Shown: one piece after another, positions 1 to 64,000 of the stretch
Layout of the letters: the number at the start of each line of letters is the position of its first letter
How positions within the stretch are numbered: the stretch's first letter is position 1
Virus record (IMG/VR): IMGVR_UViG_3300050159_000048
DNA: 64,000 nt
From: a virus
Lineage: Duplodnaviria; Caudoviricetes
Direction: 5' to 3' (one strand)
Notes under the pieces: generated by a model
What the model was told of the DNA's origin: nothing
The model's input: the letters and a program-made list of their open reading frames with translations, nothing else
The model's database searches: none
Translations under genes and position numbers: made by a program

Positions 1-105
1 CCCACTTACCAATCTGCACCTGCAAGCCGGTGAAGATTGCCATGAATTGAAGGATGTAGCTGCGTAGCTGCGCATCATAGTAGTAGCCGTCTGCTTGGTA
101 TGCCA

Positions 106-1659
106 TTATCGAATATTCCTTGCTGGTATCTTAGCTGGATTAGTTGTGTACTCTTCCAGATTGTTCTTCATTGTGTTGTACTGTTCGCGGCGGTCTGTCT
201 CCAGATAGATCCAACGATTCTTAGTCGCTGAATAACGGTACAGGCGGGTTGGTACGTCCTTGGCAGTACCTTCGTACGTCAACCGGTGGTGATCACCATC
301 GTTTGCGTTAGCCACATCAGGCAGCACAGGTCCTTCCGTGAACGGAGCGCCGTTTTGAGGAATGCCGTCCTCGACAAACAGTCCCGTCTTGTTAAAGTTC
401 ATCTTGCGGATGTGAGGGAATCCTGACGCCTTAGCGGTATTTAATTCCTCATCAGTGAACTCACGTATGGTGTTCGATCCCTCGCTGCCGTATTCAGGCA
501 CTGCCGTCTTTGCATCAGCTGCAATATTGTGCGTGATGACGGAGAAGTCTTGATACTCCGCACCCTTCTTGTTGGAAGTGGCAAACAGGTCGGAATTGTC
601 TACCATGGTGCGCAGATCACCGAAGATGTCCTGTGTTTCTTGCGATGCGAGAGCTTGTTTTGCTGTAATTGCTAGAATAGTTGGTGTCCACCCCGGGGTA
701 TATGACGAAGAATCCCACGTCACGTCCGTCACTTCAAGGAAGCGTTTTACTTCACGCAAGTCTGGAGTATATTGCGCTTCGCTCGGCAGCTCAATGATGT
801 CACCAATGATAACAGGTCGACCTAGCTTCTCGATACAATGTCCAAAGTTCAGTTTGATTGTGTATGTGTCTTGCCACGCTGCACCAAACTGACCAAGATC
901 CATCATCGGAGCGACAATGTCGTAAAACCCACGGCAGGCAATTGCGGGCTGTGAATAGTCACGATCCCGATTCTCCATCAGGATTTTGTCTTGGATGTTG
1001 TCAAACTTTGTGGCCTCATATTCCATGAGCTCCAGGGCTTGAACGCCCCACGCATCACATTGACCTCCAACGAATCCAATCGGACGAAGCCTCCAGTACC
1101 GATTGGGCGCGGAGCTTTTGAATGTAACTGTGTTTAACACATCATCATTCGGCAGGTCAACCACGGCAACGCCGTACCATTGGACGTTGTCGTCAGATCG
1201 CTCTATGCGGACTTTGGCAACGCGGAGTAGAGGGTTTGCACTCTGTTTGATCTTCATAGATGCGATATGCACACGAACATTGGCGTCAACACCATATCGA
1301 CGACGACCGTTAGCAATCTTCACCTCACCGAAGTCGTATCCAATGTATGCTGATGCGCTGATTGCCTGTGTGCCAGTTTGACGTGACCGCCATTCATTTG
1401 CAGTGGTGGTGAATGCGTTTGCTGCTGGGTAGTTGGGGGCATCCCCACCCGACAGTGCCTTGCCGTTTCCTGCCAAGTCGACCAAGCGCTGTTGTTCGTG
1501 AATGCCGAGTAATTTATGGACATTAATCGTTGCACCAGCAATGTTTAGCGATTCTTGTTGCAACAAACTTGCATACGTATCAGTACGGCCCTGGGCAGAG
1601 AAGTCCCAGGGCTGACATACGTTAGGCGTCTTGCATTTTAGGGTTGGGTTTGTTGCCAT
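106..1659 (-). CDS. Neck/head-completion protein, T4 gp14-like, with inserted F5/8 (discoidin)-like domain
   Basis: 517-aa ORF. Segment RGFYD...MDLGQFG...LGRPVIIGDIIELP resembles gp14; lies directly downstream of a gp13-like gene. Confidence 0.7.
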   Translation of the reverse strand: MATNPTLKCKTPNVCQPWDFSAQGRTDTYASLLQQESLNIAGATINVHKLLGIHEQQRLVDLAGNGKALSGGDAPNYPAANAFTTTANEWRSRQTGTQAISASAYIGYDFGEVKIANGRRRYGVDANVRVHIASMKIKQSANPLLRVAKVRIERSDDNVQWYGVAVVDLPNDDVLNTVTFKSSAPNRYWRLRPIGFVGGQCDAWGVQALELMEYEATKFDNIQDKILMENRDRDYSQPAIACRGFYDIVAPMMDLGQFGAAWQDTYTIKLNFGHCIEKLGRPVIIGDIIELPSEAQYTPDLREVKRFLEVTDVTWDSSSYTPGWTPTILAITAKQALASQETQDIFGDLRTMVDNSDLFATSNKKGAEYQDFSVITHNIAADAKTAVPEYGSEGSNTIREFTDEELNTAKASGFPHIRKMNFNKTGLFVEDGIPQNGAPFTEGPVLPDVANANDGDHHRLTYEGTAKDVPTRLYRYSATKNRWIYLETDRREQYNTMKNNLEEYTTNPAKIPARNIR

Positions 1660-1665
1660 TGTAGA

Positions 1666-4641
1666 TTATCCAAATACGAAGTGTGCACCCATGCCGTACT
1701 CATCCGGCTTATCGGCGATGTAGTCATCAATTTCCTGCAGACAAGCTTCAATTTCTTGCTGAGCAGCTTGACGCAATTCACCTGCGTTGAGTGTAATTGA
1801 GCCACCCGCTCCAGGGAGTGTAGAGAACTTGCCGCGCGTTTCTGCAAGCATCAAACGGCACATAGCAGCCGCATAGCGACGAATCCACGGATTGGCGTAA
1901 CGATCCGACATAATGTCTTGCTCCGTCCGCTCAATCGTTGCTTCAATTGCAACCATCTGCTCAGCCATGCTGAAGCGGTGGTGCAGGAACAATTCACGTG
2001 TTTGCTCATTCCATGTGTAGGTTACGCGTCCAGCAAATAGAATTTCCATCAACTTGGTGTATTCGCCCATCAAGTGGTAGCTCAATAGGTCAAAAGTGCC
2101 CATGTTGTACATATGTTGCATCACAATCTGGCCGTAAACGCCGGCGCCGTGTGCTGACGACAAGAATGAAGACGTTAAGCGGTACACGCCCAGCACATCA
2201 ACAATCTTGTTCATGTCTGATATTTTGTTGGTCAGGAAGAACTTCTGCTCATTCGCCTTGATGCTCATGAAGAAAAATCCGCGCTTGTACGCAACGCCGG
2301 AACGCATGCGCAGCTCACGAAGGGCTCGTGAGATTGCGTAATCCATCTGCTCCTTTGTGATTTCAACGTCAACATTTGGATAGCCTAATTCGTACCGAAT
2401 ATCCATGCCAATCTGCTCACGCATTGCCACTGAGCCGTCAGTACCAATGCCCATTTCCATGTACGTTGGTGTACTGGATGCCCCGTCCGTACCTGGAGAC
2501 AAGTCTCCAAGCGTTGGTGGAGTTGTCATTGAGCTGAATAGGTCGCCGTCCTTAATGCGAACCATGGAGGTGCTGCCAACCGTGTTGTCGGTGAACAGAA
2601 GATTGCCGTTGCAATCCAGTTCAACTGTAGCTGGCGGTGTCGCAGCTACCCACGCTGTTCCGTTCCATTGCTTCAGAATATTCGTAGTGGTGTCATACCA
2701 CATCGCGCCCTTGACTGGTGGTTGTGGGGTAGCGTTGTATACTACGGCTTGCCACGCCGCCCCGTTCCATTGCTGAAGGGCGTTGAATGGAGTGTTGTAC
2801 CAGAATGTGCCAATAGGCATCAAAGCTGGGTCTGTTGTAAATGCGACTGGCGTAATTGGAGACCATCCAGATACCGTACGTACGTGCCACACATTGCCGT
2901 TGTACCAAACGGAACCAACTGTTACCGCAGTTCGTGGATCAGTCGGCGAGGTGATTACAGCCTGCTCCGCAAAGCAGTTGTTACCGTAAATGTACAGCTT
3001 GCCTGTATCCGTGTCAATCCAAGCGGAACCATCCGCGAACGTTGGTGCCAATGCGGGATCGTTTGGTTGGTCTACAAAGTTTGTTACAGCAACCCACGAA
3101 TTTTGTAGTTGATCCCACACAAATAGGATGCCGGCTACGGTATTCCACCACGCATCGCACGAACCTCGCACGGTAGGATCATTTGGGAACGTAATAACGT
3201 CGTTCTCATTCCAGGATGTGTTGCTTGCATCGCGGATGTAGAGGTTTTCCGTGATCGGATTGTACCAAATCTTGCCCGGTGCAGGCGTAGACGGCTCAAC
3301 CTCACGAATGGAAACCCCAGAAACAACATTCCATCCAGCATTAGGAATGCCTAACTGCTTCAGGGTATTCGTGGACGAATCAAACCAGAATGCTCCTGGC
3401 TGTAGTTGTGTTGGGTTGACGTCCGATTCCATGAATTCGGCTGCATTCCACATCTCAAGCGCGGAATTCCAACGGTACAACCGGTTCAGTACTGTGTTAT
3501 ACCAAAACGACCCACCAACAGGAGCAACAGCAAGCGAAGGGTCTGTAGCTTGGACTGTGGTGCTAATTGAGCACCACGCGTAACCATTCCATAGATGAAC
3601 TACCGTACCGTCATACCAATACGACTTGTCCGCAGCAGGTGCGGCAGGGTCGAGTGGATTGTTGTATACCGTAACTATTACCCAAGCGTTCGTTTGCCAT
3701 ACTTGCAGCACGTTTGTGGTCGGATTAAACCAATACGTGCCGTCGGCAACAATATTTGGTTGGGATATGCCGACCAAACACGCAATCTCAGTGTACGATG
3801 TGCCATTCCACTGGAACAGTTTTGATTGTTGGGAGTTCCAGTAATAATGATTTGTGCCAGGCGATGTAGGACCTTGTGGAGCATTACCGATCAACGCTAG
3901 CTGTTTGTTGATTTCTGCAACCAGCGATTGGTAATCTTGAGCATTTGCGCTTGCGACATTAATGGTATACGTTGGCGCAACGAGATTACATTCGCCAACG
4001 TAGAGAGGACGAAGTGGCTTGGGATCTACTCCAAGCTGAATCGTGAAATTGTATATCGCTGGCTGTGGCTGTGCAGGAGGCAGAGGTGACGTTAGTAGCG
4101 GTAGTCCTGTGGAATCTGTAGGCTGCACGCCCGTGGGAATTGTCGTGGGCTTTAGGAATGCGATTTGAGTACCGCGTGTACCGTCCGTGCCGCGGTTAAC
4201 AAACTCAGTTGAATAAGCGTGAACGCCCTCCACAAAGTACCGGTGTTGGCAGTCAGCGGGGTATCCAGCCACAAAGTACGCTGTATTTGGCAGCAACCCA
4301 GTAATGTCCAGCATAGTGGTGACGCGGTCACCATAGAATGCGCCAACAACATAAGCATCACCGATTTTATCACCTGCGAACAGGTTGGAGTCTCCAGTGG
4401 GGTCGGAGCTGTATACCGTGCCGTTCTTTGGGGACGTTGAGGCGGACGCAGGAGTAGTGTTCAGCGTGAGAACAATACCACAATATGCTTGAGTTTCAGC
4501 ATCGCAGCCCGCAGCAGGGGCTGGAATGTTCCAACTAATACGTCCAGTATTTGGACCCGTTCGGTCAAACTTGATTGTAACATTTAACGCCTCTGAACGC
4601 AAGATTCCTGGCGCGGATAGTTGGATGTCGTAAGTGCTCAT
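1666..4641 (-). CDS. Neck protein, T4 gp13-like C-terminus with long N-terminal Trp-rich repeat extension
   Basis: 991 aa. C-terminal ELGYPNVDVEITKEQMDYAISRAL...RYAAAMCRLMLAETRGKF...GSITLNA is gp13-like. Confidence 0.75.
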   Translation of the reverse strand: MSTYDIQLSAPGILRSEALNVTIKFDRTGPNTGRISWNIPAPAAGCDAETQAYCGIVLTLNTTPASASTSPKNGTVYSSDPTGDSNLFAGDKIGDAYVVGAFYGDRVTTMLDITGLLPNTAYFVAGYPADCQHRYFVEGVHAYSTEFVNRGTDGTRGTQIAFLKPTTIPTGVQPTDSTGLPLLTSPLPPAQPQPAIYNFTIQLGVDPKPLRPLYVGECNLVAPTYTINVASANAQDYQSLVAEINKQLALIGNAPQGPTSPGTNHYYWNSQQSKLFQWNGTSYTEIACLVGISQPNIVADGTYWFNPTTNVLQVWQTNAWVIVTVYNNPLDPAAPAADKSYWYDGTVVHLWNGYAWCSISTTVQATDPSLAVAPVGGSFWYNTVLNRLYRWNSALEMWNAAEFMESDVNPTQLQPGAFWFDSSTNTLKQLGIPNAGWNVVSGVSIREVEPSTPAPGKIWYNPITENLYIRDASNTSWNENDVITFPNDPTVRGSCDAWWNTVAGILFVWDQLQNSWVAVTNFVDQPNDPALAPTFADGSAWIDTDTGKLYIYGNNCFAEQAVITSPTDPRTAVTVGSVWYNGNVWHVRTVSGWSPITPVAFTTDPALMPIGTFWYNTPFNALQQWNGAAWQAVVYNATPQPPVKGAMWYDTTTNILKQWNGTAWVAATPPATVELDCNGNLLFTDNTVGSTSMVRIKDGDLFSSMTTPPTLGDLSPGTDGASSTPTYMEMGIGTDGSVAMREQIGMDIRYELGYPNVDVEITKEQMDYAISRALRELRMRSGVAYKRGFFFMSIKANEQKFFLTNKISDMNKIVDVLGVYRLTSSFLSSAHGAGVYGQIVMQHMYNMGTFDLLSYHLMGEYTKLMEILFAGRVTYTWNEQTRELFLHHRFSMAEQMVAIEATIERTEQDIMSDRYANPWIRRYAAAMCRLMLAETRGKFSTLPGAGGSITLNAGELRQAAQQEIEACLQEIDDYIADKPDEYGMGAHFVFG

Positions 4642-4666
4642 ACTGAGATTTCCTCGTTATGAGCGT

Positions 4667-4674
4667 TATTTATG
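4667..4674 (-). promoter_or_regulatory. T4-like late promoter (CATAAATA)
   Basis: Motif 25 nt upstream of the neck gene start. Confidence 0.7.
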
Positions 4675-4687
4675 GGCTGAGAATAAA

Positions 4688-4715
4688 AAGAAAGCCGGCA
4701 TATGCCGGCTTTCTT
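4688..4715 (-). terminator. Rho-independent terminator
   Basis: 12-bp inverted repeat AAGAAAGCCGGC/GCCGGCTTTCTT with U tract on the minus strand. Confidence 0.8.
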
Positions 4716-4722
4716 GAGCGTA

Positions 4723-5340
4723 TTACGTGTATTCGTTTTCGTCGATAGGCTCTTCAGCCAAGATTGCGAGCAGCAGCTCGTGTGGTTTGCGACGCTTGCG
4801 CTTGGACGATCGTTCATTGAGGATGGCTTGGTCTTTTGCAGCGATCAAACCACGCACGCGCTGGTGTGCTTCCAGGGCTTGTTCCAGTGTCCCATAATCA
4901 GTACACTGATCCACCATTTCGCACAGTTCCGTCACCATAGCGTCGGCGATGTCAATCATCATGCGGTGATCAAACTTGTAAAACAATTGAGTCACTGGCT
5001 CAATTACCAGATGGTACATTGGAAGATTGCGACGCCGCTGGAGAGCTTGGTCACGGTCGTCAAGTCCTGACAGCAGATATGTGGCCATCAGTTTCAGGAC
5101 TTCTTTCGGGGCATTGTATGGAGTGTCTTGGTATTTCTGCTTACCAACCATCTCTGATGTTGATTTGAAGGCATCCGCTACACTACGCAGAGCTGCCTTC
5201 AAATCACCCTCATCGGTGATCCACCTTAGCTGAAGCGGGTCAGGAGAATAGAACATTCCCAGTAGTCGAATATAGGTACTGATGCCACTCCGAATCGGAG
5301 CGAGTTCTTGTTCGGTAAACATCAACGAAAGTACTGCCAT
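4723..5340 (-). CDS. Hypothetical helical protein
   Basis: Start moved to ATG 5340, which is preceded by AGGAGACCAC. No family recognised. Confidence 0.7.
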   Translation of the reverse strand: MAVLSLMFTEQELAPIRSGISTYIRLLGMFYSPDPLQLRWITDEGDLKAALRSVADAFKSTSEMVGKQKYQDTPYNAPKEVLKLMATYLLSGLDDRDQALQRRRNLPMYHLVIEPVTQLFYKFDHRMMIDIADAMVTELCEMVDQCTDYGTLEQALEAHQRVRGLIAAKDQAILNERSSKRKRRKPHELLLAILAEEPIDENEYT

Positions 5341-5409
5341 GTGGTCTCCTAAAACCAAGTCGCTAGAAGTTAGTGAGTCGCTCATCCGCATGAATCGTCA
5401 CACACTTCA

Positions 5410-5439
5410 AAAATAGAATGAGCGAATTGTATTCGTCAA
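5410..5439 (-). promoter_or_regulatory. Candidate sigma70 promoter
   Basis: TTGACG-N18-TATTTT. Confidence 0.4.
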
Positions 5440-5443
5440 AAGG

Positions 5444-5467
5444 AAAAGGAGGCAACAGCCTCCTTTT
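5444..5467 (-). terminator. Rho-independent terminator
   Basis: AAAAGGAGGC-aaca-GCCTCCTTTT. Confidence 0.75.
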
Positions 5468-5485
5468 GATATTCGGGTATTTGGG

Positions 5486-6040
5486 TTACATTCGTGATTG
5501 TCTCATCGCGGAATCCACCTTTTGTTGTAGTGTTCGAGCTCGTTTTGCGAGTTGTTCACCTTGAGGAGATCGCATGTCAACTGACTTGGTGTACTTTTGG
5601 ATCATATCCGCGTACATTTGTTGAATGTTTGGATACCGAGAGCCGTGTTGAGCAATGATGCGCACAGCGTCCGTGACAAGTCCGTCTGGTGCTACACTAG
5701 CTTTTAGTAGCACGTTGAGAGTGTTGGATTTTTTGATTGGGTCGTTTGAGTTGGGCAGTTGGAACGACAGAGCGTGGATTCCAGCAAGAAAAGACGCTAC
5801 AGAGTTCAAATGCATCAATTTAATTGGTTCGCCTTTTTCGGCTGTAGTCGCAATGTTTGCGAGAACGTGCGTCGCAGCTTCCGATAGCTGGTGGGCATCT
5901 TCTGCTAAACGAGCCAGCCCTGCTTGTATTGCTTCTTGTTCTTCAGCTTCGCGCTTGATTGCCAGCGCTGTTGCTGGGATTAGCTTGAGCTTTGGTGCGT
6001 CACGACGTTGTTTTACAACGTCAGCAAGTTTTGTGTCCAT
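5486..6040 (-). CDS. Hypothetical protein (late, head module)
   Basis: 184-aa ORF with GGAG RBS; overlaps the upstream ORF. Confidence 0.7.
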   Translation of the reverse strand: MDTKLADVVKQRRDAPKLKLIPATALAIKREAEEQEAIQAGLARLAEDAHQLSEAATHVLANIATTAEKGEPIKLMHLNSVASFLAGIHALSFQLPNSNDPIKKSNTLNVLLKASVAPDGLVTDAVRIIAQHGSRYPNIQQMYADMIQKYTKSVDMRSPQGEQLAKRARTLQQKVDSAMRQSRM

Positions 6041-6374
6041 GATTTTCTCCAGGTCCTGCGTGTCTTGCCAGCCATTTTGTTAGCTTACTGCCTGACCAGA
6101 ACGTAGAACACACTTCACCTTCGTCAATCCCTTTAACCCCGTCAAATGTGATTGATTTTGGTGTGGGATCGTCAACATTATCATACTGCCATTCAACAAT
6201 TATCTTGTTCTTGGGCTTGAGACCAACTAATTGTTTCTCTTCTTCCGTCTCACCGATTGTGAGGGAGCAGTATTTCTTGACACTGTATTCTACGATTGCC
6301 ACAGGAGTGTTCTCGATAGCTTTCAGCAGTTGTTCCTTGCTAGCGAGGTATTGCTTAAATGTTAGTACGCCCAT
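6021..6374 (-). CDS. Hypothetical late protein with LTFKQYL N-terminal motif
   Basis: 117 aa, downstream of a CATAAATA motif. Confidence 0.7.
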   Translation of the reverse strand: MGVLTFKQYLASKEQLLKAIENTPVAIVEYSVKKYCSLTIGETEEEKQLVGLKPKNKIIVEWQYDNVDDPTPKSITFDGVKGIDEGEVCSTFWSGSKLTKWLARHAGPGENHGHKTC

Positions 6375-6405
6375 ATACTCACAAACTTAGGTAAATGATG
6401 AGGGA

Positions 6406-6413
6406 TATTTATG
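6406..6413 (-). promoter_or_regulatory. Late promoter (CATAAATA)
   Basis: Lies after the capsid terminator and upstream of ORF 6374. Confidence 0.7.
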
Positions 6414-6434
6414 TGGGGTGTGTAACCGGCAATA

Positions 6435-6460
6435 AAAAAGCCCGCCGAAGCGGGCTTTTT
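6435..6460 (-). terminator. Terminator after major capsid gene
   Basis: GCCCGC-TTCG-GCGGGC-TTTTT on the minus strand (cUUCGg loop). Confidence 0.9.
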
Positions 6461-6475
6461 GAGTGCTTGATGTGA

Positions 6476-7900
6476 TTAAGCGAACTGGAAGTTGCTTACG
6501 TTGATCTTGCCGTAGTAGTCCGCGCTGTTGCCAAGCGACGACTGAGAAGCGGTGAACGCTGTCTTGCCGTAGCGAGTCATCATCGAGACAACTGGTTGGA
6601 AGGTGACCGGGTTGATCACAACACCGCTTGACATCAGAGGGATGTATGGGCAGTAGAAGTAGCCAGTGTCGGTTTCACCATTGCCGCCCTTGTAACCAAC
6701 AAGGATGGTGTCAGCAGCTGCTGCTCCCAGGCCTTGCACTTGGTTCCACAGGTAGCTGTAGACTTTGATTGTGCCGTTCAGCGTACCGACCAGCATTGAG
6801 TTGTTAGGACCCTTGAACGAGCCAGCAACAGCAGGTGCGAACACCGACTTAGCAGCAGATTGCAGGATCGAAACAACCATTGGGCTAACCACAATGAAGT
6901 TACCAGCACCACGACGGGTCTTACGAGCGATTTCGTTAGCAACTGCGTTGATCACAACGCCGAGGTTTGCGAAACGGTCACCCAGGTATGCAGGCTGATA
7001 GCCGGTCACACCAACGGTCGAGTAGTCGTATGCAGCAACTGTACCAGCCAGAGCTGTCAGGTCCGACAGAATTTCGCTGTCGATTTCCTGAACGATTTCA
7101 GCGGAGATGACTTGCGTCAGTTCGCTTTCCAGATCCATGCCGTGCTGCGACTTCAGGTCTTGCATAGCTTCGATCGTCCAGCCGGCTTGCAGCTTACGAG
7201 TCGTGGATTCAACAGCTTGCGACACAACTTCCAGCTTAACCTTACGGCCACCAGAACCTTCGATGAACGAACCCGAACCACCGTACAGCGAGCCAGAAAC
7301 TTGCTGACCCAGACCGTTCGAGTAAGGACCGAACTTAGAAGTGTTGTGCGAAGGCAGGCTTGAAGGCCAGCCGCCACGTGAAGCTGCACCAGCGATTTCA
7401 ACTGGTTCACCTTCAGGGTTTGTCATGCCGGATGCACCAGCGGTTTGTGCCAGAGGCGTACCAACAACGGTACCAGCAGCACCAGAATAGAACTGACGCA
7501 GAACTGGGTTGTTACCGAACATTTCAGCGTCAGCAGCGATGGTACCGTCTGAACCGTTAGCGGTCCATGGGTTACCGTCAGCACCTGCTGCAGGAACGGC
7601 GACGGCTTCACCGTACTTGTAACGCATCGAGTACACCAGACCGACGGGACCTTGCATTGGCTGAACGCCAACCAGTTCCGTAGCGATGGTGCCAGGGATG
7701 ATACGACGAATCATCGGGATCAGGATCTTGCGGAAACCTGCGATGTCGTTTGCTGCCACAGAGCCTTGAGCTGCAGTTTCAGCCAGGATGTGTTGCTTTT
7801 GGTTTTCCAGAAGTGTGCCAACGATTTGCTTCTTAGAAGTATCGAGACCTTCAAGGAGAGTTTCCTTCACTTCCGACCAGTTTTCAAAAAGTTCATTCAT
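6476..7900 (-). CDS. Major capsid protein, T4 gp23-like
   Basis: Motifs GVQPMQGPVGLVYSMRY, RKLQAGWTIEAMQDL, YCPYIPL, MTRYG. Confidence 0.95.
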   Translation of the reverse strand: MNELFENWSEVKETLLEGLDTSKKQIVGTLLENQKQHILAETAAQGSVAANDIAGFRKILIPMIRRIIPGTIATELVGVQPMQGPVGLVYSMRYKYGEAVAVPAAGADGNPWTANGSDGTIAADAEMFGNNPVLRQFYSGAAGTVVGTPLAQTAGASGMTNPEGEPVEIAGAASRGGWPSSLPSHNTSKFGPYSNGLGQQVSGSLYGGSGSFIEGSGGRKVKLEVVSQAVESTTRKLQAGWTIEAMQDLKSQHGMDLESELTQVISAEIVQEIDSEILSDLTALAGTVAAYDYSTVGVTGYQPAYLGDRFANLGVVINAVANEIARKTRRGAGNFIVVSPMVVSILQSAAKSVFAPAVAGSFKGPNNSMLVGTLNGTIKVYSYLWNQVQGLGAAAADTILVGYKGGNGETDTGYFYCPYIPLMSSGVVINPVTFQPVVSMMTRYGKTAFTASQSSLGNSADYYGKINVSNFQFA

Positions 7901-7949
7901 GACTTTTCCTTTGTGAGTTGTTTAAGAGTTACTTAGCTTTGGTTAGCGA

Positions 7950-8885
7950 TTAGACGCCGCCGAGACGACGAGCCCAAGCGCGGGTAGCGTCAGAAATTGT
8001 TGGCTGTTGCTTAGGCTCTTGACTGTGGACCGATTCCTCAATCATTTGCTCTTCGTTGTCGCCAGACTTCACAACGCCGCTTACTGTCTTCACTTGTTTA
8101 CCTTCAGCCAGTACTTCATCTTCCTTCTCTGAGGTCTTTACGTCCTTAGCAGACGTTTCTTTCAGCACACGACCTACGTAGGTCTTGTACGCTTCTTCAA
8201 GAAGAGGTGTGTCCACATTCTTGAGGATAGCTTCCATCACTTCCCTCGTGCGGCCAGAGAGAGGTGCGAGAACTTTTTCCAGCTTGATGGAACGTTCCAT
8301 CTTGCCCAGCTTCTTTTCAGCTTCTTCCAGAGTGTGCAGGGTGTCTTCCAGACGCTGCTCAGCTTCAGTCAGTTTAGCCTGTGTTGAGTCATCGTCAGCG
8401 TAGTGCTTCTTGAACTCAGTCACAAATGCTTCAAATACCTTCTTACCGAACTCTTGCTTCTTAACGGTGTCAACGTCTTCGCGAAGCTCATCGAGTTCAG
8501 CGGTCAGACGGACTTCCAAGAAGCGGTCCAGCTTTTCAATCAGTTGTGCGATGTCCTTTTGAAGAGTAACCTTCATGTCGGCCTTAGCTTCAACCAGCTT
8601 TTCAGCAAATTCAGCTTCTAGGTCACGGAAACGGTTGATGTCTTCGTGTAGTTCGCTCAGTTCTTCCTTCATCGCTTCGGTAACCTTGGCATCCAAGGCT
8701 TCGATAACGATTTCACGCTCAGTGATCCATTGCTCGTTCAGTTCAGCCGTGACGTTCGCTTGAGCTTCGTCGCGGGCCTTCTGAATAGCTTCATCTAGCT
8801 TATTCGAGAAAGCTGCTTCTAGCTCTTGCTTTGTTTCCTCGGTCAGTACTTCCGCAGCAAGTAGTTTCTTCAGCAGTTCATCCAT
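7950..8885 (-). CDS. Prohead core scaffold, gp22-like
   Basis: Acidic coiled-coil 311 aa between the protease and capsid genes. Confidence 0.85.
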   Translation of the reverse strand: MDELLKKLLAAEVLTEETKQELEAAFSNKLDEAIQKARDEAQANVTAELNEQWITEREIVIEALDAKVTEAMKEELSELHEDINRFRDLEAEFAEKLVEAKADMKVTLQKDIAQLIEKLDRFLEVRLTAELDELREDVDTVKKQEFGKKVFEAFVTEFKKHYADDDSTQAKLTEAEQRLEDTLHTLEEAEKKLGKMERSIKLEKVLAPLSGRTREVMEAILKNVDTPLLEEAYKTYVGRVLKETSAKDVKTSEKEDEVLAEGKQVKTVSGVVKSGDNEEQMIEESVHSQEPKQQPTISDATRAWARRLGGV

Positions 8886-8930
8886 GTTGGAGTCTCCTTA
8901 GGAATTTGCACTATGCAAATTCGTGTGTTT

Positions 8931-8938
8931 TATTTATA
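8931..8938 (-). promoter_or_regulatory. Late promoter, perfect T4 consensus TATAAATA
   Basis: Upstream of the scaffold-capsid genes. Confidence 0.85.
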
Positions 8939-8982
8939 CGGCGGTCCCCGTGGGGTTGAACTTTTCTATGCGCACATACGAA

Positions 8983-9006
8983 AAAACCGCGTATTCACGC
9001 GGTTTT
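8983..9006 (-). terminator. Terminator after prohead protease
   Basis: AAAACCGCGT-attc-ACGCGGTTTT. Confidence 0.75.
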
Positions 9007-9030
9007 AACTGGTACCGGACTTTTTCGGTT

Positions 9031-9666
9031 TTAATGTTTTTTGAACAGATCGTTTGTGATAAACTGCATGATTTCCTTCTTGAAGTACTTTTGTGCAGCA
9101 GGGTCTTGGCGAACTTGTTCAGCCAGTGTCATCACCTTGGCCCCCTGTTTTGATTGCAGGGATTCGTACATCATTCCAGGATAAGCCTGAGGTGCACTTG
9201 GGGTGATAACAATGTCGTATGTGATGAACTGGAACCCTTGAACATCACCGCTCTCGTTTACGTTGCCAGCGCCACGGCTTGACACACCAATCTTCACACC
9301 ACTCTTCAGCAGCTCTTGGGCAATCAAACCCATTGGAGTGTTCAACAGCTTAGCCTTACCGTAAGCGTCGTTACCATTCATCCACATCTCTGTAATCACA
9401 TGCGAAATGCGATCACTGTTGATAGTGAGTGTCTGGGGATGGTCAAGTTCACCAAAAATGCCGTTACATTCCTTGATGCGCTGTGCTGCATTTCGGACTG
9501 CCTCGGAAATCTCGGTGATTGGGTAATTGCGACCGTTGCGGTTCTTGATAGAACTTTGCATGCAAATACCGTTCAACCACATAGACTTGCCGTCGGTTGA
9601 TGATTCGCTGATGATTCGCGCCTCTACGGGCGCCAATTCTTCAACGAGCAGAATAGGTGTTGTCAT
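9031..9666 (-). CDS. Prohead core protease, gp21-like
   Basis: GELDHP, VSSRG and YDIVITPSAP motifs. Start at ATG 9666 preferred (AGGT RBS). Confidence 0.92.
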   Translation of the reverse strand: MTTPILLVEELAPVEARIISESSTDGKSMWLNGICMQSSIKNRNGRNYPITEISEAVRNAAQRIKECNGIFGELDHPQTLTINSDRISHVITEMWMNGNDAYGKAKLLNTPMGLIAQELLKSGVKIGVSSRGAGNVNESGDVQGFQFITYDIVITPSAPQAYPGMMYESLQSKQGAKVMTLAEQVRQDPAAQKYFKKEIMQFITNDLFKKH

Positions 9667-9683
9667 AGCAGCCACCTATCAAA

Positions 9684-9950
9684 TTACATCTTGTCGTCTT
9701 CGTCGCCAGACTCGTCATCTGCCTTCTTAGACTTTTTAGGCTTCTTGGACTTCTTGTCGTCCTCGTCTTTTTCATCATCGGTGCAGTCTTCTTCGTCGCA
9801 GGTTTCCTCCGACTCAACGGATTCGCCGAGCAGGATCGACTGGGTCTTTAGACGCAGATATTGGTGAAAGGCTTCCTTTGCTGCTGCTGAATCCGATTCA
9901 ACGATTGCGTCAACAACGGCTTCGAGGTGTTGCTTCATTTGCTTGTTCAT
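9684..9950 (-). CDS. Small acidic prohead core protein (gp67/gp68-like position)
   Basis: 88 aa, highly charged, between the portal and protease genes. Confidence 0.55.
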   Translation of the reverse strand: MNKQMKQHLEAVVDAIVESDSAAAKEAFHQYLRLKTQSILLGESVESEETCDEEDCTDDEKDEDDKKSKKPKKSKKADDESGDEDDKM

Positions 9951-10002
9951 GTGTTGCTCCTAGTGACGGAAGTTGTGCGGTGTATAAGTACACCTTCTGA
10001 TT

Positions 10003-10010
10003 TATTTATT
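10003..10010 (-). promoter_or_regulatory. Late promoter (AATAAATA)
   Basis: Upstream of ORF 9950. Confidence 0.65.
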
Positions 10011-10036
10011 GGGGGTCGCTTTTAACTTGCCCTGGT

Positions 10037-11722
10037 TCACTGTGGCGGCGGCGTAACTCCGCCATTTTCGGGGGGAATTGGCGCGCTGCCCATTTGTGAA
10101 TTCATGTCACCACCCACAGCCATAGCGTCCCCTCCACCCATCAAGTCTCCTGGCGGGCCGCCGAAACCACCACCAAGTGATCCGGCTAGCATTCCACCAC
10201 CCGCGCCAAGTCCGGCTTCTTCAGGTGGGGGTCCGTAGACTGCTCGCATATTTGCTAGACGATCGCCACTGTCAGGGTTGATGCCCAATTCTTCACACCG
10301 CAGACGGAAGTTCAGAAGAATCTGTTCATCGCTCATCTGCAGGTAGTTAGACATCGCAAAACGCTTTGACAAGTGTTCGATTGATGCAGCACTGTTGTAG
10401 GTTGTCAGTAGATCGTTATCCAGCTGCTGCTTACGGTACTTACCGTAGTTCTCAGGCTTGTTAAGGCGAAGGCTGAAGATTGCTGTATCGATGTGAATTC
10501 CAGCAGCCCTGAGGTAGCGTTTGAATTCCTTATCGATGACGTGTGAGATGTAACCTTGCAAACGCTCAATGTATTGGGCGAATCGCAGTTCTTGAATGTA
10601 TGCAACACCAGTCTTACCGTCTGAGATCACAGAGCCGTCCTGCCCCTCTTTCATGTAGGATAGGGGGATGCGTAGACCACGGAATACCTTCCATTGGAAG
10701 TATTCCAAGTCAGCCAGTTCACCAAGACCTTGCCCACCTGGAAGGGTTTCAATGCGAGAACCTTTACCGTCGGGGCGCTGCGCAAGGAAGAAGTCTTCAC
10801 TCATTTGCTGAGGGTTATAGACGGAGTCTACTTGCTCAACACCACCACCGTAAGTTGGGATCTTGCGCTGACGAATTTCGTTCTTGATCTGCTCCAAGTG
10901 CATTTTGACGCGTTGCGGCGGCATCTTGCCCACGTCAATGTAAAACACACGACGTTCAGGTGCGCGTTGAATGCGGTAGATGATGATGGCGTCTTCCAGC
11001 AACTCCTTCTGCTTCTGAGCGCGGTAAATTGCGCGTAGAACAGACTCACCGAACGGTGCTTGCTCACCGAGGTCGTCATTTAACGAGAACCAGACCACGT
11101 TTTCAGCTGCAAAAACGTCCATGATCTCATTGTTGCTGCTAGCTTGGGTTGCGTGAGGAGATTGCTGGTTGTACGGAGAGCGCGGGACCTTTGTGTCGCG
11201 CTTAATCTGCCAACCAACAACACGGGTCACGTCATTTTCATCAACAACTGCAGCGATAACACTCTTTGGGTGAACGTATTCCCATTTTGATGTGTCGCGG
11301 TGGCGGATGAAGAAACAGTCACCGTATTTGATTGTTACGCGTGCAACCTTGAATAGGCGAGTTTGCCAGTCGTGTAGATCAGTCCAGTACCGCAGAGCGG
11401 CACGGAGCGTCATCACAACACTACTGTCGAGGTTTGCATCTTTTTCACTCTTAATGATTAGTTCAAACGGTAGGTCGGTACCTTCGTCTGTTCCAACCAT
11501 CTCTTCCGCAATAGTGTCCAACGAACGAGCGATTTCAATATCGTTGTCCATTAGGTCATATTCGCGGTAACGTGTCAAGCGAGACGCCGAACCTTGTACC
11601 AAGCGCTGATACCAAGTATAATTGGCGTATGCACCCTGGTCGCCAATATTCTGGCTGTCTGACATGGTCGTCACACCCGGTTTCGGGGCAACTACTTTGA
11701 AGAAGTCAGCAAATTTTGCCAT
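10037..11722 (-). CDS. Portal protein, gp20-like
   Basis: LLEDAIIIYRIQRAPERRVFYIDVGKMP, EDFFL, GSRIETLPGG. Confidence 0.95.
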   Translation of the reverse strand: MAKFADFFKVVAPKPGVTTMSDSQNIGDQGAYANYTWYQRLVQGSASRLTRYREYDLMDNDIEIARSLDTIAEEMVGTDEGTDLPFELIIKSEKDANLDSSVVMTLRAALRYWTDLHDWQTRLFKVARVTIKYGDCFFIRHRDTSKWEYVHPKSVIAAVVDENDVTRVVGWQIKRDTKVPRSPYNQQSPHATQASSNNEIMDVFAAENVVWFSLNDDLGEQAPFGESVLRAIYRAQKQKELLEDAIIIYRIQRAPERRVFYIDVGKMPPQRVKMHLEQIKNEIRQRKIPTYGGGVEQVDSVYNPQQMSEDFFLAQRPDGKGSRIETLPGGQGLGELADLEYFQWKVFRGLRIPLSYMKEGQDGSVISDGKTGVAYIQELRFAQYIERLQGYISHVIDKEFKRYLRAAGIHIDTAIFSLRLNKPENYGKYRKQQLDNDLLTTYNSAASIEHLSKRFAMSNYLQMSDEQILLNFRLRCEELGINPDSGDRLANMRAVYGPPPEEAGLGAGGGMLAGSLGGGFGGPPGDLMGGGDAMAVGGDMNSQMGSAPIPPENGGVTPPPQ

Positions 11723-11749
11723 CTGGGATCCTGAAGTTATAGGTTCGTG

Positions 11750-11757
11750 TATTTATG
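11750..11757 (-). promoter_or_regulatory. Late promoter (CATAAATA)
   Basis: Upstream of the portal gene. Confidence 0.7.
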
Positions 11758-11775
11758 AGCTTGAAAACGCTGGCG

Positions 11776-14082
11776 TTAAACGTAGTTATATTGAGCCCCA
11801 AATTTGTTGCCACCACGGAGTGCTGTTTTTGTGCTAGTATTCTGCTTTTCCCGATCTGTTAGCGTTAGTGCGATTAGTTGTTTCTCAAGCAGGTCGGTCT
11901 GTCGGTCGGCGTTATCTGCCAACTTCTTCAACAAATCATTGGATACATCCATTTGGGCTACTTGGGCTGATAGCTTATCAGCTGCTGTTAGTGTTGCCTT
12001 TTCAACATTTTTGCTTGTCTCTGTCTGAGCAGTTTTCGCAACACGATCATCCACCTTATTGGGGCCAGGCCCTTGTACTGGAGCACCAACCACACCAGGT
12101 TTTGTGTTATCGTCAAGGTATTTTGTTTCGCTAGCAATCCGTTCAGACTTTGCTTGGTTGACAAGATTATCGAGGAAGAACAGGCTCCCCAGTTTCTCAA
12201 TGCCCCGAGGGATGGAAGATTGCATCTTTTCCCACGGACTTGCACGGTCCCAATTCTTGTCATCCTGATCAGTGTCAACCCTAGCTGTGCCAACGCCCAT
12301 CTTGCCTGCCGCCCAGTCAACACCAGCGCCTGTTGCCATCATTGCAGCAGCGGGGAGCGCAACTCCCCTGGCAAACTTGCCAGCTTGTGCCAGCTTGCCG
12401 CCAGTTGCAGCAGCTCCTACCGCACCAGCAGCTCCTGCGCCGACCGCTTCGCCAGCTACAGTACCGGCAACTCGGCCCGCAACATTACCAGCGATTTTTT
12501 CACCGATTTTGCCGATGAACTTGCCACCACCCATCAACATAATGATGGAGGATACGCCAGCTGCAATTGGGCCCAGCCAGTGCTGTCCTGATGCAATTAG
12601 GTCAAGTTGTTTCACCATCTCAGCAGTGCTTGCTATGGTTTGAGCAATCTGATCCTCTGATACGTCCTTCATTGTGGCATCAATCTGAGCAATTGGGGCC
12701 TTCAGAGTGTCAATCGAGGTAGAGAAGGGACTGTCTTTGCCGAAATACTGATCCATATTCAGTTTATCAGCCAGAGTGGTTGCAAAAATTTCACCACCCA
12801 GACTGCCTTGACCCATTTGATCCATCTTGTTGGCTGCGTTCTCGTTGAATCGCATCAGAGCTTCTTTTTGTTCGGGTGTAGCACGCTTACCAGCAATGAC
12901 TGCTTGGGCAGCCTCATCACCACCTGCGATTCCCATAGCTCCTGCCATCGCCCGCATTTTTGCAGCTTGTTTAATGCGGTCAATGGGTTTTGCAGCAACC
13001 ATTTGGTTTAGCATCTTGGCGGCCCGCTGTGCTTGTTCTGCACTCATGCCTGCGGCGATGGCGTTCTGGATCATTGCGCGCTGACTCTGCAGGATTGCTT
13101 CTCGCTCACTTCCGCGGGCGGAACGTAGAATGTCAATCATGTCAACATCTTGCGACATGGAGTCGTACAATGACATTGCTGATTCGCGCGACATGCCTGT
13201 TTGAGCAATCAGGCGATTGACGTCGTCGGTATAGCGCTCTAGGGCTGCTCGCGTTGGCTTTACACCAGCGGTAGCTAGGGATTTTGCACCCTGGGTTGCC
13301 AATTCCAACGCCTTCTGAAAGTCTCCCCCAGTGGATACTACAAGGCGTTTAACCGTAGAGTCGAGTGTTGCCATGCCCTGGGTAGTGCCACCCATAGCGT
13401 TGAACATTTGGCGGCCTTGTTTGGTAGCATTGATGAAAGCGTCAGCTGATACCCCGTACTTCAGGGCCAATGTTTGTTGGTCCAGCAGAGCCTTCTCGAT
13501 GTTGCCAGATGCCTCAATGACACCGTCAGATGCTTTCACCTGAGCCAATTGTTGACGTGCGTTAGCTGCAACAGTCTTACCAAACCAAACCAATGCAGCA
13601 GATGTTAGTGTGCCGCTACGTGCGAGGTTAACCAATGACGTGTTTGCCGCAGCAGTAGCGTCAGTAAAATCCTTTTGTGCTTTGGTCGAGCGCAACGTAG
13701 CATCAGCAAGTTTGTTGCTAGAGTTGCGTATCAAGATACGCAACTCTTCCAGGTCGCGTTCGCTTGCAGTACCTTGTGCGGTTAGCTTGTTGAGTTTGTC
13801 TCGATAATTGTTGTGTTGAATGCTAAGCTCAATTTCACGCTTTTTTGCCTTCAACAGCTCATCTAGAGCGTGTTGTTCACGCTTCGTCAGAGTTTCGTTC
13901 TTAGCCAAGGCATCATTGAACAGAGCTAACTCATGGTTGACATGATCTTGCATGTCAGCATGTGCTTTCATAGAAGCTAGCGTTGCGGCTTGCGTTCGTG
14001 ATTGGGCGTTAACTAACCCTTGCAGTGATTGTGCAAACTGCTGAATGATAGAGTTGAGTTGTTGAGTTGCTTGATCAGCCAT
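11776..14082 (-). CDS. Putative tape measure protein
   Basis: 768 aa, Ala/Gln-rich helical with a Gly/Ala-rich hydrophobic segment; adjacent to the chaperone-like pair. Confidence 0.6.
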   Translation of the reverse strand: MADQATQQLNSIIQQFAQSLQGLVNAQSRTQAATLASMKAHADMQDHVNHELALFNDALAKNETLTKREQHALDELLKAKKREIELSIQHNNYRDKLNKLTAQGTASERDLEELRILIRNSSNKLADATLRSTKAQKDFTDATAAANTSLVNLARSGTLTSAALVWFGKTVAANARQQLAQVKASDGVIEASGNIEKALLDQQTLALKYGVSADAFINATKQGRQMFNAMGGTTQGMATLDSTVKRLVVSTGGDFQKALELATQGAKSLATAGVKPTRAALERYTDDVNRLIAQTGMSRESAMSLYDSMSQDVDMIDILRSARGSEREAILQSQRAMIQNAIAAGMSAEQAQRAAKMLNQMVAAKPIDRIKQAAKMRAMAGAMGIAGGDEAAQAVIAGKRATPEQKEALMRFNENAANKMDQMGQGSLGGEIFATTLADKLNMDQYFGKDSPFSTSIDTLKAPIAQIDATMKDVSEDQIAQTIASTAEMVKQLDLIASGQHWLGPIAAGVSSIIMLMGGGKFIGKIGEKIAGNVAGRVAGTVAGEAVGAGAAGAVGAAATGGKLAQAGKFARGVALPAAAMMATGAGVDWAAGKMGVGTARVDTDQDDKNWDRASPWEKMQSSIPRGIEKLGSLFFLDNLVNQAKSERIASETKYLDDNTKPGVVGAPVQGPGPNKVDDRVAKTAQTETSKNVEKATLTAADKLSAQVAQMDVSNDLLKKLADNADRQTDLLEKQLIALTLTDREKQNTSTKTALRGGNKFGAQYNYV

Positions 14083-14100
14083 ATGTTTACCCTTGAGATT

Positions 14101-14138
14101 GTGGTATTTACGTTATTGATCCCTGTATTAAATACCAC
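14101..14138. promoter_or_regulatory. Divergent pair of late promoters forming a 10-bp inverted repeat
   Basis: GTGGTATTTA (14101-14110) and TAAATACCAC (14129-14138). Confidence 0.7.
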
Positions 14139-14155
14139 ACACATAAGGAGAAACT

Positions 14156-14944
14156 ATGTCCAACACCAATCCACTACTAGCCAAAATCCGCATCCCCGGT
14201 GCTACATTCCGTCTGCCATCCCAAGGTCTATTCTACGAGGACGGAGAACTTGCCGAAGGCGTGACGAAGGGTGAAGTTGAGGTGTATCCGATGACCGCTG
14301 TGGATGAAATTGTGCTGGCGACACCAGACAAGCTGCTGTCTGGCCGTGCAATCATGGAGATTTTCGCTCGGTGCATTCCACAAGTGATCAAGCCTGAGAA
14401 GCTGTTGACGCGTGATGTGGACTTTCTGATGGTGTGTTTGCGCTCTGTGTCGTTTGGCGATGCGATGGAAGTCACATATACCCACGATTGCGCTAACGCA
14501 AAGACCCACACATTTAGCGTCGACATTCAACAAATGATCCGTGAAACCAAGGTAGTTGACCCAACGTCAATTAACCAAGAATACACGTGTACGGTACCAA
14601 ATGGTCAGATTGTTACCCTGAAGCCACTGACGTACGACAATGTGATTGAGTTGTATCAAACAACTGCTCTAATGAAAGAGGACGAGCTCAGCATTAATGA
14701 GGCGGAGCAGCTGGTGTTGGACACGCTGTCCAACGTGATTCGACGCGTCGATGACGTGACGGATAAGCAGCAAATCCGTGAGTGGGTTAAGTCCATCCCG
14801 CTTGGGTGGAAGCGCAAGATTGAAGGTGCGGCACAAATGGTCAGTCAGTGGGGTGTGGATTTCACATCACGCCAAAAGTGTCCTGATTGCGGTGAGGAGG
14901 CCCACGTCCAGGTATCTGCAAATCCAGTAAGTTTTTTTTCATGA
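14156..14944 (+). CDS. T4 gp26-like baseplate hub / tail assembly chaperone
   Basis: LPSQGLFY, EVEVYPMTAVDE, DVDFLMVCLRSVSFG, CPDCG; ends SFFS. Confidence 0.75.
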   Translation: MSNTNPLLAKIRIPGATFRLPSQGLFYEDGELAEGVTKGEVEVYPMTAVDEIVLATPDKLLSGRAIMEIFARCIPQVIKPEKLLTRDVDFLMVCLRSVSFGDAMEVTYTHDCANAKTHTFSVDIQQMIRETKVVDPTSINQEYTCTVPNGQIVTLKPLTYDNVIELYQTTALMKEDELSINEAEQLVLDTLSNVIRRVDDVTDKQQIREWVKSIPLGWKRKIEGAAQMVSQWGVDFTSRQKCPDCGEEAHVQVSANPVSFFS

Positions 14945-15168
14945 CCCTCCGATCTGGAACGATTGAGGAGAAGCAGCAAATGTTCTCCTCAATGGTCAAT
15001 GACCGGAGGCGTATTATCAAATCGATCATTCAACTGGTGTATTTCATGCGCGGAGCGGTTCAATACGAAACCATGATGTCCATGTCGTCATTTGAGCGAA
15101 GTATGGTAAGTGAGTTCGTGGAGGATCGGCTCGAGGTGGAATCGAAGAAGATGTATCCGCAATACTAA
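14941..15168 (+). CDS. T4 gp51-like small hub assembly protein (possible frameshift extension of the upstream ORF)
   Basis: 75 aa, ATGA overlap, -1 frame relative to the upstream ORF, no clear SD. Confidence 0.6.
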   Translation: MTLRSGTIEEKQQMFSSMVNDRRRIIKSIIQLVYFMRGAVQYETMMSMSSFERSMVSEFVEDRLEVESKKMYPQY

Positions 15169-15496
15169 GCCAGCTCCACGCAGGCATCATAGAGAGACCG
15201 GCTTGGCAGCCGGAGAGATTGTTGAGTTCGGTACCCTTCACTCAACAATCTCTAGCGGTGAAGTAACGCGGTTAAAGGGAATTATCAATCCCTGCCCCGC
15301 GTTTTCGTAGCTGATTGGAAGTACCTCACGGTTCACAGAAGTGAACAATTGTATGAAAAGTGGCCATAACTCCCAAGGTGGTCAACTTTGGTGGGCTCTA
15401 TACCACAGGCTCGTTAGTGCGGCTCCACGCACTCTGTTCCTACACCGGTGGGAGAAGGGTATCACCACCTGACGTTTCTAGTTATACTGTATTGTT
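15169..15496 (+). ncRNA. Candidate structured non-coding RNA
   Basis: Non-coding gap with at least 7 stems, including a perfect 14-bp stem, and a loop-loop complement. G-U pairs favour the plus strand. Confidence 0.5.
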
Positions 15497-15979
15497 TCAG
15501 TCCGGCATGCGCGCAATCCAATACGCGTCGGTCAAATCCGTGAGACCGGTAGTCTTCTTAAAGCCTGCGTCTAAAAACTTCTGTCGAACGTCGTCTGAGA
15601 GTGCTTCTATCATTGCCTTTTTATCAGCCTTGCCACTTCCTGTGGCCTTCTTTTTCACCGAAGTAGGTGCGTATTCCTTGAATACGATAGTGGGGTGCTC
15701 GTAAGCAACAAGATTGACGATCGTAAACAACAATCCAGCCAAGTCTCGAGTTGCATCCCCTCTGATTCCGAAAGCCAATCCTTCTGCTTTAAGCATCGTT
15801 GGATTATGTTTCTTGATCAGTTCACAGATTTTCTTTGCGGTTGACAACGCACGGGCGTATGTAGTGTCCGTTTTTTCGGTTGTAAACCGTCCGAATTCTT
15901 CCATCTGCTGTGATTCAGTGTTCCACAATACGTATCCACAGCTAGTATACGATTGGTCAATTCCCAGTACAAGTGCCAT
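15497..15979 (-). CDS. ruvC: RuvC-like Holliday junction resolvase
   Basis: LGIDQS, KAEG, PTSVKKKATGSGKADK, DLTDAY acidic active-site pattern. Confidence 0.9.
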   Translation of the reverse strand: MALVLGIDQSYTSCGYVLWNTESQQMEEFGRFTTEKTDTTYARALSTAKKICELIKKHNPTMLKAEGLAFGIRGDATRDLAGLLFTIVNLVAYEHPTIVFKEYAPTSVKKKATGSGKADKKAMIEALSDDVRQKFLDAGFKKTTGLTDLTDAYWIARMPD

Positions 15980-16018
15980 TTTACCCTCTCTAAACCTATT
16001 TAAGAGGGTAAAATGGCA
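15974..16018 (-). promoter_or_regulatory. RBS-sequestering hairpin with a late promoter in its loop
   Basis: 16-bp perfect inverted repeat covering the SD and ATG; TAAATA at 16002-15997. Confidence 0.8.
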
Positions 16019-16025
16019 GTGATTC

Positions 16026-17783
16026 TTATGCTGGTAGCGGTTCCTGGAGAATTCCGCTGAACCCCTTGCTGAGTTGAACCGTCATTTTGCGGTCGAACAT
16101 ACCGTCAATTTCAGCACGGTGAGAGATCACAAAAGTAGAGGTCTTATGTGTGCGAGCTAGATGCTTGATCAAGTATGCGCAAGCAGTAACTCCGCCAGCA
16201 TCCAGGCCATAATCTAGCACTTCATCGAATACAGTAAGGTTTGTTCGACCGTACAGACGAGACCGCACATCACGAAACGCCAAAGATAGCGCAAAGTGAA
16301 TGCGAGCGCGTTGCCCCGTAGACATCAGGCCGACGTCGAACTCACTACCAAGTTTGGTGATCATAACGTCAAGCTCATGGGTGAACTCAATAGAATGTGG
16401 CAATCCGAGATCCGCTAGGTAGTTCTTCAACTGCTTATTCAGATACGGCAGGTTCTTATTCAGCAATGCCTTACGAACGAAACTATCATTCTTCGTCAGG
16501 AGCTTGAGCAAGAAGTCTTGATGTTTCAATTCCTTGTCTAGAGCGTTAGCCTGCTCATAATCAACCTCATCAAGCTTGACGTCTAGCAGCTCTTGCAGAG
16601 GTTCCTCATACGGATTCTGCGCCACTTCACCTTCAGCGATACGCTGTCGGAACGAAGATGCTTGATCGCGGATGGCCAACAACTCAGTCAAATTAGGCAC
16701 AGTAATCTTCGCAGACACCGTTTCTGCCTCCCGCTCGAGTTGTGTGATCTTACGGCTGATCATCTGACGCACCTCTGTGGCCTCTGCTAACTCCTCGTTC
16801 AGTGCAATTTGTTGGGTTGACAGACGAGTGATGTTTGTTGCGGCGTCGGGGTGTCCCTGCATGCAGTACGGACACTTGTTATCCCGCAGATGGATCAACT
16901 CCTCAGCAATCTTACGCAGTGCGGTATTCAGATCAGCAATTGTGCGGTCCTCAAGCTTGAGCTCTGATCGCAGTTCACGAATCGCAGATTGTACTTCAGC
17001 AACTTTGGCGTGAAGTTCACGCTCAGCGTCGAAGTCAATGTTGTCAATCTTCGCCAGCTTGGTTTTCAAATCTGCAACGGTTTTGGCGTTTTGAATCACC
17101 CAATCCGAAACGCGACGCTTGGCTGTTTCGATAAGAGTAGAATGCCGCTCATGTTCACGAATTAGTTGATCAATCGTGCTCTTTTTGTGCACGAGTTCCT
17201 TCTTGGTATCCTTGATCAATGTACGCAGCTTGTCAGCCTTGTCGGAAATGACAGTAATACCAAAAATCTCTTCAATGAACTCTTTTTGCTTCGGGCTGGG
17301 CAAATCCAGAAAGCCTTCTGTGCTGGCCTTGAATGCAACGATCTGCTCAAACATATCAGCAGGAATACCGATTGTTTGGGCAATAATCTTGTTGGTATCA
17401 CCATTAGGTACAACAGTGATGTCCTTGCCGTCTTCGTAGAAGAATACCTTGTTACCCTCTGCACCAGCCTTCATCTTGCGCATCCGGTGGATCTTGTAAT
17501 GCTTGCCATTGACAGCAAACTCCAAGATCACTTCCATCTGCTTTTTGTTGACGTTGTTGACGAGGCTGTCAACAGGGACTTTGCGGGGTGATTTATCAAA
17601 CAAGACATACACCAAAGCGGTGAGCACGGCTGTTGATTTACCAACGCCGTTACTACCGCCGTCGATGTGGTCTAGGTTCTCCCCAACAATCAGAGTGGTT
17701 CCGCTGATGTTGAGGGGTACTGTGGTTAAGTTGTTCCCGTACGACAGGAAATTGCGTAGGGAGATGGAAATGAACTCAATCAT
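16026..17783 (-). CDS. Recombination endonuclease ATPase subunit, gp46/SbcC/Rad50-like
   Basis: Walker A GVGKS, zinc hook CPYC, signature MSTGQ, Walker B FDE. Confidence 0.95.
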   Translation of the reverse strand: MIEFISISLRNFLSYGNNLTTVPLNISGTTLIVGENLDHIDGGSNGVGKSTAVLTALVYVLFDKSPRKVPVDSLVNNVNKKQMEVILEFAVNGKHYKIHRMRKMKAGAEGNKVFFYEDGKDITVVPNGDTNKIIAQTIGIPADMFEQIVAFKASTEGFLDLPSPKQKEFIEEIFGITVISDKADKLRTLIKDTKKELVHKKSTIDQLIREHERHSTLIETAKRRVSDWVIQNAKTVADLKTKLAKIDNIDFDAERELHAKVAEVQSAIRELRSELKLEDRTIADLNTALRKIAEELIHLRDNKCPYCMQGHPDAATNITRLSTQQIALNEELAEATEVRQMISRKITQLEREAETVSAKITVPNLTELLAIRDQASSFRQRIAEGEVAQNPYEEPLQELLDVKLDEVDYEQANALDKELKHQDFLLKLLTKNDSFVRKALLNKNLPYLNKQLKNYLADLGLPHSIEFTHELDVMITKLGSEFDVGLMSTGQRARIHFALSLAFRDVRSRLYGRTNLTVFDEVLDYGLDAGGVTACAYLIKHLARTHKTSTFVISHRAEIDGMFDRKMTVQLSKGFSGILQEPLPA

Positions 17784-18839
17784 TTAGAGGCGCCGGTATT
17801 GTTGTATTAGTAGGGCGTTATCAATTTGGTCTGATTTGATGTCTGAGAGCATCTGAACAATCAAGTCATCAATCGTCGTTCCGTCTGTATCACCCGATGC
17901 TTCAGGAACATCAACGTCCGTTTCCGTTCCGCTGATGGCTTCGACAGCATCTTTGGGCTCTTCGTATGTGAATTCACGCAATTCAAATTGCTTCATCATT
18001 AGTTCCCGTAGATTGTTTGTCTCTTCAAGTGACAATTCCTCATCTAAGACACATTTCACCCGTGACTGAGGACGTATAATAATACCTCCATCCAGGATCT
18101 TTGACACCTTGAACCGGAGGTAAAGGGGAGCGTCCGGCCAATCTTGGAATGTTACATCGCGGATGGTATGGTCGTATACGGCCATACCTCGACTGTAATC
18201 ACCAACGTCACCAAAGTCCATTGGAAATGTGTTGCCGATGTATACAATGTTGTCCTTCTGCTGTCGTTGATGGAAATGGCCTGACAGAATGTGTTCTGGG
18301 CCCGCGAACTTTTTGTGGTCAGGTCCGTGTTGCATTACCATGCTGTAACCGGTAACGCGGAAACCTTGAAATTCGAAGTGTCCTGCCCAAAACGGTAGAC
18401 TCAGATACTCGTCCAGCTTGTCGTACTCTTCGTGAAATAGATACGGACTGAAAAAGGCCCCATCCCCTATTTCTGGAATAATCGTTGGGGTATCGATCAC
18501 ACGAAAATTCGAAAACTCCTGGAATGGTAGGACGGAGTAGATTTCTCGCGTATGTCGATGATACAGGTCGTGATTCCCAACAACAAAGTAAACTGGTAGA
18601 CCTAAGTCGTTTAGCATTTTTGCGCCAGTATACGAATACGTCAGAGTTGCTAGGTTGATGGCGCTACGGTTTTCATTCCAATCACCCAAGAACCCAACGT
18701 AATCGATCGTTGGATCGGCCCGCACTTGCTCACAAAACCACCGCAGGTGGTTTAGACAGTCTTGATTGTGTATTGGTGAGTTGGACTTCTTGCCGAAGTG
18801 GATGTCGGTAAGAAACGCACCTTTCTTCAGTTGTGTCAT
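17784..18839 (-). CDS. Recombination endonuclease nuclease subunit, gp47/SbcD/Mre11-like
   Basis: DIHFG, GD, GNHD and GHFH metallophosphoesterase motifs. Confidence 0.95.
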   Translation of the reverse strand: MTQLKKGAFLTDIHFGKKSNSPIHNQDCLNHLRWFCEQVRADPTIDYVGFLGDWNENRSAINLATLTYSYTGAKMLNDLGLPVYFVVGNHDLYHRHTREIYSVLPFQEFSNFRVIDTPTIIPEIGDGAFFSPYLFHEEYDKLDEYLSLPFWAGHFEFQGFRVTGYSMVMQHGPDHKKFAGPEHILSGHFHQRQQKDNIVYIGNTFPMDFGDVGDYSRGMAVYDHTIRDVTFQDWPDAPLYLRFKVSKILDGGIIIRPQSRVKCVLDEELSLEETNNLRELMMKQFELREFTYEEPKDAVEAISGTETDVDVPEASGDTDGTTIDDLIVQMLSDIKSDQIDNALLIQQYRRL

Positions 18840-19450
18840 GCCAAGCTGTCCTCGCTGCTATCAGCATCATCCAGCTCAACGGCTGCCAATTCGTCAGCCA
18901 TTTCCGCAACCTCTTGGTCAATGATTTCGCGACCATTCTCATCGCGTTCGATTGGAGCATCAATGAATTGAACCTTTTGTTGGCGCTCAATGCCAGACGA
19001 AAGAGTGTCGAAGTCTTGCTCATCTTCAATGTAGTGTCGATCACTACCATCTTCGTTGAAACCAAACGAAGGATTTAGCCCCTGTGCAATCATCATCTTG
19101 TCGCGCAACACACGATGTTTCTTTTCGTGCTTCAGATATTGTGAGAACGAGTTCTTAATGCACTGGGTGTAGAATGCGAATGGATTGCTACTGACTTCAG
19201 GATTGAAACTCTTCCAGGTTCGCACAATCATCATCATAGCGTACGCTTGCATGTCTTGATTGTATGAATAGCCGCTGTAACTGCCCTTCATAGCATACCG
19301 CGAACACAGCAATTGCAGCATCTTGGCGAATGTGTTGGACATTTCGCCCTTCTCCTGCGACGCCTTGTACTCAGCTAGCAGTTCCTTATTGTTGAGATAG
19401 ATCGTACGACCGTTTTGTGTAATTGATGTGGGGTAGTTTTTGGTTGCCAT
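18836..19450 (-). CDS. Late transcription sigma factor, gp55-like
   Basis: YLNNKELL, FNPEVSSNPFAFYTQCIKNSF. Start at ATG 19450 preferred. Confidence 0.88.
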   Translation of the reverse strand: MATKNYPTSITQNGRTIYLNNKELLAEYKASQEKGEMSNTFAKMLQLLCSRYAMKGSYSGYSYNQDMQAYAMMMIVRTWKSFNPEVSSNPFAFYTQCIKNSFSQYLKHEKKHRVLRDKMMIAQGLNPSFGFNEDGSDRHYIEDEQDFDTLSSGIERQQKVQFIDAPIERDENGREIIDQEVAEMADELAAVELDDADSSEDSLA

Positions 19451-19485
19451 GTGGTTTTTAACCTTCTTGGTGAGGTTTTGAGTTG

Positions 19486-19514
19486 ATAGTACGCCAAAAA
19501 ATTGGCAAGGGCAA
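19486..19514 (-). promoter_or_regulatory. sigma70 promoter of the gp55-gp47-gp46 operon
   Basis: TTGCCC-N17-TACTAT. Confidence 0.6.
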
Positions 19515-19517
19515 CGG

Positions 19518-19525
19518 GATAAATA
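19518..19525 (+). promoter_or_regulatory. Late promoter (GATAAATA)
   Basis: Upstream of the baseplate operon. Confidence 0.7.
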
Positions 19526-19552
19526 CAAAACCTAAAGAGAGTTGGTATCCGT

Positions 19553-20299
19553 ATGGCTTATGATTCAATAAACAACTACAAAGTGCGTCTAGTTCCTGTA
19601 TCCAAGTGGAAGTCGGGCGACATCACCACAATCCGACAATCCGGTGTTGTGTTCGAGGCAACGCCAAACTTCACAGAATCTCGGTCTGCTGAATATGAAG
19701 CGCTTGCTCCTATTCACATGCCTGGATCAATTCAGGTGTACAAACGAACAAACTCGCGGACATTCTCAATTGGTGCACACTTACTCTCGCGCAACGTTGA
19801 CGATGCGCGAACAAATATGCGCTACCTTCAACTGCTTCGTAGTTGGATGCTGCCGTACTTCGGTAAGACTGACACACTGCATGCAAACCAGCAAGCCAAT
19901 CGCGACTCACGTCGCCAATCCGGTAATTCCAGCGGCCAGACCCAGGAAGAACGTATCACCAGCGAAGGTGTACAGCTGCGGGGCGCTCCGCCTGACGTTC
20001 TGTTCTTGTATGCGTATTCCGCTAACCAAGACGGTCAACGCTCTATGAGCACGCCAATCATTAACATTGCCCGTGTTCCTGTGGTGATGACCAACTTAGA
20101 AATCACCTACCCTGAAGATGTTGATTATATTCCAGTTGCAGAGGTTGACGCGGATGGTCAACTGATCAACATGGACAAAGCACAACCATTCCCACGTAAG
20201 ATGGATGTCACAATCTCGCTGATTGAGACACACTCTCCGCGCGAGTACGAAGAATTTGACCTCTTGAGTTACAAGATGGGCAACCTAACAGGATTCTAA
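19553..20299 (+). CDS. Baseplate/tail tube initiator-like protein
   Basis: 248 aa, IHMPGSIQVYKRTNSRTFSI; first gene of the baseplate operon. Confidence 0.5.
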   Translation: MAYDSINNYKVRLVPVSKWKSGDITTIRQSGVVFEATPNFTESRSAEYEALAPIHMPGSIQVYKRTNSRTFSIGAHLLSRNVDDARTNMRYLQLLRSWMLPYFGKTDTLHANQQANRDSRRQSGNSSGQTQEERITSEGVQLRGAPPDVLFLYAYSANQDGQRSMSTPIINIARVPVVMTNLEITYPEDVDYIPVAEVDADGQLINMDKAQPFPRKMDVTISLIETHSPREYEEFDLLSYKMGNLTGF

Positions 20300-20300
20300 T

Positions 20301-20621
20301 ATGGCAACACGGTCAGACCAACAAAACGGCGGACGCTATCAAAAAGGTGGCACCTCAGAAGTTGTCAATGGTGGAATTCGGTGGTGGGAGCGCCGCATTT
20401 ATAAGAAGTCACCTACAGACATCAAGTACACAATCCCTCGTAGGTACCAACACCGGCCGGACCTACTAGCGTATGATTTGTACGGTAAAGCGTCAATGCA
20501 GTGGTTCATTCTGCAGTATAACACAATCATTGATATCATGGACGAATTTGTAGAGGGGGCTGAAATCTATCTCCCCACAACCGCTCGTCTATACGGCGAA
20601 ATCCTTTCGTCCTCAAAATAA
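20301..20621 (+). CDS. Baseplate wedge protein, gp53/LysM-like
   Basis: RPDLLAYDLYG...WFILQYN. Confidence 0.8.
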   Translation: MATRSDQQNGGRYQKGGTSEVVNGGIRWWERRIYKKSPTDIKYTIPRRYQHRPDLLAYDLYGKASMQWFILQYNTIIDIMDEFVEGAEIYLPTTARLYGEILSSSK

Positions 20622-20638
20622 CATAATCGGGACAGATA

Positions 20639-23575
20639 ATGTCAACACCCGCAAGTCGCTTAGCGAAATTCCGTTCATATAGCTACTACCACGTCCTAGC
20701 GATGTGCGATTGTAGCCAAACTGCAGACCTTTTATCAACAAAAGCTGACGTCAATGCTTGGATGCATGCAACGGACGCCACAAAAGCACCACCGCCAGCC
20801 AATACTTCATATGTTGGTGTTGAAGATTTGGGAATGTACGCCCCAAAACTGATCGACCCCAAGGTGGAGACGAGTGGCCGTTATGCGATCTTGATCAATG
20901 GATCAACCGACGCGTCATATGTAATCCAACGCGCTACTTGGTCAACACTAACAGCGTCGGGTGCCGTGCCGCGCGACCGCGGCACGTCAATTGCCGTTGA
21001 AGGCTCAATTTCTGTAGCTGAACCAAAGGGGGTTGCGTTCCTCGATCAGGTGGTTAAGTGCAGTATTGCACTCGGAGTTGACAGTTCACAAGTTGTATAC
21101 GTATTGAAGACGATCTTTGTTGGTCACCTGGATAATGGTGGTGAGGATCAATCCGCAGCCGTAATCTCGGACGTTCCGGGCCTGACTTTCATTGCGTATG
21201 ACGCGACAGGATCCTTCACAGAACGTGGTGGCGAATATGAGATGATGTTTGTTGGAGCTGGTCACGGCGCCGCCCGGTTGCCACAGTACAGCAAAGCAGT
21301 AAATTCGATGAACTTAACTGCTGGAGATAGTCTTGAGCAGACGCTCAAGAAACTGCAGGACAACATCAATGAAGGATACGACAAGTACTTTGATTGTGTG
21401 TATCAAACTGTGTCTCAGATGGAGGGTGGAGCAGAGCTAGCCAAGACGCTCCGCAAGGTGAAGTATGAGATTGAAGTAGGCCCAGATTACAAAGATGAGA
21501 CGGGTCAGATCAAGTACACAGTATCCAACCAAACAAACATCTATAAGAACGGTGCGGGCTGTAACGACAAAGCCCAAATCTCATTCCCAACACAGACAAG
21601 CATTGAGGGTGCAATTAGCACAATCATGCAGATGTGTCCACGAGTTCAAGAAGAAGCCGCTACAGGAGATGCGTCGGATAAGATCAAATACGAATACAAG
21701 ATCCACTCGGCGCTTGAATCACAGCCAGGCAACGACGGGTTGATGGACTACACCATCTACTACCGTGTTGAACGCTTCATTACTCCTAAGACCATTGCTG
21801 TCCAACCGGAGTTTGAAGTTCTAGCCACTACAAATGACGACCAGCTAAAGTCAGACCCCAAGTACAACATGTTGCGTCGCAACATTATTGAGTTTGACTA
21901 CATGTACACCGGCCGGAACATCGACGTTCTGGAGTTTGACATGAAGGTCAACCTTGGCATGGCTTATCTGCAGACCGCTACGCTATCAAACACATTTAAG
22001 GGCCAACGTGAACGCACCGCAAATGTGATGACACAGCCTGCTAACCAGGATTTGCAGAACGTTGGCACCAAGTTAGGTCAATTGGTGCAGACACCAGTGT
22101 TCTTCGGATCGCACATGAAGGCGCCTATGTTTGCGAACCAACAGAACGCAAGCAATGCCATTCAATCAGCGTATACGATGTCAAAACATGCGTCCTTGGA
22201 AGTCACAGAAGCTAGCATGACGATTGTGGGCAATGATCTGTTGCTTGGGTCCGCAAATGAGACGACTTCTCCTGCTGCTATCCGGCGTGCTGCAGCACGA
22301 AATACTACTGAAACAAATACTCCAACGGAAGCTAACTTTGCGGATTGGTCATATGTCCCTGCGTTTGCCAAAGTTCGCATCAAGATGCCTCGCAATAACA
22401 ATGATGTCGACCTGTTCACGGGATCAAACACAGCTGGAGCACGTGATGACTCGGTCGGGTCGACTGATTATGCGGTTGATTTTTGGTTTGACGGGTATTA
22501 CTATGTGTACGGGATGGACCACATTTTTGACAATGGTGTGTTTACGCAAAAGTTGCAGATGCTTGGAATTCCGAAGCGTAGCGCTTTCGAGGCTTCGAAG
22601 ACCAACGCCACTAGGAGCGTGAGCGCCCCTGCCTCAGTTGACTCGTGCTTCAACAATGCAGTTGGCTGCGGTGCTACAGGTACGGCTGGCTCTGTTTCGT
22701 CCAATCAACCAACTGTTGCTGTTCCTACGACACCTCCGTCAGGATCAACCCAACCAACTAACCGCCAAGACTCTCAGACCGTCAATTCTGGCGCTAAATC
22801 ACCGTCGGATGTGCGTGGGTGGGACAGTGCTGATCCGTCGGTTCGTTCTGCTATCGTGGATGCTGCAAACCGGTACGGTGTGAATGTAGTAACACTGGCA
22901 CAGTTTGCCGCGCAAGAATCCAGCATGGGTCGGAATCTCCGCGCTCCTTCGTCTTCTGCTGTTGGCTTGTTCCAATTCATCGAGAGTACGTGGAAGTCCA
23001 TGGTAAACCAAGGAAAGGTGATCGGACTATCAGACCCAAATCCTGCACTTCGCATGAACCATACATATAATGCGTATGCTGGAGCTGCGTTCTTACGTGA
23101 CAACACAGCAGCAGTTAACTCAAATGAGGTTGGTGACCTGTACCTTGCACACTTTTTAGGTCCGGGTGCAGCTCGTCGAGTGGTTGACGCTGACCGCGGC
23201 GGTCGTGGTAGTGTTGATCTTGCAATAATCATGGACGGGTTGTTTAGGAACAAGACGGGTGCTGAGTGGGCTGCAGGCGTTCGTCGTGCAAACCCAACGG
23301 TTCCACTGACCAATTCAACCGAACTGCGTAACTGGGCTGCTCGGACGATGGCAAAGACTCTCAAGCAAGGCGTAGCGGTAGCCTCACAACAAACAGCTAC
23401 CCCTCCAGCATCTGCGGCTGGCGCTCCGCAAGCTTCAACAAGCGCTACCCCGCAGGTTGAACAACGCCGCACAGCTGGTCAGCCAGTGTCTGCGGTGCAA
23501 GACTGCAACACTCAAGCAGCCAAACAAGACAACAGCCCGTCGGGTTGTGGTCCACGTGCAGAAGACAAGAAATAA
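20639..23575 (+). CDS. Baseplate hub protein with C-terminal lytic transglycosylase domain
   Basis: 978 aa. AQESS...AVGLFQFIESTW...YLAHFLGPG near the C-terminus. Confidence 0.75.
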   Translation: MSTPASRLAKFRSYSYYHVLAMCDCSQTADLLSTKADVNAWMHATDATKAPPPANTSYVGVEDLGMYAPKLIDPKVETSGRYAILINGSTDASYVIQRATWSTLTASGAVPRDRGTSIAVEGSISVAEPKGVAFLDQVVKCSIALGVDSSQVVYVLKTIFVGHLDNGGEDQSAAVISDVPGLTFIAYDATGSFTERGGEYEMMFVGAGHGAARLPQYSKAVNSMNLTAGDSLEQTLKKLQDNINEGYDKYFDCVYQTVSQMEGGAELAKTLRKVKYEIEVGPDYKDETGQIKYTVSNQTNIYKNGAGCNDKAQISFPTQTSIEGAISTIMQMCPRVQEEAATGDASDKIKYEYKIHSALESQPGNDGLMDYTIYYRVERFITPKTIAVQPEFEVLATTNDDQLKSDPKYNMLRRNIIEFDYMYTGRNIDVLEFDMKVNLGMAYLQTATLSNTFKGQRERTANVMTQPANQDLQNVGTKLGQLVQTPVFFGSHMKAPMFANQQNASNAIQSAYTMSKHASLEVTEASMTIVGNDLLLGSANETTSPAAIRRAAARNTTETNTPTEANFADWSYVPAFAKVRIKMPRNNNDVDLFTGSNTAGARDDSVGSTDYAVDFWFDGYYYVYGMDHIFDNGVFTQKLQMLGIPKRSAFEASKTNATRSVSAPASVDSCFNNAVGCGATGTAGSVSSNQPTVAVPTTPPSGSTQPTNRQDSQTVNSGAKSPSDVRGWDSADPSVRSAIVDAANRYGVNVVTLAQFAAQESSMGRNLRAPSSSAVGLFQFIESTWKSMVNQGKVIGLSDPNPALRMNHTYNAYAGAAFLRDNTAAVNSNEVGDLYLAHFLGPGAARRVVDADRGGRGSVDLAIIMDGLFRNKTGAEWAAGVRRANPTVPLTNSTELRNWAARTMAKTLKQGVAVASQQTATPPASAAGAPQASTSATPQVEQRRTAGQPVSAVQDCNTQAAKQDNSPSGCGPRAEDKK

Positions 23576-23584
23576 GAGAACAAG

Positions 23585-25021
23585 ATGGCCCGCTCAACAC
23601 AACAACACGATATTTTTCAAGCTGGAGCAAACTCGTCTGATACGCTTCAGACTATCACCATTGGCATGGTTGTAGACACCAACGACCCGCAACAAATGGG
23701 TCGTGTTCGTGTAGTCTGTCCTGTTTGGGGAGATAGTTGGAATAACGTGGTGGAAGATTTGCCGTGGGCAATCTATATGTCACCGTTTGGTGGACAGGTA
23801 CAGGTAGGAACGCGCGGCCCCGGCATTCAGGAGTCTGGGGGCGGTATCGCTTACGGCATGTGGGCAATTCCTAAAGTTGGCTCACAAGTAGCTGTGGTTT
23901 GTGTTGACGGTAACCCACAGACGCGGATGTATATTGGTTGCATTTACGATCAGTTCACTCCACACACAATGCCGCACGGCCGCTTCATGTACGATGACCA
24001 CCCCGAGTTGGAAAAAACATCTGGGGCTCCCGCTCCGTACGGTCCGTACACGTCTGCGGAAAAGTACATTCAACCACTTGCTGACAATCAAAAGCAAGCG
24101 TTCGGTCACCAAGAGGAGCCGAATTATGAGTTCCGTACTCGTGCTGCTGACTTCTCTGTGTCGCGAGTTGACATTGCCCAAATTGATCAAACGTATAGCA
24201 AGGTGCAGGACGACAAAGATGTCACCCACGACGGTTGGACAAACACACAAGGTTACCAAGCAAGCCGCACTGACCCGCATGCACAGTCATCCCTAACCGA
24301 CAAGAACTATGATTCCATGGTAACATCTGTGGTATCTGCTGGATTCCATGCAATCTCAATGGATGACCGTCAGGAAAACTGCCGTATCCGCATCCGTACT
24401 ACTTCAGGTCATCAGATTCTATTGGATGACACAAACGAGCGAATCTACATATCAACCGCTCGAGGTAATAATTGGATCGAATTGGACCAGAACGGTAACG
24501 TCGATATCTACTCTGCAAACAAGCTAAATGTACATGCGGAAAAGGAGATTAACTTTACGTCTGATGAAACCGTGCGAATCTACGGCAAAAAGGGCGTCCA
24601 CATCAAGTCGGATACGGAAGTGCGTGTAGAAGCAACAGAAGATTTGCACCTGAAAGCTGGAGCAAATGTTCGTACACAGGCTGGATCTACGTTATACCTA
24701 CAATCAGGCAGCAACTTGAATGTGAAATCTGGTAGTGCTCTGAACCTACAATCAGGCGGTGCAACAAACATTCTGGCGGGTGGTGCTATTGTTCAAACTG
24801 GCTCTGCAATTCATTTGAACGGACCTGGAGCAGGCTCCGCATCCGCTGCTGGAAGCAAATCAGCGTTGTGGACAAATCGTGTTCCAGCTCATGAACCATG
24901 GGCTCGCACAATGACTAAGTCTGACCAAACACATTCTCCTGAGTTTGGATATGCTGACTCCAGCGTTAACCGAGTAGAACGTGGCGTTGAAACAACTCGA
25001 GGAATGTTCTGGAGGCGTTGA
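23585..25021 (+). CDS. Baseplate central spike, gp5/VgrG-like
   Basis: GMVVDTNDPQQMGRVRV OB fold; C-terminal short beta-repeats. Confidence 0.88.
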   Translation: MARSTQQHDIFQAGANSSDTLQTITIGMVVDTNDPQQMGRVRVVCPVWGDSWNNVVEDLPWAIYMSPFGGQVQVGTRGPGIQESGGGIAYGMWAIPKVGSQVAVVCVDGNPQTRMYIGCIYDQFTPHTMPHGRFMYDDHPELEKTSGAPAPYGPYTSAEKYIQPLADNQKQAFGHQEEPNYEFRTRAADFSVSRVDIAQIDQTYSKVQDDKDVTHDGWTNTQGYQASRTDPHAQSSLTDKNYDSMVTSVVSAGFHAISMDDRQENCRIRIRTTSGHQILLDDTNERIYISTARGNNWIELDQNGNVDIYSANKLNVHAEKEINFTSDETVRIYGKKGVHIKSDTEVRVEATEDLHLKAGANVRTQAGSTLYLQSGSNLNVKSGSALNLQSGGATNILAGGAIVQTGSAIHLNGPGAGSASAAGSKSALWTNRVPAHEPWARTMTKSDQTHSPEFGYADSSVNRVERGVETTRGMFWRR

Positions 25022-25039
25022 TGGTGGGATGTCTCCGTA

Positions 25040-25047
25040 GATAAATA
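25040..25047 (+). promoter_or_regulatory. Late promoter (GATAAATA)
   Basis: Upstream of gp25. Confidence 0.7.
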
Positions 25048-25067
25048 CTGAAAACCATTGAGGCATT

Positions 25068-25451
25068 ATGATTAAAGGTCTTTACCGCGGCTACTCATCC
25101 CACGAGTACCAAAACAACAAACGATTCAACCTCACTGACGTAGAGTTGGTGAAGTTGGATCTGCTCAATCACATCTTCACTCGTCGGGGTGAACGGGTGA
25201 TGATGCCTACGTTTGGTACCCGGATCCCCGACCTGCCTTTTGAACCTCTAGATCAACTGACCTTGGACGTACTAGAGGAAGACCTGCGCGCAGTATTCAC
25301 CTTCGATCCAAGGGTTGAGCTACTAAAACTAAACATCATTCCACTGTATGATCAAAATGCTGTAATTGCCAGCGCTCGCCTGCAATACATTGAGCTGAAT
25401 ATGGTGGACAATCTAGATATCAACCTCGTTTTTGAAGGTACTACACAATGA
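25068..25451 (+). CDS. Baseplate wedge protein gp25-like
   Basis: TRRGERVMMPTFGTRI, FDPRV. Confidence 0.9.
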   Translation: MIKGLYRGYSSHEYQNNKRFNLTDVELVKLDLLNHIFTRRGERVMMPTFGTRIPDLPFEPLDQLTLDVLEEDLRAVFTFDPRVELLKLNIIPLYDQNAVIASARLQYIELNMVDNLDINLVFEGTTQ

Positions 25452-28400
25452 GCCGACTAGTCGCAAGAGCCGAATCATGGGAGCGCGCGTACGAAGCATT
25501 CCAAGACATCAACTTTGCAGCGTTTGACTATGATACAGTCAAACGTAGCATCCTTGACTACGTCAAGCTACACTTTCCTGAGACATTCAATGACTTCATT
25601 GAATCAAGTGAGTTCGTTGCAATCGTAGAAGCCTTTGCGTATATCGCTGAATTGATGGCGTATCGCATTGATGTAACCGCGCATGAAAACTTCATTAGCA
25701 CTGCTCAACGCAAGGACTCGATCCTGCGTTTGGCAAAGCTCGTATCCTACTCAGCATCACGGGCATTACCTGCACGTGGTCTGGTTAAGATCACATCTGT
25801 ATCAACCACTGAAACTGTAATTGACGCAAATGGTATCAACCTTGCGAATCGCACAATCCGTTGGAATGATACAAGCAACTCGAATTGGAAGGATCAGTTC
25901 ATCCTGGTGATGAACCGCGTGTTGGAGCAAGAGTTTGGCACTGTAAGCCCAACTGATCGTTTCCAAATTCAGGACGTGTTGTTTGAAACGTATACGTGGA
26001 ATCTAACTCCGCTGTCAAACGGTGTATTCACATACACTGCAACGATCAACGGCACGGCAGCTCCGTTGGAGCTGATCCCTGTTGCGTATGATTCCAAGCT
26101 TGGAATCATCGAACGTCGTCCTCAAAACAACACAAACTTCTCATTTGTGTACGGCCAAGATGGCCTTGGTGATGGTTCTGACACAACTGGCTTCTTTTGT
26201 TTCACAAAACAAGGTCAGCTGCAACGTTTCCGCACCACATTCGACGGAGTGACGCCAAACCAAACATATGACGTCACTGTATCAAACGTAAATGACACCG
26301 ACATCTGGGTTAACGCGGTAGACGCATCAACCGGTGCAACTAAAGACGAACCGTCCTTGCTACCATATCGCCGTGAAACCCTACAAGGTAAGTCAGGTGA
26401 GTGGGTACAGGTTGACTTAGCTCACGCGCAGAACGTCATATTCAACACAAACCCACGCCGCAACAAGTACGAAATCGAAACACGTTCTGATAACAGTGTA
26501 CGCATCCTGTTTGGTGACGGTGAGTTTGCAGACGTTCCTAACGGAACCTTCGATATTTGGGTTCGTACGTCGCTTGATGCAGACATTGTTGTTCCGCAAG
26601 CCTCTGTTGTCAACACACCTGCAACGTTCACATATACTGACTCGTTTGGCCGCATCCAGACATTCACGTTCACATTCTCTTTGATCAACTCTCTGCAGAA
26701 TGCTTCTGCGTCGGAAACGATCGAACACGTTCGGGTCACAGCTCCTGCTGTGTACTACTCCCAAGACCGCATGGTTAACGGCGAAGATTACAACGTGTAT
26801 ATGCTTCAGGATCCATCAATTCTGAAATTGCGTTCGCTGAACCGCACGTTTGCTGGTGATTCAAAGTTCATTCCGTGGCATGACGCCTCAACCACATATG
26901 AAAATGTGAAGATTTTCGGTGATGATGGTATTTTGTACTTCCAAAACATAGGAAACACCACAACAACGCCAATTGTTGACCTCACATCTCTGATCACGAC
27001 ATATATTGAGCCGCTGCTATCGTCAACTGACATCTTCCTACAGCTTGTCAGCTTGGGTGTGCCCGTTGCTTCGTACCGTCGAGTGTTTAATGCAAACGAA
27101 CGCGTTCGTATCCAAGCAGCGCTAACACCACCCCCAGTCCCTGCTAAGGCCGAGTTGTATTACAACCTGACGACGTTTGAATGGTACGCAATCAAGGAAT
27201 CGGAAGATCCAGCTGTTGCCCTGGCTAGCTATGGATGGAGCTCTGGACAATTCCACACCACGCCTCTGATCATCGTCAACCAATCGTCAATCTACGAGAC
27301 TAGCTACAACGTTACTCGCAACGCTCGTCGTATGGTGTTCCAGAGTCAAACAACACAATTTTGGAACACAAATCAATCAGAGCGTGTGATCGATTATGAC
27401 ACCCTTCGATCTAGCTACGATCAGGTGGTTGTCATGCAAGCCAACGTCAACTACAACCGAACCGGTGTTCTTCAACAGAACTGGAAGTTTGACGTTCTAA
27501 GCCAAGAGCTGATTGATAGCGGCACCAATGCTGGATTGCCTGACCCGCAGCGCCTGTCAGTCATTCCGTCGGATGAGAACCAAGACGGTATTCCTGACTA
27601 CCTAACAGTGGATGAAGCGGTGTATCACTACGGTGTTGCTGATATTATGATGCCTAAGTACACCACTACTGTGCCGAGCATCCCAGTTAACGGCAGCGTT
27701 GACCTAGTGTTACCAATCCCGTACTTGTATAGTGTTGACAACTTGGTTCGTCGTCAAGACAACAATATCCAGAACCCCGCATCAATTGACTACACGCCCG
27801 ACGTTCGCCTGTACCGTAAGGTATCCGGTAGTTGGGTAGAGATTCCAAATCGCCCCGATGCCGGCATGATCTCAATTGACACATACTGGGGGGTTCCAAA
27901 GTCACAAACTCAATTTGTATGGAACAAGATTCGTCTGTACTACCCAATTGTAGCTTTGGCGGGAGGTGTTGGCTCTGAGTTGATGATTAAGGTCAACGAC
28001 TACGTGTACTTTAGCCGCGCATCTCAGACAAGTGAGTGGGTGCCTGCTGACACGACCGTTGACTCAATGGCACAATATGCAAATGATGCTCTCACAGGAA
28101 CCTCGTTGTGGAAGCGTCTTGAGGGCCGGTCGAACTTGAACTTTGCGTGGCTACACTACTCCCCACGTTACCACTTGGTAGACCCATCGCCGTCGAACAT
28201 CATCGACACGTATGTTATCACCAAGGGGTACTACATGGCAATGAAGCGTTGGTTGGAGGATCCTCTGGCAACAGCTCCGTCAGCAGTAACGCCACTTGAG
28301 CTGCGCACATCATACGGATACTTGCTTGATAACAAGATGATCTCCGACACAGTTGTCTTGCGCCCAGGCAATATTAAGTTGATGTTTGGGTCAAAAGCCA

Positions 28401-28747
28401 CTGCGGCGATGCAGGCTACGTTCAAGGTTATCCGGTCAGCTGACAAGACACTAACCGACAACCAGATCAAGACAATCATCGTAACCACCATTCGTAACTA
28501 CTTTGATATCACGCGCTGGGAGTTCGGTGAGACGTTCTACTTCACAGAGTTGGCTGCCGCAATCCACGCAGCGCTACCTACAGAAATCTCGTCAGTTGTG
28601 TTGGTTCCAAAGTATGAATCTAACCAATTCGGCGACATGTTCCAGGTGCTGGCGCGTGAGGATGAGGTCCTGTATCCAGACATATCTGTCAGCAATGTTG
28701 AGATTGTGTCAGGATACAACTCAACGAACCTGCGACTGAATGGCTAA
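25448..28747 (+). CDS. Baseplate wedge protein gp6-like
   Basis: FNDFIESSEF, ENFISTAQRKDSILRLAKLVSY, FGDGEF, QDRMVNGEDY. Confidence 0.88.
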   Translation: MSRLVARAESWERAYEAFQDINFAAFDYDTVKRSILDYVKLHFPETFNDFIESSEFVAIVEAFAYIAELMAYRIDVTAHENFISTAQRKDSILRLAKLVSYSASRALPARGLVKITSVSTTETVIDANGINLANRTIRWNDTSNSNWKDQFILVMNRVLEQEFGTVSPTDRFQIQDVLFETYTWNLTPLSNGVFTYTATINGTAAPLELIPVAYDSKLGIIERRPQNNTNFSFVYGQDGLGDGSDTTGFFCFTKQGQLQRFRTTFDGVTPNQTYDVTVSNVNDTDIWVNAVDASTGATKDEPSLLPYRRETLQGKSGEWVQVDLAHAQNVIFNTNPRRNKYEIETRSDNSVRILFGDGEFADVPNGTFDIWVRTSLDADIVVPQASVVNTPATFTYTDSFGRIQTFTFTFSLINSLQNASASETIEHVRVTAPAVYYSQDRMVNGEDYNVYMLQDPSILKLRSLNRTFAGDSKFIPWHDASTTYENVKIFGDDGILYFQNIGNTTTTPIVDLTSLITTYIEPLLSSTDIFLQLVSLGVPVASYRRVFNANERVRIQAALTPPPVPAKAELYYNLTTFEWYAIKESEDPAVALASYGWSSGQFHTTPLIIVNQSSIYETSYNVTRNARRMVFQSQTTQFWNTNQSERVIDYDTLRSSYDQVVVMQANVNYNRTGVLQQNWKFDVLSQELIDSGTNAGLPDPQRLSVIPSDENQDGIPDYLTVDEAVYHYGVADIMMPKYTTTVPSIPVNGSVDLVLPIPYLYSVDNLVRRQDNNIQNPASIDYTPDVRLYRKVSGSWVEIPNRPDAGMISIDTYWGVPKSQTQFVWNKIRLYYPIVALAGGVGSELMIKVNDYVYFSRASQTSEWVPADTTVDSMAQYANDALTGTSLWKRLEGRSNLNFAWLHYSPRYHLVDPSPSNIIDTYVITKGYYMAMKRWLEDPLATAPSAVTPLELRTSYGYLLDNKMISDTVVLRPGNIKLMFGSKATAAMQATFKVIRSADKTLTDNQIKTIIVTTIRNYFDITRWEFGETFYFTELAAAIHAALPTEISSVVLVPKYESNQFGDMFQVLAREDEVLYPDISVSNVEIVSGYNSTNLRLNG

Positions 28748-28768
28748 CACCCGGTAAAAAACGTCCAA

Positions 28769-28811
28769 TACCCTCTCATAAATATCCATGAACATAGCAT
28801 ATGAGAGGGTA
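28769..28811 (+). promoter_or_regulatory. RBS-sequestering hairpin overlapping late promoter CATAAATA (28777-28784)
   Basis: 12-bp perfect inverted repeat TACCCTCTCATA/TATGAGAGGGTA just before GTG 28817. Confidence 0.75.
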
Positions 28812-28816
28812 ATCCC

Positions 28817-31800
28817 GTGTCCAATCAGTCTGACCACAAGAAGCCATCGCTTGACATTACTACACTACTGCCTGAAGTATACCAGTCAGAGGTAGGAGAC
28901 GGCGTATTCAAGAACGCCTTCAATCGTCACCTAACAAAGGACGACACGTCGCGTGTTGCTGGTTTTGTGGGTACTGCAAACCCGAGCGCCCTTGTTGATC
29001 GTCAGATCAAGGAGGCGGACGCGCACCGTCAAGCATTCCAACTAGCTCCCACTATGATTTCAACGGTGGGAACTCAAACATCCACATTGTCATTTAAGGC
29101 ATTCCTCCGTCAACTATCCTTGATGGGTATTGATATTGACCGCATGGATGATTGGGCTGCAACAGAACAGTTCAACTGGGTACCTCCCGTCAACGTTGAC
29201 ATGTTGGTCAACTATCAAGACTACTTCTGGAAACCTGCTAGCGCTAACGATGCCCCACAATACTTCACGGTAGAAAACCGGTGTAACAAGGCACAAAGCC
29301 GCGTCCAATCATATCAACAAGTTCTGAACATCCGTGGAGATGCCTTCGTTGTTACCAGCATGAGCTTCGCCACTAACACCCTGAACATTGCGGGTCGTTA
29401 CGATGACGTGTTCAGCACAGGTTTTGATTTCTACACCAAGGATTCCAACAACGTCAATTTCCGCAACAAGTTCTGGACGGTTGAATCATCGTCGTATGAT
29501 ATCAGCACTAACACAACAGCGATTGTTGTACTGGAGCCAATGGCAACAAGCAGTGAAACTGCTCCTCTACAGCCTCGGGTTGACCAGCTGTGGTACGTGC
29601 CGTCGACAGCACAAATGTTCACGTGGACAGGATCTGCGTGGGTTGCCGCTGCTCAATCATACACTATCTCAATCTCACTTGAAGAGCAGCTCACTGTATA
29701 CCAAGCCGAAGCTAATTGCATTTGTAACCAGACTTCTGGTTGGGACACAGCAGCATGGGATGACAATAGTTCCACCGGTACCTCATGGACTGTTGCTTGG
29801 CTGCAAGGTATCTCGTTCAACACCGCTTTACAGTGGGTCGCTACCAACGGTCAACCGGTAAACGGATCACAGTGGTATAACACAACAACCGATGAGTTGT
29901 TGACATACAGCACTGCATCCAATGGTTGGGAACCTGCGCAGCTTGGTCTGTCGCAATTGATCGACCGCCTTAACGGTAAAGCTCTGTGGGACATGACTCA
30001 GGGATGTGAGAGTCAACGCCATACTCAATGGTCTGACAACAATCGCTGGATTCACAAATCTCAAGTGCAGTCATATGCGGACGTGCGCCGAGCTCAGCTA
30101 CCAATCTTGGAATACTCTAGCCGCATTGAGTTGAATCAATGGTCACATTTCAACTACGTGTGGAAATACCGCAGCTCGACGGACGATGCATTCGCAACAT
30201 CCGACTACCGTCCAAGCCGACTGGAGCTGGAACCTATCAAGGGATATTTTGCCGTTAGTATTGGTGGAGCTTGGTACATCTACCTAAGCAACAACGTCAG
30301 CCAGATGGACGTGGACATTGACTACACCAGCACCTTTACTTCGGGGTATCGCTTCCGTGTAACCGACGACTCGCTTGTGTCGCAGGTATACACCGTCGAA
30401 TCTAGCGAGTACCGTCAAGTATCACCATCCGAAGCAGCACACGCAGTGATCCAAGACACGTTTGCCACAGTGATTAAGCTGGTTGAAACCACGTTCACCA
30501 GCTCCGTAACTGGCGGCGGTTCCGCCCACGCCCGTATCGAACCGATGCGCACATCGCGTGGCGACGGCTGGCGCGGTTATCATGTTCACTGGGTGCTAAA
30601 CGACACAGCTACAACGACAACAGCTACGAGCAATGCGTCGGTGAATCCTCGGTTGCAAACATCGCTGGATAGTGAAATCACACCGGTGTCTACATCAACG
30701 CTATCAGCTCACTTTGATACAGGTCAAGCATTTCAACCAGCCAACTTGCCTATTGAAATTGGTTCACTGCATCAAACTGTGTTCGTCGGCACCTCCCCAA
30801 TTTCACGCATCGACTTGCTGGATAAGTTCCGTTACCAACCCTCTCTAGCTGCCGTATACGCTGCTCCCAACACAAACAACCTGCGAGTCTACGTCAATGA
30901 CGTACGTCAGTTCAACACTTACACGGAAGTTGTGGGCGTTAGCACTCGTGACGTAACGGTCATTGGTAACGTTGCAAACACCACAGGCACCGTTGTTGAA
31001 TATGTGCAAGCTGTTGAGTTCACTCACCCGCTACAACCTTTGGATCAAGTTCGTATTGAAGTTGGCCCTGCTGCTTTGTCGGAGATGGGTTGGTCGCACG
31101 TCCCTGTTCGCACAATTGAGGATGAAACTCAGTTTGCTGTTGCCGTTAACAATGGCACTCAACCAGAATATCGTTCAATGGTCTCGATCCGTAAGATCGA
31201 ACAGGTGAAGAGCATCACCAACCAATACCCACTGTTCAACGCATATGATGTTGTGACGGGTGAAGTTGTTGACGCAAACCCCCTGTTTGCTTTCCACGAG
31301 GATGCATCCTTCTACGTCAACACGTCAGTTGACCGCCGCATTTCTGTATCTACAGACGGGAAGGAGTTTGAATTTGAACAGTACTTGGTTGAGGATGATG
31401 ACGGCCAAATCTACGGATACCGCCAAGGCCCGGTTACCGTAGAGTACTGGTTCAACCCAACCACCAGTGTGCTGAAGGCTTGGAAAAATGGCGGTTGGGT
31501 CACTAAGCTACCCGTACCACTGGCGCTGGGCGTTGTGTCGTACGTCACACCCACCATTGCCACCATAGCACCCGCAGCGGTCGACGGTGCTGTTTGGTAC
31601 CACCCTACAACAAACGTGTTGCGTGTTCGCTCGAACAACCTGTGGACAGTAATTCCTGGCGTGCTGGCGTCGGAGACAGACCCAACAATCACCACAATTT
31701 GGCGGAAGGACGATACAGCGATGTACGTCCCGCAGTACCTTGACAAGGATGGTAACGAGGTTACTATTGGATCCGCTGATGGTGATTGGGGCATTGTTGA

Positions 31801-34800
31801 TCAATGGCGTTACAACCCACAGCATGAGAACAAACGTACGGTTAAGTATTCGGAAGTTGTGACACACTTCAACACATTCCTCAATAGCCAAGATAAGATC
31901 CCTGGTCTGTTGAATGGTGGCGTGTACACAATGACTCAGGAAGACTACAACTTCAGTCGCGGTGGTACAATCAAGGAACACAACAACAGCTTCGACACGC
32001 TGGTGTCAGCTGTTAACGTAACCAATATTACGCCTGTTGGCGTAATTGACTTCGCTAGTGACGAATACGCAACAAACCTGCTAATGATGCGTGAGGCGTT
32101 CACTAAGCAAGTGGTTTCGCTACTGACTGCACACACCCCCGACTCGTTGGTCGGGCTGTCTGACTACGTCGCTAAGCAAATCATCGCCAGCCACGAATCG
32201 AACGACTTCATCGCTCAAATCTACGGCGATTCGCACGCATATGACGAAAGCACAGGCGCTGGCGTTCGCAACTGGGTTGCCACAGCTCCCATGTTTGGAC
32301 TAGCTCCCAAGTATCGCCCTCACCTGAACGTGTTTGACAACCAAGTTCAGCTGTTCCACCACGACGGTCACCGCTCCGCCATCACATATCCTGTAGCTGA
32401 ACAAGACCGTTACTCACGCTTGGTGTGCGCTGCAACAGATACTCGCGGAGGTACCGTCGGTCTCGTGAAGACAACTACACCACCGTCAACATTCTCGGCA
32501 TTTGTATCAGAATATGGCTTCGACGTGCGTCCAGGAGCATACTGGTATCGTGTTGGTGGTGGCGTACGTCAACTGTACCGTCTGTCAGCCTTGACCGTAT
32601 CCGCAACTGCTCCGTCATTGTATGACTCAAGTGGTGTAGAAATCCCTGACGGAACTCTGTACTACAACTTCGGATCTGGCTACGTGTTCCGCAAGGCTGG
32701 GCTAGCTTGGGTGCAAGCATCAACAACCCCGAATGATATTTCAATGCTGTGGGAGTTGGTGAACTTCGTTGAAATCATTGGTAACCTGTTCCTCACACTG
32801 GAGCAGCGTCTGTACGACGTTACCCCTGACGCGGGCATGGTGTATGATTTTAGTCAGTTGTACTCGACAGCTCCCAAGGCTGCTCTATACCAAGCTGCAA
32901 TGCGCAAACGGTTCGACGCATACATTGCTAAAACTAACACACAAACTCCGTTCATTAACACAACCTACGTGGCCGCAAATGCGTTTACGTGGAACTACAC
33001 ATCGTCCTCTATCACAACTCCGCCAACCAACAAGACACCGAAGCAGGTTGCGTGTTGGCAAGCTCTGTACAACCACTGGTACGGCACTCCGTATCCCCAC
33101 GTTGAGCCTTGGAAGTTGCAAGGATTTGGTGATAAACCAACGTGGTGGGATAGTGAGTATGCTGATGTTACAGGCGCTCGCCGTTGGGTGTATGATCACA
33201 CAACCACCACTGGTATGTGGGAGAATATTCGTATTGGTCGTGTTCCTGCTGGCCGTACATATCCGTCTGGTGTTGTAAGCACGGGCAATGCAGCTACGGA
33301 CGGAGTAACACTACCAACGTATGCATACTTCTCCGTAAACATTTCTAACACCACACTGGCTGGTGGATACGGCCCTGACTCTCTCCTGCCTCCGTATTAC
33401 GACACGTCCGCTATTGCTGCGACCATGCCGACTGTACGCTCACTGTACAATCTGTTTGTGACAGAAATTGGCGTAACTGACGCTGACTATGCATACGGTG
33501 ACGTTGGGCCAGCTGAGTGGGCTTGGATGACTTCCAGCCAATATCCATACAACAACGCCGCTGTAGCATTTGTGCTACAGCCAGTCAAGTTCTTGCATGC
33601 AGCATTTGGTCCGCAGTTTGTCAATGTGAATGGCCTGCAAGTAGAAACCACACTGAACCAAGTATACAGCCACCAAGACGCTCTGTTCCACGGCGATGTG
33701 TATAACACGGATCAGGCATACAAGGTCCGTGGTATCAATCAATGGTATGTCAACTACAACCGCTATTCCGGCTTCGACACAAACGGCGAATTCCGTGCGT
33801 TGTGGGCTGGATGGGTGCCTCAACTAACTTACCAGTTTGGTGGTATTGTTGACACCAGCACTGTTGAACTCAGCAGCAAGTACTACGACGTTATCCCACA
33901 AGACTACTCGATCGTTCTTGCCAACAACGGCGTGATTCGTGATTTGTGGATTGACGCATTTGAAGCTACCCTGCTGACAATCCCGTCCGCTGTTGTTCAG
34001 TACAACAACCAGTCTCAGTGGAAGATTGAGTTGGATAGTCTGGCTACTAACGACCGCACCATTGAGTATTACGGCGTTAAGCAATACGCATTTGATGTCA
34101 ACACAACTACAGGTGTGTGCACAGCATTCCAATACGGCGTTGTTGGCGCATCGTCTGCAGCCCACCGCTTTAGCGTGATGGGTGATGAAACGGCTGTGTT
34201 TACCAAGGATCTGCAGTTCACCATCTCAGGATCGCCTGTGAACGACGGCGTATACACGGTAAGTTCATCGGTGTTTGAACCATCATCTGGCACAACCCGA
34301 ATCAACGTTGTTGAAACCATCGCTGGCTCGATCGCTGGCGGCAGCGCTCGTATCACCACGAAGGCCCTGCCGTGGCAAACGGGTGATGAGATTGTTATCA
34401 CGTCGTCGAAAATTGCTCCTGCGCCTTTGTACTCTGACACTTCGTACTTCTTCATCCGTCTATCGGATAACACATTTAAGTTGGCTGATACTCAGTCGGA
34501 AGCATATGCCGGCACGGCAATCGACCTAACGTCCCGCGGCGACGGTATCCAATATGTTGCGCAAGTTGACTCTGCGTTTAATGTGTTCGGTGGCGCTAGC
34601 AACTCCGGAGAATTGTGGTACCACTTCGCGGTGGATACATCTGACGTCCGCACGTTTACTCCGCCGTATGTTGTCGCAGGCATGCAAAACTTCATCAACA
34701 TCATTGACGGATATGCAGCTCGTCAAAAGGATTTGGGCGTACTACCGAACGTGATTGACGCACAGGACTTCGATCCAAACACTGGTCGTGCAATCAACTG

Positions 34801-37800
34801 GTCCTTGGAAACTGAGCGTTTCATTGATTGGGCGTATGGTCTGCGTCAGTCTCGCATCAGCTTGGCTAACTCACACCCCGTATCAATCAACACCACGGAT
34901 AACACCATGGCGTTCACCACATCCTTCCCTGCGTGGACGACGGGTACCATGGTGGCTGTGACGTCAACGGGTTCGCTTCCAACACCACTACAGGCCAACG
35001 TTCCGTACTTTGCAATCATGACTTCTGACGCTTCTGCGTTCAAGTTGTCAATGTCCAATGACGTAACAGACACAAGTTCATACATCGATCTCACGTCTGC
35101 TGGTAGCGGTACTGTTTCTGTGAGCGTGTATGAGCGTCGTAGCACGTATCCGAAATTTGAACTGAACCCAACTCGTTACAATGCCTGGATTGACACACCG
35201 CTTGGTGTGCTGTCAGACGTGGTAGTAGGCCCGTATACGGACATCCGCGTTCAGCAGACGGTGTTCGATCAGTACAGCCGTCCGATGAGCCCGAGCCAGC
35301 TCGTCGTCTACCGTGATGACAAGCGTAGTCACATTGCCATTAGGCGTGATATGGCTAATGACGTAGATCCGACGTATGGCAACGATGATTACAACAACCT
35401 ACACTTGGGCGGCGGTCACTTCTTCATTGAGAGTTACGAACACTTCCTCGTGTTCAATAACTACACAGTTGGTGGTGCTCTGGTATACGACCCGTTCTTG
35501 GGCATTCAAGCACGTAAGTTCAATCTGGACTACTTCGAGAAACAGGATTACACGCTGCGTCCAACGCTGGGTGGGTACTATCTGTTGAATGGAAAGTTCT
35601 ACCGCAACTTGGAAGGTTCGGCTACGGATACGCAGAACTACTACGACACTCTGGCTCTGTCAGAAGCAACCGATGTTGCTCGCCGCGCGCGCTCCATCTT
35701 GGGGTATCGTGGCCGTCAGAACTTCTTGGATCTGCTGAACATCAACAGCAAGTCCCAATTCCTGTTCTACAAAGGCATGATTCAAACGAAGGGCTCTGTC
35801 AACTCCGTGAACGCCTTCATCAACTCTCGCCGATTTGTCGACGCGCGCGTGGATGAATTCTGGGCTTGGAAGGTCGCAACGTACGGCGATGCTCGTACAA
35901 AAATCTATCCCGAGATCAAACTGTTCGCAACTGATGGACTGCTCGATGACGTCCGCCTGAACTTCTTGGGTGATGGTGAGCTGGTTACAGATGATACAGC
36001 AGTGGAAGCCGCAAAGAACGGCTTTGAGTTGGTATCCTTCAATGACAGCTCGCGTTGGAATCTGTCACCAGAGCAACAGACTGCAATCAAGTCCCCGTTG
36101 TTCCTTGACGCAACGGTAGCTACTACTCAGGTGATGTTCAGTGGACCTACGCGTCCTCACCCAGGGATGGAGCAGACCGTTAACGTTTGGTTTGACACGG
36201 TCAGCAAACAAGCATACACGTATAACGTTGTGCAGCGCCTGTGGAATACCCCAGTAACTGACGGTCGTGTGCAGCAAAGCGTCCTGGACAGCGGTGGTAG
36301 CAATACCAACGTAGTGTATGTGCAGCTGGACCAACCATGCGACACCGTTCGAGTCATCCGTCAAACTGCAACAATACAACAGTTTGACATTCTGACTTGT
36401 GCTAACAATACCATTACTGTGGCTGGCAACATCACAGATACAATTACTGTTGGTATCCCGGTCATCGTTCGTAACACTATCACTAACGACAACACGTACG
36501 AACCTAGCAGCTCGTACTTTGACGGAACCAACACTGTTATTACTGTGCTATTGTCCACCCCGAACGGAACGTCGCCTGTAACGCTGACCAATAGTGTTGG
36601 CGGTGAAATCTTGGCTCAGGACTTCAACAGCTACACCACACAGGTGTTCACTGAGGGTAGCCTGACAAGCGGATATGTTCGAGTGAACTCCGAAGTGTTG
36701 CGATTCCAGCAGACCGGATTTGCTGACATCATTATCGTGTACCTGGTGAACCCAGCAGCATCACAAATCAGTCCAGCAAAACTGATTGATGGCAAGTCAA
36801 ACACAGTAGTGCAGCAACTGCCTTTGTGGGATCCCGCACGCGGCCGCCATTCGGTAATTGCATCGCACAACATCGACCTTTTGTCTGGTATTGATCCTGC
36901 ACGTTACCAGTTTGCACCTAACCCAACCTCGACCACCCAGAACTTCTGGAATACTGCTGAGGTTGGCAAAGTGTGGATGGACACCTCGCACTTGGGCTAC
37001 GTACCGTACTACGACGACATGATCTACCCAACCGTCAATGAGCGGTTGTACTCGTGGGGTAAGTTGGCTCCGTGGAGTTCCGTGCGTGTGTATGAGTGGG
37101 TCAAGTCAACAGTACATCCGTCGGAGTGGGATAATTTGGTGACGAAGCAAGCAGCAAATGCGACAATTCTGCAATCTCAGAAGGTTAGCGGAACACCACG
37201 GTTGTCGGTGTTTAAGCGTGTACGCCAAGCCCATAACGTAACCAGCGTAAGTGTTGCAACCAACACGATTACGGTTGCAGGATACCCATTTGTAGACGGT
37301 ATGCAAGTGTTGTTCGATACCTCAGGAACGATGCCAACGGGCTTGGTCGCAAACACCAAGTACGCTGTTGTTGGTTCCGGCAACACAGTATCGCTGATCG
37401 ACGTTGTTGACGAATCTGAGATCATCATCTCAGATGTTGGCACCGGTCAACTGCGCATGATCCCTGCCTTCCAGTCAACTGACTGGAACACGCAGTACAT
37501 CCTACGTGAGCGTGTTTGCGCGTATCAGTCAAACCACAGCGTGAACGTGATTAACAACACTCCCACCGCTGTGGTAGCTTGGCCAGCTACAACTACCACA
37601 ATTGCGTGGGTTCCTAACGCTCCGGCGGATTGGGTGGTCGGTCTGACCGCTGAGTCAGACCGTGTGTCTGTGTATGTTAACAGCGTTCTCGTTGAAGCTG
37701 ATCTGATCATCACTCCTGACACGGTAGGCGGAACACTGTACTACAGCGTAACCCTGTCGTCCAACTACCAATTGAACGAGCACGATCTGATTGATGTTGT

Positions 37801-38800
37801 TCGCCCCATCCACACCGTTACGGATGATGAGGCGTCATTCGATCCAGATCTAGAAGACGACGGTACTGTAATGATCCAGTGGAAGACAGATTACCAGTAT
37901 AGCACCACTGTGTATTCTGGCACCACAGATGTCACATACTACCACTTTTGGGTTGAAAACTCAACGATGAAGAGCAGCAGCGACAACTCCAGCCTGTCGG
38001 TTTATGAGATCGCCAAACAAATTGAAACAATCCCAACTTCCTACTTTGTTGTGCAGAGCCCTGCGGACAGCACATCTACGTCGCAAATTTACGGATACGG
38101 TTCGTCAAACTACGGTGAGACGTTTGGACCTACATCTGACACGCAGCTAATGAAGATTTCTGTGATGTATCGTCAAGCAATCATTCGAAAGGTTTCAAGC
38201 TACCTAACTGATGACGATCGCTACTTTGTCCGCTTTACGCGCGACTTGACCCTGCGCAATGATCTTCGTGATAACGGCCGCAATATGAACCTCAAGAATG
38301 TTCACCACGAGTGGGTAATGTTCCGCCGCAACCAAATTGACACCATCCCGCGCAAGCTGTGGGATCGTCTAACCGAATCGTTGATGGGCTACACTCTTGC
38401 GGACAGCACCGTTCGTGTTCCATCATTGGAGTATGAGCTGTACGACGCATTATCTGGTACTGACACACGGTACGGTTTGGGCGAAAACCAAACGTTTGTT
38501 AACAGGGCTACGGGGTTGGCTACGGTTCTCGCGTATCTGCGTGATCCAACAAACGACTTTGCACCGATGGATATCAATGCGTTCTTTGCTCAGTACTCGT
38601 TCGATACGCCTGAGAACATTCGTATCGCTATGAATGCCATTTACCTGCATTTTAACGCAAAGCATGTCAATGCTATTTGGTTTGAAACGTTGATGGACGC
38701 ACTAGCTGCAAAGAGTAAATATCATGAACTTATGAAGACTTCCTGGATCGCGCTGCACGGTATTCGTGTGCTCGAAGTTGGCGGTCTATTTGACGATTGA
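28817..38800 (+). CDS. Giant virion structural protein (baseplate wedge/fibre-associated)
   Basis: Uninterrupted 3327-aa ORF following gp6; Trp-rich and T-G-x-L-P repeats. Confidence 0.75.
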   Translation: MSNQSDHKKPSLDITTLLPEVYQSEVGDGVFKNAFNRHLTKDDTSRVAGFVGTANPSALVDRQIKEADAHRQAFQLAPTMISTVGTQTSTLSFKAFLRQLSLMGIDIDRMDDWAATEQFNWVPPVNVDMLVNYQDYFWKPASANDAPQYFTVENRCNKAQSRVQSYQQVLNIRGDAFVVTSMSFATNTLNIAGRYDDVFSTGFDFYTKDSNNVNFRNKFWTVESSSYDISTNTTAIVVLEPMATSSETAPLQPRVDQLWYVPSTAQMFTWTGSAWVAAAQSYTISISLEEQLTVYQAEANCICNQTSGWDTAAWDDNSSTGTSWTVAWLQGISFNTALQWVATNGQPVNGSQWYNTTTDELLTYSTASNGWEPAQLGLSQLIDRLNGKALWDMTQGCESQRHTQWSDNNRWIHKSQVQSYADVRRAQLPILEYSSRIELNQWSHFNYVWKYRSSTDDAFATSDYRPSRLELEPIKGYFAVSIGGAWYIYLSNNVSQMDVDIDYTSTFTSGYRFRVTDDSLVSQVYTVESSEYRQVSPSEAAHAVIQDTFATVIKLVETTFTSSVTGGGSAHARIEPMRTSRGDGWRGYHVHWVLNDTATTTTATSNASVNPRLQTSLDSEITPVSTSTLSAHFDTGQAFQPANLPIEIGSLHQTVFVGTSPISRIDLLDKFRYQPSLAAVYAAPNTNNLRVYVNDVRQFNTYTEVVGVSTRDVTVIGNVANTTGTVVEYVQAVEFTHPLQPLDQVRIEVGPAALSEMGWSHVPVRTIEDETQFAVAVNNGTQPEYRSMVSIRKIEQVKSITNQYPLFNAYDVVTGEVVDANPLFAFHEDASFYVNTSVDRRISVSTDGKEFEFEQYLVEDDDGQIYGYRQGPVTVEYWFNPTTSVLKAWKNGGWVTKLPVPLALGVVSYVTPTIATIAPAAVDGAVWYHPTTNVLRVRSNNLWTVIPGVLASETDPTITTIWRKDDTAMYVPQYLDKDGNEVTIGSADGDWGIVDQWRYNPQHENKRTVKYSEVVTHFNTFLNSQDKIPGLLNGGVYTMTQEDYNFSRGGTIKEHNNSFDTLVSAVNVTNITPVGVIDFASDEYATNLLMMREAFTKQVVSLLTAHTPDSLVGLSDYVAKQIIASHESNDFIAQIYGDSHAYDESTGAGVRNWVATAPMFGLAPKYRPHLNVFDNQVQLFHHDGHRSAITYPVAEQDRYSRLVCAATDTRGGTVGLVKTTTPPSTFSAFVSEYGFDVRPGAYWYRVGGGVRQLYRLSALTVSATAPSLYDSSGVEIPDGTLYYNFGSGYVFRKAGLAWVQASTTPNDISMLWELVNFVEIIGNLFLTLEQRLYDVTPDAGMVYDFSQLYSTAPKAALYQAAMRKRFDAYIAKTNTQTPFINTTYVAANAFTWNYTSSSITTPPTNKTPKQVACWQALYNHWYGTPYPHVEPWKLQGFGDKPTWWDSEYADVTGARRWVYDHTTTTGMWENIRIGRVPAGRTYPSGVVSTGNAATDGVTLPTYAYFSVNISNTTLAGGYGPDSLLPPYYDTSAIAATMPTVRSLYNLFVTEIGVTDADYAYGDVGPAEWAWMTSSQYPYNNAAVAFVLQPVKFLHAAFGPQFVNVNGLQVETTLNQVYSHQDALFHGDVYNTDQAYKVRGINQWYVNYNRYSGFDTNGEFRALWAGWVPQLTYQFGGIVDTSTVELSSKYYDVIPQDYSIVLANNGVIRDLWIDAFEATLLTIPSAVVQYNNQSQWKIELDSLATNDRTIEYYGVKQYAFDVNTTTGVCTAFQYGVVGASSAAHRFSVMGDETAVFTKDLQFTISGSPVNDGVYTVSSSVFEPSSGTTRINVVETIAGSIAGGSARITTKALPWQTGDEIVITSSKIAPAPLYSDTSYFFIRLSDNTFKLADTQSEAYAGTAIDLTSRGDGIQYVAQVDSAFNVFGGASNSGELWYHFAVDTSDVRTFTPPYVVAGMQNFINIIDGYAARQKDLGVLPNVIDAQDFDPNTGRAINWSLETERFIDWAYGLRQSRISLANSHPVSINTTDNTMAFTTSFPAWTTGTMVAVTSTGSLPTPLQANVPYFAIMTSDASAFKLSMSNDVTDTSSYIDLTSAGSGTVSVSVYERRSTYPKFELNPTRYNAWIDTPLGVLSDVVVGPYTDIRVQQTVFDQYSRPMSPSQLVVYRDDKRSHIAIRRDMANDVDPTYGNDDYNNLHLGGGHFFIESYEHFLVFNNYTVGGALVYDPFLGIQARKFNLDYFEKQDYTLRPTLGGYYLLNGKFYRNLEGSATDTQNYYDTLALSEATDVARRARSILGYRGRQNFLDLLNINSKSQFLFYKGMIQTKGSVNSVNAFINSRRFVDARVDEFWAWKVATYGDARTKIYPEIKLFATDGLLDDVRLNFLGDGELVTDDTAVEAAKNGFELVSFNDSSRWNLSPEQQTAIKSPLFLDATVATTQVMFSGPTRPHPGMEQTVNVWFDTVSKQAYTYNVVQRLWNTPVTDGRVQQSVLDSGGSNTNVVYVQLDQPCDTVRVIRQTATIQQFDILTCANNTITVAGNITDTITVGIPVIVRNTITNDNTYEPSSSYFDGTNTVITVLLSTPNGTSPVTLTNSVGGEILAQDFNSYTTQVFTEGSLTSGYVRVNSEVLRFQQTGFADIIIVYLVNPAASQISPAKLIDGKSNTVVQQLPLWDPARGRHSVIASHNIDLLSGIDPARYQFAPNPTSTTQNFWNTAEVGKVWMDTSHLGYVPYYDDMIYPTVNERLYSWGKLAPWSSVRVYEWVKSTVHPSEWDNLVTKQAANATILQSQKVSGTPRLSVFKRVRQAHNVTSVSVATNTITVAGYPFVDGMQVLFDTSGTMPTGLVANTKYAVVGSGNTVSLIDVVDESEIIISDVGTGQLRMIPAFQSTDWNTQYILRERVCAYQSNHSVNVINNTPTAVVAWPATTTTIAWVPNAPADWVVGLTAESDRVSVYVNSVLVEADLIITPDTVGGTLYYSVTLSSNYQLNEHDLIDVVRPIHTVTDDEASFDPDLEDDGTVMIQWKTDYQYSTTVYSGTTDVTYYHFWVENSTMKSSSDNSSLSVYEIAKQIETIPTSYFVVQSPADSTSTSQIYGYGSSNYGETFGPTSDTQLMKISVMYRQAIIRKVSSYLTDDDRYFVRFTRDLTLRNDLRDNGRNMNLKNVHHEWVMFRRNQIDTIPRKLWDRLTESLMGYTLADSTVRVPSLEYELYDALSGTDTRYGLGENQTFVNRATGLATVLAYLRDPTNDFAPMDINAFFAQYSFDTPENIRIAMNAIYLHFNAKHVNAIWFETLMDALAAKSKYHELMKTSWIALHGIRVLEVGGLFDD

Positions 38801-38802
38801 TT

Positions 38803-40545
38803 ATGTCTTCACTTACTAGCACCAGCGCCATCTTCCGTATTGATCCGACCAATGCCTTGGTTGAGTACGTCAATAGCATTAAGCCGTATCACACAAAGGT
38901 GTTAGATGTATTCGTTGAATACATCTACGGTGAGCCAATGAACGTAACCGTGAGTGACAGGATGAGCTGGACGTTTGGAATGGAACCGACACCAACCCTG
39001 CTGTCGGTTATAAGTGCAAACATTGCAGCAAAAACCCTGACGCTGTCTTTGGAGCCAGTAGATCTGGCTCCAAAGTTGTCAATCGGTGACACTTTTACGT
39101 TCAAGCAGAGTCCGTATTATGACGGGACTTTCACATTTACTATCGCAGGGCTGAACTACTCGACCGACAATAAGCAGGTTGTTGTCACAGTATCAAACAT
39201 GCCTACCCTCGAAGGTAAGAAACAGCCCTCTGATCGATTGTCTAATGCTGCGATCAATCAACTGATTGTGCAGGGGGTTGCAGCATTTAACGAACCAGAA
39301 CGTCAGCCTGTGGTATACACATGCGGCTTCGGCTACGTGTGGGACTTATCAGATCCAGGCAGCGTGTCAACAGCGACAATCACCCACGCAACCGGCACGG
39401 TGAGCCAGCAAGTGCTAGCTATTGCTAGCAATGTAATCACACTAGCTGCTGATTCTAGTGGATTCACATATTCGGCTAACACACCCGTCGTGTTCTCAAC
39501 CACTGGCACATTCCCTACAGGAATTCAACAGGGTGGTTTGTACTATGCAACTCCAGCTGGTACAAATATGATTCAAATTTCCGAAACGCCAGGTGGAGCT
39601 GTTATCGCACTTGGGGTGTCATATACTGGTGTGTTGACGGCCAAACCACAAGACACCAACATTAACACCTTTGTTGTCACAGCAGCACCGTCGTCAAACT
39701 ACGCAGTTTCAGTGTCAAACTTGGATGCTAACCAACTGGCATTCACACATGCTTACAATATCGTTGGCGTTTCACCAGCCTCCAATTCGTGGGTATTGCC
39801 GGGTAACTTATTGTCACACATTAGTGCTGGTGATAATCTGTACGTAAACAATAATACGGACCCTACATCCAATAAGACGTATTTGGTATTGTCAGCCTCG
39901 TATAACAGTACTACAGACCAAACCACAGTATTTGCGTCTACGCCAGTATCGGCAGCCGCCACAGTTTCTGGTCAAGCCAGCGTCGACGTCGAGCCAACCA
40001 ACGTACCGTCCTGGCCAACTGCCGCCGCGGTAAAGGTTACAACTACCGGCACGCACCCCACCCCTATCACAGGAACTTCAACTTATTACTTTGTGCCAAC
40101 TCCGAAGTATGGCGTGTTTAACTTGTCGAACGTACGGTATCCAACAAAGTATGATGATATCGTAGACTTGACTACCTTAGGAACAGGTAATATCGCAATT
40201 CACCGCACTGAGCCATTTATTCCTGGTGACCGTGTGACCGTATCTGGTTCTGTCAACGGAAACAATGACGGAACATACATCGTAAAGACGATTGTTTCAG
40301 AAGGAAGTGGTTATCGGGTATCCGTATATCAGAATGTTAGTAGCAGCACTCCGGTTGGTATGCCTACTGACGGAACGATGTCGTTGGACGGTTCGTTTGG
40401 TGACCCATTTTGTACTGTTGCTAGCGCTGACAAAATGCATGTGTCCGTTGTGTTTGCGGAGCGCCTGCAGTTCGATTTTGGTGATGATACTGACACTGTA
40501 CCAAACGAGGATACCCCGCAGTTTGACGTTCAGCCGTTCATGTGA
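38803..40545 (+). CDS. Virion structural protein
   Basis: About 580 aa with a KPYHTK motif and beta-rich repeats; AGTAAATA at 38714-38721 upstream. Confidence 0.65.
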   Translation: MSSLTSTSAIFRIDPTNALVEYVNSIKPYHTKVLDVFVEYIYGEPMNVTVSDRMSWTFGMEPTPTLLSVISANIAAKTLTLSLEPVDLAPKLSIGDTFTFKQSPYYDGTFTFTIAGLNYSTDNKQVVVTVSNMPTLEGKKQPSDRLSNAAINQLIVQGVAAFNEPERQPVVYTCGFGYVWDLSDPGSVSTATITHATGTVSQQVLAIASNVITLAADSSGFTYSANTPVVFSTTGTFPTGIQQGGLYYATPAGTNMIQISETPGGAVIALGVSYTGVLTAKPQDTNINTFVVTAAPSSNYAVSVSNLDANQLAFTHAYNIVGVSPASNSWVLPGNLLSHISAGDNLYVNNNTDPTSNKTYLVLSASYNSTTDQTTVFASTPVSAAATVSGQASVDVEPTNVPSWPTAAAVKVTTTGTHPTPITGTSTYYFVPTPKYGVFNLSNVRYPTKYDDIVDLTTLGTGNIAIHRTEPFIPGDRVTVSGSVNGNNDGTYIVKTIVSEGSGYRVSVYQNVSSSTPVGMPTDGTMSLDGSFGDPFCTVASADKMHVSVVFAERLQFDFGDDTDTVPNEDTPQFDVQPFM

Positions 40546-40551
40546 TAAATA
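40544..40551 (+). promoter_or_regulatory. Late promoter (GATAAATA)
   Basis: Overlaps the stop of the upstream gene. Confidence 0.6.
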
Positions 40552-40573
40552 TACCAACCTCTGAGGACCAATC

Positions 40574-40798
40574 ATGACAGACTATCGCACAACGGACATC
40601 GTATTAGCCGCTTATTTGAAACTATCCGGCTGTCAAATGACCGGAATTGAAAAGCAAGGACAAAAGGGAACTTTCGTGTTCACAGAAGTAGAGGAGCGCC
40701 TAATCAATGCGTATGATTTGGGCAATGCCCGTGTCGAACCAGTAGCTTTTAACAATGCAATCAAGCAACTGACAACGTCAGTACGCCGTATTGTGTAA
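40574..40798 (+). CDS. Small hypothetical protein (resembles DUF5659-type, from memory)
   Basis: 74 aa, YRTTDIVLAAYL. Confidence 0.5.
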   Translation: MTDYRTTDIVLAAYLKLSGCQMTGIEKQGQKGTFVFTEVEERLINAYDLGNARVEPVAFNNAIKQLTTSVRRIV

Positions 40799-40801
40799 AT
40801 C

Positions 40802-40809
40802 CGTAAATA
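40802..40809 (+). promoter_or_regulatory. Late promoter (CGTAAATA)
   Basis: Upstream of ORF 40827, which has an AGGAG RBS. Confidence 0.6.
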
Positions 40810-40826
40810 CATAAAAGGAGCTACAC

Positions 40827-42011
40827 ATGTCGCAAGATTCACTACAAACCACTATTAAAGGTCATTGCAAGATCGTTGACGATCTAGGTAATGTTCTACT
40901 AGACAAAGACAACGCAATCCATCCGCAAAACATGGCGCGTATCATCGCCCGTGCTTTGGCAAACGAACCACATTCAAGCATCTATCGGATTGCGTTTGGC
41001 AATGGCGGTACCGTAGTTGATGCTGCGTATTCGGTTACGTACAAGACCCCCAACGACGGACAGTCTCCTGACATCGCTACGTGGGACAGCCGAATCTACA
41101 ACGAAACGTACTCGGAAGTTGTAGATGATTCCAGCGCTCTGATTGGCACCGACCCTGGTTCCGCAGACTTGAATACGGGCGTTCGTGCTGGTGGTGGTGC
41201 TGTTCCGTCTAGTGATCCGGCAACTGTTGAGCACGTTTCAGGTCCAGGTGTTCGGTCGAGCGAGCTTGGCGTAATGTCTGAGGTTGTTGTGTCTTGCACC
41301 CTAAACGGCAATGAACCACGCAGTCAGTTCATTGCCGATAAGGTTGCCACCAGCACAGAGACGGACTTTGTGTTTGACGAAATCGGTCTATATACGGGCG
41401 GTGCTGACGCAATTGGCACTAACGGATACCAGCAAATCAAGTTTGGTAATCTGGCCAAGGTTTCGACTGATGCATCAGGCTTACTGCCAAGCACACAATA
41501 TTCGTTCAATATTGCAATCAACGGCGGCACACCGCAAACGATCACTTTTACTACCCCAGCTGCAGGTTCTGGAGCTTCGGGTGAAATTCTGTTTGGCGAT
41601 TTCTGTCAAGCAATGAACACAAACAGTAGCGCTTGGAACATTATCCCAAGCGCCCCGAATGCAACGTTCACAATTACGGACTTGACGGGTGGCACATTCT
41701 CCACCATCACGGGCGCTCAAACATATGGCACGCTACAGGTGCAGAGTACAACTGCGGGACCAACATCGTCGATTAACCTATCGGGTGCTAATACCTCGGC
41801 TCTGCTGGCCGCTCTAAACACCCCAAGTGGTAGTCAGTTAGTTGCAGCCGTCGACGGAACTGCAGCAGGTCTGCAGAATGCACCAACATCACCATTAACA
41901 CAACGCGAGCGCTTGTTGGCACACTTAGTGTTCTCACCGGTGTTAAAGTCAGCAAACCGCACGCTGTCAATCACGTATACGTTGACAATCTCGGTTGGTC
42001 GATCCAGCTAA
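40827..42011 (+). CDS. Virion structural protein (tail fibre/collar-attachment-like)
   Basis: IAFGNGG, FDEIGLY, FSPVLKSANRTLSITYTL. Confidence 0.6.
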   Translation: MSQDSLQTTIKGHCKIVDDLGNVLLDKDNAIHPQNMARIIARALANEPHSSIYRIAFGNGGTVVDAAYSVTYKTPNDGQSPDIATWDSRIYNETYSEVVDDSSALIGTDPGSADLNTGVRAGGGAVPSSDPATVEHVSGPGVRSSELGVMSEVVVSCTLNGNEPRSQFIADKVATSTETDFVFDEIGLYTGGADAIGTNGYQQIKFGNLAKVSTDASGLLPSTQYSFNIAINGGTPQTITFTTPAAGSGASGEILFGDFCQAMNTNSSAWNIIPSAPNATFTITDLTGGTFSTITGAQTYGTLQVQSTTAGPTSSINLSGANTSALLAALNTPSGSQLVAAVDGTAAGLQNAPTSPLTQRERLLAHLVFSPVLKSANRTLSITYTLTISVGRSS

Positions 42012-42039
42012 AAAAAGGCCCTCTTCTGAGGGCCTTTTT
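42012..42039. terminator. Bidirectional terminator
   Basis: AAAAAGGCCCTC-ttct-GAGGGCCTTTTT between convergent genes. Confidence 0.85.
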
Positions 42040-42409
42040 ATTTTGGCTCTACGTCAGCGCTGTCTGATCCGTTCTTGTTCTTGACGAACGAGTTCCAACC
42101 AGCCCCACCAAGTAGGTACATTAGATACACACTAAGCATATCAAAGGTCAACGTACCTTTGTCGCTCATAGTGATGATCATCCATGTGCTAACAGCTACA
42201 CCAATCAAGTAACCGAGCTTGTACGGAGATGCGCGATTATTTGTTGAATCACAAATTAGGTGTTCAAACCTAACTGTGCTCTTTGGATCGCGATGCTCAA
42301 CGTAGAAGATTAGCGTAAGCACGATCAATCCAAATATCACAAACCAGCTTGCGCCTGTGAATGGAAATAGGGTGAGAAATGATTTGACGTCTGCCACAAA
42401 ACGATCCAT
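42038..42409 (-). CDS. Small multi-pass membrane protein, putative holin
   Basis: About 123 aa, three hydrophobic segments, charged C-tail, GGAG RBS, late promoter upstream. Confidence 0.5.
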   Translation of the reverse strand: MDRFVADVKSFLTLFPFTGASWFVIFGLIVLTLIFYVEHRDPKSTVRFEHLICDSTNNRASPYKLGYLIGVAVSTWMIITMSDKGTLTFDMLSVYLMYLLGGAGWNSFVKNKNGSDSADVEPK

Positions 42410-42438
42410 ATTGGTCTCCAGAGTGTTATGGTCCGTCG

Positions 42439-42461
42439 TATTTAGGTTCAAAATGTAAATA
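42439..42461. promoter_or_regulatory. Divergent late promoters (CCTAAATA minus, TGTAAATA plus)
   Basis: TATTTA 42439-42444 and TAAATA 42456-42461. Confidence 0.6.
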
Positions 42462-42477
42462 AAGGTAAAGGAATGTT

Positions 42478-42768
42478 ATGCCAGCAGCAATCAGAATTGG
42501 TGATCCAACATCGTGTGGAGACACAATCGCCGCAGGAAGCGGTAACGTGTTCATTAACGGCATCCCTGCGACTAGGTTAGGCGATGCAACAGCGGGCCAT
42601 CCCTGCGGACCACCAACAGTAACGAACAGTGGTGCTGCTACCGTATTTGTCAACGGGATTCCGCTATGTCGGGTGGGAGACACAATAGCTCCCCACGGTA
42701 CCTGCAGTGGCCCTCCGCACCCAGGTAGCATAACCGTTGGCTCATCGGACGTTTTTGTGGAGAACTAA
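42478..42768 (+). CDS. PAAR-repeat spike tip protein (gp5.4-like)
   Basis: MPAAIRIGD, GIPATRLGD, GIPLCRVGD, GSSDVFV. Confidence 0.92.
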   Translation: MPAAIRIGDPTSCGDTIAAGSGNVFINGIPATRLGDATAGHPCGPPTVTNSGAATVFVNGIPLCRVGDTIAPHGTCSGPPHPGSITVGSSDVFVEN

Positions 42769-43427
42769 TGAGTTGCGAACCATCATATACCTATCGTCCG
42801 ACATTTTCGTCTGGTAGTACTCCATGCGCCGCCCCTGCCTACACAACCACACGCAGCCGCGTAACGGTAACACCACCGCCACAAACTGTTGGTCCACAAC
42901 CTCTGTTCTTCAGAAGCAAACACCAAAACGCCGAAGCAAACAACATAGCCGTTGAGATGATAAACGGCCCTGGCAGCACAATTCAGCTGAATGTAGTGTA
43001 CAACGGAGCCATTGTAAAGTCGTACGGTGGTCTAATTGAAGGTACCGTCGGACAAATCACCATTCTTCGAAACATGATCGAAGTCAGCGACCCAAATAAT
43101 TACATTGAGATGCCTCCTGTTGGGTTTGATATTCTGGATTTGCGAGGTGTGGAAACAGACGGAGATAACATCACCGAAGCGGGTATTAGCACCTTCCCAC
43201 GAACGCCGTTAACAGGAGGTCAGGGAGCACCCACAGACGCAAATGTGATTCCAACAATCAGAACTGGGCCAGAACGAACGTTATTCATCGTGTCCACAGA
43301 AGAAGACATCACAGGAGCGCCCACATCTCCTCCCGCCTCTAGGCGCGTACAGCAGTGGAATGGTCATGCATGGATATCGTATTGTAACAATGTTGCAGGA
43401 TCGTGCCCCGGTGAGGGGACCTGTTAA
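42768..43427 (+). CDS. Hypothetical protein coupled to PAAR
   Basis: 219 aa, TAATG overlap. Confidence 0.65.
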   Translation: MSCEPSYTYRPTFSSGSTPCAAPAYTTTRSRVTVTPPPQTVGPQPLFFRSKHQNAEANNIAVEMINGPGSTIQLNVVYNGAIVKSYGGLIEGTVGQITILRNMIEVSDPNNYIEMPPVGFDILDLRGVETDGDNITEAGISTFPRTPLTGGQGAPTDANVIPTIRTGPERTLFIVSTEEDITGAPTSPPASRRVQQWNGHAWISYCNNVAGSCPGEGTC

Positions 43428-43458
43428 TACGGGTAAAGGACCGCGCGTAAATCCGGTA

Positions 43459-43466
43459 TGTAAATA
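43459..43466 (+). promoter_or_regulatory. Late promoter (TGTAAATA)
   Basis: Upstream of ORF 43499. Confidence 0.6.
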
Positions 43467-43498
43467 TCTACATGGTACAAGATTATAGGAGATATACC

Positions 43499-43876
43499 AT
43501 GACTCACGTTTCATATCAGCGCCAAGTATCACCAGACTTCCATCACGTTGAATGGTTGGAGTTGTATGGTGACGGCATGCTACACGAGTGCGCGATTATG
43601 AAGCGCACTGCAGACGGCAACGTCCTGTACTTCCGTACTGCCGACCTAGATAACATTGACAAGCAGCGTCTGGCAGAAATCCTGTCGAACCGCAACGCCG
43701 CTCAACTAGAGCTGTGGGATCTGATGCAAAACATCACGATGCGCAACGGTGTTAATGCTCTGACCTATTTCAACCAACTGGTCAAGTTGCTGACACCGTC
43801 GGGTAAGATTGTTGACCCACGAGCAGGTCAGATCGGTGGCCGCGTAGCAGCTCCGAATCAACCAGTAGCCGCATAA
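43499..43876 (+). CDS. Hypothetical protein
   Basis: Start at ATG 43499 after AGGAGATATACC. Confidence 0.7.
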   Translation: MTHVSYQRQVSPDFHHVEWLELYGDGMLHECAIMKRTADGNVLYFRTADLDNIDKQRLAEILSNRNAAQLELWDLMQNITMRNGVNALTYFNQLVKLLTPSGKIVDPRAGQIGGRVAAPNQPVAA

Positions 43877-43904
43877 AAAAAAGCCCTCCTAGGAGGGCTT
43901 TTTT
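43877..43904. terminator. Bidirectional terminator
   Basis: Perfect palindrome AAAAAAGCCCTCCTAGGAGGGCTTTTTT. Confidence 0.85.
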
Positions 43905-44853
43905 ATTTCGACAACATCGGAATGTATTGGTCAAGAGATTCTTTGATCTTGACTAGTTTGTATTTTCCGAGGAACTTCAAAATGAAGAACATCGAGAATT
44001 GACGCTTCTTGTCCAGAGATTCAGATACTGATTCCAGGATCAGTTTCCGAATGTTTGGTGGTTGTTTGGCCAAGTTAATCAGCTTCTCATTCTCATCAAA
44101 CAGATCCGCGACCTTGTACGTGATCTTTGAAACCACCTCTTCGCCGTTCTCATCTGTAACAACTGGACCGGGAGCTGTCCACGTTTCATTCATCAATTGA
44201 ACACGTTCGTACGGATCTGTGAACGCTTTCTTGATTCGGTCCATACGCACTCGCGGATATGCGGACTGCACGTTATCGGTGCTGTCCCCACGAATACACT
44301 TCTGAAATACGTAAAACAGAGGGTCACCATCAAATTCCGACAGCGTCTGTTCCTTATCAGTTGCAGGAGAGACGATGCGGACATTGGTGTATTGCATCAA
44401 CTGTAGCAAGTCTGAGTCTGTGCTGATAATGACGATCTCATTGTCATCGCTGGCCTCAATCTGACAGAAGCCAGCGATCAGATCGTCAGCCTCCAACATA
44501 TCTTCAACCAACGTAACAATGGTCGTCTGTTCAGCAATCAGTGCCTCAAACTCACGCATGTGAGTCAAGAATCGCTGATACTTCAGCTGCTGGGCTGGAG
44601 TCATGTCTTGCCGACGATTGCCCTTGTACGGCTTCTTGGAGATGCACGCATCGCTGGCGGTATAATCCTTGCGCCAACTCTTGCGGTCAAACACCATCAC
44701 AACCTTGTCGGGACGGTGCTGCTTGTAATACTTGTTCAGCATGACCAGTGCTGTGTGAGTAGCTAATCCAGCGAGCGTCTCGTCATCCTCTTGTCGTTGA
44801 ACGAAGAAGGTGCGGTACAGCAGATTGGAAATGTCAAAGACGAGGTATTTCAT
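43903..44853 (-). CDS. rnh: RNase H / 5'-3' flap exonuclease (T4 rnh-like)
   Basis: YLVFDISNLLYR, EADDLIA, ISTDSDLLQL, GDSTDNV. Confidence 0.9.
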   Translation of the reverse strand: MKYLVFDISNLLYRTFFVQRQEDDETLAGLATHTALVMLNKYYKQHRPDKVVMVFDRKSWRKDYTASDACISKKPYKGNRRQDMTPAQQLKYQRFLTHMREFEALIAEQTTIVTLVEDMLEADDLIAGFCQIEASDDNEIVIISTDSDLLQLMQYTNVRIVSPATDKEQTLSEFDGDPLFYVFQKCIRGDSTDNVQSAYPRVRMDRIKKAFTDPYERVQLMNETWTAPGPVVTDENGEEVVSKITYKVADLFDENEKLINLAKQPPNIRKLILESVSESLDKKRQFSMFFILKFLGKYKLVKIKESLDQYIPMLSK

Positions 44854-44854
44854 G

Positions 44855-45292
44855 TTATACGTAGTCGTTCGTCCGATGTTTATCGGTATTCTCAATGGAG
44901 ATGGCTTCAAGGCGCTCGGTCATGTCGTGATACAGTAGAGCTAACCACTTCTGGACCGCTGTGTCTTCGTCGCGGCCAGTGATACCGTTCTCCTTCAGAT
45001 ACTCAATGAATGCAGTGTTCCAATCAAGTTCGATCTGAAGCCCACGAGCTTCATCAAACTTGTCGCTCTTGATCTCAACCCAAGGGTCCTTGCTTGTGTA
45101 CCTTGCTGCGTCGGCCTCGTCACGCTGACGAAACACGGCAACCTCTTCACTCACAACATTCAGTTCTTGCTTCACTTGGTCGCGTTCAGCAAGTGCCTCG
45201 TTGAGTGCATCGCTGTAGCGCTTAAGCTCAGCCATTGTTTGGTCGGCGCGAATCTTATCACGATTCCACCAATTTGAAATTGCCTTGAACAT
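44855..45292 (-). CDS. Hypothetical protein
   Basis: 145-aa ORF tightly packed between the clamp and rnh genes. Confidence 0.7.
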   Translation of the reverse strand: MFKAISNWWNRDKIRADQTMAELKRYSDALNEALAERDQVKQELNVVSEEVAVFRQRDEADAARYTSKDPWVEIKSDKFDEARGLQIELDWNTAFIEYLKENGITGRDEDTAVQKWLALLYHDMTERLEAISIENTDKHRTNDYV

Positions 45293-45293
45293 C

Positions 45294-46004
45294 TTACACC
45301 TTAGGTAGTACGTTGACGCACAGATTGTTAATAGACATCCGCATAATGCCGCGGGATGTCAACTGAAAAGCACCGCCGGTGTTGTGCTTGAACAGCGCCA
45401 ACACCGTTTTGATCGGATATTTATGGGTGAAATTCGGCGTAGATCCGTCGAGAGCCTGCAGATCTGCAGCGTCTGCCAACTGGAAGGTCATCTTATCCAT
45501 GTTGATGTCAGCCAACTCCATCGTCACTCCGTCGTCGTTACCGATCAGAGTGATCACATCAGCACCCATGGCTGATGCGCCCTTTTGCATGTACGTGATG
45601 GCTTCAGGAACAGCGGTAACCTTGATCTTGACGGCGTCGTTCATAGCCTTGGGGGCCTGAATTGTTGCGGGATTGGCACAACGATAATCAACCTTCAGAC
45701 CCTTAGCCTTCATGGTTAACGTTCGAGCAAAAAGCGACGAATCGCCTTCGGTTGTGACGTCAATGTCAAAAGTGTCGTGCAGCTTCACCAGATCCAACCG
45801 CGAGGAGAATACGCCAAGCCGATTGAGACCAATCGAGCCAAACGGAAGGTCTGGCACGTTTGCGTCCTGCAAGATAAACACCGTACGTTCCTCGTCGATC
45901 GCTCGAACCTTCCCAGGCTCGATAATCAGACTGTCAATCTTGACGAGGTTTGCCGTTTGCACGGCATTCAAAATGTACCCCAGAGTGGGTTGATCCATCT
46001 TCAT
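45294..46004 (-). CDS. Sliding clamp, gp45-like
   Basis: 236 aa; VDYRCANPATIQAP resembles the gp45 interdomain region; follows the polymerase. Confidence 0.7.
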   Translation of the reverse strand: MKMDQPTLGYILNAVQTANLVKIDSLIIEPGKVRAIDEERTVFILQDANVPDLPFGSIGLNRLGVFSSRLDLVKLHDTFDIDVTTEGDSSLFARTLTMKAKGLKVDYRCANPATIQAPKAMNDAVKIKVTAVPEAITYMQKGASAMGADVITLIGNDDGVTMELADINMDKMTFQLADAADLQALDGSTPNFTHKYPIKTVLALFKHNTGGAFQLTSRGIMRMSINNLCVNVLPKV

Positions 46005-46031
46005 GGAGTTTTCTCCTTATAGTTTGTCATT

Positions 46032-46060
46032 ACTGTATCAGAATTCCAACAAGCTGTCAA
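46032..46060 (-). promoter_or_regulatory. sigma70 promoter for the clamp operon, inside the polymerase 3' end
   Basis: TTGACA-N17-TACAGT with extended -10 TG. Confidence 0.7.
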
Positions 46061-48875
46061 CGAACAGACTTTGCTTGCTCGGAGGTCGCTTGTTGATTGC
46101 CTTCAGGATGTTAGCCAACGGGTTGTCAACGAGTCGCTCGATGTGGGCGTCCACATCCACGTTGCAGTGGATGTTAAACCAAGGTGGCACAGTCTCTGTG
46201 TCGGTCGGTAGAGCGATGCTCTTAAACCGTCCGTTCTTGTTTTTCAGGTAGTACACCTTAAGCTTCATGCCTGACACAATGGGGGCACTATTCTTATCGT
46301 TGTACTGCTTGAGGCACTGATTGTAGTGAATGGCAGCAGCGACGTGACCAGGAAGGCGCGTCCCAATGTCTGCATCGTATGCAATTGAGTAATCCTCCAG
46401 CTTCTTGACACCCTTCGGTAGGCCAATTCGTAGAAGATCACCGCCAGTACCCGCGTCAGTTAGCTCCGTCTTGTAGTCCACAATCGACACAGAAATGTCT
46501 TCCCACGTCTCACCCTTCAGGTATCGCTCGATGAAACCGTTCAACTTCTTGGAGACGTCTGCGGGGAGGGTTGTCTTCTTGGTATCAAGACCCATCACCT
46601 TCATCTTATCGACTGGCTTACCGTCCAAGTCAACCAAGTGAAGAATGTACCGCTTCTTATCAACGAAGATGCCCTTATCAGACACAATTTCACGGCCTGC
46701 TTTAATAATGTCATCATAGCCGGGAGTGCACAAAAAAGTGTTACGCATGAAGTCCGGATACGACTTGTTGACAATGTCAGCGACCATATCAGCGACCTTA
46801 ATCGCTTCTTCCTGCGAAGTCGCAAATGTGCGGAAATACGTGGAGTCAGTGTCTCCGTAAATGACAGCTTCTGAGTGATGTTTCCCGTTGAATACTGGAC
46901 CATCCATGGAGATCAGACGCGCTTCTTCCTCCGTATAACCGCTTTCCATTGCGTCCTTCAACGTCTCGTATAGCGGGAATTCGGAATCGTAACTATCCCC
47001 CAATGCTTCCGCAGCCGTCCGGCATTGGTGCTTCAGGATGATACGTCCAGAGCCAGTGGTAGATTCACCCAACCGCAAGTCGTAGAATCGGAAGTACAGA
47101 TTAGTAAGTGCGCCGTATAAGCTGTTCAGCTTGATCTTGTACACATACTGCAGCCGGTCGTAGTAGCCCGCCTTTTCGTAATCTCCTACGTCTCCAGCTT
47201 CCTTCTTCATCTTCTGGTACTTCTTACGTAGGTCGTACCAGTTAGCCAACAGTCCTGGGATAAAGCCTTGCTTCGTCTGGTCAAACACCGTACCGTAACC
47301 TGAAATAGCCCAGTTACGCTCTGCTAACCAGTCACGCCATTCACTCGCAGGCATCGTCAGCTCGGATTTATCATGCTCAAGCACCATCGTACATAGTTTG
47401 AAGCTACCCGCCGCAATTTCAATGAAGTCCTTGACGTCACTCTTGAACTGACCTCGTAGCGTCTCAGGCGAAATGTTCAGAGATCGAATAGCAGACGGAT
47501 ACAGTGAGTTAATGTCGATCGATCCAACCCATTCATGCAATCCAATCTGCGGGAACAGCACCAGAGCTCCGTCAATCGAGCGGTCGACCTCTGGCTCAGT
47601 CACATTGTTGACCACGCGGCGGAGTTCGTGGTGGCAATAGTTGACTAGCGCCAATTCAGCAAGTTTCAGAGTGCCGAGAACGTGAGGCATCAGACCTGTT
47701 GACAGGTGGTAGTTCACGTTAGCAATGTCGATGTATCCCAGCTTCTGTTCGAATCCGTACAGGATCTCAGTATCTCGGATGTTGTATCGCACGAAGAACG
47801 GGAAGTTTTCACGGTACAATTCACGCAATGTCTTTTCGTACGTTAGCTTAGGCAGCGTTGGTTCACCGGTCTTATCATCAACCAGGACTTCTTCAGAGAT
47901 CGCTTCCAACTTATACGACGGCTTTTCGCCTGGTTCGTACTTCTTAACCAAGTTCATGTAGTCGATGCGAATACGACCAACGAGGTCGAGCGTATTGCCC
48001 ATCAACTTTCCGTTTTCCTTGTTCTGCACAGCTCGGAACGTAGGGCTTCCATGCATCGGAAAATCGAGACGTTTGAGCCAGCGATACTGTCCTTGCTTTG
48101 CGATTGCAGGGTTCGGATTCTGAGCGTATGTAAGGGACAGCTTGCCGGTGTACTCATTGATTGACTCAGCAGTCTCCAGCGACACTTCTTGGTTATCTAG
48201 AACGCGCACAATTCGTTGCGCAGTATATGGAACGTCGAAGAAGTCACTGTTCCAGCCGCCGATGACGTCACTCTGCTCAATTTCAACGAGAAAGTTCATG
48301 AGGAGTTCACGCTCATCCGCACACACAACATATCGAATGCGAAGGTTCGACATGATCGGGGCATCAGGAGCGCACGTATCAACCTCACGACGGAGGCGCT
48401 CCTCATCCCACCCCTCTTCGGGCGGAACGCACAACACAACAATCTCTTTCTTCCAGCAATGGATCAGTGAGACGGAGTTGATTGGGGCATACGGATTCGT
48501 AGCCACCATGTCTTGCACCGTGACGCCCATCTCCGGGTCGTAATCCACCTCGATGTCAAACAGCGTTACGTTCAGCTTCGGAGCAGGAATACCGTAATAG
48601 TGGTTGGATAACACACGCATCTCGGGGGGAACGTCAGATTCCCACGTGCGAACACGCCGGACGTCAAATTCCTTCTTGGCAGCGTAGTATTCCGACGACG
48701 TGTCGAACTCAGCCTTCGACACTCTTGTGTCGTAGATGGTACGATACTCCCCATCCTCGTCGTCATAGTAGAAGTAGTACGGAGCAGGGTAGTCTGTGAC
48801 GATTCGCTCCGTTTCAGACAATCGTTCCCACACGTAAACGCGATTGTTCTTTGTTACTGCAGAGATATAACTCAT
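46038..48875 (-). CDS. Family B DNA polymerase, gp43-like
   Basis: FDIE, GWNSDFFDVPY, YNIRD, DINSLYPS, KLNSLYG, YGDTDS. Confidence 0.97.
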   Translation of the reverse strand: MSYISAVTKNNRVYVWERLSETERIVTDYPAPYYFYYDDEDGEYRTIYDTRVSKAEFDTSSEYYAAKKEFDVRRVRTWESDVPPEMRVLSNHYYGIPAPKLNVTLFDIEVDYDPEMGVTVQDMVATNPYAPINSVSLIHCWKKEIVVLCVPPEEGWDEERLRREVDTCAPDAPIMSNLRIRYVVCADERELLMNFLVEIEQSDVIGGWNSDFFDVPYTAQRIVRVLDNQEVSLETAESINEYTGKLSLTYAQNPNPAIAKQGQYRWLKRLDFPMHGSPTFRAVQNKENGKLMGNTLDLVGRIRIDYMNLVKKYEPGEKPSYKLEAISEEVLVDDKTGEPTLPKLTYEKTLRELYRENFPFFVRYNIRDTEILYGFEQKLGYIDIANVNYHLSTGLMPHVLGTLKLAELALVNYCHHELRRVVNNVTEPEVDRSIDGALVLFPQIGLHEWVGSIDINSLYPSAIRSLNISPETLRGQFKSDVKDFIEIAAGSFKLCTMVLEHDKSELTMPASEWRDWLAERNWAISGYGTVFDQTKQGFIPGLLANWYDLRKKYQKMKKEAGDVGDYEKAGYYDRLQYVYKIKLNSLYGALTNLYFRFYDLRLGESTTGSGRIILKHQCRTAAEALGDSYDSEFPLYETLKDAMESGYTEEEARLISMDGPVFNGKHHSEAVIYGDTDSTYFRTFATSQEEAIKVADMVADIVNKSYPDFMRNTFLCTPGYDDIIKAGREIVSDKGIFVDKKRYILHLVDLDGKPVDKMKVMGLDTKKTTLPADVSKKLNGFIERYLKGETWEDISVSIVDYKTELTDAGTGGDLLRIGLPKGVKKLEDYSIAYDADIGTRLPGHVAAAIHYNQCLKQYNDKNSAPIVSGMKLKVYYLKNKNGRFKSIALPTDTETVPPWFNIHCNVDVDAHIERLVDNPLANILKAINKRPPSKQSLFVDSLLEF

Positions 48876-48948
48876 TTTTTCCTTTCTATCACCTGTCATT
48901 ATCACGTCGAGGGTTGGGTCAAATCAAGCGCGGATGTGACAGGGGAGC

Positions 48949-48956
48949 TATTTATC
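48949..48956 (-). promoter_or_regulatory. Late-type promoter (GATAAATA) upstream of DNA polymerase
   Basis: Directly after the terminator at 48965-48992. Confidence 0.55.
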
Positions 48957-48964
48957 ACGCATAA

Positions 48965-48992
48965 AAAAAGAGCCCCTTTCGGGGCTCTTTTT
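48965..48992 (-). terminator. Rho-independent terminator
   Basis: GAGCCCC-GAAA-GGGGCTC-TTTTT on the minus strand. Confidence 0.85.
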
Positions 48993-49350
48993 ATTCATCA
49001 GACTTGTCTAAGGGGTCGTTATGCCCACCAACATCGTCGGGGTCGCGCAGCTTCCCTTCAATGACGGTTTCGTACAGCGTCTCGAAGTGGCGATTTTCCT
49101 CGAGCATAGATCCGTAGTTGTGCTTGTACATCGTGGCAGCAATCTTACGAACCAGCTTCTTGTCAACACCGTATTCAGCAGCAATGTCTGCAACCGATTC
49201 CTTCATACCTTCCTTCAGATCGTCGATTTGTTGGTGGTAATGAGTCACAGTGGCCAGTGCTGACTTGAACTTCTTGCGAATTTCCGGATCAGCCAGAATG
49301 TTGCCCTTGTTGTTATCGTCTGCGGAACGTGCTTTTACTGGTTTAACCAT
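48991..49350 (-). CDS. Double-stranded DNA-binding protein, T4 DsbA-like
   Basis: IAAEYGVDKKLVRKIAATMYKHNY...FETLYETV pattern. Confidence 0.65.
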   Translation of the reverse strand: MVKPVKARSADDNNKGNILADPEIRKKFKSALATVTHYHQQIDDLKEGMKESVADIAAEYGVDKKLVRKIAATMYKHNYGSMLEENRHFETLYETVIEGKLRDPDDVGGHNDPLDKSDE

Positions 49351-49386
49351 GATTTCTCCTTATTGTTATAGTCTAATCTTAGTGGG

Positions 49387-50100
49387 TCAAATACGTTGCG
49401 ACAACAGGCCGTGTTTTTTGTTAAACGGCTGAACTTGCTTTGTAATCAAGCTCCGTACGCCTACAACGTAGGCGTATTGGGCTGGTGAGCGTAGATGTTC
49501 CACGTTACCGATGCCCATATTGTATGCTGCTACTGCCTTATCCCAGTTGCCGTTGCATAGGTCAAAGTACAACTTGAAATGCATTGCAGCGATTCGAATG
49601 TTTGCCTCGTCATTGTTTAGTAGCAAGGCTACGATCTCATCGTTGGTGACTTTATCGTATGGTTTGTGGGGGAAGTAAACTTTCGCAACTTGGGGGTTGC
49701 GCTGCAAAACTGACCGTGCTGCAACCACTTGAACTTGCATCAATCCGTATGATCGCTTGCTTGCTGCTGCTCCGCGGTTACCGATCGGGTCGCTCTGGCC
49801 ACCCTTAGTTTCACGCAGCAAGATAGCTTGCAGGGTTTCTGGATGTCCTACCTCACTTCCAATCTGAAACACTCTCTTCATGTTGTCTACAGCAGTTCGC
49901 GTAAACGCTTGGAGTTGTGTTGTGGTTTCTGGCTGTGTACGCGTTGGTGTACGCACAACAGTTGCTTGTGGCTCTGCTACTACAACTTCTGGCAGCGCTG
50001 ATTCAGTGGATGCTGAACCTTCTGCATATGCGAATGATTCAGTCATCATCAACACGAATAGCAACAGAGACGCGGTTATTCGATGATTGCTCATCTTCAT
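49387..50100 (-). CDS. Lytic transglycosylase (SLT) with predicted Sec signal peptide
   Basis: LRETKGG, SYGLMQV, AVAAYNMG. N-terminus MKMSNHRITASLLLFVLMMTESFAYA. Confidence 0.85.
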   Translation of the reverse strand: MKMSNHRITASLLLFVLMMTESFAYAEGSASTESALPEVVVAEPQATVVRTPTRTQPETTTQLQAFTRTAVDNMKRVFQIGSEVGHPETLQAILLRETKGGQSDPIGNRGAAASKRSYGLMQVQVVAARSVLQRNPQVAKVYFPHKPYDKVTNDEIVALLLNNDEANIRIAAMHFKLYFDLCNGNWDKAVAAYNMGIGNVEHLRSPAQYAYVVGVRSLITKQVQPFNKKHGLLSQRI

Positions 50101-50149
50101 TCCTTTCGTCAAAAGTTATACCCTCCTGGTATTACTACCAAGAAGGGCG

Positions 50150-50178
50150 ATTATAGTTGAGATAGGGAGTTAAATCAA
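50150..50178 (-). promoter_or_regulatory. Strong sigma70 promoter for the SLT gene
   Basis: TTGATT-N17-TATAAT. Confidence 0.75.
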
Positions 50179-50807
50179 CTGGGTTGGTTTAGGTATGGTC
50201 CAAACCAAGTCGTATAGTTACCAGGGAAGCTACCTGGATTATACATATACGGCGTTTTAGCTACGATGTGGAATCGTGCTTGAAAGAGGTCACCCGCAAA
50301 CACCTCTGTGGTGTTATTTATGAAGTGAGGATCACTGGGGAACACGATTAGTGTGCCACGCTGCGGATTAAATCCGAAATGATGTTGAACAAACTCAAGT
50401 TTGCCGCCATATACATCAAATTCCTGTTCAAACGGAGTATTTTCTTGATAATCTGACAGGAATAGAACTGCTGTCAGATCGCGAGCATTTGTGCGAACCC
50501 ACTTGCCTCGTAAGTGCTCACTGTTCTCAGCCCGGAAGGTGCCAGAACTTCCCGCAGGAAACCACTCAAATTCAACACTCTCCGTGCCACGGTACAGCAT
50601 CTGATAGTGCCCTTGGATTTCGGGCAGTAACATAAGCAGCCGCTCATAAATCAAACCTTCAGCAGTTTCCGACCGTTTGGTCGTCTTCACATACTTCCCG
50701 TCCTTGTTTTGATCAGGGACATTGAAATCCACAATATCAACAATATCTTCACACATCAGAGGAGAAATGAACTCCTCAACAACATAAAACGGAGACTTAT
50801 TCATCAT
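50175..50807 (-). CDS. 2OG-Fe(II) oxygenase-fold protein, apparently lacking canonical His ligands
   Basis: RDLTAVLFLSD, YGGKLEF, GTLIVFPS double-stranded beta-helix motifs. Confidence 0.7.
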   Translation of the reverse strand: MMNKSPFYVVEEFISPLMCEDIVDIVDFNVPDQNKDGKYVKTTKRSETAEGLIYERLLMLLPEIQGHYQMLYRGTESVEFEWFPAGSSGTFRAENSEHLRGKWVRTNARDLTAVLFLSDYQENTPFEQEFDVYGGKLEFVQHHFGFNPQRGTLIVFPSDPHFINNTTEVFAGDLFQARFHIVAKTPYMYNPGSFPGNYTTWFGPYLNQPS

Positions 50808-51339
50808 TATGGACTTTGAGAGTATTCAGGTACGTAACCAATTCCGGAATAGTTACATTATGTTTTGCTAGAATTTGAACAGCTTCCATGATTTGCATAT
50901 CGCGATCAATATTGGCGGCAGATTCGGAAGTTGGGGCGTCCGCCTCATCCTGATTTGGGTTAATCAGGAAGTTACCTGCTTGCAGGATATTCTGACCGAC
51001 AAGGATTGCTGTATCCATGTGTGAGCGATCATTCAAGTTGAACGTAGCAGCCTTGAGTTGAACTCCTTCAATTTCAACATCCAACCGCACCATTGGTCGA
51101 TGCTCTCCACCGTGGTCTGCAGAATGCACTTCCTGTGTCCCGTCGACGTCAAGCGTGATTTGGTTCTTGGATAGCTGTGGACATACAAAAGTAACCGTTC
51201 CACGCTTTTCGTCCATCTGGATATTCTCAGCGTGGAGTGATGAGGTTGTTGCCCCAGTGTCAACCTTCCCCTCAAGGGAGCGACCCAATTGTAAGAAATT
51301 CACTGTTACACTGTTGCCAATTACCTTGTTGTTCATCAT
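50797..51339 (-). CDS. Retropepsin-like (RimK-associated type) aspartic protease
   Basis: GKVDTGATTSSLHA, LNDRSHMDTAILVGQNIL. Confidence 0.85.
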   Translation of the reverse strand: MMNNKVIGNSVTVNFLQLGRSLEGKVDTGATTSSLHAENIQMDEKRGTVTFVCPQLSKNQITLDVDGTQEVHSADHGGEHRPMVRLDVEIEGVQLKAATFNLNDRSHMDTAILVGQNILQAGNFLINPNQDEADAPTSESAANIDRDMQIMEAVQILAKHNVTIPELVTYLNTLKVHNDE

Positions 51340-52004
51340 TACACTCCATACGTTTTGTGATACGTATTTATGCGTCGAAGAAGTGGCTCAATGTATGGCT
51401 CAATCGGTTGCTTGAATATCAACGGTACAGCTCCTCGTTCGCTGCTCATGATGATCACAATTTGATCAATTTGAATGCCATACCGCTCCAGATACATCAA
51501 TGCATACGCTGTTGTCTGTAGGAAATAGTCACCAATCATCGATTGCTTCTTATCGGTTGTTGATGTTTTGAAGTCGATGATTGCGGGCACTCCGTCGTAT
51601 TCGCCAATACAATCAACACGCCCAGCAACACGCATTACATCACTCCACAGCGCGGATTCTTGAGTGTGAATGTTATTGATCCGCTTTAGATGGACCTTCA
51701 GCATGTTGAAGTCTGGAATGTGGGCCGGTAACATATCGCGAGTAGGATCTACCTCATTGTTGAGGTACCGCTCCACCATCAAGTGAACTGCTGACCCTCG
51801 GTCGGCTGCTCGCTTCATTTCAGCGTCTGCTCGATCTGCGCCCATACTGTCACGCCACTCTCGAAGCCACGGTTTGTCACCAGCTCCCAAAATGGTGGTA
51901 ATTGACGGATACTTGTTGCCTTCTGGCGTCAAATAAAAACGCCCGTTAGGACCCTCTTCTGTGTTGAGGTTAACGGGCGTGATGTTGTTGAGATGCGTGA
52001 ACAT
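51339..52004 (-). CDS. PD-(D/E)XK exonuclease (Cas4-like phage family)
   Basis: YPSITTIL, RGSAVH, AGRVDC, IIDFKTS, LQTTAY. Confidence 0.9.
   Translation of the reverse strand: MFTHLNNITPVNLNTEEGPNGRFYLTPEGNKYPSITTILGAGDKPWLREWRDSMGADRADAEMKRAADRGSAVHLMVERYLNNEVDPTRDMLPAHIPDFNMLKVHLKRINNIHTQESALWSDVMRVAGRVDCIGEYDGVPAIIDFKTSTTDKKQSMIGDYFLQTTAYALMYLERYGIQIDQIVIIMSSERGAVPLIFKQPIEPYIEPLLRRINTYHKTYGV
51365..51372 (-). promoter_or_regulatory. Late promoter (CATAAATA) inside the exonuclease 3' end
   Basis: 26 nt upstream of the protease start. Confidence 0.6.
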
Positions 52005-52014
52005 AATGTCCTAA

Positions 52015-52332
52015 TTATGCGACGCCACCTCCTGGGGTTGCAGCACCGGCACTGCCGGGAGTTGTCGTCATCGTGCGAGCCTGGGCATTTGGTGCTCCAG
52101 GTTGTGGAGTTTGAGCGTTTGGAGTTGCTCCGGAACGCTTGTCTTCCATTTGTTTTTGCTTAGCCTTCAATGCGAGCATCTTAGACAATTGTTGCTTACG
52201 TTGAAGCAGCGGTGCAGTACGTTGGTTGATCTGAGCATCAATTTGAGCCATATCCGTGGAGATTTTGTCAATCTCAGCTTGCAGATCCTCATCCAGTCTA
52301 GTCAAAAACTGCTTAAAAGACAACTGGGTCAT
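52015..52332 (-). CDS. Hypothetical, possible internal head protein
   Basis: N-terminus MTQLSFKQFLTRLDE. Confidence 0.6.
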   Translation of the reverse strand: MTQLSFKQFLTRLDEDLQAEIDKISTDMAQIDAQINQRTAPLLQRKQQLSKMLALKAKQKQMEDKRSGATPNAQTPQPGAPNAQARTMTTTPGSAGAATPGGGVA

Positions 52333-53453
52333 TACTTAACCCTCCCGATGATGTACTGAGCAATGTCGTGTGGGCGGAGACGACCCTTAGGAACATTCAA
52401 CTTCTTGGTTGGGCGAAGCTTTGATACACCCGGAGCGCGATGCGTTTCTTCCTCTTCATGTGACGACATGGAGATTGGCTCTAGGCTGTCATCGTCTTGA
52501 TCACCGCCGCCGTCTCGTTGGCCCATCTCATGTTTGAATTTGGCCAGCTGAGCCAAACGCTTAGCTTCGCGGTCTTCATCCTTGCGCGCCTTGTTGTATG
52601 TTTCCATGTCAAGGTACTGTTCTTCTTGCTTGACGCGAGACATTGCTTGAGCTACGATGGCATCAGCTTCCTTGGCCTTGGCTTCAGCCTCTTTGGCGCG
52701 AGCCTCAGCCTTGCGTGCTTCCGCGTCAGCCTTCATCATGTCAATCACTTGGGTGAGCAAGTCCTGAACCTGACCATCTCCAGCGCCACCCGTATCCATG
52801 CCCATATCCATGTCAGCTGATGGGTCAAGATCGAGATCACCGCCTTCTGGGTCCGGTTCTTGGCCTTCACCACCCGCAAGTTGTGCTTCTTGCTCCTCAT
52901 CTTCAGCGATTTCCGGCCACTGAACGTCAACAATGTTGAACTGGTCCTTTAGCTGGAACAAGATTTCTGCAATTTCGGGGACATCCTCGTCTGTACCTTC
53001 ACGATCCATCAAGAACGATTCTAGGGCACGCTCAAAATCATCAGCTTCTTCAGATTGAACAACAACACGGATCAATCCACCGTTATCGTCTTGCAAGCCA
53101 AACGTTACTGTATTGCGGTTGTCTGTTGTTTCACGCTTTTCCAAACCCTTCAGCTTGCCGATTAGGCTGTCACGATCAAAGTTGTTGGTGTTACCTTCGT
53201 CTTCGTCGGGATTTGCCAGGTCTTCGGAAACAATGTTGAATGCTTCACGAAGCTTGGTGGTCTTGGTGATTTTCTTGGCTTTGGGTTTGGTGCTAGGCTC
53301 AACAATTGGTTCTGCGACCTTTGGTTTCGCGCGCCGTACCATTTGGGCAAACAGAGGCGTGCCCGCAGAGGCAATTGAGCCCCCGCTGACTGCACCCATT
53401 GCTGCTTCTTCCGATACCATGGGGCGTGTGTTGAGTTTTTTGATTAGGTTCAT
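52332..53453 (-). CDS. Acidic coiled-coil late protein, possible internal head protein
   Basis: Start at ATG 53453 with GAGG RBS; several [ILV]xE motifs near the N-terminus. Confidence 0.65.
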   Translation of the reverse strand: MNLIKKLNTRPMVSEEAAMGAVSGGSIASAGTPLFAQMVRRAKPKVAEPIVEPSTKPKAKKITKTTKLREAFNIVSEDLANPDEDEGNTNNFDRDSLIGKLKGLEKRETTDNRNTVTFGLQDDNGGLIRVVVQSEEADDFERALESFLMDREGTDEDVPEIAEILFQLKDQFNIVDVQWPEIAEDEEQEAQLAGGEGQEPDPEGGDLDLDPSADMDMGMDTGGAGDGQVQDLLTQVIDMMKADAEARKAEARAKEAEAKAKEADAIVAQAMSRVKQEEQYLDMETYNKARKDEDREAKRLAQLAKFKHEMGQRDGGGDQDDDSLEPISMSSHEEEETHRAPGVSKLRPTKKLNVPKGRLRPHDIAQYIIGRVK

Positions 53454-53455
53454 GA

Positions 53456-53492
53456 GCCGTCCTCGTATTAGTGTCGGGTATTTATGGACGGC
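53456..53492 (-). promoter_or_regulatory. RBS-overlapping hairpin with late promoter CATAAATA in its loop
   Basis: GCCGTCC...GGACGGC 7-bp stem; TAAATA at 53484-53479. Confidence 0.6.
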
Positions 53493-53498
53493 AAAAGG

Positions 53499-53523
53499 AA
53501 AAGCCCGCACAAGGCGGGCTTTT
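53499..53523 (-). terminator. Rho-independent terminator
   Basis: AAAAGCCCGC-acaag-GCGGGCTTTT. Confidence 0.8.
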
Positions 53524-53529
53524 GTTGAG

Positions 53530-53826
53530 TTAGCGAAGACCGCTCTGCTTGAACGCTCGCCATTTCGGCTCAATCTTGTCACCTGTGGTATGTTCTACCC
53601 AAGTTTCGAAGTTGAACATCGTGGACATCATGCGGTCACGGTACTCACGGTACTCTGCGTGCAGCTTCGCGATGCGCTCACGTTCAGCTGGCTCCACATC
53701 CGACAAGTCGATCGCACGAATCAAATCCGACGGCAGAGACACTGGCAGAATGACGCGGGTAGTGACATCCTGCTTGCCTTGACTTTCGTACACAATAGAC
53801 GTGATTTGGTTCTCGGTCAGATTCAT
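53530..53826 (-). CDS. Hypothetical, WYL/SH3-like pattern
   Basis: IVY...G...TTRVILP...AIDL...WRAF. Confidence 0.4.
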   Translation of the reverse strand: MNLTENQITSIVYESQGKQDVTTRVILPVSLPSDLIRAIDLSDVEPAERERIAKLHAEYREYRDRMMSTMFNFETWVEHTTGDKIEPKWRAFKQSGLR

Positions 53827-54107
53827 TCTGCCGCTCCCTCAGCACCGTCGTTGGCAGCGGGTAGGAGGCCCAGGTTCTGCGCCTTTTGCATGGCTTCTTC
53901 ACGCTCCTGCTTCAGCATCTGAACCAGAGCGGTTTGAGCGTCGCGCAGCGCGCTTCGCACCATCAGCAGGTCAGACGACAGGTCCGCCTCCTTCTGACGC
54001 CAATCGTCAAAGAAGCCAACGAGCTGCTGCACTTGTTCGCTCATCTTGGCAACTTCATAGGTTGCATCGTCAAGTTGAATGGTCAGGGTGGGTTGTACGG
54101 GTTTCAT
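53823..54107 (-). CDS. Small coiled-coil hypothetical protein
   Basis: 94 aa with AGGAG RBS. Confidence 0.7.
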   Translation of the reverse strand: MKPVQPTLTIQLDDATYEVAKMSEQVQQLVGFFDDWRQKEADLSSDLLMVRSALRDAQTALVQMLKQEREEAMQKAQNLGLLPAANDGAEGAAE

Positions 54108-54126
54108 ATAGTTCTCCTAGGAAATT

Positions 54127-55479
54127 TTACTGGCCGTCGCCAGTATCAAACAGATCATCCCAACCACGCTTAGTGGATTGGTTCTTTTTGATTTTGTTGG
54201 GGTCGATCACACCATCGTCATCGACCGGGTCGGCGTCTCGATTAAGAATGCGTAGGAAGCCGTTGTCCCACTTGAGGAACAGTTGCTTACCGACAGCGTC
54301 GCTACTGCGGGACTTAAGGAAGACAAATCCAATTTCTCCTGCCGCCTTCATGGTTGCATTCATAATGATCGACACATACCAGTCAACGGTATTCACTTTA
54401 CTGATACCGCCTGCGATGTGTCCCTGATTTAGTTCTTGTGCATCAATAGCTGAACGGTTCTGCTGCGATGCGGTTGCTCCGAACATATTGAAGTCAAACA
54501 AAATGTCGCGCAGCTGTTCTGTGGCACGCTTATCCTTTTCAAACACGTTATCGGCTGATACATGTTCATTAGCCCCCATCAGGTCGAGATAGTCAACGAC
54601 TATCATATCGGGGACATACCCATGAACGAGCTCAAACTCCTTTAGATACGCGCGAATGCGGTTGCTGTTAGTGCCAACAGGCATCCGCTTAATCGTCAGC
54701 TTGCCCATCTGTGGAGCAACAAGGTTAATCGTTTGAGCGATCTCATCCTTGTGTTGTGCCCAAATAACCGACGACACGCCCGACAGCATCTGGTCAAACC
54801 GCTGTGCGATCATTTCTTCGGAGAGTTCCAAAGAAAGATACAGCACGTTCATCTTCTCTTTGCTGCCCGGTGTCCGGGATTGCATCAGGAAGTTTAATGC
54901 TAGGTTGGCAAGCGTAATAGACTTACCACCACCTGAGTTGGCTGAGAACAGTAGGATTTCTTTGCGTGCCAATCCACCACCAAGCAGATCATCAAATTCC
55001 TTCCAACGAGTTGGAGTGCGCAAGGGAACCCTGGATTGTTCATCGAGGCGAACATCTGGGTTCGAGAAGTAGTCCAACCCCAGGTCGCGGTTCAGAGAAA
55101 TTGTGATCGCATCGCGGATTAGCTGCTCGGCCGTACCGTAGTCAACGTCCGATGCAACTTCGTTGATTAGCTTGGAAGATTTAACAATCGCTTGCTCGAA
55201 TGCGCGTCGCTTGCAAAACGCTTCGATCTGGTCGGACATGAACTTGATCTCTGCACGAGAAACGTCGTCACGAGCCTTTAGAGAGACATTGGTCTCAGCA
55301 TCAATTTGAGAGGGCGTGGGGGTAGCGTTGTACTTGTCGTAGTACTCGTGGATAAAGTCCACAGTTTTGCGCAAGTCGGGGTCGAAGTAATCCGACTTGA
55401 TGATGTGCTTACACAGAGCGAATGTGTCGGGTGACGACACCACATATTCAAGGAGCAATCGTTGTTTTTTGTTATTCAT
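54127..55479 (-). CDS. Replicative DNA helicase, gp41/DnaB-like
   Basis: ANSGGGKS, LSLELSE, VVDYLDLM, TASQQNR, LKSRSS. Confidence 0.95.
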   Translation of the reverse strand: MNNKKQRLLLEYVVSSPDTFALCKHIIKSDYFDPDLRKTVDFIHEYYDKYNATPTPSQIDAETNVSLKARDDVSRAEIKFMSDQIEAFCKRRAFEQAIVKSSKLINEVASDVDYGTAEQLIRDAITISLNRDLGLDYFSNPDVRLDEQSRVPLRTPTRWKEFDDLLGGGLARKEILLFSANSGGGKSITLANLALNFLMQSRTPGSKEKMNVLYLSLELSEEMIAQRFDQMLSGVSSVIWAQHKDEIAQTINLVAPQMGKLTIKRMPVGTNSNRIRAYLKEFELVHGYVPDMIVVDYLDLMGANEHVSADNVFEKDKRATEQLRDILFDFNMFGATASQQNRSAIDAQELNQGHIAGGISKVNTVDWYVSIIMNATMKAAGEIGFVFLKSRSSDAVGKQLFLKWDNGFLRILNRDADPVDDDGVIDPNKIKKNQSTKRGWDDLFDTGDGQ

Positions 55480-55501
55480 TAGTCATCCTCATCAGAAGGT
55501 G

Positions 55502-55530
55502 ACTATATTACAATACAGCGGTTACGTCAA
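55502..55530 (-). promoter_or_regulatory. sigma70 promoter for the helicase
   Basis: TTGACG-N17-TATAGT. Confidence 0.75.
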
Positions 55531-56526
55531 CAGAATGTGCGGGTAAATTGACCGAATTACCGATTTTTGAGCATACGCTTTTCCCTGAGCATAGTACAAT
55601 TCAGGTTGTGAGCTGTTAATGTACCCAAGGTCGATATACTGGTCATAGACTCGGTCCACATTTGTGTGAGGAGAGCGACTCAGTAGTAGCAGCACTTCAC
55701 CGGGCTGCGGTTGGCCCGATCCGTTGAAACTGTATGGGTAGAATAATGAACCGTTGGAGATTGCGCCAACAGAGAAATACAGTGGCGCGTTCGGAGTCGT
55801 CACGATGTTGAAACTACGTAGAATGTATTGATTACCGTTGGCAACAATACTCTCATACCCAGCCCAAGGCGAGTTGATTGACGGCACATAGTCAATACCA
55901 ACATATTCAATGGTGTTGTTGGATGAGCTACCTGAGTAGAATGTGACACCCAAACTAACCATTGGCGAAGTTGCCAACGTAGCAATCGTAATTTCGCCCG
56001 CATTTGTAGAAATCTGGACTGGGGCAGTATCGGAACTGGTTGACGACAGAGCCATTGGATTCACAGTGTTTTCCGATGACAATGCGATGCATTGTACCAA
56101 TCCTGATACAGCAACGTCAAACGTCAGGATGACCGTGTTCGAGTCAACGATTTGAGTACTCGTTGGAGTTCCGGGCTCTAGTGTGGCACTACCAGAGGAG
56201 GTGTCGCGATACACGTATACGTGTAGAATTGGACGGTTTGCTAGATTATGCTTTACAATCCATTGATTGGATTGTACAGGTTGTTCGTGAGTGTACAACA
56301 CCTTGCGTTGGTGCCAATCTTGCAAACCTTCTACCTCAGGAGGGAACGCTGGCGTGGCGTTAATCTCTTTGGTCTGAGTTACACGGTTTAGCTTACCTTG
56401 GCAGTTGTAAGTAATGATGCAGCGCTGCATCACTTCCATTCCCTGCTTATTTGCAGGGACACGGACGCGACGCTTGCACGTCGTGCATTCATATACGCTT
56501 TCACCTTTGACTACAACTGCTGGCAT
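55522..56526 (-). CDS. Probable virion protein with N-terminal Cys4 motif
   Basis: CTTC...CIITYNC, then YTHEQ...WIVKHNL motif typical of phage structural proteins. Confidence 0.55.
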   Translation of the reverse strand: MPAVVVKGESVYECTTCKRRVRVPANKQGMEVMQRCIITYNCQGKLNRVTQTKEINATPAFPPEVEGLQDWHQRKVLYTHEQPVQSNQWIVKHNLANRPILHVYVYRDTSSGSATLEPGTPTSTQIVDSNTVILTFDVAVSGLVQCIALSSENTVNPMALSSTSSDTAPVQISTNAGEITIATLATSPMVSLGVTFYSGSSSNNTIEYVGIDYVPSINSPWAGYESIVANGNQYILRSFNIVTTPNAPLYFSVGAISNGSLFYPYSFNGSGQPQPGEVLLLLSRSPHTNVDRVYDQYIDLGYINSSQPELYYAQGKAYAQKSVIRSIYPHILLT

Positions 56527-56528
56527 GA

Positions 56529-56843
56529 TTACATCATTTCAAGACGATCTAGCTGACCAGCTAGAATGATTTTGGATGTGCGTTCCAAATAAGCCTTTTC
56601 CAGGTTGGCTGGGACCTTGACTGCGAACGACATCACGGTGTTCAGGTTGAATACATGCTGACCTTCAGCGTCAACCAGACTGTGAGGGAATAGATCCAGT
56701 ACAACCGACTCGCCACGTTGCATTGGACGGATCACCAATGGTTGTTCCAGTGTGATTGTGTTTTGTTCGAGGTTGCGTTCAACAACACGCCCGATAACTT
56801 CTGCACCAGCGATGGTGACAAACAGCATTAGTTCTGTATTCAT
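56529..56843 (-). CDS. Sm-like fold protein (family common in T4-like phages)
   Basis: LFVTIAGAEVIGRV...ITLEQPLVI...AYLERTSKII pattern. Confidence 0.5.
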   Translation of the reverse strand: MNTELMLFVTIAGAEVIGRVVERNLEQNTITLEQPLVIRPMQRGESVVLDLFPHSLVDAEGQHVFNLNTVMSFAVKVPANLEKAYLERTSKIILAGQLDRLEMM

Positions 56844-56851
56844 AGTATACC

Positions 56852-57436
56852 TTATTTGTTATGATTAGTATTTAGTAGCTTACCGTATCCGTCACACGCA
56901 CTGGCTCGGACCGCATAGTAGTACGGAATCCCATACAGTATCACCTCCGCGTCGGCAGAAATGCCTTCGTGAAGGTTATGCGTGACGTATGTGTACCTCA
57001 CAACATCTGCAATGATGGAGGAGGCTTCTGCCTTGTCGTCTAGCTCTTCAACCAGGGCGGTTAGAGCCGTTTGGTAAGCCGTATTTGATTCATGTACTTC
57101 TTTGCTGTACATGAACTGATATCCGTCGATTGGGAAGACGTAGAACGGCTCTGTGTTTTGAGGCAGGGATGGAGTGTTTGGGTAAGCAAAGATTGCGCGT
57201 TGGCGAATATTACTGAACTGCTTACCGAATGCCATATTAAACGCGTCGGACACGTCGTCTTTGCGTTTTTGTTGGCGAACTTTCACCTTGTGAAAGTTGT
57301 GATACGTCACTGGGAGAGCTTTGAGTAAAGGCAATCCAGCCGACTCTTTTAGGAACTGTGCGCAATCAGTCTTGATCTTTTGCACCTCGCGAATTCCAAG
57401 ACCAACGCTCGTTCCAATAATGTCCTCAATGAGCAT
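56852..57436 (-). CDS. Hypothetical late protein
   Basis: 194 aa; start codon region held in a 13-bp hairpin. Confidence 0.7.
   Translation of the reverse strand: MLIEDIIGTSVGLGIREVQKIKTDCAQFLKESAGLPLLKALPVTYHNFHKVKVRQQKRKDDVSDAFNMAFGKQFSNIRQRAIFAYPNTPSLPQNTEPFYVFPIDGYQFMYSKEVHESNTAYQTALTALVEELDDKAEASSIIADVVRYTYVTHNLHEGISADAEVILYGIPYYYAVRASACDGYGKLLNTNHNK
56869..56876 (-). promoter_or_regulatory. Late promoter (ACTAAATA) inside the upstream gene end
   Basis: Upstream of ORF 56843. Confidence 0.5.
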
Positions 57437-57475
57437 ACTTTCCCCTTTGACGGGTATTTAGGGCTCATTGAGGAC
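57422..57475 (-). promoter_or_regulatory. Start-sequestering hairpin with a late promoter in its loop
   Basis: 13-bp perfect inverted repeat GTCCTCAATGAGC/GCTCATTGAGGAC; TAAATA at 57460-57455. Confidence 0.8.
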
Positions 57476-57486
57476 GTTTCTGCGCC

Positions 57487-57852
57487 TTAGTTTTGGTAAG
57501 ACGTTTCAGTTTGCTCAGCAGCCAGGTCTTGAATGGTCTGGTCGATGAACGCATTGCAATCAGCAATGTGCTTCTGCATCATGCAGCGAGGGCCTTGTAC
57601 GACCTCGTTCAGCCGGTACGCAAACTCAGTTTGCATCAGATACAAGCGGTTGGCACCACCGTTCTTCGAACGGAAAGGACGCTCCATACGAGCGGTTGCT
57701 TGATTGAAGGCAGACGACAGGTAACGAACGATCTGACCGACGTCCTTTTCCTTCACGGGTTCTTTTTCTGTCATAATGGTTCCTATGACGGGTTTATCAA
57801 GAGATAGCGCATCAACGCTATCAGCGGGTTTTTGCGAGAACGCACGACTCAT
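57487..57852 (-). CDS. Hypothetical protein
   Basis: 121-aa ORF. Confidence 0.6.
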   Translation of the reverse strand: MSRAFSQKPADSVDALSLDKPVIGTIMTEKEPVKEKDVGQIVRYLSSAFNQATARMERPFRSKNGGANRLYLMQTEFAYRLNEVVQGPRCMMQKHIADCNAFIDQTIQDLAAEQTETSYQN

Positions 57853-57883
57853 TATGCGGAAAAGAATTCGGGGGACAACAGTG

Positions 57884-57912
57884 TTGTTCTTACCGCTAAA
57901 AGCAGATACAGT
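57884..57912 (+). promoter_or_regulatory. Candidate sigma70 promoter for the dCMP deaminase-nrdAB operon
   Basis: TTGTTC-N17-TACAGT; ACTAAATA also at 57971-57978. Confidence 0.5.
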
Positions 57913-57986
57913 ATAACTATGCGAAATTTAGAGGGTTTTTGAACCCCCGCTATTGAAGAAAAACAAGAACACTAAATAGCCAACCT

Positions 57987-58397
57987 ATGAAACTACGACA
58001 AGCAATTGCCCACATGCAGGCGGCATACATTTACGCATCTTTATCGTACTGTGTTCGCAGGCAAGTGGGGTGTGTTGTGGTTCGTGATAACCGAATCATC
58101 TCTATTGGGTACAACGGCACACCTGCAGGAGAAGACAATACTTGCGAAGCTGAAGACGGTAGCACAAAGTCCTGTGTCATTCATGCTGAAGACAACGCTC
58201 TACGTAAATTAGAGCGTTGTGGTGAGACTGCTGAGGGCGCCACATTATTCGTCACGACCGCGCCGTGCAAGACGTGCGCTGAAAAGATCGCAGCACACAA
58301 CGTTAGTCAAGTGCTATACGACGATCTGTATCGGAACGACGACGGAATCCGTTACTTGCAATCTGTAGGGATTGCAATTGAACAAATGACCACATAA
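57987..58397 (+). CDS. dCMP deaminase
   Basis: IGYNG, HAE, PCKTC zinc deaminase motifs. Confidence 0.92.
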   Translation: MKLRQAIAHMQAAYIYASLSYCVRRQVGCVVVRDNRIISIGYNGTPAGEDNTCEAEDGSTKSCVIHAEDNALRKLERCGETAEGATLFVTTAPCKTCAEKIAAHNVSQVLYDDLYRNDDGIRYLQSVGIAIEQMTT

Positions 58398-58421
58398 CAA
58401 CTACAAGAGGAAAACACCCCC

Positions 58422-60230
58422 ATGTCTCAAGACACATATTTGGGCATTAACATTGACCTATCACGAGACGCGCTTCTGGACGAAATCGGCATCCAGCGCT
58501 TGAAGGACTCGTACCTGATGGAAGATGAAACATCTCCCCAGCACCGATACGCGTACGTATCCAAGGCTTTCGGTAGCAATCCGGAACATGCACAGCGACT
58601 CTATGAATACGCCAGCAAGCATTGGATGGGTTATTCTACTCCCATCCTGTCGTTTGGTCGTAATGCTTCTGGCTTGCCGATCTCGTGCTTCCTGGTCAAC
58701 GTTCACGACTCCAAGGAGGGTCTAGTTGAAGCCCTATCCGAAACCAACTGGCTGTCGATGCTAGGCGGTGGTGTGGGCGTTTACTTCGGTATTCGTGGCA
58801 CAGACGAAAAGTCGGTTGGTGTCATCCCCCACATGGGTGTGTATGACCGCTCTTGCTTGGCTTATAAGCAGGGTACAACACGTCGCGGTAGCTACGCGAT
58901 GTATCTCGACATCAGTCACCCCGACATTCTCGAATTCCTTGATATGCGCAAGGAAACTGGTGACCAGAACCGTCGAGGTTTGAACCTTCACCACGGTGTA
59001 AACATTCCTAACAGCTTCATGGAAATCATTGAGCGTTGCATGCGCGATGCCAATGCCGATGACTCGTGGGAGCTGCGCGACCCTGCTTCAGGTAAGGTTC
59101 ACGAAGTTGTTTCAGCGAAGGATCTGTGGGTTAAGTTACTCGAACTACGGGCCGGCCAAGGTCGTGGTGAGCCATACATCCACTTCGTCGACAATGTTAA
59201 CAACGCTGTCAAACCATACTTGAAGGACAAAGGTTACAAGGTTGTCCAATCAAATCTGTGCTCGGAAATCGAGCTGATGACTGACAAGGACACCACAGCT
59301 GTGTGCTGCCTGTCATCAATCAATCTGGAACATTGGGACGAATACTGCGACAATTACCAATTCTTCCGCGATATTGCAGAAATGTTGGACAACGTGTTGC
59401 AATACTTTATCGACAACGCCCCTCCGTCGATTGCTCGAGCAGTCAAGTCAGCTCGCGAAGAACGCAGCATTGGTATTGGTGTGATGGGTTTCCATTCATA
59501 TCTGCAGAAGAACATAATCGCGTATGACGGCGTGATGGCAAAGGCTGCAAATAACCGCATCTTCACCCGGTTCCAAGCTCAACTGGATCGCGCCAATGCT
59601 GATCTCGGCGCTGAACGCGGTTCGCCTAAGTGGCTTGAAGGCACAGGTCTGCGGTTTGCGCACATGAGCGCGATCGCCCCAACGGCCAGCAATGCTCTGA
59701 TCTGCGGTAATGTGTCGCCTTCAACCGAAGCATGGCGCGCTAATGCATTCCGCCAAGACACATTGTCTGGTACGTTCATTCAGAAGAATAAGCATTTGGA
59801 CGAACTACTAAAGAAGTTGGATGCTGATGGGGCGTGTGATTACCAAGAAGCTTGGCTGAAGATTGTTCAAGCCGAAGGTTCTGTTCAGGGACTGGAGTGT
59901 TTGTCGGATATTGAGAAGGATGTCTTCAAAACGGCTTCAGAAATTGATCAGCTGTGGGCAGTTGAGTTGACGACTGATCGTCAACCCCGCATTGACCAGG
60001 GCCAGTCGTTCAACATCTACATTCGTCCAGATATCAGCATCGCTAAACTGCACGCCATTCACTTCTCCTACTGGAAGAAGGGTGGCAAGGCCATGTACTA
60101 CGTGCGCACAGAAAAGCTGGCTAACACAGACACAGTCGGCAAGAGGGTTGAGCGAGTCCGCATTGAAGAGGAAATCGACCAGTTGCGACAAATTGCTGAA
60201 GGCGTTGATTGCATCGCGTGCGAAGGCTAA
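58422..60230 (+). CDS. nrdA: Class Ia ribonucleotide reductase alpha subunit (no ATP cone)
   Basis: ISCF, SNLCSE, AVCCL, APTAS, MYYVR, C-terminal CIAC. Confidence 0.95.
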   Translation: MSQDTYLGINIDLSRDALLDEIGIQRLKDSYLMEDETSPQHRYAYVSKAFGSNPEHAQRLYEYASKHWMGYSTPILSFGRNASGLPISCFLVNVHDSKEGLVEALSETNWLSMLGGGVGVYFGIRGTDEKSVGVIPHMGVYDRSCLAYKQGTTRRGSYAMYLDISHPDILEFLDMRKETGDQNRRGLNLHHGVNIPNSFMEIIERCMRDANADDSWELRDPASGKVHEVVSAKDLWVKLLELRAGQGRGEPYIHFVDNVNNAVKPYLKDKGYKVVQSNLCSEIELMTDKDTTAVCCLSSINLEHWDEYCDNYQFFRDIAEMLDNVLQYFIDNAPPSIARAVKSAREERSIGIGVMGFHSYLQKNIIAYDGVMAKAANNRIFTRFQAQLDRANADLGAERGSPKWLEGTGLRFAHMSAIAPTASNALICGNVSPSTEAWRANAFRQDTLSGTFIQKNKHLDELLKKLDADGACDYQEAWLKIVQAEGSVQGLECLSDIEKDVFKTASEIDQLWAVELTTDRQPRIDQGQSFNIYIRPDISIAKLHAIHFSYWKKGGKAMYYVRTEKLANTDTVGKRVERVRIEEEIDQLRQIAEGVDCIACEG

Positions 60231-60238
60231 CATGAAAG

Positions 60239-60346
60239 GTCCCAGGGGAACTCAAGGCGTATGTTTCGAACCATCGAAAAGGGCTCCGTGAGTTCCCTGG
60301 GACGATTTGGTCATCTTCAAGTGTGAGTGATGCAAGAAGTGGACCA
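60239..60346 (+). other. Structured intergenic element between nrdA and nrdB
   Basis: 15-bp stem with one bulge enclosing a 6-bp hairpin, followed by a second stem-loop. Confidence 0.55.
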
Positions 60347-60392
60347 CCCGAAAGACCCGGAAATCAAAACAAGATAGAGAACTGGACCTATA

Positions 60393-61397
60393 ATGGTTAA
60401 GACTAACAAGAAAACAAAACTAACAGACACCCGCGCAACGTTCAAGCCGTTTGCGTACCCCAAGTGCTATGAACTGTGGCTCAAGCACGAACAGGTTCAT
60501 TGGCTGCATACTGTGATCCCAATGCAGCAGGACGTGTACGACTTCAAGAAGCGTCTGTCTGAAGGCCAGAAGGACTTCCTTACGCAGATCCTGCGTCTGT
60601 TTACACAAGGCGATGTGGACGTCGCGGCTGGCTACGTGAACAACTACTTGCCGGTATTCCCACAGCCGGAAGTACGGATGATGTTGCTTGGGTTTGCAGC
60701 TCGTGAGGCTGTTCACATTGCTGCGTACAGCCATCTACTGGAAACCCTCGGCTTCCCGGACACTACGTACAATGAATTCATGGAATACAAGGCGATGGCC
60801 GATAAGCATGACTTTATTGCACAAATTACGCAGTCTGGCGATAACGCTAAGGTGATCCAGCAGATGTGTGCCATTAGCGCGTTTACTGAAGGCATGCAGT
60901 TGTTTAGTTCGTTTGTCATGTTGCTGAACTTTGGACGCAACAACATGATGCCAGGCATGACCAAGATTGTCACATGGTCAATCATTGACGAAACGATGCA
61001 CTGTGAAGGTATGACGTACCTGTTCCGTGAGTTTGTGAAAGAGAACAAGGACATCTGGAATGACGATCTGAAGCGTGAGTTGTATACGATCGCTGAAAAA
61101 ATGGTTGAACTCGAGGATGCGTTCATCGACCTTGCATACAGCAAGCTGGATCCGTCAGAGTTCAAGCAGCAACTGTTGAAGGCTGACATGCATGCATACA
61201 TTCGCTACATTGCTGACCGTCGGTTGATCGGGATGGGGCTGAAGGGCATCTTTAAGCACAAGAAGAATCCGCTTCCGTGGGTTGACGAAATGCTTGCGCT
61301 GCCATCACACACCAACTTCTTCGAACAAACTGAGTCTAGCTATTCCAAGGGTGCGCTGCAAGGGACTTGGGATGATGTGTGGGGTGTGCTTAAGTAA
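60393..61397 (+). CDS. nrdB: Class Ia ribonucleotide reductase beta subunit
   Basis: FTQGD, EAVH...Y, EGMQLF, DETMH diiron and tyrosyl motifs. Confidence 0.95.
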   Translation: MVKTNKKTKLTDTRATFKPFAYPKCYELWLKHEQVHWLHTVIPMQQDVYDFKKRLSEGQKDFLTQILRLFTQGDVDVAAGYVNNYLPVFPQPEVRMMLLGFAAREAVHIAAYSHLLETLGFPDTTYNEFMEYKAMADKHDFIAQITQSGDNAKVIQQMCAISAFTEGMQLFSSFVMLLNFGRNNMMPGMTKIVTWSIIDETMHCEGMTYLFREFVKENKDIWNDDLKRELYTIAEKMVELEDAFIDLAYSKLDPSEFKQQLLKADMHAYIRYIADRRLIGMGLKGIFKHKKNPLPWVDEMLALPSHTNFFEQTESSYSKGALQGTWDDVWGVLK

Positions 61398-61419
61398 GCT
61401 GAGCGGACACTTAGATCAA

Positions 61420-61445
61420 AAAAAGGGGCGTTGTCGCCCCTTTTT
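61420..61445 (+). terminator. Terminator after nrdB
   Basis: GGGGCG-ttgt-CGCCCC-TTTTT. Confidence 0.85.
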
Positions 61446-61460
61446 GTTTTGGGGTATACT
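61431..61460 (+). promoter_or_regulatory. Candidate sigma70 promoter overlapping the terminator
   Basis: TTGTCG-N18-TATACT. Confidence 0.55.
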
Positions 61461-61481
61461 GGATCAGAAGGAGTATTTGAT

Positions 61482-61988
61482 ATGATTGAAATTACAGAAA
61501 TCAACATAGACCTGGACGGAGTCATGGTAGACTTTCGGAAAAAGGCGCTGGAAGTCGCCGGAATTGTCCCCGAACACGACCCCAACAACAAGCAACTGCG
61601 TCGCGACTTTTGGAAGCACATTGAGATGCATGTTCGATCCGGCAAGCCTTTCTTTGGTGCGATGGATCCCATGGAGGACGCGTTTGTGTTGTGGGGGTAT
61701 TTGTTGGCCTCTGGCAAACCTCTGGTGATCAACTCAGCAACAGGACACATTCGTGGTGCTAGTGAAGAGAAGCGGTACTGGGTGCGAAAGCATCTCGGTC
61801 ACGATGCTGCGAACGCGGCACGCTTCGTGCGCGATGCAGTAATGAAGTCGCAATATGCGCATCACACCAAGGTCCTGATTGACGATCGCAGGAAGGCAAT
61901 TGATCCTTGGGTCGCGGCTGGTGGGATTGGAATACTACATACTAGTGCTGTAGAAACCATTGAGCAACTGAAGTTGCTAGGAGTATAA
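61482..61988 (+). CDS. HAD-family 5'(3')-deoxyribonucleotidase-like protein
   Basis: DLDGVMVDF, LIDDR, W..AGG.GILH. Start at ATG 61482 after AAGGAG. Confidence 0.85.
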   Translation: MIEITEINIDLDGVMVDFRKKALEVAGIVPEHDPNNKQLRRDFWKHIEMHVRSGKPFFGAMDPMEDAFVLWGYLLASGKPLVINSATGHIRGASEEKRYWVRKHLGHDAANAARFVRDAVMKSQYAHHTKVLIDDRRKAIDPWVAAGGIGILHTSAVETIEQLKLLGV

Positions 61989-61990
61989 TT

Positions 61991-62371
61991 ATGGGATATG
62001 AGGCTTTTGTATTGACGGAAGCATCTCGGGCGAGTTTGCTCGAGCAGTTTCCGCCAAAGTTCCCTGATGTGATCGCGCATCACATCACACACCGATTTGG
62101 TGTGCATAAGCCGGCAGAGATGCCGGCTCCTACACCTACGTCATTTGAGGTCGTAGGTTATGCTGCTGATGACAGCCTGGAAGCATTGGTTGTTCGTAAG
62201 CGTACCGCCGTCGGACAGAATCGTCCGGACGGTAAACCCTACCACATCACGTGGTCGTTGGATCGTTCAAAGGGACGTAAGCCCGTTGATTCCAACGCGG
62301 TCATTGCGAACGGGTTTGAGCCGATCGATAAGCCAGTTATCGTGGCGGCTCAGTTCCATTACATTGATTAG
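61991..62371 (+). CDS. 2H phosphoesterase
   Basis: Two HxT motifs (HHITH, YHITW) and a KPVDSN tail. Confidence 0.75.
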   Translation: MGYEAFVLTEASRASLLEQFPPKFPDVIAHHITHRFGVHKPAEMPAPTPTSFEVVGYAADDSLEALVVRKRTAVGQNRPDGKPYHITWSLDRSKGRKPVDSNAVIANGFEPIDKPVIVAAQFHYID

Positions 62372-62622
62372 TAGTCGTCAGAATAGCGACTAGTTTTGGT
62401 GTGCTTAGAAGAGGAGGCTTGATATTCGTCAGCCTCCTCTTCGTCCATCTGCTGAGTGTAAGCAGCCCACTCGTGCACCGTGTCGAACGACTTGTATTCA
62501 AACGGATCCCAGACAGAACCGTCGTCGGGATCGATTTCGATCCCGTATTCTTCCATCAGTTGTTCAACGGACATAACGTGTGCGTCATGCAGAACAGTAC
62601 TCTGCATGTGGTGCTTTGACAT
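62368..62622 (-). CDS. Small acidic hypothetical protein
   Basis: 84 aa, Asp/Glu-rich, GGAG RBS, AATAAATA at 62668-62661 upstream. Confidence 0.65.
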   Translation of the reverse strand: MSKHHMQSTVLHDAHVMSVEQLMEEYGIEIDPDDGSVWDPFEYKSFDTVHEWAAYTQQMDEEEADEYQASSSKHTKTSRYSDDY

Positions 62623-62673
62623 GGAAACTCCTAGAGGGGATTGTTAGTACTACGAGTGGATATTTATTTCAAA

Positions 62674-64000
62674 TCACAGAGTTGCGTAGATGTTTTTGGT
62701 ATAGTTACCCAAAATCTCTTGCAATTCAGAGATATAAACCTTCTTCCGTTTGTCTTCGGAAGACAACAGATCGAGATATGTTTGCAGCTCAGCTTCCGCA
62801 TCCTTGATTCGCTGCTCATTTTTGAGGCGCTCCTCTTCCGTGAAACGGTAAATGGGCAGATCAGCAATGTAATCAATGTGGACGATGCCAATACCGGCCA
62901 GCAATTCCTTTAGTTCAGACCGTGACTGAGTCTTGCCAGCAGTTGCACTGATCTTGTGCTTGATTGCGGTGCGGATGTCGTAGTACCGCTGCAGGTCTAG
63001 CTTGATCAAGTCACGCAACCGCTCATAACGCTGCACGTACCACCCAAGACGCCAATCCGTAAATTGACGAATCAAATCTACGGGATTGGTGCTCATAATG
63101 CTATCCCCAGAGAAGTCAACCAGATTCAAGTTCTCTGTGTGGCGGCACGTCAGCTTCAACATCTGAATGAGTGTTTCTTCGGTGTAATCCTTCAGAAATC
63201 CACGTCGGAATTTGACATCAATGTTGATTGTATTGCGTGAATTATCGACGTAGTCAACGAGCGTGTCACCTTCGAGAAGGGCGTCAAGACTTTCGAGGAA
63301 TTTCGCGTGAGATAGTCCGTACGGAAGGGATGTTACCTTTGCTTCGGTTGTGTTCTTGATTACAACCGAACCAGAGAATACGTACACGTTATCCTTCACC
63401 GGGATTCCCGCCTGCTGCAGAGGCATGAACTTGGGGAGCGGTGAAGAGATACGTTTAGCACCCTTCAGGTGGGCGATTTGGGCTAGAATGATGTCATCTA
63501 AGGCACGAGGCAAGATCGATGTCGCATACCCCAACGCAATGCCTTCGGCTGGGTTGATCATGGATACAGGAACCAATGGCAAGAAATGGGTCGGTTCATC
63601 CACCGTGCCATCATAGTTCTTCTGCATAGGAACAACTTCAATGTCGCGGAAGACCACATCCTTGGTGAATTTGGATACTTCGACGGAGGTGTATCGACTT
63701 GCACCGTATGCCTTGGGAGCTAGCAGAGTACCGAACGATCCATGCTTCCTGAACAGAGGAATGTTGTTGCCGTACGGAGCAGCCAGCGTATCGATGGCTC
63801 CTTCTGGTGCATCGTGCGGGTGCAGCGGCATTGCGGCACCTGCAAGAGTGGCGCTTTTGTATTTGTGGCCATCACGAGCAATCCACAAAACGCGTCGCGC
63901 CCCTGATTTCAGACCGTCAGCTGCTGACGGAATGGCACGCTGTTGCATCACGTATAGAGCGTAACTCCGTCGGCAATCATTGACGTATTGTGAGCCTTGC
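62674..64000 (-). CDS. Type II topoisomerase subunit A (gp52/GyrA-like), 5'-truncated by the window
   Basis: RAIPSAADGLK, LHPH, ASRYT catalytic Tyr. The frame stays open to the window edge. Confidence 0.93.
   Translation of the reverse strand, partial: QGSQYVNDCRRSYALYVMQQRAIPSAADGLKSGARRVLWIARDGHKYKSATLAGAAMPLHPHDAPEGAIDTLAAPYGNNIPLFRKHGSFGTLLAPKAYGASRYTSVEVSKFTKDVVFRDIEVVPMQKNYDGTVDEPTHFLPLVPVSMINPAEGIALGYATSILPRALDDIILAQIAHLKGAKRISSPLPKFMPLQQAGIPVKDNVYVFSGSVVIKNTTEAKVTSLPYGLSHAKFLESLDALLEGDTLVDYVDNSRNTINIDVKFRRGFLKDYTEETLIQMLKLTCRHTENLNLVDFSGDSIMSTNPVDLIRQFTDWRLGWYVQRYERLRDLIKLDLQRYYDIRTAIKHKISATAGKTQSRSELKELLAGIGIVHIDYIADLPIYRFTEEERLKNEQRIKDAEAELQTYLDLLSSEDKRKKVYISELQEILGNYTKNIYATL

Follow-up and report, generated by a model that had tools for sequence, protein, structure and literature searches.

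Candidate T4-type translational gates at late promoters of an uncultured jumbo phage

Introduction

In bacteriophage T4, the genes e (lysozyme), soc, 49 and I-TevI carry a hairpin over the ribosome-binding site (RBS) at a late promoter, and the mechanism has been established experimentally: a helix sequesters the Shine-Dalgarno sequence (SD) and/or the AUG, and translation is possible only from transcripts begun at the late promoter (PMC3014915). A second arrangement of promoters and stem-loops is found in the PeSLs of T4-like phages, in which an early promoter is superimposed on a stem-loop/terminator and which have been implicated in modular shuffling (PMC2839356, PMC4122927). Here we describe hairpins that join late promoters to translation starts in a phage of an uncultured leaf-litter jumbo phage clade, and compare them with these systems.

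Materials and Methods

The window is the whole stretch of 64,000 nt that was analysed, and it belongs to a contig of 183 kb which represents about 52% of a genome. This contig (G000) was compared with three related jumbo-phage genomes (G001, G002 and G003). A late promoter-start pair was defined as a TAAATA motif 17-52 nt 5' of a start on the same strand, and a gate was scored when a perfect stem of at least 7 bp at the late promoter paired with the RBS/start region. Counts of gate stems were set against 200-300 shuffles.

Results

A gp55-like late sigma factor is encoded in the window, as had been proposed from the sequence (PHROG 234, E 1.7e-23; E 1e-5 against T4 gp55), and no gp33 homologue was found in the contig, which covers about half of the genome. 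In the contig, 50 of 81 TAAATA motifs are followed 17-52 nt downstream by a start on the same strand, with similar shares in the relatives (80/112, 54/88 and 44/74). TAAATA forms the core, in most cases with A or CA in front of it, and the full TATAAATA is rare. These sequence data support a role of TAAATA as a putative gp55-type late promoter in this phage. In G002 and G003, an ATG exactly 5 nt past TAAATA forms a sharp peak (seven and six cases, respectively, with 0-2 at neighbouring offsets), which implies leaderless late mRNAs whose first nucleotide is the sixth after the motif, as in T4.

The five inverted repeats of the original prediction are all present, with stems of 7, 16-17, 12, 7 and 13 bp at loci 1 to 5 (Table 1), and each locus has a TAAATA, the type of promoter on which the T4 gate class is built. 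In every case the 3' arm lies over the SD, over the start codon or over the first codons. The 5' arm had been described as lying upstream of or overlapping TAAATA, a description that holds for loci 2-5 but fails at locus 1, where the arm sits 2 nt 3' of the motif, across the predicted start site. A transcript starting at the sixth nucleotide after TAAATA would lose the whole 5' arm at loci 2, 3, 4 and 5, and 3 of its 7 nt at locus 1; loci 2, 4 and 5 are insensitive to the exact start nucleotide because their 5' arm is upstream of the motif. Across the late hairpins, stems (7-17 bp), loops (4-28 nt), arm sequences and placement relative to TAAATA all differ.

Table 1. Positions of hairpins, promoter motifs, genes and neighbouring elements in the window
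Feature	Position	Strand	Remarks
Locus 1 hairpin, 7 bp	5' arm 4658-4664; 3' arm 4636-4642	-
Locus 1 TAAATA	4667-4672	-
Locus 1 gene, 991-aa gp13-like neck protein	1666-4641; ATG 4639-4641	-	PHROG 211; ATG in 3' arm
Terminator-like strong hairpin and T run	4686-4716	-	Directly 5' of locus 1 late promoter; from sequence and fold
Locus 2 hairpin, 16 bp (17 with terminal U-A)	5' arm 16003-16018; 3' arm 15974-15989	-	3' arm contains both SD and ATG
Locus 2 TAAATA	15997-16002	-	Inside loop
Locus 2 gene, RuvC-like resolvase	15497-15979; ATG 15977-15979	-	Pfam RuvC, E 5e-10
SbcC/gp46-like gene	16026-17783	-	5' of ruvC, co-directional
SbcD/gp47-like gene	17784-18839	-	5' of ruvC, co-directional
gp55-like late sigma gene	18836-19450	-	5' of ruvC, co-directional; PHROG 234
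Locus 3 hairpin, 12 bp	5' arm 28769-28780; 3' arm 28800-28811	+	SD in 3' arm
Locus 3 TAAATA	28779-28784	+	Overlaps 5' arm
Locus 3 gene, 3327-aa ORF	28817-38800; GTG start 28817	+	3' of gp6-like baseplate wedge gene
Sixth candidate, weaker, 6-bp stem	43464-43469 with 43490-43495	+	Beside SD; TAAATA 43461-43466; ATG 43499
Locus 4 hairpin, 7 bp	5' arm 53486-53492; 3' arm 53456-53462	-	SD in 3' arm
Locus 4 TAAATA	53479-53484	-	Inside loop
Locus 4 gene, 373-aa protein	ATG 53451-53453	-
Terminator-like hairpin and T run	53497-53530	-	Directly 5' of locus 4 late promoter
Locus 5 hairpin, 13 bp	5' arm 57463-57475; 3' arm 57422-57434	-	3' arm spans G of ATG and codons 2-5
Locus 5 TAAATA	57455-57460	-	Inside loop
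Locus 5 gene, 194-aa protein	ATG 57434-57436	-

The surroundings of the hairpins differ as well. Strong terminators precede loci 1 and 4 and none precedes loci 2, 3 and 5; in particular, no convincing terminator was found between ruvC and the three co-directional genes on its 5' side, and upstream co-directional genes are separated by spacers of 46-81 nt. A weak sigma70-like site, judged by eye only, lies 5' of position 19450, and the sixth candidate has an alternative leaderless ATG at 43472, 5 nt past its TAAATA. The gated genes include the RuvC resolvase and two HNH endonucleases, and in the relative G001 also a GIY-YIG endonuclease gene and a gene for an endolysin-like protein. No Rfam family matched anywhere in the window at gathering score.

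Gate stems are more frequent than expected at late promoters. The window has 21 late promoter-start pairs, of which 5 carry a stem of at least 7 bp where about one is expected, and in the whole contig 12 of 50 late promoters have one, against a shuffle mean of 2.4 and a maximum of 8. The excess grows with stem length, since stems of at least 9 bp number 7 against 0.2 in shuffles and those of at least 12 bp number 4 against 0.01, whereas at 6 bp or more the shuffles already give 8.3 per 50 late regions. Only 7% of the non-late starts of the contig have a gate stem (odds ratio 4, p=0.002). The relatives behave alike, with 18/80 gated late pairs in G001 (shuffle mean 4.2), 9/44 in G003 (2.1) and 6/54 in G002 (2.8), and when the four genomes are pooled the counts are 45/228 late and 54/899 non-late starts (odds ratio 3.8, p = 2e-9). 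The expectation that such stems should be commoner at late starts than at other starts or in shuffled controls was therefore borne out. No difference in the orientation of the upstream neighbour separates gated from ungated late genes, a point against gating.

The geometry of the hairpins relative to the predicted start site was also informative. Where that start cuts the 5' arm, RBS-covering hairpins are enriched 4.7-5 times in G000, G001 and G003, whereas those lying fully within the predicted late RNA number 1, 0, 0 and 0 in the four genomes, with about 2.4 expected in total, a contrast that is consistent with gating. Hairpins entirely upstream of late promoters, which are terminators, are enriched 3-5 fold.

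When the RNAs of loci 1 to 5 were folded in isolation, the energies were -11.2, -27.4, -19.2, -12.3 and -29.5 kcal/mol, with z-scores of -4.2, -7.1, -5.0, -3.5 and -7.9; thus a helix that hides the SD or start, as in the T4 gate class, was obtained, in silico only, with minimum free energies of -11 to -30 kcal/mol. In read-through RNA the SD, AUG or first codons are predicted to be unpaired with a probability near 0 at loci 1, 2, 3 and 5, and the effect at locus 4 is weak. In late RNA, the SD or AUG is predicted to open at loci 2, 3 and 5 and at x181229. From read-through to late RNA, the predicted unpaired probability rises at locus 2 from 0.15 to 0.65 for the SD and from 0.00 to 0.89 for the AUG, at locus 3 from 0.09 to 0.56 for the SD, and at locus 5 from 0.00 to 0.53 for positions +3 to +14; at locus 4 the opening of the SD is small (0.47 to 0.64), and at locus 1 the predicted effect is sensitive to shifts of the start site by 2 nt. 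When a thermodynamic accessibility measure was applied to the full set of 50 late genes, a drop of more than 0.3 occurred in 6 cases against 2.3 in shuffles, only a modest excess.

Orthologues retain the hairpin though their arm sequences differ. A gate stem of 7-8 bp is found at the locus 1 orthologues of all three relatives, and the ruvC start hairpin in 7 of 9 distinct relatives. The orthologue of locus 3 in G001 has a 12-bp bulged gate of other sequence, and L009 retains the gate partly. At locus 4, the geometry is unchanged in G001, where two pairs show compensatory changes, and the stem measures 8 bp in G002 and 5+4 bp in G003. In the locus 5 family, pairing between promoter region and start region is seen at about 10 of 13 homologous loci, again through differing arms. 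Even the sixth candidate has gate stems of 6, 7 and 6 bp in G001, G002 and G003. As a whole, orthologues of gated genes were gated in 13/26 cases, as compared with 10/40 (p = 0.035).

Discussion

The main finding of this work is a set of hairpins that pair the surroundings of late promoters with the translation start of the same gene, and we consider that they are probably translational gates of the T4 type. The data demonstrate that the repeats exist, exceed chance, have this geometry and recur in relatives; where transcription starts, that it reads through from upstream and how translation responds are what we infer from them. In the proposed mechanism, each gene would have its own gp55-type TAAATA promoter, with transcription starting, by analogy to T4, at the sixth nucleotide after the motif, and the sequence upstream of, over or just past this promoter would be complementary to the SD or start codon of the gene, or to its first codons. 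An RNA entering from upstream promoters would contain both arms, form the hairpin and be poorly translated, while an RNA begun at the gene's own late promoter would lack all or most of the 5' arm and leave the ribosome site open. Protein synthesis would thus be coupled to the firing of the gene's own late promoter. For ruvC, the genes between 16026 and 19450 on the same strand would feed in the read-through RNA. Loci 1 and 4 sit right behind strong terminators, and little read-through may arrive there.

The five loci are not equally convincing, loci 2, 3 and 5 being strong and loci 1 and 4 weak when taken alone. The genes upstream of locus 3 are themselves late (baseplate), so that a gate at this locus cannot work as an early/late switch and must have another purpose, for instance uncoupling from the upstream late operon. 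The original prediction, which saw in these hairpins a genome-wide design, went too far, since the gate is a minority device, seen at no more than about one in five to one in four late promoters, with a modest excess in folding. Its suggestion of a post-transcriptional layer on top of the gp55-like sigma may well be right for this phage, as something inferred; the arrangement is, however, not specific to the late sigma, since sigma70-type promoters of this phage and of one relative have it too.

Among other explanations, the simplest is that the repeats arose by chance and have no function, which would concern mainly the 7-bp stems of loci 1 and 4 and the 6-bp candidates. From the shuffles, about 2 of the 12 matches in the contig are expected in this way, and the small predicted effect on accessibility at locus 4 would fit. 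The stems of loci 1 and 4 are indeed individually near chance and are backed only by their recurrence in orthologues; yet that recurrence extends to all three relatives at locus 1, and to two or three of them at locus 4 with compensatory changes, while for stems of 12-17 bp, as at loci 2, 3 and 5, the number expected from shuffles is 0.01. We therefore regard chance as an unlikely explanation of the set.

It is somewhat less probable still that the hairpins are elements of RNA processing or stability, such as 3' end protectors, pause or termination signals of the upstream unit or RNase III-type sites, with occlusion of the RBS as a by-product. The position of loci 2, 3 and 5 in short intergenic spacers behind co-directional genes would suit such a role, perfect stems of 13-17 bp could serve as nuclease substrates, and the terminators 5' of late promoters are enriched too. 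However, the 3' arms are not followed by a T run, loci 1 and 4 already possess a separate canonical terminator upstream, the search of Rfam gave no family, and this explanation does not account for the SD or start being so regularly in the 3' arm with the promoter inside.

The repeats could also act as DNA, either as operators of dimeric regulators or as cruciform or hairpin DNA that modulates the opening of the late promoter, and the promoter does lie in the loop or an arm in every case. A perfect palindrome has the same stability on either strand, and our test of sense against antisense stability showed no bias and does not separate RNA-level from DNA-level palindromes. Nevertheless, the arms, stem and loop lengths and position relative to TAAATA vary, which leaves no common operator; it is the SD or start codon, rather than the promoter, that the 3' arm follows; RBS hairpins are enriched only where the start site cuts the 5' arm; some orthologue stems contain G-U pairs; and the identical architecture of T4 is known to work at the RNA level (PMC3014915). 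An action at the DNA level thus seems very improbable to us. Least credible of all are mobile promoter/stem-loop cassettes of the PeSL type, kept for modular recombination rather than for translation control, because PeSLs, although described in T4-like phages (PMC2839356, PMC4122927) and resembling the promoter-in-hairpin cassettes common at the sigma70-type promoters of this phage, are early-promoter/terminator composites with copies alike in sequence, while the late hairpins share no arm sequence and occupy orthologous positions within conserved late gene blocks.

Returning to translational gates, a broader rule for the clade is conceivable, although we would sooner expect it to fail than to hold. 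A sizeable minority of genes, with sigma70-type as well as gp55-type promoters, would carry an anti-RBS arm in or beside their own promoter, translation being licensed only on transcripts from that promoter, and RBS hairpins within the transcript of the gene itself would be selected against. The anti-start sequence would be drawn from the promoter motif, a CAT before TAAATA pairing with the AUG, and AATA with a TATT after the SD. If true, promoter-coupled translational licensing would be a principle by which compact phage genomes are organised, rather than a matter of a few special cases, and it would account for the gating of late genes situated downstream of other late genes.

The late hairpins are real, and the mechanism proposed for them is the familiar one of T4, seen in a new lineage; no new mechanism is revealed. 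Its significance is that what is probably the classic T4 device to delay dangerous or late-needed proteins is enriched and has been maintained in an uncultured jumbo-phage lineage that is very distant from T4. That the same functional classes of genes are gated despite non-homologous proteins (RuvC and endonuclease VII) suggests an old origin or repeated convergence. The scan may be used to annotate late promoters and to predict genes that need strict late timing, and, for uncharacterised proteins such as the 194-aa family of locus 5, it may point to candidate nucleases or lysis genes.

Compared with T4, the likeness is close. In both, a gp55-type promoter is embedded in or adjoins the 5' arm of a helix that hides, or in our phage is predicted to hide, the SD and/or AUG; the gated classes are resolvase, homing endonucleases and lysis enzyme, as in T4 49, I-TevI and e; and in several relatives the promoter AATA and the next few nucleotides pair with the SD and a following TATT, as in T4 e and I-TevI. 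As a positive control, the identical scan on T4 recovered e, soc, 49 and I-TevI, plus I-TevII, segB and others, with 12 of 26 late starts gated when ATAAATA was used, or 9 of 21 with TATAAATA. This share is at least as high as that of our contig, contrary to the idea that gates are more widely used here than in T4. The differences are several: the phage is only distantly related to T4 by its major capsid protein, which is about 60% identical to that of Xanthomonas phage XacN1; the promoter core is the shorter TAAATA, mostly after A or CA; the stems are longer, up to 16-17 bp versus 7-12 bp in T4, and richer in G+C; four strong cases have the entire promoter within the loop; and the resolvase, of the RuvC type, has no homology to T4 endonuclease VII.

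Unlike the PeSLs, the late hairpins carry a gp55-type promoter, lack a T run, differ from one another in sequence and end on the RBS. The five hairpins, with TAAATA in place of a TTGAC-N17 -10 pair and no shared arms, were accordingly not assigned to that class. Many promoter-on-stem-loop arrangements do resemble PeSLs at the TTGAC-N17 promoters of this phage, and separate PeSL-like elements occur at early promoters elsewhere in the contig. A further parallel, in another phage and another gene, concerns the two gated HNH genes: Gibb and Edgell, as cited in PMC3014915, reportedly found that the RBS of mobE in phage Aeh1, a homing endonuclease gene among earlier-transcribed genes, is sequestered by an RNA hairpin.

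Late Promoters and Their Predicted Start Sites

The phage of the contig is T4-like. The window, which corresponds to positions 88087-152086 (minus strand) of a single virus contig of 183,069 bp from leaf-litter metagenomes (49% G+C; completeness rating of about 52%), encodes a major capsid protein with about 60% identity to Xanthomonas jumbo phages XacN1 and Xoo-sp13, together with gp6-, gp13-, gp46- and gp47-like proteins, a T4 baseplate protein and a gp55-like late sigma factor. Culturable relatives of the clade include, for example, jumbo phages of Xanthomonas, Stenotrophomonas and Ralstonia. No match to T4 gp33 was found in the contig, which holds about half a genome. Searches of the phage collection with window pieces (megablast and blastn) returned no close relative; IMG/VR relatives were reached by protein searches and then used as whole sequences, namely G001 (350 kb, complete, with terminal repeats), G002 (155 kb) and G003 (148 kb). 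Gene calling in the contig was crude (209 genes, 88% coding).

On both contig strands, 46-50 of the 81 TAAATA motifs lie 17-52 nt 5' of a start on the same strand, as do only about 3% of positions by our own estimate from the 209 called genes, and the preceding base is A in most cases. The proportions in the relatives are 80/112, 54/88 and 44/74. Late transcription in T4 starts at the sixth nucleotide after the motif, and the late start site in the contig would be the same. When only ATG codons opening ORFs of at least 60 aa were counted, ATG was found exactly 5 nt after TAAATA in seven cases in G002 and six in G003, with 0-2 at other offsets. This peak suggests leaderless late mRNAs that begin with the A of ATG, whose expected appearance it has, and provides independent support for a start at the sixth nucleotide. 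In the window, one TAAATA-N5-ATG case opens a 134-aa ORF and has a competing start led by a Shine-Dalgarno (SD) sequence. A promoter and terminator consensus scan of 14000-21000 gave no more sites than shuffles.

Coordinates of features (window positions unless stated otherwise)
Feature	Position	Strand	Associated elements
Locus 1, gp13-like gene	4636		
Locus 2, RuvC-like resolvase gene	15974		
Locus 3, 3327-aa ORF	28769		ORF 28817-38800(+)
Locus 4, 373-aa protein gene	53456		
Locus 5, 194-aa protein gene	57422		
gp55-like late sigma gene	18836-19450	-	PHROG 234, E 1.7e-23
Terminator-like hairpin	5444-5467	-	gene 5486-6040
Late leader hairpin	8902-8922	-	TAAATA 8931-8936; scaffold-like gene 7950-8885
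Divergent spacer	14083-14155		TAAATA 14105-14110(-), 14129-14134(+)
Hairpin without TAAATA	14962-14993	+	62-aa ORF 14980-15168
TAAATA-N5-ATG	43461-43474	+	ATG 43472; SD-led start 43499
Sigma70-type example	55477-55530	-	gene 54127-55479
Sigma70-type gates, contig outside window	119238, 155254, 175981	reverse-complement coordinates	
Sigma70-type gates, contig outside window	70065, 72081	plus	
Early promoters in terminator hairpins, contig outside window	74060, 178996	plus	
Early promoter in terminator hairpin, contig outside window	130313	reverse-complement coordinate	

Five Hairpins over Late Gene Starts

All five inverted repeats of the original prediction were found, and at every locus the 3' arm covers the SD or start region, as had been claimed. 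The claim that the 5' arm lies upstream of or overlaps TAAATA holds for loci 2-5, the entire motif lying in the loop at loci 2, 4 and 5 and overlapping the 5' arm at locus 3, but not for locus 1, where the arm begins 2 nt after the motif. None of the five loci lies in a divergent spacer, and at both locus 1 and locus 4 a terminator hairpin of the upstream gene stands wholly 5' of the promoter. Contigs from four DNA runs over 53380-57560 represent the same strain and gave no hairpin variants, and a search of the window against Rfam gave no match to any RNA family.

Such a hairpin would act as a gate, hiding the SD or start on read-through RNA and losing its 5' arm when the late promoter starts the transcript. 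For T4 e the corresponding difference in translation is about 100-fold. Accessibility was computed as the mean unpaired probability in RNAs beginning 60 nt 5' of TAAATA (read-through) or at the predicted late start. The late AUG value of locus 1 becomes 0.66 with a start 2 nt later and 0.00 with a start 2 nt earlier, and the hairpins of loci 1 and 4 are marginal.

Stems, folding as isolated RNAs, z-scores against dinucleotide shuffles and predicted accessibility at the five loci
Locus	Stem (bp)	Energy (kcal/mol)	z-score	3' arm covers	Unpaired, read-through / late
1	7	-11.2	-4.2	ATG	AUG 0.00 / 0.26
2	16 (17 with closing U-A)	-27.4	-7.1	SD and ATG	SD 0.15 / 0.65; AUG 0.00 / 0.89
3	12	-19.2	-5.0	SD	SD 0.09 / 0.56; +3..+14 0.18 / 0.71
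4	7	-12.3	-3.5	SD	SD 0.47 / 0.64
5	13	-29.5	-7.9	G of ATG and codons 2-5	+3..+14 0.00 / 0.53

Excess over Chance and Geometry

The hairpins are real and non-random. A gate was defined as a perfect Watson-Crick stem of at least the stated length with a loop of 3-45 nt, a 5' arm with at least 3 nt upstream of the predicted start site and a 3' arm sharing 3 nt or more with positions -15 to +5 of the start codon. Among 50 late promoter-start pairs of the contig there were 12 gates of at least 7 bp, seven of at least 9 bp and four of at least 12 bp, against means of 2.4, 0.2 and 0.01 in segment-wise dinucleotide shuffles, none of which reached the observed counts; in the window alone, 5/21 late pairs had gates of at least 7 bp. 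At this threshold the relatives gave 18/80 (G001; shuffle mean 4.2), 6/54 (G002; 2.8) and 9/44 (G003; 2.1). A control in which 5' parts were exchanged between genes had an inflated null, because hairpins just after TAAATA survive the swap, and segment shuffles were therefore used in its place. Among the non-late starts of the contig, to which pseudo start sites at equal distances were assigned, 7% had a gate (odds ratio 4.0, p = 0.002), and in the four genomes pooled the stems are commoner at late starts (45/228) than at non-late starts (54/899, p = 2e-9), as the original prediction had implied. Gated and ungated late genes were alike in the orientation of the upstream neighbour, and sense versus antisense folding energies and G-U counts showed no bias among 72 gate stems, which had been preselected as perfect Watson-Crick repeats.

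To tell the models apart, all stems of at least 7 bp in late regions were sorted by class. Hairpins over the ribosome binding site (RBS) in which the predicted start truncates the 5' arm were enriched 4.8-fold in the contig, 5.0-fold in G001, 4.7-fold in G003, 1.6-fold in G002 and 3.5-fold in T4. RBS hairpins wholly within the predicted late RNA numbered one in the contig and zero in G001, G002, G003 and T4, with about 2.4 expected in total in the four jumbo-phage genomes. The gate class thus makes up 43/44 RBS hairpins (expected share 0.81, p about 0.001 by our own binomial calculation), a share that the gate model predicts and a general palindrome excess does not. Hairpins wholly 5' of the promoter, terminators for the gene before it, were enriched too.

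The hairpins had been proposed as a genome-wide design, which overstates their use. Accessibility drops of more than 0.3 were found for 6/50 late genes, a modest excess over the 2.3 in shuffled upstream segments, and the gate is therefore a device of a minority of late genes.

Gated Genes and Recurrence in Relatives

The six longest gate stems of the contig precede genes for the RuvC resolvase, two HNH endonucleases and the 194-, 3327- and 186-aa products, the 194- and 186-aa ones being proteins of unknown function. The proteins of loci 4 and 5 matched phage hypothetical families only (Pfam, PHROGs and protein atlas). The 3327-aa ORF directly follows a gp6-like baseplate wedge gene and has similar-sized orthologues in G001; its first 1000 aa gave no Pfam or PHROG match. 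The ruvC gene is the last after the gp55-, gp47- and gp46-like genes, no convincing terminator was found between these and ruvC, and read-through from an earlier operon into ruvC is plausible.

Of the orthologues of gated genes, 13/26 were gated too, whereas those of ungated late genes were gated in 10/40 cases (p = 0.035). At locus 1, all four genomes have a gate stem of 7-8 bp with differing sequences; the 5' arm opens at TAAATA or immediately beyond it, and the 3' arm lies on the SD or ATG. The locus 2 hairpin recurs over the SD or start in 7/9 distinct relatives. In three of them the 5' arm contains or is overlapped by a canonical TAAATA, and the others have TATATA-like loops, which may be promoters. 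The gate of the locus 3 orthologue in G001 is bulged, 12 bp long and different in sequence, and a further relative (L009) keeps it in part. The geometry of locus 4 is kept in G001, where both partners of two pairs differ and one G-U pair is added; the version in G003 is 5+4 bp, and in G002 the stem is shifted and 8 bp long. At locus 5, the start-codon region pairs in about 10/13 distinct homologous loci with a segment whose end lies in the promoter or immediately before it, and codons 2-5 differ despite the kept pairing. In one homologue the stem is 13 bp long, and a synonymous change from ATT to ATC is answered by A-to-G in the 5' arm; others have stems of 7-10 bp on quite different codons, and two have an SD-covering stem instead.

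Hairpins at Sigma70-Type Promoters and Elsewhere

Non-late starts with long RBS hairpins were also found in the contig, and in many of them the 5' arm is the -10 region of a preceding sigma70-type promoter (TTGAC-N17). Under a strict promoter definition, stems of at least 9 bp occur at 3/16 sigma70-type pairs in the contig (shuffle 0.06) and stems of at least 7 bp at 8/42 in G001 (shuffle 1.6). The tabulated gates outside the window have TTGAC-N16-18, a -10 box and a hairpin of 9-13 bp whose 3' arm contains the next gene's SD or start; the example in the window, read by eye, has a 6-bp stem only. The gate is thus not exclusive to the late sigma, upon which the original prediction had placed it as a systematic layer. 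These hairpins at early promoters follow the gate logic and are probably related to PeSL cassettes, which are composite early promoter/terminator stem-loops (PMC2839356, PMC4122927). Other early promoters lie within terminator hairpins whose 5' arm occupies the spacer or -10 region and whose 3' arm precedes a T run, so that only read-through RNA would be predicted to terminate.

Several other hairpins were noted in the window. In the predicted late leader of a scaffold-like gene, a 9-bp hairpin lies between TAAATA and the SD without covering the RBS and may be a 5' stabiliser; a 31-aa ORF opposite it was rejected as a spurious gene call. An 11-bp hairpin without TAAATA has an SD-like sequence in its 5' arm, ATG in the loop and a 3' arm that falls on the opening codons of a 62-aa ORF. 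A 30-aa gene call was mistaken and is instead a terminator-like hairpin (an SD-like sequence and its complement, then a T run) 3' of a gene. In a 73-nt spacer common to divergent late promoters, folding in long RNAs predicts strong RBS occlusion for both genes, which may in part be a free by-product of complementary SDs and promoters, as in T4 26/51 and 53/4.

Comparison with T4

In T4, a helix sequesters the SD and/or AUG on early transcripts of e, soc, 49 and I-TevI, and transcripts started at their late promoters are missing the 5' part and are translated well (PMC3014915). The identical scan of T4 gave gates at 9/21 pairs with TATAAATA and at 14/28 pairs (12/26 distinct starts; shuffles 4.3) with ATAAATA, including e, soc, 49, I-TevI, I-TevII and segB; recovery of the four known genes validates the scan. 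Two of the T4 pairs, 53/4 and 26/51, arise as by-products where promoters or SDs are divergent. The suggestion of wider use than in T4 was overstated, since the T4 frequency is at least equal (12/26 or 9/21 versus 12/50). We consider the known T4 translational gate, here in a distant jumbo-phage lineage, to be the best explanation, and its functional steps are ones that we infer. The gene classes gated in the contig and in G001, the latter including a GIY-YIG homing endonuclease and an endolysin-like protein, are those gated in T4, whereas the gates of the contig differ from those of T4 in stem length and G+C content and often place the whole promoter in the loop.

What the first reader, a model, noticed from the sequence alone, without database searches (positions are those of the whole stretch)
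15169..15496. Candidate novel ~330-nt structured ncRNA between the gp51-like gene and ruvC
Seen: the largest non-coding gap in the window is packed with stems. These are CCGGCT/AGCCGG (15198-15213), a perfect 14-bp AGAGATTGTTGAGT/ACTCAACAATCTCT (15214-15253), a long irregular stem built on AACGCGG/CCGCGTT (15265-15303), GTTCAC/GTGAAC (15331-15346), CCAAGGT/ACTTTGG (15373-15391), GTGG/CCAC, AGTGCG/CGCACT (15416-15433) and GGTGG/CCACC (15447-15469). It lacks the U-tailed bidirectional terminator found at the convergent junctions 42012 and 43877. G-U pairs work only on the plus strand, so it could be the 3' part of the late gp26/gp51 transcript. Inference: a folded functional RNA of a class I do not recognise.
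Basis: partly seen in the sequence, partly recalled or inferred. Interest (0 to 1): 0.85.

Follow-up and report, generated by a model that had tools for sequence, protein, structure and literature searches.

The report
New structured RNA family in T4-like phages
The gap next to ruvC holds a real, previously uncatalogued ~330-base folded RNA element, kept at two fixed places in a group of large T4-like soil and freshwater phages and also passed to an unrelated small phage; its job is unknown.

Summary
The listed stems are at the stated coordinates. The gap is the largest ORF-free stretch of the window. It folds better than shuffles (z = -3.45, both strands).

The element is a conserved family. 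I collected 21 distinct copies:
- Fourteen lie in the same small-ORF/ruvC gap of related T4-like phages.
- Four lie just upstream of an NMN-adenylyltransferase/Nudix gene. One of them is a second, inverted copy in this same genome.
- One sits in another context.
- One sits in an unrelated 35-kb phage that shares nothing else with this genome.

Covariation is strong. In domain III, 90.6% of cells are paired against 69.5% in shuffles, and the covariation score is 0.52 against 0.14 (0/500).

The fold has at least 10 helices, a supported loop-loop contact, and a terminal hairpin that overlaps the ruvC stop codon. The element therefore ends at 15501. Rfam 15 gives no match.

Gene context in all four settings, and folding of the variable hairpin region, favour the minus strand (about 65%). 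That would make it the 3' extension of the ruvC transcript.

Function is unknown. My best guess is an autonomous, self-folding RNA that acts with a host factor. The scan had not noted this family on other DNA.

The parts
15169..15501 (-). Whole element (333 nt). It fills the convergent gap from the stop of the 75-aa ORF to two bases inside ruvC. The strand given is the best guess (about 65%).
   Evidence: Family of 21 copies found by nhmmer and CM. Strand arguments and gene contexts.
15169..15197 (.). Conserved flank block (CCAGCUCCAYGCCGGMAUCAUAGARA on +). It is present in ruvC-type and nadM-type copies and holds a small variable hairpin.
   Evidence: Alignments A1, A2 and the family print-out.
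15198..15213 (.). H1, a short G+C-rich hairpin (CCGGCU/AGCCGG).
   Evidence: Compensatory change to CCGCCU/AGGCGG in the paralog and CGCC/GGCG in L012.
15214..15253 (.). H2, a long hairpin (14 bp here). The stem sequence is free. The loop holds a UUCGNNNCUCA-like motif that repeats GUACCUCAC of the core block.
   Evidence: A different stem sequence sits at the same place in every copy. In L163, L167, L174, L175, L005 and L241 it is followed by a U-run on +.
15254..15296 (.). H3 region, variable. The inner hairpin AGGGA/TCCCT has an AUCAA-like loop. The outer AACGCGG/CCGCGTT stem is specific to this copy.
15297..15330 (.). Core block 1 (CCCCGCGUUNNCGYAGCUGAUUGGAAGUACCUCRCG) with the small helix P_a (G15299-C15311, C15300-G15310).
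   Evidence: P_a outer pair is G-C in 9 copies and A-U in 4, with no exception.
15331..15346 (.). H5 hairpin (GUUCAC/GUGAAC).
   Evidence: Replaced by ACCUG/CAGGU, GCCUG/CAGGC, UCCUG/CAGGA and ACAUG/CAUGU in relatives.
15357..15389 (.). P_b (AAAGU/ACUUU) enclosing P_c (C15364-G15378, C15365-G15377), with the invariant loop AUAACUCCCAA.
   Evidence: P_c pair is GC:8, CG:5, AU:2 with no exception, and holds in 19/19 copies.
15391..15406 (.). H7 hairpin (GUGG/CCAC).
   Evidence: Covaries (UGGCU/AGCCA, UGGG/CCCA, CAGGA/UCCUG).
15408..15441 (.). P_d (GG/CC plus one variable pair) enclosing H8 (AGUGCG/CGCACU, 15416-15433).
   Evidence: H8 is 100% paired, with 5 of 5 pairs changed on both sides.
15447..15469 (.). 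H9 hairpin with a bulged A and the conserved loop AGAAGGGUAU. GGG 15457-15459 is proposed to pair with CCC 15372-15374 (loop-loop contact).
   Evidence: H9 has 6 of 6 pairs changed on both sides. L207 changes GGG to GGA and CCC to UCC together.
15470..15485 (.). Conserved linker GUUUCUAGUUAU. On the minus strand it reads AUAACUAGAAAC, which holds ATAACTA, one base off this phage's late-promoter heptamer ATAAATA.
15486..15501 (.). T1 terminal hairpin NCUG-(U/A)UUGUUU-CAGN'. It overlaps the ruvC stop codon (15497-15499).
   Evidence: The outer pair is A-U, G-C, C-G or U-A in 14 of 15 copies that have it. L235 swaps the inner pair.
15497..15979 (-). ruvC (160 aa), the upstream neighbour on the minus strand.
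   Evidence: PF02075, E = 5e-10. Homologs align over residues 1-160.
14941..15168 (+). 75-aa ORF after the gp51-like (T4_baseplate) gene, the upstream neighbour on the plus strand.
   Evidence: It is conserved next to the element in relatives.

Best explanation
This is a member of a new family of structured RNA, about 330-380 nt long, carried by a clade of T4-like phages from soil, leaf litter and fresh water.

**Shown**
- The element is conserved at two fixed genome positions: directly after ruvC, and directly upstream of an NMN-adenylyltransferase/Nudix gene.
- Two genomes, one of them complete, hold one copy at each place, in inverted orientation about 77 kb apart.
- A copy closest to this window's copy sits in an unrelated 35-kb phage that shares nothing else with this genome.
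- At least ten helices are kept by compensatory changes, and a loop-loop contact is supported by one double change.

**Inferred**
- The functional strand is the window's minus strand (about 65%).
- The RNA is made as the 3' extension of the sbcD-sbcC-ruvC transcript, or from a late-promoter-like ATAACTA box inside the element.
- It begins near the A-rich-loop hairpin T1 or at H9.
- It runs through the two conserved domains and ends in the variable G+C-rich hairpins H3-H1. These would stop transcription or block 3' exonucleases.
- It works as an autonomous module, independent of which gene lies beside it. Most likely it presents its invariant unpaired blocks and loops to a host factor, or assembles on its own, as other large phage RNAs do.

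**Confidence by step**
- Real conserved structured family: about 0.9.
- Minus strand: about 0.65.
- Autonomous or trans-acting role: about 0.4.

The overall figure given is for the whole compound statement.
For: **Family and synteny**
- A paralog lies in the same genome.
- Copies lie in the gp51-like/small-ORF/ruvC gap of phages whose RuvC is 46-73% identical.
- nadM-type copies are L003, L169, L189 and L207.
- The complete 350-kb genome G005 has exactly two copies, one at each place.

**Covariation**
- Searches give 0/500 shuffles reaching the observed score. Slid controls score about 0.05 against 0.52.
- T1 covaries.

**Autonomy**
- tblastx of the whole 35-kb phage against G000 finds only the element.
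- That phage's copy is sister to this window's copy with 100/99 support.
- The upstream genes differ between contexts.

**Minus strand**
- The flanking genes are co-oriented with it in the ruvC, nadM, L175 and G001 contexts.
- All 52 tRNA genes of G000 are on the strand of copy B's minus sense.
- The variable hairpin region folds better on minus in 17 of 18 copies (mean 5.4 kcal/mol). Its z-score is lower in 15 of 18.
- Unpaired positions and the T1 loop are A-rich on minus.
- A terminator-like H1 plus U-rich tail lies on minus in L167.
Against: - No transcript data exist. No RNA run holds the sequence.
- Wobble pairs do not settle the strand. In domain III, 321 of 362 cells are Watson-Crick, 7 are G-U on plus and 13 are A-C on plus, partly from misalignment.
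- T1 has a G-U flanked by Watson-Crick pairs on the plus strand in L235 and L162.
- RNAalifold slightly prefers plus for domain III and minus for domain II.
- The core MFE is equal on both strands.
- The near absence of wobble pairs is unusual for a one-strand RNA.
- No partner, ligand or activity is known, so the trans-acting role is inference only.
Confidence: 0.45

Rival explanations
1. One reading: the RNA is on the plus strand. It would be the 3' untranslated end of the late gp26/gp51 baseplate transcript, or in other contexts a separately promoted antisense RNA ending at H9/T1.
For: - In the ruvC context the plus strand is co-oriented with the small ORF, whose stop lies 0-25 nt before the element.
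- T1 extends to 6 bp with an internal G-U on plus in L235 and L162.
- T1 plus a U-rich tail is flagged as terminator-like on plus in L174.
- RNAalifold energy for domain III is a little better on plus.
- A TATATA box lies upstream on plus in the nadM contexts.
Against: - In L163, L167, L174, L175, L005 and L241 a long hairpin with a U-run on plus lies between the small ORF and the conserved core. That would end the late transcript before the core.
- In the nadM, L175 and G001 contexts the plus strand is antisense to the genes on both sides.
- The 5' hairpin region folds worse on plus in 17 of 18 copies.
Confidence: 0.25
2. It acts only in cis, as a boundary element. It would be an elaborate transcription stop, insulator or 3'-end stabiliser at the ends of the long early/middle transcription units, keeping them from running into late or tRNA regions.
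For: - It always lies 0-40 nt after the stop codon of an upstream minus-sense gene.
- In this window it fills a convergent junction that lacks a simple terminator.
- The two inverted copies flank a block of about 77 kb whose genes read outward into them, in both G000 and G005.
- Hairpins with U-rich tails occur in some copies.
Against: - Simple hairpins would suffice for that job.
- The invariant unpaired blocks, the bulged A, the loop-loop contact and the conserved three-domain order point to a specific tertiary fold.
- The element was taken up alone by an unrelated phage.
Confidence: 0.15
3. It is a DNA-level element, for example a replication origin, recombination site or single-strand initiation structure. 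It would act as folded single-stranded DNA or as a cruciform next to the recombination genes sbcCD-ruvC.
For: - The helices are almost purely Watson-Crick, so they fold equally on both strands.
- There are two inverted copies per genome, about 77 kb apart.
- The neighbours are recombination nucleases.
Against: - Conserved asymmetric features (bulge, long conserved loops, a loop-loop contact with a compensatory change) are typical of RNA tertiary structure.
- There are no iterons or A+T-rich unwinding stretch.
- The strand asymmetry of folding in the variable region is not expected for duplex DNA.
Confidence: 0.07
4. It is a ligand-sensing leader (riboswitch-like) for the downstream NMN-adenylyltransferase/Nudix gene. 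The ruvC-side copies would then be duplicates.
For: Four copies lie 110-160 nt upstream of that gene on the same (minus) strand.
Against: - The 14 ruvC-side copies have no downstream gene on that strand.
- In the nadM contexts a TATATA box and a separate covarying hairpin (loop GGAUAGAC) lie between the element and the gene, which suggests the gene has its own promoter.
- There is no Rfam NAD+ riboswitch hit.
- The genes downstream in G001 and L175 have no NAD-related domains.
Confidence: 0.05
5. It is a relic or cargo of a mobile element: a MITE, an intron-like insert, or a guide-RNA (omega-RNA-like) scaffold.
For: - There are two diverged copies per genome.
- It has transferred to an unrelated phage.
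- The edge of conservation is fairly sharp.
Against: - There is no TnpB-type or reverse-transcriptase gene in G000, and no target duplications or terminal inverted repeats were seen.
- Copies sit at the same two sites across phages with 46-73% RuvC identity, so inheritance is vertical.
- The flanks are the stop codons of complete genes, so nothing is interrupted.
- The sharp end is in fact a hairpin.
Confidence: 0.03

Closest known systems
GOLLD and ROOL, large 'ornate' RNAs of phages and prophages (Rfam; PMC12286853)
   Same: - Large, multi-helix, pseudoknotted RNAs encoded by phages, with no known protein partner and unknown function.
- One part is well conserved and one is variable.
- They lie near tRNA islands. 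Copy B here is about 4 kb from a 52-tRNA cluster on the same strand.
   Different: - No sequence or model similarity: Rfam gives 0 hits even at E <= 10.
- It is shorter, about 330-380 nt against about 500-800 nt or more.
- It has fixed positions next to ruvC and nadM-Nudix rather than tRNAs.
- Self-assembly is untested.
3'UTR-derived bacterial small RNAs (e.g. CpxQ, SroC type)
   Same: If it is on the minus strand, it is made as the tail of an mRNA (ruvC) and ends in terminal hairpins. It could be released by processing and act in trans.
   Different: - It is several times larger and far more structured.
- It is conserved as a module behind different upstream genes.
- No seed region or Hfq-type features were identified, and processing has not been shown.
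Intrinsic or bidirectional terminators at convergent gene junctions
   Same: It occupies a convergent junction. Some copies include a long hairpin with U-runs on one or both sides (H2 in L163 and L167).
   Different: - This window's copy has no U-tailed hairpin.
- About 200 nt of the conserved, covarying core is far beyond what termination needs.
- Copies also occur between co-directional genes.
Group I introns of T4-like phages (td, nrdB, nrdD)
   Same: Similar size. It is a structured RNA in T4-like genomes with a fairly sharp edge of conservation.
   Different: - It is not inserted in a gene. It lies between the stop codons of two complete convergent genes.
- There is no Rfam group I hit.
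TnpB/IscB omega-RNAs
   Same: A structured RNA of about 200-400 nt lying directly 3' of a gene with a RuvC fold, on the same strand in the minus-sense reading.
   Different: - The neighbour is a 160-aa Holliday-junction resolvase (PF02075), not TnpB or IscB.
- PF07282 is absent from G000.
- Seven copies are not next to ruvC.
- No variable guide segment is seen.

Membership tests
Any Rfam 15 family | Match to a covariance model at the gathering score, or at E <= 10 with lax filters | tested here: not met
   0 hits for the window, for 15000-15700 at E <= 10, and for seven loci that carry homologs.
Group I intron | Interrupts a gene whose flanks join to a continuous product | tested here: not met
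   The flanks are the stop of the 75-aa ORF and the stop of a full-length ruvC.
Group I intron | Conserved P3-P9 catalytic core recognisable by the Rfam model | tested here: not met
   No hit.
TnpB/IscB omega-RNA | Encoded next to, or overlapping the end of, a TnpB/IscB nuclease gene | tested here: not met
   PF07282 is absent from G000, and the control genomes do ring. The neighbour is PF02075 RuvC. Seven copies are not next to ruvC.
TnpB/IscB omega-RNA | Variable guide segment abutting the conserved scaffold end | tested here: not met
   The conserved end is a covarying hairpin that abuts a stop codon.
GOLLD / ROOL ornate RNAs | Homology to the family model | tested here: not met
   No Rfam hit.
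GOLLD / ROOL ornate RNAs | Homo-oligomeric RNA-only assembly | not testable with these tools
   Needs cryo-EM or native gels (PMC12286853).
Intrinsic terminator | G+C-rich hairpin followed at once by a U-run | tested here: not met
   None inside 15169-15496. It is present in some homologs only.
NAD+ riboswitches (nadA, pnuC motifs) | Model match and position in the 5' leader of an NAD-related gene | tested here: not met
   No Rfam hit. Only 4 of 21 copies precede the nadM-Nudix gene, and there a promoter-like box lies in between.
Conserved structured RNA (generic) | Helices kept by compensatory changes beyond shuffled and slid controls | tested here: met
   0/500 shuffles reach the observed covariation score or percentage paired. 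Slid controls score about 0.05.
Conserved structured RNA (generic) | A transcript of defined strand and ends exists | not testable with these tools
   No RNA runs hold the sequence.

The most novel reading that the evidence does not exclude
The element is a new class of large self-folding phage RNA with an activity of its own: a ribozyme, an RNA-only assembly, or a decoy for a host defence or RNA-processing factor. Selection would be strong enough that each genome keeps two old, diverged copies at the outward-reading ends of its roughly 77-kb early region, and that an unrelated phage of the same habitat captured it alone.
Probability: 0.2. Interest if true: 0.85.

Novelty: new variant of a known kind. 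Interest (0 to 1): 0.7.

Why it matters
Few large structured RNAs are known in phages (GOLLD, ROOL and a few others), and none is understood. This element adds a well-supported new one.

- It has more than 10 covarying helices.
- It sits at two fixed loci per genome.
- There is clear evidence that the RNA module alone moved between unrelated phages.

That pattern argues for a function useful to any phage of that host. It gives a compact (about 200-nt core), testable object for structure probing, cryo-EM, pull-downs and deletion work. It also corrects the annotation of a 'non-coding gap' in a group of uncultured T4-like jumbo phages.

Tried and rejected
**Searches that gave nothing useful**
- Two pattern scans were wasted by miscounted spacers, and a 14-mer was too unspecific.
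- The 18-mer scans of metagenome contigs and genome contigs returned only chance hits. Absence from bacteria is therefore not shown, because only one sequence variant was scanned.
- blastn against GenBank phages found nothing.
- The tail pattern scan gave 51 hits. Apart from copies already in hand, only L189 and L207 were real; the rest were A+T-rich coding sequence.
- There is no RNA-seq.

**Attempts to call the strand that were indecisive**
- Whole-core MFE.
- Wobble counts.
- RNAalifold.

**Readings rejected**
- Group I intron, omega-RNA, retron-like RNA (no RT) and riboswitch: see the membership tests.
- The 8-bp H2-loop/H9-loop complementarity of this copy (TACCCTTC 15232-15239 with GAAGGGTA 15454-15461) is real here, but it is not kept in most relatives. 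I do not count it as part of the family fold.
- A closing helix GGCAUCA/UGAYGUU from RNAalifold on three sequences did not hold in more sequences.
- A leader/linker pairing UAGARA/UUUCUA remains possible but unproven.
- The terminator scan cannot see H2 because its loop limit is 8 nt. The H2 terminator reading is mine, made from the sequences.
- The catalogue of more than 10,000 viral candidate RNAs (PMC10690425) could not be checked for this motif. Its text mentions no ruvC, baseplate or Nudix context.

Full report
**What is in the window**

The region 15169-15496 lies between two genes.
- On the plus side is a 75-aa ORF (14941-15168, +), which follows a gp51-like T4_baseplate gene (14156-14944, +).
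- On the minus side is ruvC (15497-15979, -), the last gene of an sbcD-like / sbcC-like / ruvC row.

The gap is the largest ORF-free stretch of the window. It folds to about -115 kcal/mol on either strand, with z = -3.45 against dinucleotide shuffles.

Rfam 15 gives no match, neither at gathering scores for the whole window nor at E <= 10 for 15000-15700. There are no tRNA genes in the window.

**It is a family**

The window belongs to a 183-kb IMG/VR virus record (G000). A search of that record found a second, diverged copy at G000:59987-60354. It lies outside the window and in the opposite orientation.

The two copies share long identical blocks. Their stems differ by paired changes, for example CCGGCU/AGCCGG against CCGCCU/AGGCGG, and GUGCG/CGCAC against GACUG/CAGUC.

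I used RuvC homologs to fetch contigs. I also used two informative pattern scans of IMG/VR and a covariance model of the 3' domain (R1). Together these gave 21 distinct copies.

| Context | Copies | Loci |
|---|---|---|
| Same gp51-like / small-ORF / ruvC gap, in phages with RuvC 46-73% identical | 14 | window, L155, L162, L163, L167, L170, L174, L176, L005, L231, L232, L233, L235, L241 |
| 110-160 nt upstream of a cytidylyltransferase-like + NUDIX (NMN adenylyltransferase/Nudix type) gene | 4 | L003 (the paralog), L169, L189, L207 |
| Another context | 1 | L175 |
| 35-kb phage rated 95% complete (G001) | 1 | L012, with L013 a near-identical copy from another sample |

- In G001 the only similarity to G000 at the DNA or translated level is the element itself.
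- A complete 350-kb genome with terminal repeats (G005) has exactly two copies, one at each conserved place, inverted and 77 kb apart. G000 shows the same arrangement, 76.5 kb apart.
- More distant RuvC relatives (L004, L007-L011) show no copy within 3 kb.
- GenBank phages hold nothing similar.
- Rfam finds nothing in seven of the homolog loci.

**Structure**

The description below uses plus-strand coordinates. From 15169 to 15501 the element comprises:
- a conserved flank block;
- hairpin H1;
- a long hairpin H2, whose stem sequence is free but whose loop carries a recurring motif;
- a variable H3 region;
- a highly conserved block with a small helix P_a;
- hairpin H5;
- a hairpin made of P_b and P_c with the invariant loop AUAACUCCCAA;
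- hairpins H7, H8 (inside P_d) and H9, the last with a bulged A and the loop AGAAGGGUAU;
- a conserved linker;
- a terminal hairpin T1.

*Covariation in the 3' domain.* On the model-fitted alignment of 15 copies:
- 90.6% of cells are standard pairs, against 69.5% in shuffles.
- 74 cells show changes on both sides, against 22.8 in shuffles.
- The covariation score is 0.518 against 0.141, reached by 0 of 500 shuffles.
- Sliding the partners by 1-3 columns drops the score to about 0.05.
- H8 is paired in 100% of cells, with 5 of 5 pairs covarying.
- H9 has 6 of 6 pairs covarying.
- The P_c pair is G-C in 8 copies, C-G in 5 and A-U in 2, with no exception. It stays without exception in 19 copies.

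This alignment was fitted to the model, so it leans towards the structure. The same pairs are visible in the plain MAFFT alignment.

*Covariation in the 5' core domain.* On a plain MAFFT alignment:
- 92% of cells are paired, against 77% in shuffles (0/500).
- The P_a outer pair is G-C in 9 copies and A-U in 4.

*T1.* This hairpin had looked like a sharp end of homology at CAG. Its outer pair is A-U, G-C, C-G or U-A in 14 of 15 copies, and L235 swaps an inner pair. In this window T1 overlaps the ruvC stop codon.

*Loop-loop contact.* A contact between GGG of the H9 loop and CCC of the P_c loop is supported by one joint change, in L207 (GGA with UCC).

- CCAAGGT/ACTTTGG is replaced by P_b and P_c.
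- AACGCGG/CCGCGTT is specific to this copy.

The 8-bp complementarity between the H2 and H9 loops of this copy, noted separately by the first stage, is real here. It is not kept in most relatives.

**Which strand**

Energy does not decide.
- The core folds equally well on both strands.
- RNAalifold prefers plus for domain III and minus for domain II.
- Wobble pairs are rare in either sense. There are 321 Watson-Crick cells, 7 G-U on plus and 13 A-C on plus out of 362, and some of the last come from a register slip in H7.

Three lines favour the minus strand.

1. *Gene context.*
   - In every setting the minus sense is co-oriented with the gene just upstream, whose stop lies 0-40 nt from T1.
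   - In the nadM, L175 and G001 settings the genes on both sides run that way.
   - All 52 tRNA genes of G000 lie on the strand of copy B's minus sense.
2. *Plus-strand stops before the core.* In L163, L167, L174, L175, L005 and L241, hairpin H2 is followed by a U-run on the plus strand. A late plus-strand transcript would stop before the conserved core. I read this from the sequences. The scan tool cannot see these hairpins because their loops exceed 8 nt.
3. *Folding of the variable region.* The variable hairpin region folds more stably on minus in 17 of 18 copies (mean 5.4 kcal/mol). After dinucleotide shuffling it still has the lower z-score in 15 of 18.

Unpaired positions and the T1 loop are also A-rich on minus.

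Against this, T1 in L235 and L162 has a G-U flanked by Watson-Crick pairs on plus. T1 plus its tail looks terminator-like on plus in L174.

I put the minus strand at about 65%.

On the minus strand the linker reads ATAACTA. That is one base off ATAAATA, the evident late promoter of this phage: it occurs 49 times, mostly 15-35 nt before a ribosome-binding site. Copies without the usual linker have ATAAACA or ATAAAAA 6-16 nt before H9. An internal late-type promoter is therefore possible but unproven.

**What it most likely is**

The features point to an RNA with a specific tertiary fold and a role that does not depend on a particular neighbouring gene:
- a conserved order of domains;
- invariant unpaired blocks;
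- a bulged nucleotide;
- a loop-loop contact;
- two old paralogs per genome that do not homogenise (A and B, and O and O2, do not cluster together);
- capture of the module alone by an unrelated phage of the same habitat, whose copy is sister to this window's copy at 100/99 support.

No phage protein is shared between the two phage types. Any partner would therefore have to be a host factor, or the RNA acts alone.

My best reading is a stable, autonomous RNA made from the minus strand. It would arise either as the tail of the ruvC transcript or from its own late-type promoter, and would end in the variable G+C-rich hairpins.

I rank the alternatives lower, for the reasons given under the rivals:
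- a purely cis boundary or terminator role;
- a plus-strand late-transcript tail;
- a DNA-level role;
- a riboswitch for the nadM-Nudix gene;
- a mobile-element origin.

The almost complete lack of wobble pairs remains unexplained. It keeps the DNA-level and both-strand readings alive.

**Comparison with known systems**

In kind it works most like the large ornate phage RNAs GOLLD and ROOL. These are phage-borne, multi-domain, partly variable, lie near tRNA islands, and have unknown function (PMC12286853). It is not a member of either family (no model match), and it is roughly half their size.

It is not a group I intron, because nothing is interrupted and there is no core match. It is not an omega-RNA, because there is no TnpB or IscB. 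No reverse transcriptase is present in the half-genome held.

A published catalogue of more than 10,000 candidate viral RNAs (PMC10690425) may or may not contain it. I could not check.

**Limits**
- There are no expression data of any kind.
- Hosts are unknown.
- G000 is only about 52% complete.
- The copies are related, so shuffle tests overstate independence. However, several helices show three or four pair types spread across groups that differ in other features.
- The function is inference.

Noticed in passing
G000:C1:82523-82865 (+), outside the window (about 5.2 kb beyond the window's 3' end, position 64000): ARAGORN calls a permuted (two-piece) tmRNA with tag peptide ANDAFYGEMRLAA in this phage genome. 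It is not related to the element.
   Followed up: no
G000:C1:161-56088, outside the window: There are 52 tRNA genes, all on one strand. They include a CTA-anticodon (suppressor-like, 'Pyl') call and two with odd anticodon loops. Several are preceded by the late-promoter heptamer ATAAATA.
   Followed up: partly
L003:1435-1480 (G000, between copy B and the nadM-Nudix start); the same place in L169, L189 and L207: A second small conserved structure: a hairpin with the invariant loop GGAUAGAC (minus sense). Its stem covaries (UGUGA/UCACA, CGGAA/UUCCG, GAACUGG/CCAGUUC). A conserved TATATA box lies about 10 nt upstream of it. It is probably the promoter and 5' leader of the nadM-Nudix gene.
   Followed up: partly
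window 15232-15239 and 15322-15330: The motif GUACC(C)U(U)CAC of the H2 loop repeats the core block GUACCUCACG. The same doubling is seen in L163, L167 and L155. It may be two binding sites or alternative pairing partners of the H9 loop. It remains unexplained.
   Followed up: partly
whole G000, e.g. window-side sites listed: ATAAATA occurs 49 times, mostly 15-35 nt upstream of a Shine-Dalgarno and start codon. It is clearly this phage's late promoter core. ACAAATA (36) and ATCAATA (31) are also frequent.
   Followed up: partly
window 40546-40826: This is the second-largest ORF-free gap of the window (281 nt) by the crude ORF map. It was not examined.
   Followed up: no
L012:4300-6400 (35-kb phage G001): About 2 kb around its copy of the element has no ORF above 75 aa. 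One small basic ORF with a good ribosome-binding site lies on the minus strand (5110-5283), behind a clear terminator. There is no Rfam hit.
   Followed up: partly
L169:3503-4066: In this relative a 187-aa ORF with a weak GmrSD_C/HNH-like match sits between ruvC and the element. It may be a free-standing endonuclease insertion.
   Followed up: no

Follow-up and report, generated by a model that had tools for sequence, protein, structure and literature searches.

In bacteriophage T4, the genes e, soc, 49 and I-TevI are gated by a hairpin covering the ribosome binding site (RBS); the hairpin of e is kept in close T4 relatives, and synthesis of lysozyme, the product of this gene, is approximately 100-fold lower on the structured RNA (PMC3014915; PMC2988022). 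For e, soc and I-TevI, the long transcripts made at early or middle times cover their RBS by folding, and RNAs from late promoters a short distance upstream omit the 5′ strand of the helix. Gene 49, encoding the junction resolvase endonuclease VII, is found after co-directional genes and has its Shine-Dalgarno sequence (SD) in a hairpin of which the late RNA lacks the 5′ arm. A different association of promoters and stem-loops in T4-type phages, the PeSL (promoter-early stem-loop) cassette, was reportedly described by Arbiol et al. in 2010; these cassettes are said to be intergenic, to consist of an early sigma70 promoter followed by a stem-loop, and to have been discussed as mobile shuffling modules.

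Here we describe a hairpin over the start of a ruvC gene in an uncultured T4-related phage. As in T4 gene 49, a junction resolvase is encoded after co-directional genes, the SD is located in a hairpin, and the predicted late RNA lacks the 5′ arm. The locus shares with the PeSL cassettes the physical joining of a promoter to a stem-loop in an intergenic region of a T4-type genome, but in PeSL an early promoter precedes the stem-loop, whereas here the stem-loop covers the RBS and has a late box inside it. The hairpin is very likely a translational gate of the T4 e/soc/49/I-TevI type, in which the origin of the transcript would decide whether ruvC is translated. The mechanism is known, and the novelty lies in its target, a non-homologous resolvase of a distant uncultured clade, and in the broad natural covariation seen there. 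Titles and abstracts found by a literature search for RuvC in combination with a late promoter or stem-loop in T4-like phages mention no such gate.

The ruvC gene and its genomic context

The window, i.e. the whole stretch of 64,000 nucleotides that was analyzed, originates from a 183-kb uncultured virus record (completeness approximately 52%) that recurs in leaf-litter metagenomes. T4-type core genes are present in the source phage, and its portal protein is approximately 48–50% identical to those of the Xanthomonas XacN1 and Stenotrophomonas RAS14 jumbo myoviruses, which are the nearest cultured phages by portal. On the minus strand, a gp55-like, a gp47/SbcD-like and a gp46/SbcC-like gene, abutting or overlapping each other, are followed by ruvC, the final coding gene of the co-directional block. 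The gp55-like late sigma factor (18836–19450) matches phrog_234 (“late sigma transcription factor”; 2e-23) and, when taken as 18836–19528, phrog_12791 (4e-18). Its likely start is the ATG at 19450, which has an AAGG upstream, the mechanically called ORF starting with the TTG at 19528; gene calls at this position give a 204-aa product both on contigs encoding an identical RuvC and in one relative of 59% identity. The gp47/SbcD-like nuclease subunit (17784–18839) matches Pfam Metallophos (1.4e-8) and phrog_100 (2.5e-52). The gp46/SbcC-like subunit (16026–17783, with the stop codon TAA at 16028–16026) matches Pfam AAA_23 above the cut-off (4.1e-8) and phrog_77 (6e-99), while its match to SMC_N (4.9e-10) reaches 39.6 bits, slightly below the cut-off of 40. 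A search of viral contigs with gp46 as query gave no confirmed locus.

The ORF at 15497–15979 on the minus strand, encoding 160 residues, was assigned to the RuvC family of Holliday-junction resolvases based on a profile match above cut-off (PF02075, 5.1e-10, 39.9 bits vs a curated cut-off of 22.2) and on four acidic catalytic residues (D8, E66, D148 and D151) that are invariant in 30 homologs. It also matches phrog_159 (2.7e-27), and the family profile matches the RuvC structure with PDB accession 7w8d (6e-5). Searching the 183-kb record with the endonuclease VII profile (PF02945) gave no match, a result to be read with the approximately 52% completeness of the record and with the control genomes, which also gave none.

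A perfect hairpin over the ruvC start

The region between gp46 and ruvC contains an inverted repeat with two 16-nt arms that are 100% complementary and 13 nt apart. Read in the direction of transcription (minus strand), the 5′ arm (16003–16018) begins after a spacer of 7 nt from the gp46 stop and would be present only on transcripts starting upstream. The 3′ arm (15974–15989) contains both the SD GAGGG (15988–15984) and the AUG (15979–15977) of ruvC, against which the 5′ arm acts as the pairing strand. The 13-nt loop (15990–16002) opens with TAAATA (15997–16002), the putative core of a gp55-type late promoter. The observation with which an earlier note on this DNA had started, a perfect 16-bp hairpin that buries SD and AUG and carries TAAATA in its loop, was thus confirmed, with arms at 16018–16003 and 15989–15974.

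The predicted fold of the RNA from 15950 to 16045 has a free energy of -36.3 kcal/mol (z = -6.4), and none of 200 shuffled sequences was as stable; in this fold, SD and AUG are sequestered in the 16-bp helix of the long transcript. Perfect inverted repeats with 16-nt arms and a loop of 3–30 nt occur once in the window and in none of 100 shuffles of the window. A functionless palindrome that arose by chance is effectively refuted by the absence of such repeats from the shuffles, the z-score and the recurrence of the layout in independent lineages (see below), leaving this explanation with a negligible probability.

We also considered an intrinsic (rho-independent) terminator, which was rejected: the 3′ arm is followed by CUUGUACUGGG, a hairpin without a U-run is not a terminator, and a terminator scan gave no site at 15974–16018. 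Rfam and tRNA scans of 15000–16200 returned sub-threshold chance matches to generic hairpin models only.

TAAATA behaves as the late-promoter core

TAAATA is not over-represented in the 183-kb record (81 copies vs approximately 96 expected), and it is its placement that is distinctive: 46 of the 81 copies are located in sense orientation 0–60 nt upstream of a gene start, compared to 0–8 such placements for permuted hexamers of the same composition, excepting the overlapping words ATAAAT and AAATAT. In the window, the genes preceded by TAAATA are mostly structural, encoding e.g. portal, baseplate and neck proteins. Distances from TAAATA to the start codon cluster at 12–32 nt, with 17 nt for ruvC. 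A homolog of gp55 is encoded by the phage itself, two genes upstream of gp46. From its placement, TAAATA behaves as the late-promoter core of this phage. Among 44 promoter-like sites, the preceding base is A in 29 cases and T in two, one of them the ruvC site; given the rarity of this T, the TAAATA before ruvC may be a weak late promoter.

The late promoter of T4 is an 8-bp box at -13 to -6 (PMC2988020). Applying this geometry, late transcription would begin with the sixth base past the box, position 15991 on the minus strand, which coincides with the position near which a late start had been expected earlier. A sharp peak at the spacing TAAATA-N5-ATG among relatives (14 of 67 loci, see below) fits this offset. 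With a 5′ end at approximately 15991, the late mRNA would lack the 5′ arm.

A different arrangement was observed at 14085–14154, in the region that separates the gene for a 768-aa protein from the baseplate gene at 14156. Here, two divergently oriented promoters of the late type and their leaders (TAAATACCACA... on either strand) make up a 26-nt imperfect inverted repeat, which looks like a promoter-leader module duplicated in mirror orientation and not like a gate.

Computed closed and open states

For each of the 46 genes preceded by TAAATA, we calculated the opening energy, defined as the free energy required to unpair the region from -13 to +4, for a long RNA including 40 nt upstream of the box and for a short RNA beginning at the predicted late +1. 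The RBS of ruvC required 27.0 kcal/mol in the long RNA and 2.3 kcal/mol in the late RNA, the largest difference of all (rank 1 of 46). By the same measure, the leader of T4 gene 49 (NC_000866) gave 14.7 kcal/mol in the long and 3.2 kcal/mol in the short form. Other strong gates in the genome were found before the gene for a 3327-aa protein at 28817, before the gene for a 194-aa protein at 57436 and before a gene for a 107-aa protein outside the window, in addition to weaker ones.

In the mechanism that we propose, an RNA started upstream carries both arms, and such an RNA would most likely be an early or middle mRNA reading through gp55-gp47-gp46. The 16-bp helix would then bury the SD and AUG of ruvC, preventing 30S binding and allowing little or no resolvase to be made. 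Once transcription is directed by gp55, RNA polymerase would start from the TAAATA box in the loop, at approximately 15991, and yield a late mRNA with a leader of approximately 12 nt, a free SD and no 5′ arm, from which ruvC could be translated. A plausible rationale is that a junction-cutting nuclease would in this way be kept off replicating and recombining DNA until packaging.

Possible read-through from the upstream genes

The proposed closed state presupposes transcripts that enter ruvC from gp46. A terminator scan found no terminator-like site between the two genes. On the minus strand, TAAATA is absent between 15997 and 42439, so that gp55-gp47-gp46 is not preceded by a late box belonging to it. 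Before gp55, a single promoter-like element was found, a candidate of the host-sigma70 type, i.e. the early type (TTGCCC, 17 nt, TACTAT; 19486–19514, minus strand), which is weak with 8 of 12 matching positions and falls below the threshold of the promoter scan. The clearer early-type promoters of this genome have an extended GTTGAC-N17-TAnAnT form and are found 20–60 nt before genes of the replication module (e.g. before 55479, 50112 and 46004). The earlier note had ruvC as the last gene of a sigma70-driven gp55-gp47-gp46 operon. Gene order and common direction agree with this, while the sigma70 part is plausible but weakly supported, since the promoter match is weak. That the block belongs to the early class is suggested by analogy to T4 in combination with this 8/12 candidate.

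Conservation of the putative gate in related phages

Six loci encoding an identical RuvC (L011–L016) have a junction that is 100% identical and hence uninformative. The closest non-identical relatives, P0002 (73%) and P0004 (63%), have the same gene order. Six distinct relatives with RuvC identities of 59–62% (L017, L021, L186, L188, L190 and L191) all show TAAATA in the loop between a 5′ arm and a 3′ arm that covers the SD beside the AUG (in L188, the 3′ arm ends right at the SD), and the arm sequences differ in each of them. Opening energies, scored in four of the six, are approximately 7–17 kcal/mol in the long and 2–4 kcal/mol in the short form. The helices of L017 and L021 need G-U pairs on the sense strand.

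These differences bear on whether the repeat functions as DNA, either as the site of a dimeric regulator at the late promoter or as a cruciform sensed by the resolvase. The repeat is indeed centered on the promoter box, and I-TevI represses its own late promoter through an operator that overlaps this promoter (PMC2988022). However, the relatives conserve only complementarity and position over the RBS and not the sequences of the arms, and some helices depend on the sense-strand G-U pairs mentioned above. A spacer of 13 nt, moreover, disfavors cruciform extrusion. We therefore regard a DNA-level role as highly improbable. A comparison of sense and antisense stability slightly favored the sense strand (18 vs 10, p = 0.02) and was not counted as support for a gate in RNA, because the test is biased by the selection of loci; a DNA palindrome is identical on both strands.

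Scans of metagenomes and IMG/VR added 160 further loci, and 118 unique regions upstream of ruvC were obtained. TAAATA is located 0–45 nt before the ruvC start in 67 of the 118, with a bimodal distribution of distances: exactly 5 nt in 14 of the 67 (e.g. L104, L052, L040, L135, L092, L115 and L047) and 17–29 nt in most others. The 5-nt spacing suggests a leaderless late mRNA at these 14 loci. Loci without TAAATA (L156, L036, L078, L022, L151; L033, L120, L121) often have ATAAGTA, or TATATAC, 4–6 nt before the ruvC ATG, and these words may be late-box variants used in other clades, their spacing again being that of a leaderless mRNA. In rV5-like coliphages, the RuvC-like gene overlaps the upstream gene and no gate was found, and in XacN1 and RAS14 no RuvC gene is annotated in the stretches adjoining the portal gene.

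Gate strength was defined as the opening energy of the long form minus that of the short form. As the arms vary in length and register, their pairing was evaluated with a swap control, in which each 3′ part was joined to the 5′ part of another locus. These comparative tests are based on predicted folds and an assumed start site, in lineages that are not fully independent. For loci with TAAATA, the median gate strength was 6.6 kcal/mol, compared to 1.9 kcal/mol for the swapped constructs (p = 7e-16). After thinning to 58 dissimilar loci, 25 had a gate of at least 8 kcal/mol vs 4.7% of the swaps (binomial test, 2e-18; Mann-Whitney test, 1e-15), and among the leadered loci of this set the fraction was 23/40. 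Approximately half of the TAAATA-bearing relatives are without a strong gate, many of them having TAAATA-N5-ATG instead. At the same loci, a gate was found for 42% of the ruvC genes and for 11% of 79 other genes preceded by TAAATA (p = 4e-11). A gate was furthermore present in 26 of 50 cases with the end of a co-directional ORF no more than 200 nt upstream and in 2 of 17 otherwise (Fisher's exact test, 0.003), and in 13 of the 17 loci with gp46 directly upstream. The T4-style gate proposed in the earlier note is accordingly supported at the level of sequence: the layout is kept with different arms, and gates are commoner at ruvC and where a co-directional gene lies upstream.

The helices of the relatives vary from approximately 5 to 20 bp, and their 3′ arms cover the SD and/or the AUG or abut the SD. 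This tracking of SD and AUG would be unneeded if the hairpin were a stabilizer of the gp46 mRNA 3′ end or an RNase III-type processing site, with only an incidental overlap with the RBS. Such a role would fit a long perfect helix placed right after the end of a gene, and hairpins between cistrons do serve in RNA processing in T-odd and T-even phages. The lack of a U-run, of a terminator detectable by scanning and of an Rfam family also speaks against an element of this kind, which we judge to be improbable.

Another possibility is translational coupling, in which a ribosome finishing gp46 melts the helix, so that RuvC would be made early at a fixed low ratio to gp46 and not be silenced. The 5′ arm does begin close to the upstream stop codon, 7 nt past it here and 0–5 nt past it in many relatives. 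Ribosome footprint sizes are established, and by these a ribosome halted at the gp46 TAA would get no further than the first one or two pairs of the 16-bp helix, while the SD pairs at the loop end, distant from the stop. In T4 gene 49, the 5′ arm of the gate also begins 2–3 nt past the stop codon of the neighboring gene pin, and proximity to a stop is thus no argument against gating. The short form was closed in 0 of the 58 thinned lineages, and an open short form in every lineage is something that coupling alone leaves unexplained. Overall, coupling appears unlikely, and gating by transcript origin is the reading that we retain.

In AT-rich relatives, a gate of this layout was also seen before another gene (L127:862, L068:888, L064:991 and L062:991), with strengths of 9–22 kcal/mol; the 5′ arm is TTTACCCAT, TAAATA is located in the loop and the 3′ arm, ATGGGTAAA, covers the AUG.

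Comparison to characterized systems

The earlier statement that T4 uses this logic for gene 49, e and soc was borne out by the literature (PMC3014915) and by the gene 49 leader, which shows a late box within the 5′ arm of the hairpin covering the SD. Beyond the shared organization, the arm cores of the gene 49 and ruvC hairpins are alike (TACCCT/AGGGTA), because both pair with an SD of the AGGG type. There are also clear differences: gene 49 encodes a protein with the endonuclease VII fold, whereas the protein encoded here is unrelated and has the RuvC/RNase H fold; the T4 box, AATAAATA, is part of the 5′ arm, whereas TAAATA is found in the loop here; gene 49 has an annotated internal second start, and none was found in ruvC; and the upstream neighbor is pin in T4 and gp46 here. 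The placement of the box is variable among the relatives, and in four of them (L032, L109, L060 and L133) the 5′ arm either overlies the box or follows it closely, resembling T4 gene 49. The gates of e, soc and I-TevI control other genes and were proven by RNA end mapping and mutants, while that of ruvC is deduced from sequence and comparison.

Among cultured phages, the Alishewanella phage vB_AspM_Slicko01 (OQ508956) has a similar locus, in which a gp46-like gene is located directly upstream, TAAATA is found 19 nt before the ATG and the SD lies in a hairpin. The leader of its RuvC-like gene requires 9.8 kcal/mol for opening in the long form vs 2.8 kcal/mol in the short form. It differs from the locus described here in that the RuvC proteins share 35% identity, the 5′ arm and the box overlap, and a clear intrinsic terminator is found between gp46 and the gate, giving the order gp46, terminator, TAAATA, hairpin and RuvC-like gene. 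The feature is absent from the annotation of the record. Slicko01 provides a cultured phage in which the gate model is testable.

Unrelated resolvases, endonuclease VII in T4 and a RuvC-fold enzyme in distant T4-related phages, would thus be placed behind the same RNA gate. Its occurrence on unrelated resolvases, and its reconstruction from different stems in dozens of lineages, argue for selection that is both strong and general and that would keep junction-cutting nucleases off early, replicating phage DNA. The relatives also form an extensive natural collection of compensatory variants of a regulatory RNA so far known from few T-even examples, and the layout can serve as a rule for annotating late promoters and gated genes when uncultured T4-related and jumbo phages are analyzed.

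Other candidate gates and minor observations

The same layout was found before at least three other genes of this genome, encoding a 3327-aa virion protein (after late baseplate genes), the 194-aa protein and the 107-aa protein. The similarity between the arms of these gates and those of ruvC is due to the SD. More tentatively, and with less than even confidence, the gate could be a clade-wide device that follows the function of junction resolvase and not ancestry, and that in this phage group serves, beyond switching between early and late, as a general filter for which promoter made a given RNA. If the general filter is real, the gate would set the stoichiometry among late genes; if the clade-wide device is real, sister lineages would reach the same end via leaderless late mRNAs (TAAATA-N5-AUG).

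The hairpin before the 3327-aa gene (28769–28811, plus strand; gene start at 28817) has 12 perfect pairs; TAAATA, starting at 28779, is found where the 5′ arm ends, and the SD GAGAGGG is covered by the 3′ arm. Opening requires 19.1 kcal/mol in the long vs 6.0 kcal/mol in the short form. As the upstream gene encodes a late baseplate wedge protein, this gate would separate two kinds of late RNA and not early from late RNA. Before the 194-aa gene (56852–57436, minus strand), for which no PHROG match was found, an inverted repeat of 13–16 bp at 57419–57478 carries TAAATA in the loop, and what its 3′ arm spans is not the SD but the AUG with the first five codons (14.4 vs 2.7 kcal/mol).

Downstream of ruvC, a stem-rich gap of approximately 330 nt (15169–15496) separates this gene from a convergent gene encoding a 75-aa protein. 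It contains a perfect 14-bp hairpin at 15214–15253, gave no clear terminator, tRNA or Rfam match, and possibly represents a non-coding RNA or a bidirectional stop of transcription. At 14930–14945, eight consecutive T form the end of a baseplate-like ORF; the ATG of the 75-aa ORF, which overlaps with it, follows immediately.

Follow-up and report, generated by a model that had tools for sequence, protein, structure and literature searches.

A late promoter within a ribosome-binding-site hairpin as a probable T4-type translational gate on a giant virion gene of an uncultured jumbo phage

Introduction

In bacteriophage T4, long transcripts of genes e, soc, 49 and I-TevI keep the SD or AUG sequestered, and the late promoter lies directly upstream, such that late transcripts lose the 5' strand of the sequestering structure (PMC3014915). 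The same promoter-in-hairpin design is found in I-TevII, I-TevIII and segB, as well as in mobE of Aeh1 (PMC2988022). For the leader of gene e, the work of McPheeters et al. 1986, as related in a later review (PMC3014915), places late promoters inside the inhibitory hairpin at the start site. The T4 late promoter itself is an 8-bp TATA box located about one helical turn before the transcription start site (PMC2988020). Structured starts are also described for the T4 baseplate genes 25 and 26, for which published accounts place the ribosome-binding site in a conserved stem on a polycistronic RNA (PMC2988022; PMC3014915). The giant virion gene considered here resembles these two in being a baseplate-region gene with a structured start. 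In genes 25 and 26, relief comes through translational coupling and is not known to involve an internal promoter.

Here, a 64,000-nt stretch of DNA (the window), which belongs to one virus contig of 183,069 bp from an uncultured jumbo myovirus, was analyzed with a focus on the hairpin in front of this gene. As in T4 gene e, a box of the TATAAATA type lies on or beside the 5' strand of the helix in which the SD or start codon is hidden. In gene e, short transcripts without the 5' strand are translated and longer ones are silent, and the same behavior is proposed here from the leader sequence. The sequences are unrelated, and the present locus has the box CATAAATA, a GTG start and a 10-kb structural gene. 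Moreover, the long transcripts of T4 gene e are early or middle, so that the T4 structure serves timing, whereas the RNA from upstream of the giant gene is apparently late baseplate mRNA. The hairpins of the T-even homing endonuclease genes follow the same design, but the genes that they control encode selfish nucleases and are carried on early or middle messages, in contrast to the structural gene here. The candidate gate on the giant gene is best described as a further case of an established T4 design, and its mechanism would not be new.

Results and discussion

Genomic context of the giant gene

The nearest cultured relatives of the phage, at the protein level, are XacN1 and Xoo-sp13 of Xanthomonas, CM1 and RAS14 of Stenotrophomonas, and RsoM2USA of Ralstonia, with 45-49% amino-acid identity to cultured relatives on the gp6-like protein. 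Megablast of positions 25000-33000 against the phage collection gave no nucleotide-level match, the relatives being found at the protein level only. The giant gene (28817-38800, + strand) encodes 3327 aa from a GTG start, which is backed by a conserved N-terminus in relatives, and matches phrog_10938 (E 4.5e-78), a PHROG family of virion structural proteins. Its product had no match in Pfam and none in a PDB sequence search. By gene order, it occupies the place of T4 gene 7 and may encode a gp7 analogue.

Upstream of the hairpin lie co-oriented baseplate genes encoding a transglycosylase-bearing tail protein, a gp5-like hub, a gp25-like protein and a gp6-like wedge protein. The gp6-like gene (25448-28747, + strand; 1099 aa; phrog_10646, E 8e-272) would be the immediate source of read-through RNA. 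Late promoter boxes of the sequence GATAAATA are located at the head of the baseplate block (19518-19525, + strand) and before the gp25-like gene (25040-25047, + strand), the latter being another candidate source of read-through. Host-type (sigma-70-like) promoter sites occur at chance level (19 found versus 20.9 expected), and the upstream baseplate message itself appears, from its promoter boxes, to be late.

Anatomy of the hairpin

The gap between the co-oriented gp6-like and giant genes is 69 nt long and contains a perfect 12-bp inverted repeat (28769-28811, + strand) with the arms TACCCTCTCATA and TATGAGAGGGTA. The 5' arm (28769-28780), the anti-SD strand, starts 21 nt after the stop codon of the gp6-like gene and is followed by a 19-nt loop (28781-28799). 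The 3' arm (28800-28811) carries the SD GAGAGGG (28803-28809), which is separated by 7 nt from the GTG at 28817. The box CATAAATA (28777-28784, + strand) shares its first 4 nt with the end of the 5' arm, so that this arm is positioned upstream of and partly inside the promoter box. These coordinates confirm the first-pass annotation, which had described a perfect 12-bp stem hiding the SD and a promoter box overlapping the end of the 5' arm; the match that it had claimed to the arms of a hairpin in front of ruvC also holds, the 8-mer TACCCTCT/AGAGGGTA being present in the arms of both hairpins.

The hairpin dominates the predicted RNA fold of the leader (centroid -18 kcal/mol, z = -3.05), and none of 200 shuffled sequences folds as well. 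The pre-start segment and the ribosome-binding site are perfectly complementary over 12 nt, as against a maximum of 10 nt in 6000 shuffles. Among the 60 sites in the genome where TAAATA is combined with a start, perfect complementarity of at least 11 nt is seen at three (16, 12 and 11 nt). In the region 28000-29500, a search with the Rfam 15 covariance models at E up to 1 had no hits.

Late promoter and late sigma factor

In an unbiased k-mer count of the 80 nt before ORF starts, TAAATA was the top-enriched hexamer, being present in 48 of 218 upstream regions. The genome contains 81 copies on both strands, about 60 of which are located 10-60 nt ahead of an SD-bearing start codon, a spacing that fits a promoter, and several boxes directly follow terminator hairpins. 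The box at the giant gene agrees with the genome consensus N-A-TAAATA and is of the T4 TATAAATA type. In addition, the phage encodes a gp55-like late sigma factor (18836-19528, - strand; tblastn with T4 gp55, E 1e-6; phrog_234, E 2e-23), the presumed reader of the TAAATA boxes, whose gene adjoins gp47- and gp46-like genes in an arrangement as in T4. Because TAAATA is the top upstream hexamer and a gp55-like sigma factor is encoded, the box CATAAATA is, as judged from these sequence features, a T4-type late promoter.

By analogy with T4 late promoters, transcription is predicted to start about 6 nt past the box, at 28789-28792 (+ strand), within the hairpin loop. Whatever the exact start, the 5' arm should be absent from the promoter-proximal RNA, because it lies upstream of or within the box and hence upstream of any start beyond it.

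Predicted read-through and promoter-proximal RNAs

A terminator scan reported nothing terminator-like in the 69-nt gap, and in the region 19000-38900 it gave no site that rose above chance. Since the two further boxes at 19518-19525 and 25040-25047 lie upstream, RNA entering the giant gene from upstream, with both arms of the hairpin, is to be expected. The predicted cost of opening the segment from the SD through the start codon differs greatly between the two RNA species, amounting to 20.0 kcal/mol in the long RNA, a value unchanged when it extends 60, 120 or 200 nt upstream, versus 6.4 kcal/mol in the short RNA, which thus still carries some structure over its ribosome-binding site. The 3' arm is therefore predicted to sequester the SD specifically when the 5' arm is present.

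We consider it likely that the hairpin is a T4-type translational gate, which would serve dosage or insulation of the giant gene from baseplate read-through. In the proposed mechanism, polymerase carrying the gp55-like sigma factor would start about 6 nt past CATAAATA, in the hairpin loop, and the resulting RNA would hold the 3' arm only, leaving GAGAGGG and the GTG accessible such that the giant protein can be made. RNA from the upstream late promoters that reads through the gp6-like gene would keep both arms, and its 12-bp helix would lock the SD, such that no ribosome could start on the 10-kb ORF. Probably, then, only the giant gene's own transcripts are translatable. The output of giant protein would be set by its own promoter, the weak GTG start and a moderately structured ribosome-binding site, and would be insulated from the more abundant baseplate message.

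Conservation of the leader in relatives

To place this leader among its relatives, loci were collected with a profile of the giant-protein N-terminus, which retrieved 80 IMG/VR loci and one genome contig, corresponding to 68 distinct upstream regions. A TAAATA box is present 18-42 nt (median 27.5) before the start in all 68, and the median intergenic gap ahead of the giant gene is 67 nt. Of the 68, 53 start with GTG, 4 with TTG and 11 with ATG, which makes 57 with a non-ATG start.

Perfect complementarity of at least 9 nt between the pre-start segment and the ribosome-binding site is found in 11 of the 68 relatives, as compared with about 0.24 expected. Tested against shuffled 5' segments, the duplex energy is more favorable in 21 of 68 relatives at p<0.05, and in 12 at p<=0.01 (Fisher 2e-15, KS 4e-7). 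A swap control that keeps the natural composition and the promoter was also performed, in which the 5' segments of 69 loci were exchanged as partners. The own 5' segment proved to be the best of the 69 partners for the ribosome-binding site in 13 of 69 loci (KS 1e-4), whereas the coding segments from +12 to +38 and from +40 to +66, put through this test, gave 0 and 1 such loci (KS 0.64 and 0.96). The flat coding controls and the positive ribosome-binding site indicate that the pairing is aimed at the ribosome-binding site. A lock between the two segments is thus present in about one quarter of the relatives with unrelated stem sequences, the helix being kept despite sequence change, and in the remaining three quarters the promoter is present and a lock is not detectable.

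In a tree of the N-termini, the window falls in a well-supported clade of eight (SH-like support 98%). A strong gate is present in seven of the eight, and the gated stems of this clade all differ in sequence. They include a 19-bp stem that takes in the GTG (L028), the stems CCCTCTTATAA (L030), GAGCTCC (L031) and GGGAAACCTTC (L032), and a 27-bp stem (L041). In L029, the nearest in the tree, the 3' arm is unchanged and the 5' arm is degraded, with two mismatches and one wobble. In the rest of the tree, gated loci have a patchy distribution, for which branches with good support require six or more gains or losses. For the relatives that have no lock, a terminator ahead of the promoter was considered as a substitute and ruled out (1/52 versus 2/17). 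As these relatives have no compensating terminator, the lock is dispensable, an optional addition in the family.

Column-wise covariation in ten aligned leaders is modest, with 64% of cells paired versus 59.6% in shuffles (6 of 500 shuffles reach 64%), because the stems of different loci are out of register with one another. More was learned from the per-locus swap tests than from alignment-based covariation. The stems of the cultured relatives are weak (shuffle p of 0.07 for Xoo-sp13, 0.08 for XacN1, 0.30 for RsoM2USA and 0.38 for RAS14), and none of these phages is an obvious model for the strong lock.

RNA processing and transcript termination as alternatives

The pattern in relatives also bears on what else a hairpin in this gap might do. 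It might be an RNA 3'-end or processing element, protecting the gp6-like message from 3' exonucleases or being cleaved by an RNase III-type enzyme such that the two messages are separated, with the SD pairing being incidental. Its start shortly behind the upstream stop codon would suit such an element, the 19- and 27-bp stems of some relatives could be substrates of a double-strand RNase, and the genome is rich in perfect hairpins, with 55 perfect inverted repeats (at least 11 bp, loop up to 40 nt) versus about 1.3 in shuffles. However, every strong case in the family has the SD or the start codon under the 3' arm, the pairing is specific to the ribosome-binding site, and a promoter is always found between or on the arms. 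Processing would leave unexplained why it is always the ribosome-binding site that forms the 3' arm. The 12-bp stem at the giant gene is also short for a substrate of RNase III. We therefore regard processing as an improbable main function, though it is the best placed of the alternatives.

Somewhat less probable still is a transcriptional pause site or weak terminator that insulates the giant gene at the polymerase level. Rho-independent terminators are also stem-loops between co-oriented genes, the stable hairpin here does lie in such an intergenic gap, and RsoM2USA and Xoo-sp13 have real terminator-like hairpins just ahead of the promoter. The true terminators of this genome nevertheless look different, having GC-rich stems, 4-nt loops and T runs, whereas the giant-gene hairpin has an A/T-containing stem, the 19-nt loop and a 3' arm that is the SD itself, and so lacks the GC-rich stem, short loop and U-tract of an intrinsic terminator. 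A U-tract after the stem is absent from the relatives as well, and here the stem is followed by ATCCCGTG. The terminator scan likewise reports nothing in the gap.

Dosage as a likelier purpose than timing

For the preferred reading, a translational gate, the analysis also bears on what the gate may be for. The first-pass annotation had proposed that the hairpin uncouples the giant protein from upstream baseplate read-through mRNA, which is supported by the promoter within the hairpin, the SD in the 3' arm, the terminator-free gap and the locks of the relatives. It had left the role as timing or stoichiometry, of which dosage or insulation is favored here and timing is less likely, as the upstream genes carry late boxes of their own. 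Long transcripts over the T4 gates belong to the early or middle period; here, the RNA from upstream would come from baseplate genes with their own TAAATA boxes. The classical early-versus-late rationale would thus be inapplicable, because the upstream genes are themselves apparently late. Dosage or insulation of a very costly protein is the likelier purpose, given that the upstream baseplate genes have late promoters and that the host-type signal is at chance. Two further features point to dosage, namely the non-ATG start that relatives conserve and the 6.4 kcal/mol still needed to open the short RNA.

The recurrent features of giant-gene expression in this group are an own late promoter (68/68), a non-ATG start (57/68) and a lock that was repeatedly gained and lost. 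Together, the own promoter, the non-ATG start and the recurrent lock suggest selection for low output of the giant protein, independent of the adjoining baseplate message. The T4 trick of a late promoter within a hairpin would then reach far past the T-even phages, to an uncultured group of XacN1-related jumbo phages and to a 10-kb structural gene. The gate on the giant gene is well documented and widely conserved as a candidate, and its mechanism would be textbook T4 biology; its use lies in annotating promoters and expression units in uncultured phages, not in a new principle.

Related hairpins elsewhere in the genome

The promoter-in-hairpin design is found in this genome at ruvC, an HNH endonuclease gene, the giant gene and at least two other genes. 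The ruvC gate (15974-16018, - strand) has a 16-bp stem with TAAATA in the loop and with the SD and ATG in the 3' arm, and its predicted opening cost is 26.4 kcal/mol in the long RNA versus 1.1 kcal/mol in the short RNA. Its direct counterpart is T4 gene 49 (endonuclease VII), both genes encoding junction resolvases. Folded with the same tool, the gene 49 leader carries the box in its 5' arm and both the SD and the ATG in its 3' arm, so that the two differ in the position of the box, which is in the arm in T4 and in the loop here; the class of gene 49 also differs from that of the giant virion gene. The third gate precedes the HNH endonuclease gene (genome positions 1491-1814, - strand), with a hairpin at genome positions 1819-1857 and a complementarity of 11-12 nt, and is the counterpart in this genome of the T-even homing-endonuclease hairpins. 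The three clearest gates, those of a resolvase, a homing-type endonuclease and a baseplate-region gene, thus mirror T4 gene 49, I-TevI/mobE and genes 25/26, respectively. Two more gates come from the hairpin census. One (57422-57475, - strand) has a stem of 13 bp whose loop holds the promoter, SD and ATG and whose 3' arm is formed by the first codons of a 194-aa gene; the other is located at genome positions 161027-161052.

The arm 8-mer TACCCTCT/AGAGGGTA occurs five times in the window versus 0.68 expected, four of these copies being the arms of the giant-gene and ruvC hairpins, and extends in both gates to the 10-mer GAGAGGGTAA. This sharing, together with a perfect inverted repeat that overlaps the promoter, could be read as a DNA operator or RNA site for a dimeric phage factor acting over the late promoter of both genes, and in T4 there is a precedent in I-TevI, which represses its own late promoter (PMC2988022). 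Such an operator is nevertheless quite unlikely, because what the relatives conserve is complementarity to the local SD and not the arm sequence, the 5' arm has no fixed place with respect to the box, and the bases common to the two gates in this phage amount to the SD plus 3 nt. The shared arm was also examined as a conserved property and rejected as such: in five relatives the ruvC leaders, three of which are clear ribosome-binding-site hairpins, have no arm sequence of the same phage's giant-gene leader. Since the ruvC and giant-gene gates of relatives have no common arms, the sharing in the window is apparently due to the similarity of the two SDs and not to a common factor. Marginally less credible again is that one trans-acting phage factor, be it protein or RNA, recognizes the TACCCTCT/AGAGGGTA palindromes atop a passive gate; if so, a recombination nuclease and a giant baseplate protein would be controlled together in a small regulon.

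A functionless chance inverted repeat, reflecting the general hairpin richness of the genome and nothing beyond it, can be practically dismissed, as 0 of 6000 shuffles reach 12 nt and the lock recurs in relatives with other sequences. Many of the hairpins in the census are bidirectional terminators, and several others cover ribosome-binding sites that have no TAAATA box.

Perfect hairpins in the virus genome

Perfect inverted repeats of at least 11 bp with loops of 3-40 nt were counted in the whole 183,069-bp virus contig containing the window (G000:C1). There are 55 of them, against about 1.3 in shuffled sequences. Many of these are bidirectional terminators of the form AAAAAGCCC...GGGCTTTTT, and about 30 of the 55 are not.

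Further putative gates in the genome combine a hairpin with the T4-type late promoter box TAAATA. A 13-bp gate with TAAATA in its loop precedes a gene for a 107-aa HNH endonuclease (G000:C1:1819-1857, minus strand; locus L016); another HNH gene is found immediately upstream, at G000:C1 2288-2752. At window 57422-57475 (minus strand), the 28-nt loop of a 13-bp stem carries an SD and an ATG along with the TAAATA box, and the 3' arm consists of codons 1-5 from an uncharacterised 194-aa gene. Four other perfect hairpins of 12-13 bp, with the 3' arm over the SD or ATG, lack TAAATA: G000:C1:27756-27793 and 63764-63804 on the minus strand, and 70086-70125 and 72097-72133 on the plus strand. These four may be locks that are opened otherwise, for example by coupling or by a different promoter class.

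The giant gene in relatives

The start codon of the giant virion gene (window 28817; loci L028-L108) is GTG in 53 of 68 distinct relatives, TTG in 4 and ATG in 11, which looks like selection for a weak start codon on this 10-kb ORF. The junction before the gene is rearranged in two metagenome relatives (L026 1100-1210 and L027 1030-1210): one has an additional ORF overlapping the giant-gene ATG (TAAATG) without a promoter, and in the other an insertion of about 130 nt separates the TAAATA box from the ATG. L108 (WAPZ01000234.1), which is 6.9 kb long and assigned to a Candidatus Heimdallarchaeota MAG, also carries a homologue of the giant gene, preceded by a 10-bp gate and a TAAATA box; this contig is probably phage DNA binned into that MAG.

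Other palindromic elements

At window 14100-14139, flanked by a 768-aa gene (minus strand) and a baseplate-hub gene (plus strand), is an 11-bp palindrome made up of two TAAATA boxes in divergent orientation, TGTGGTATTTA ... TAAATACCACA. At G000:C1:71110-71210 (plus strand), a 17-bp stem whose 5' arm ends with GATAAATA is followed by a T run, and its loop holds a possible small start. The element looks like a promoter and terminator combined. In addition, the gap of 330 nt that follows ruvC downstream contains a perfect hairpin of 14 bp (window 15214-15253).
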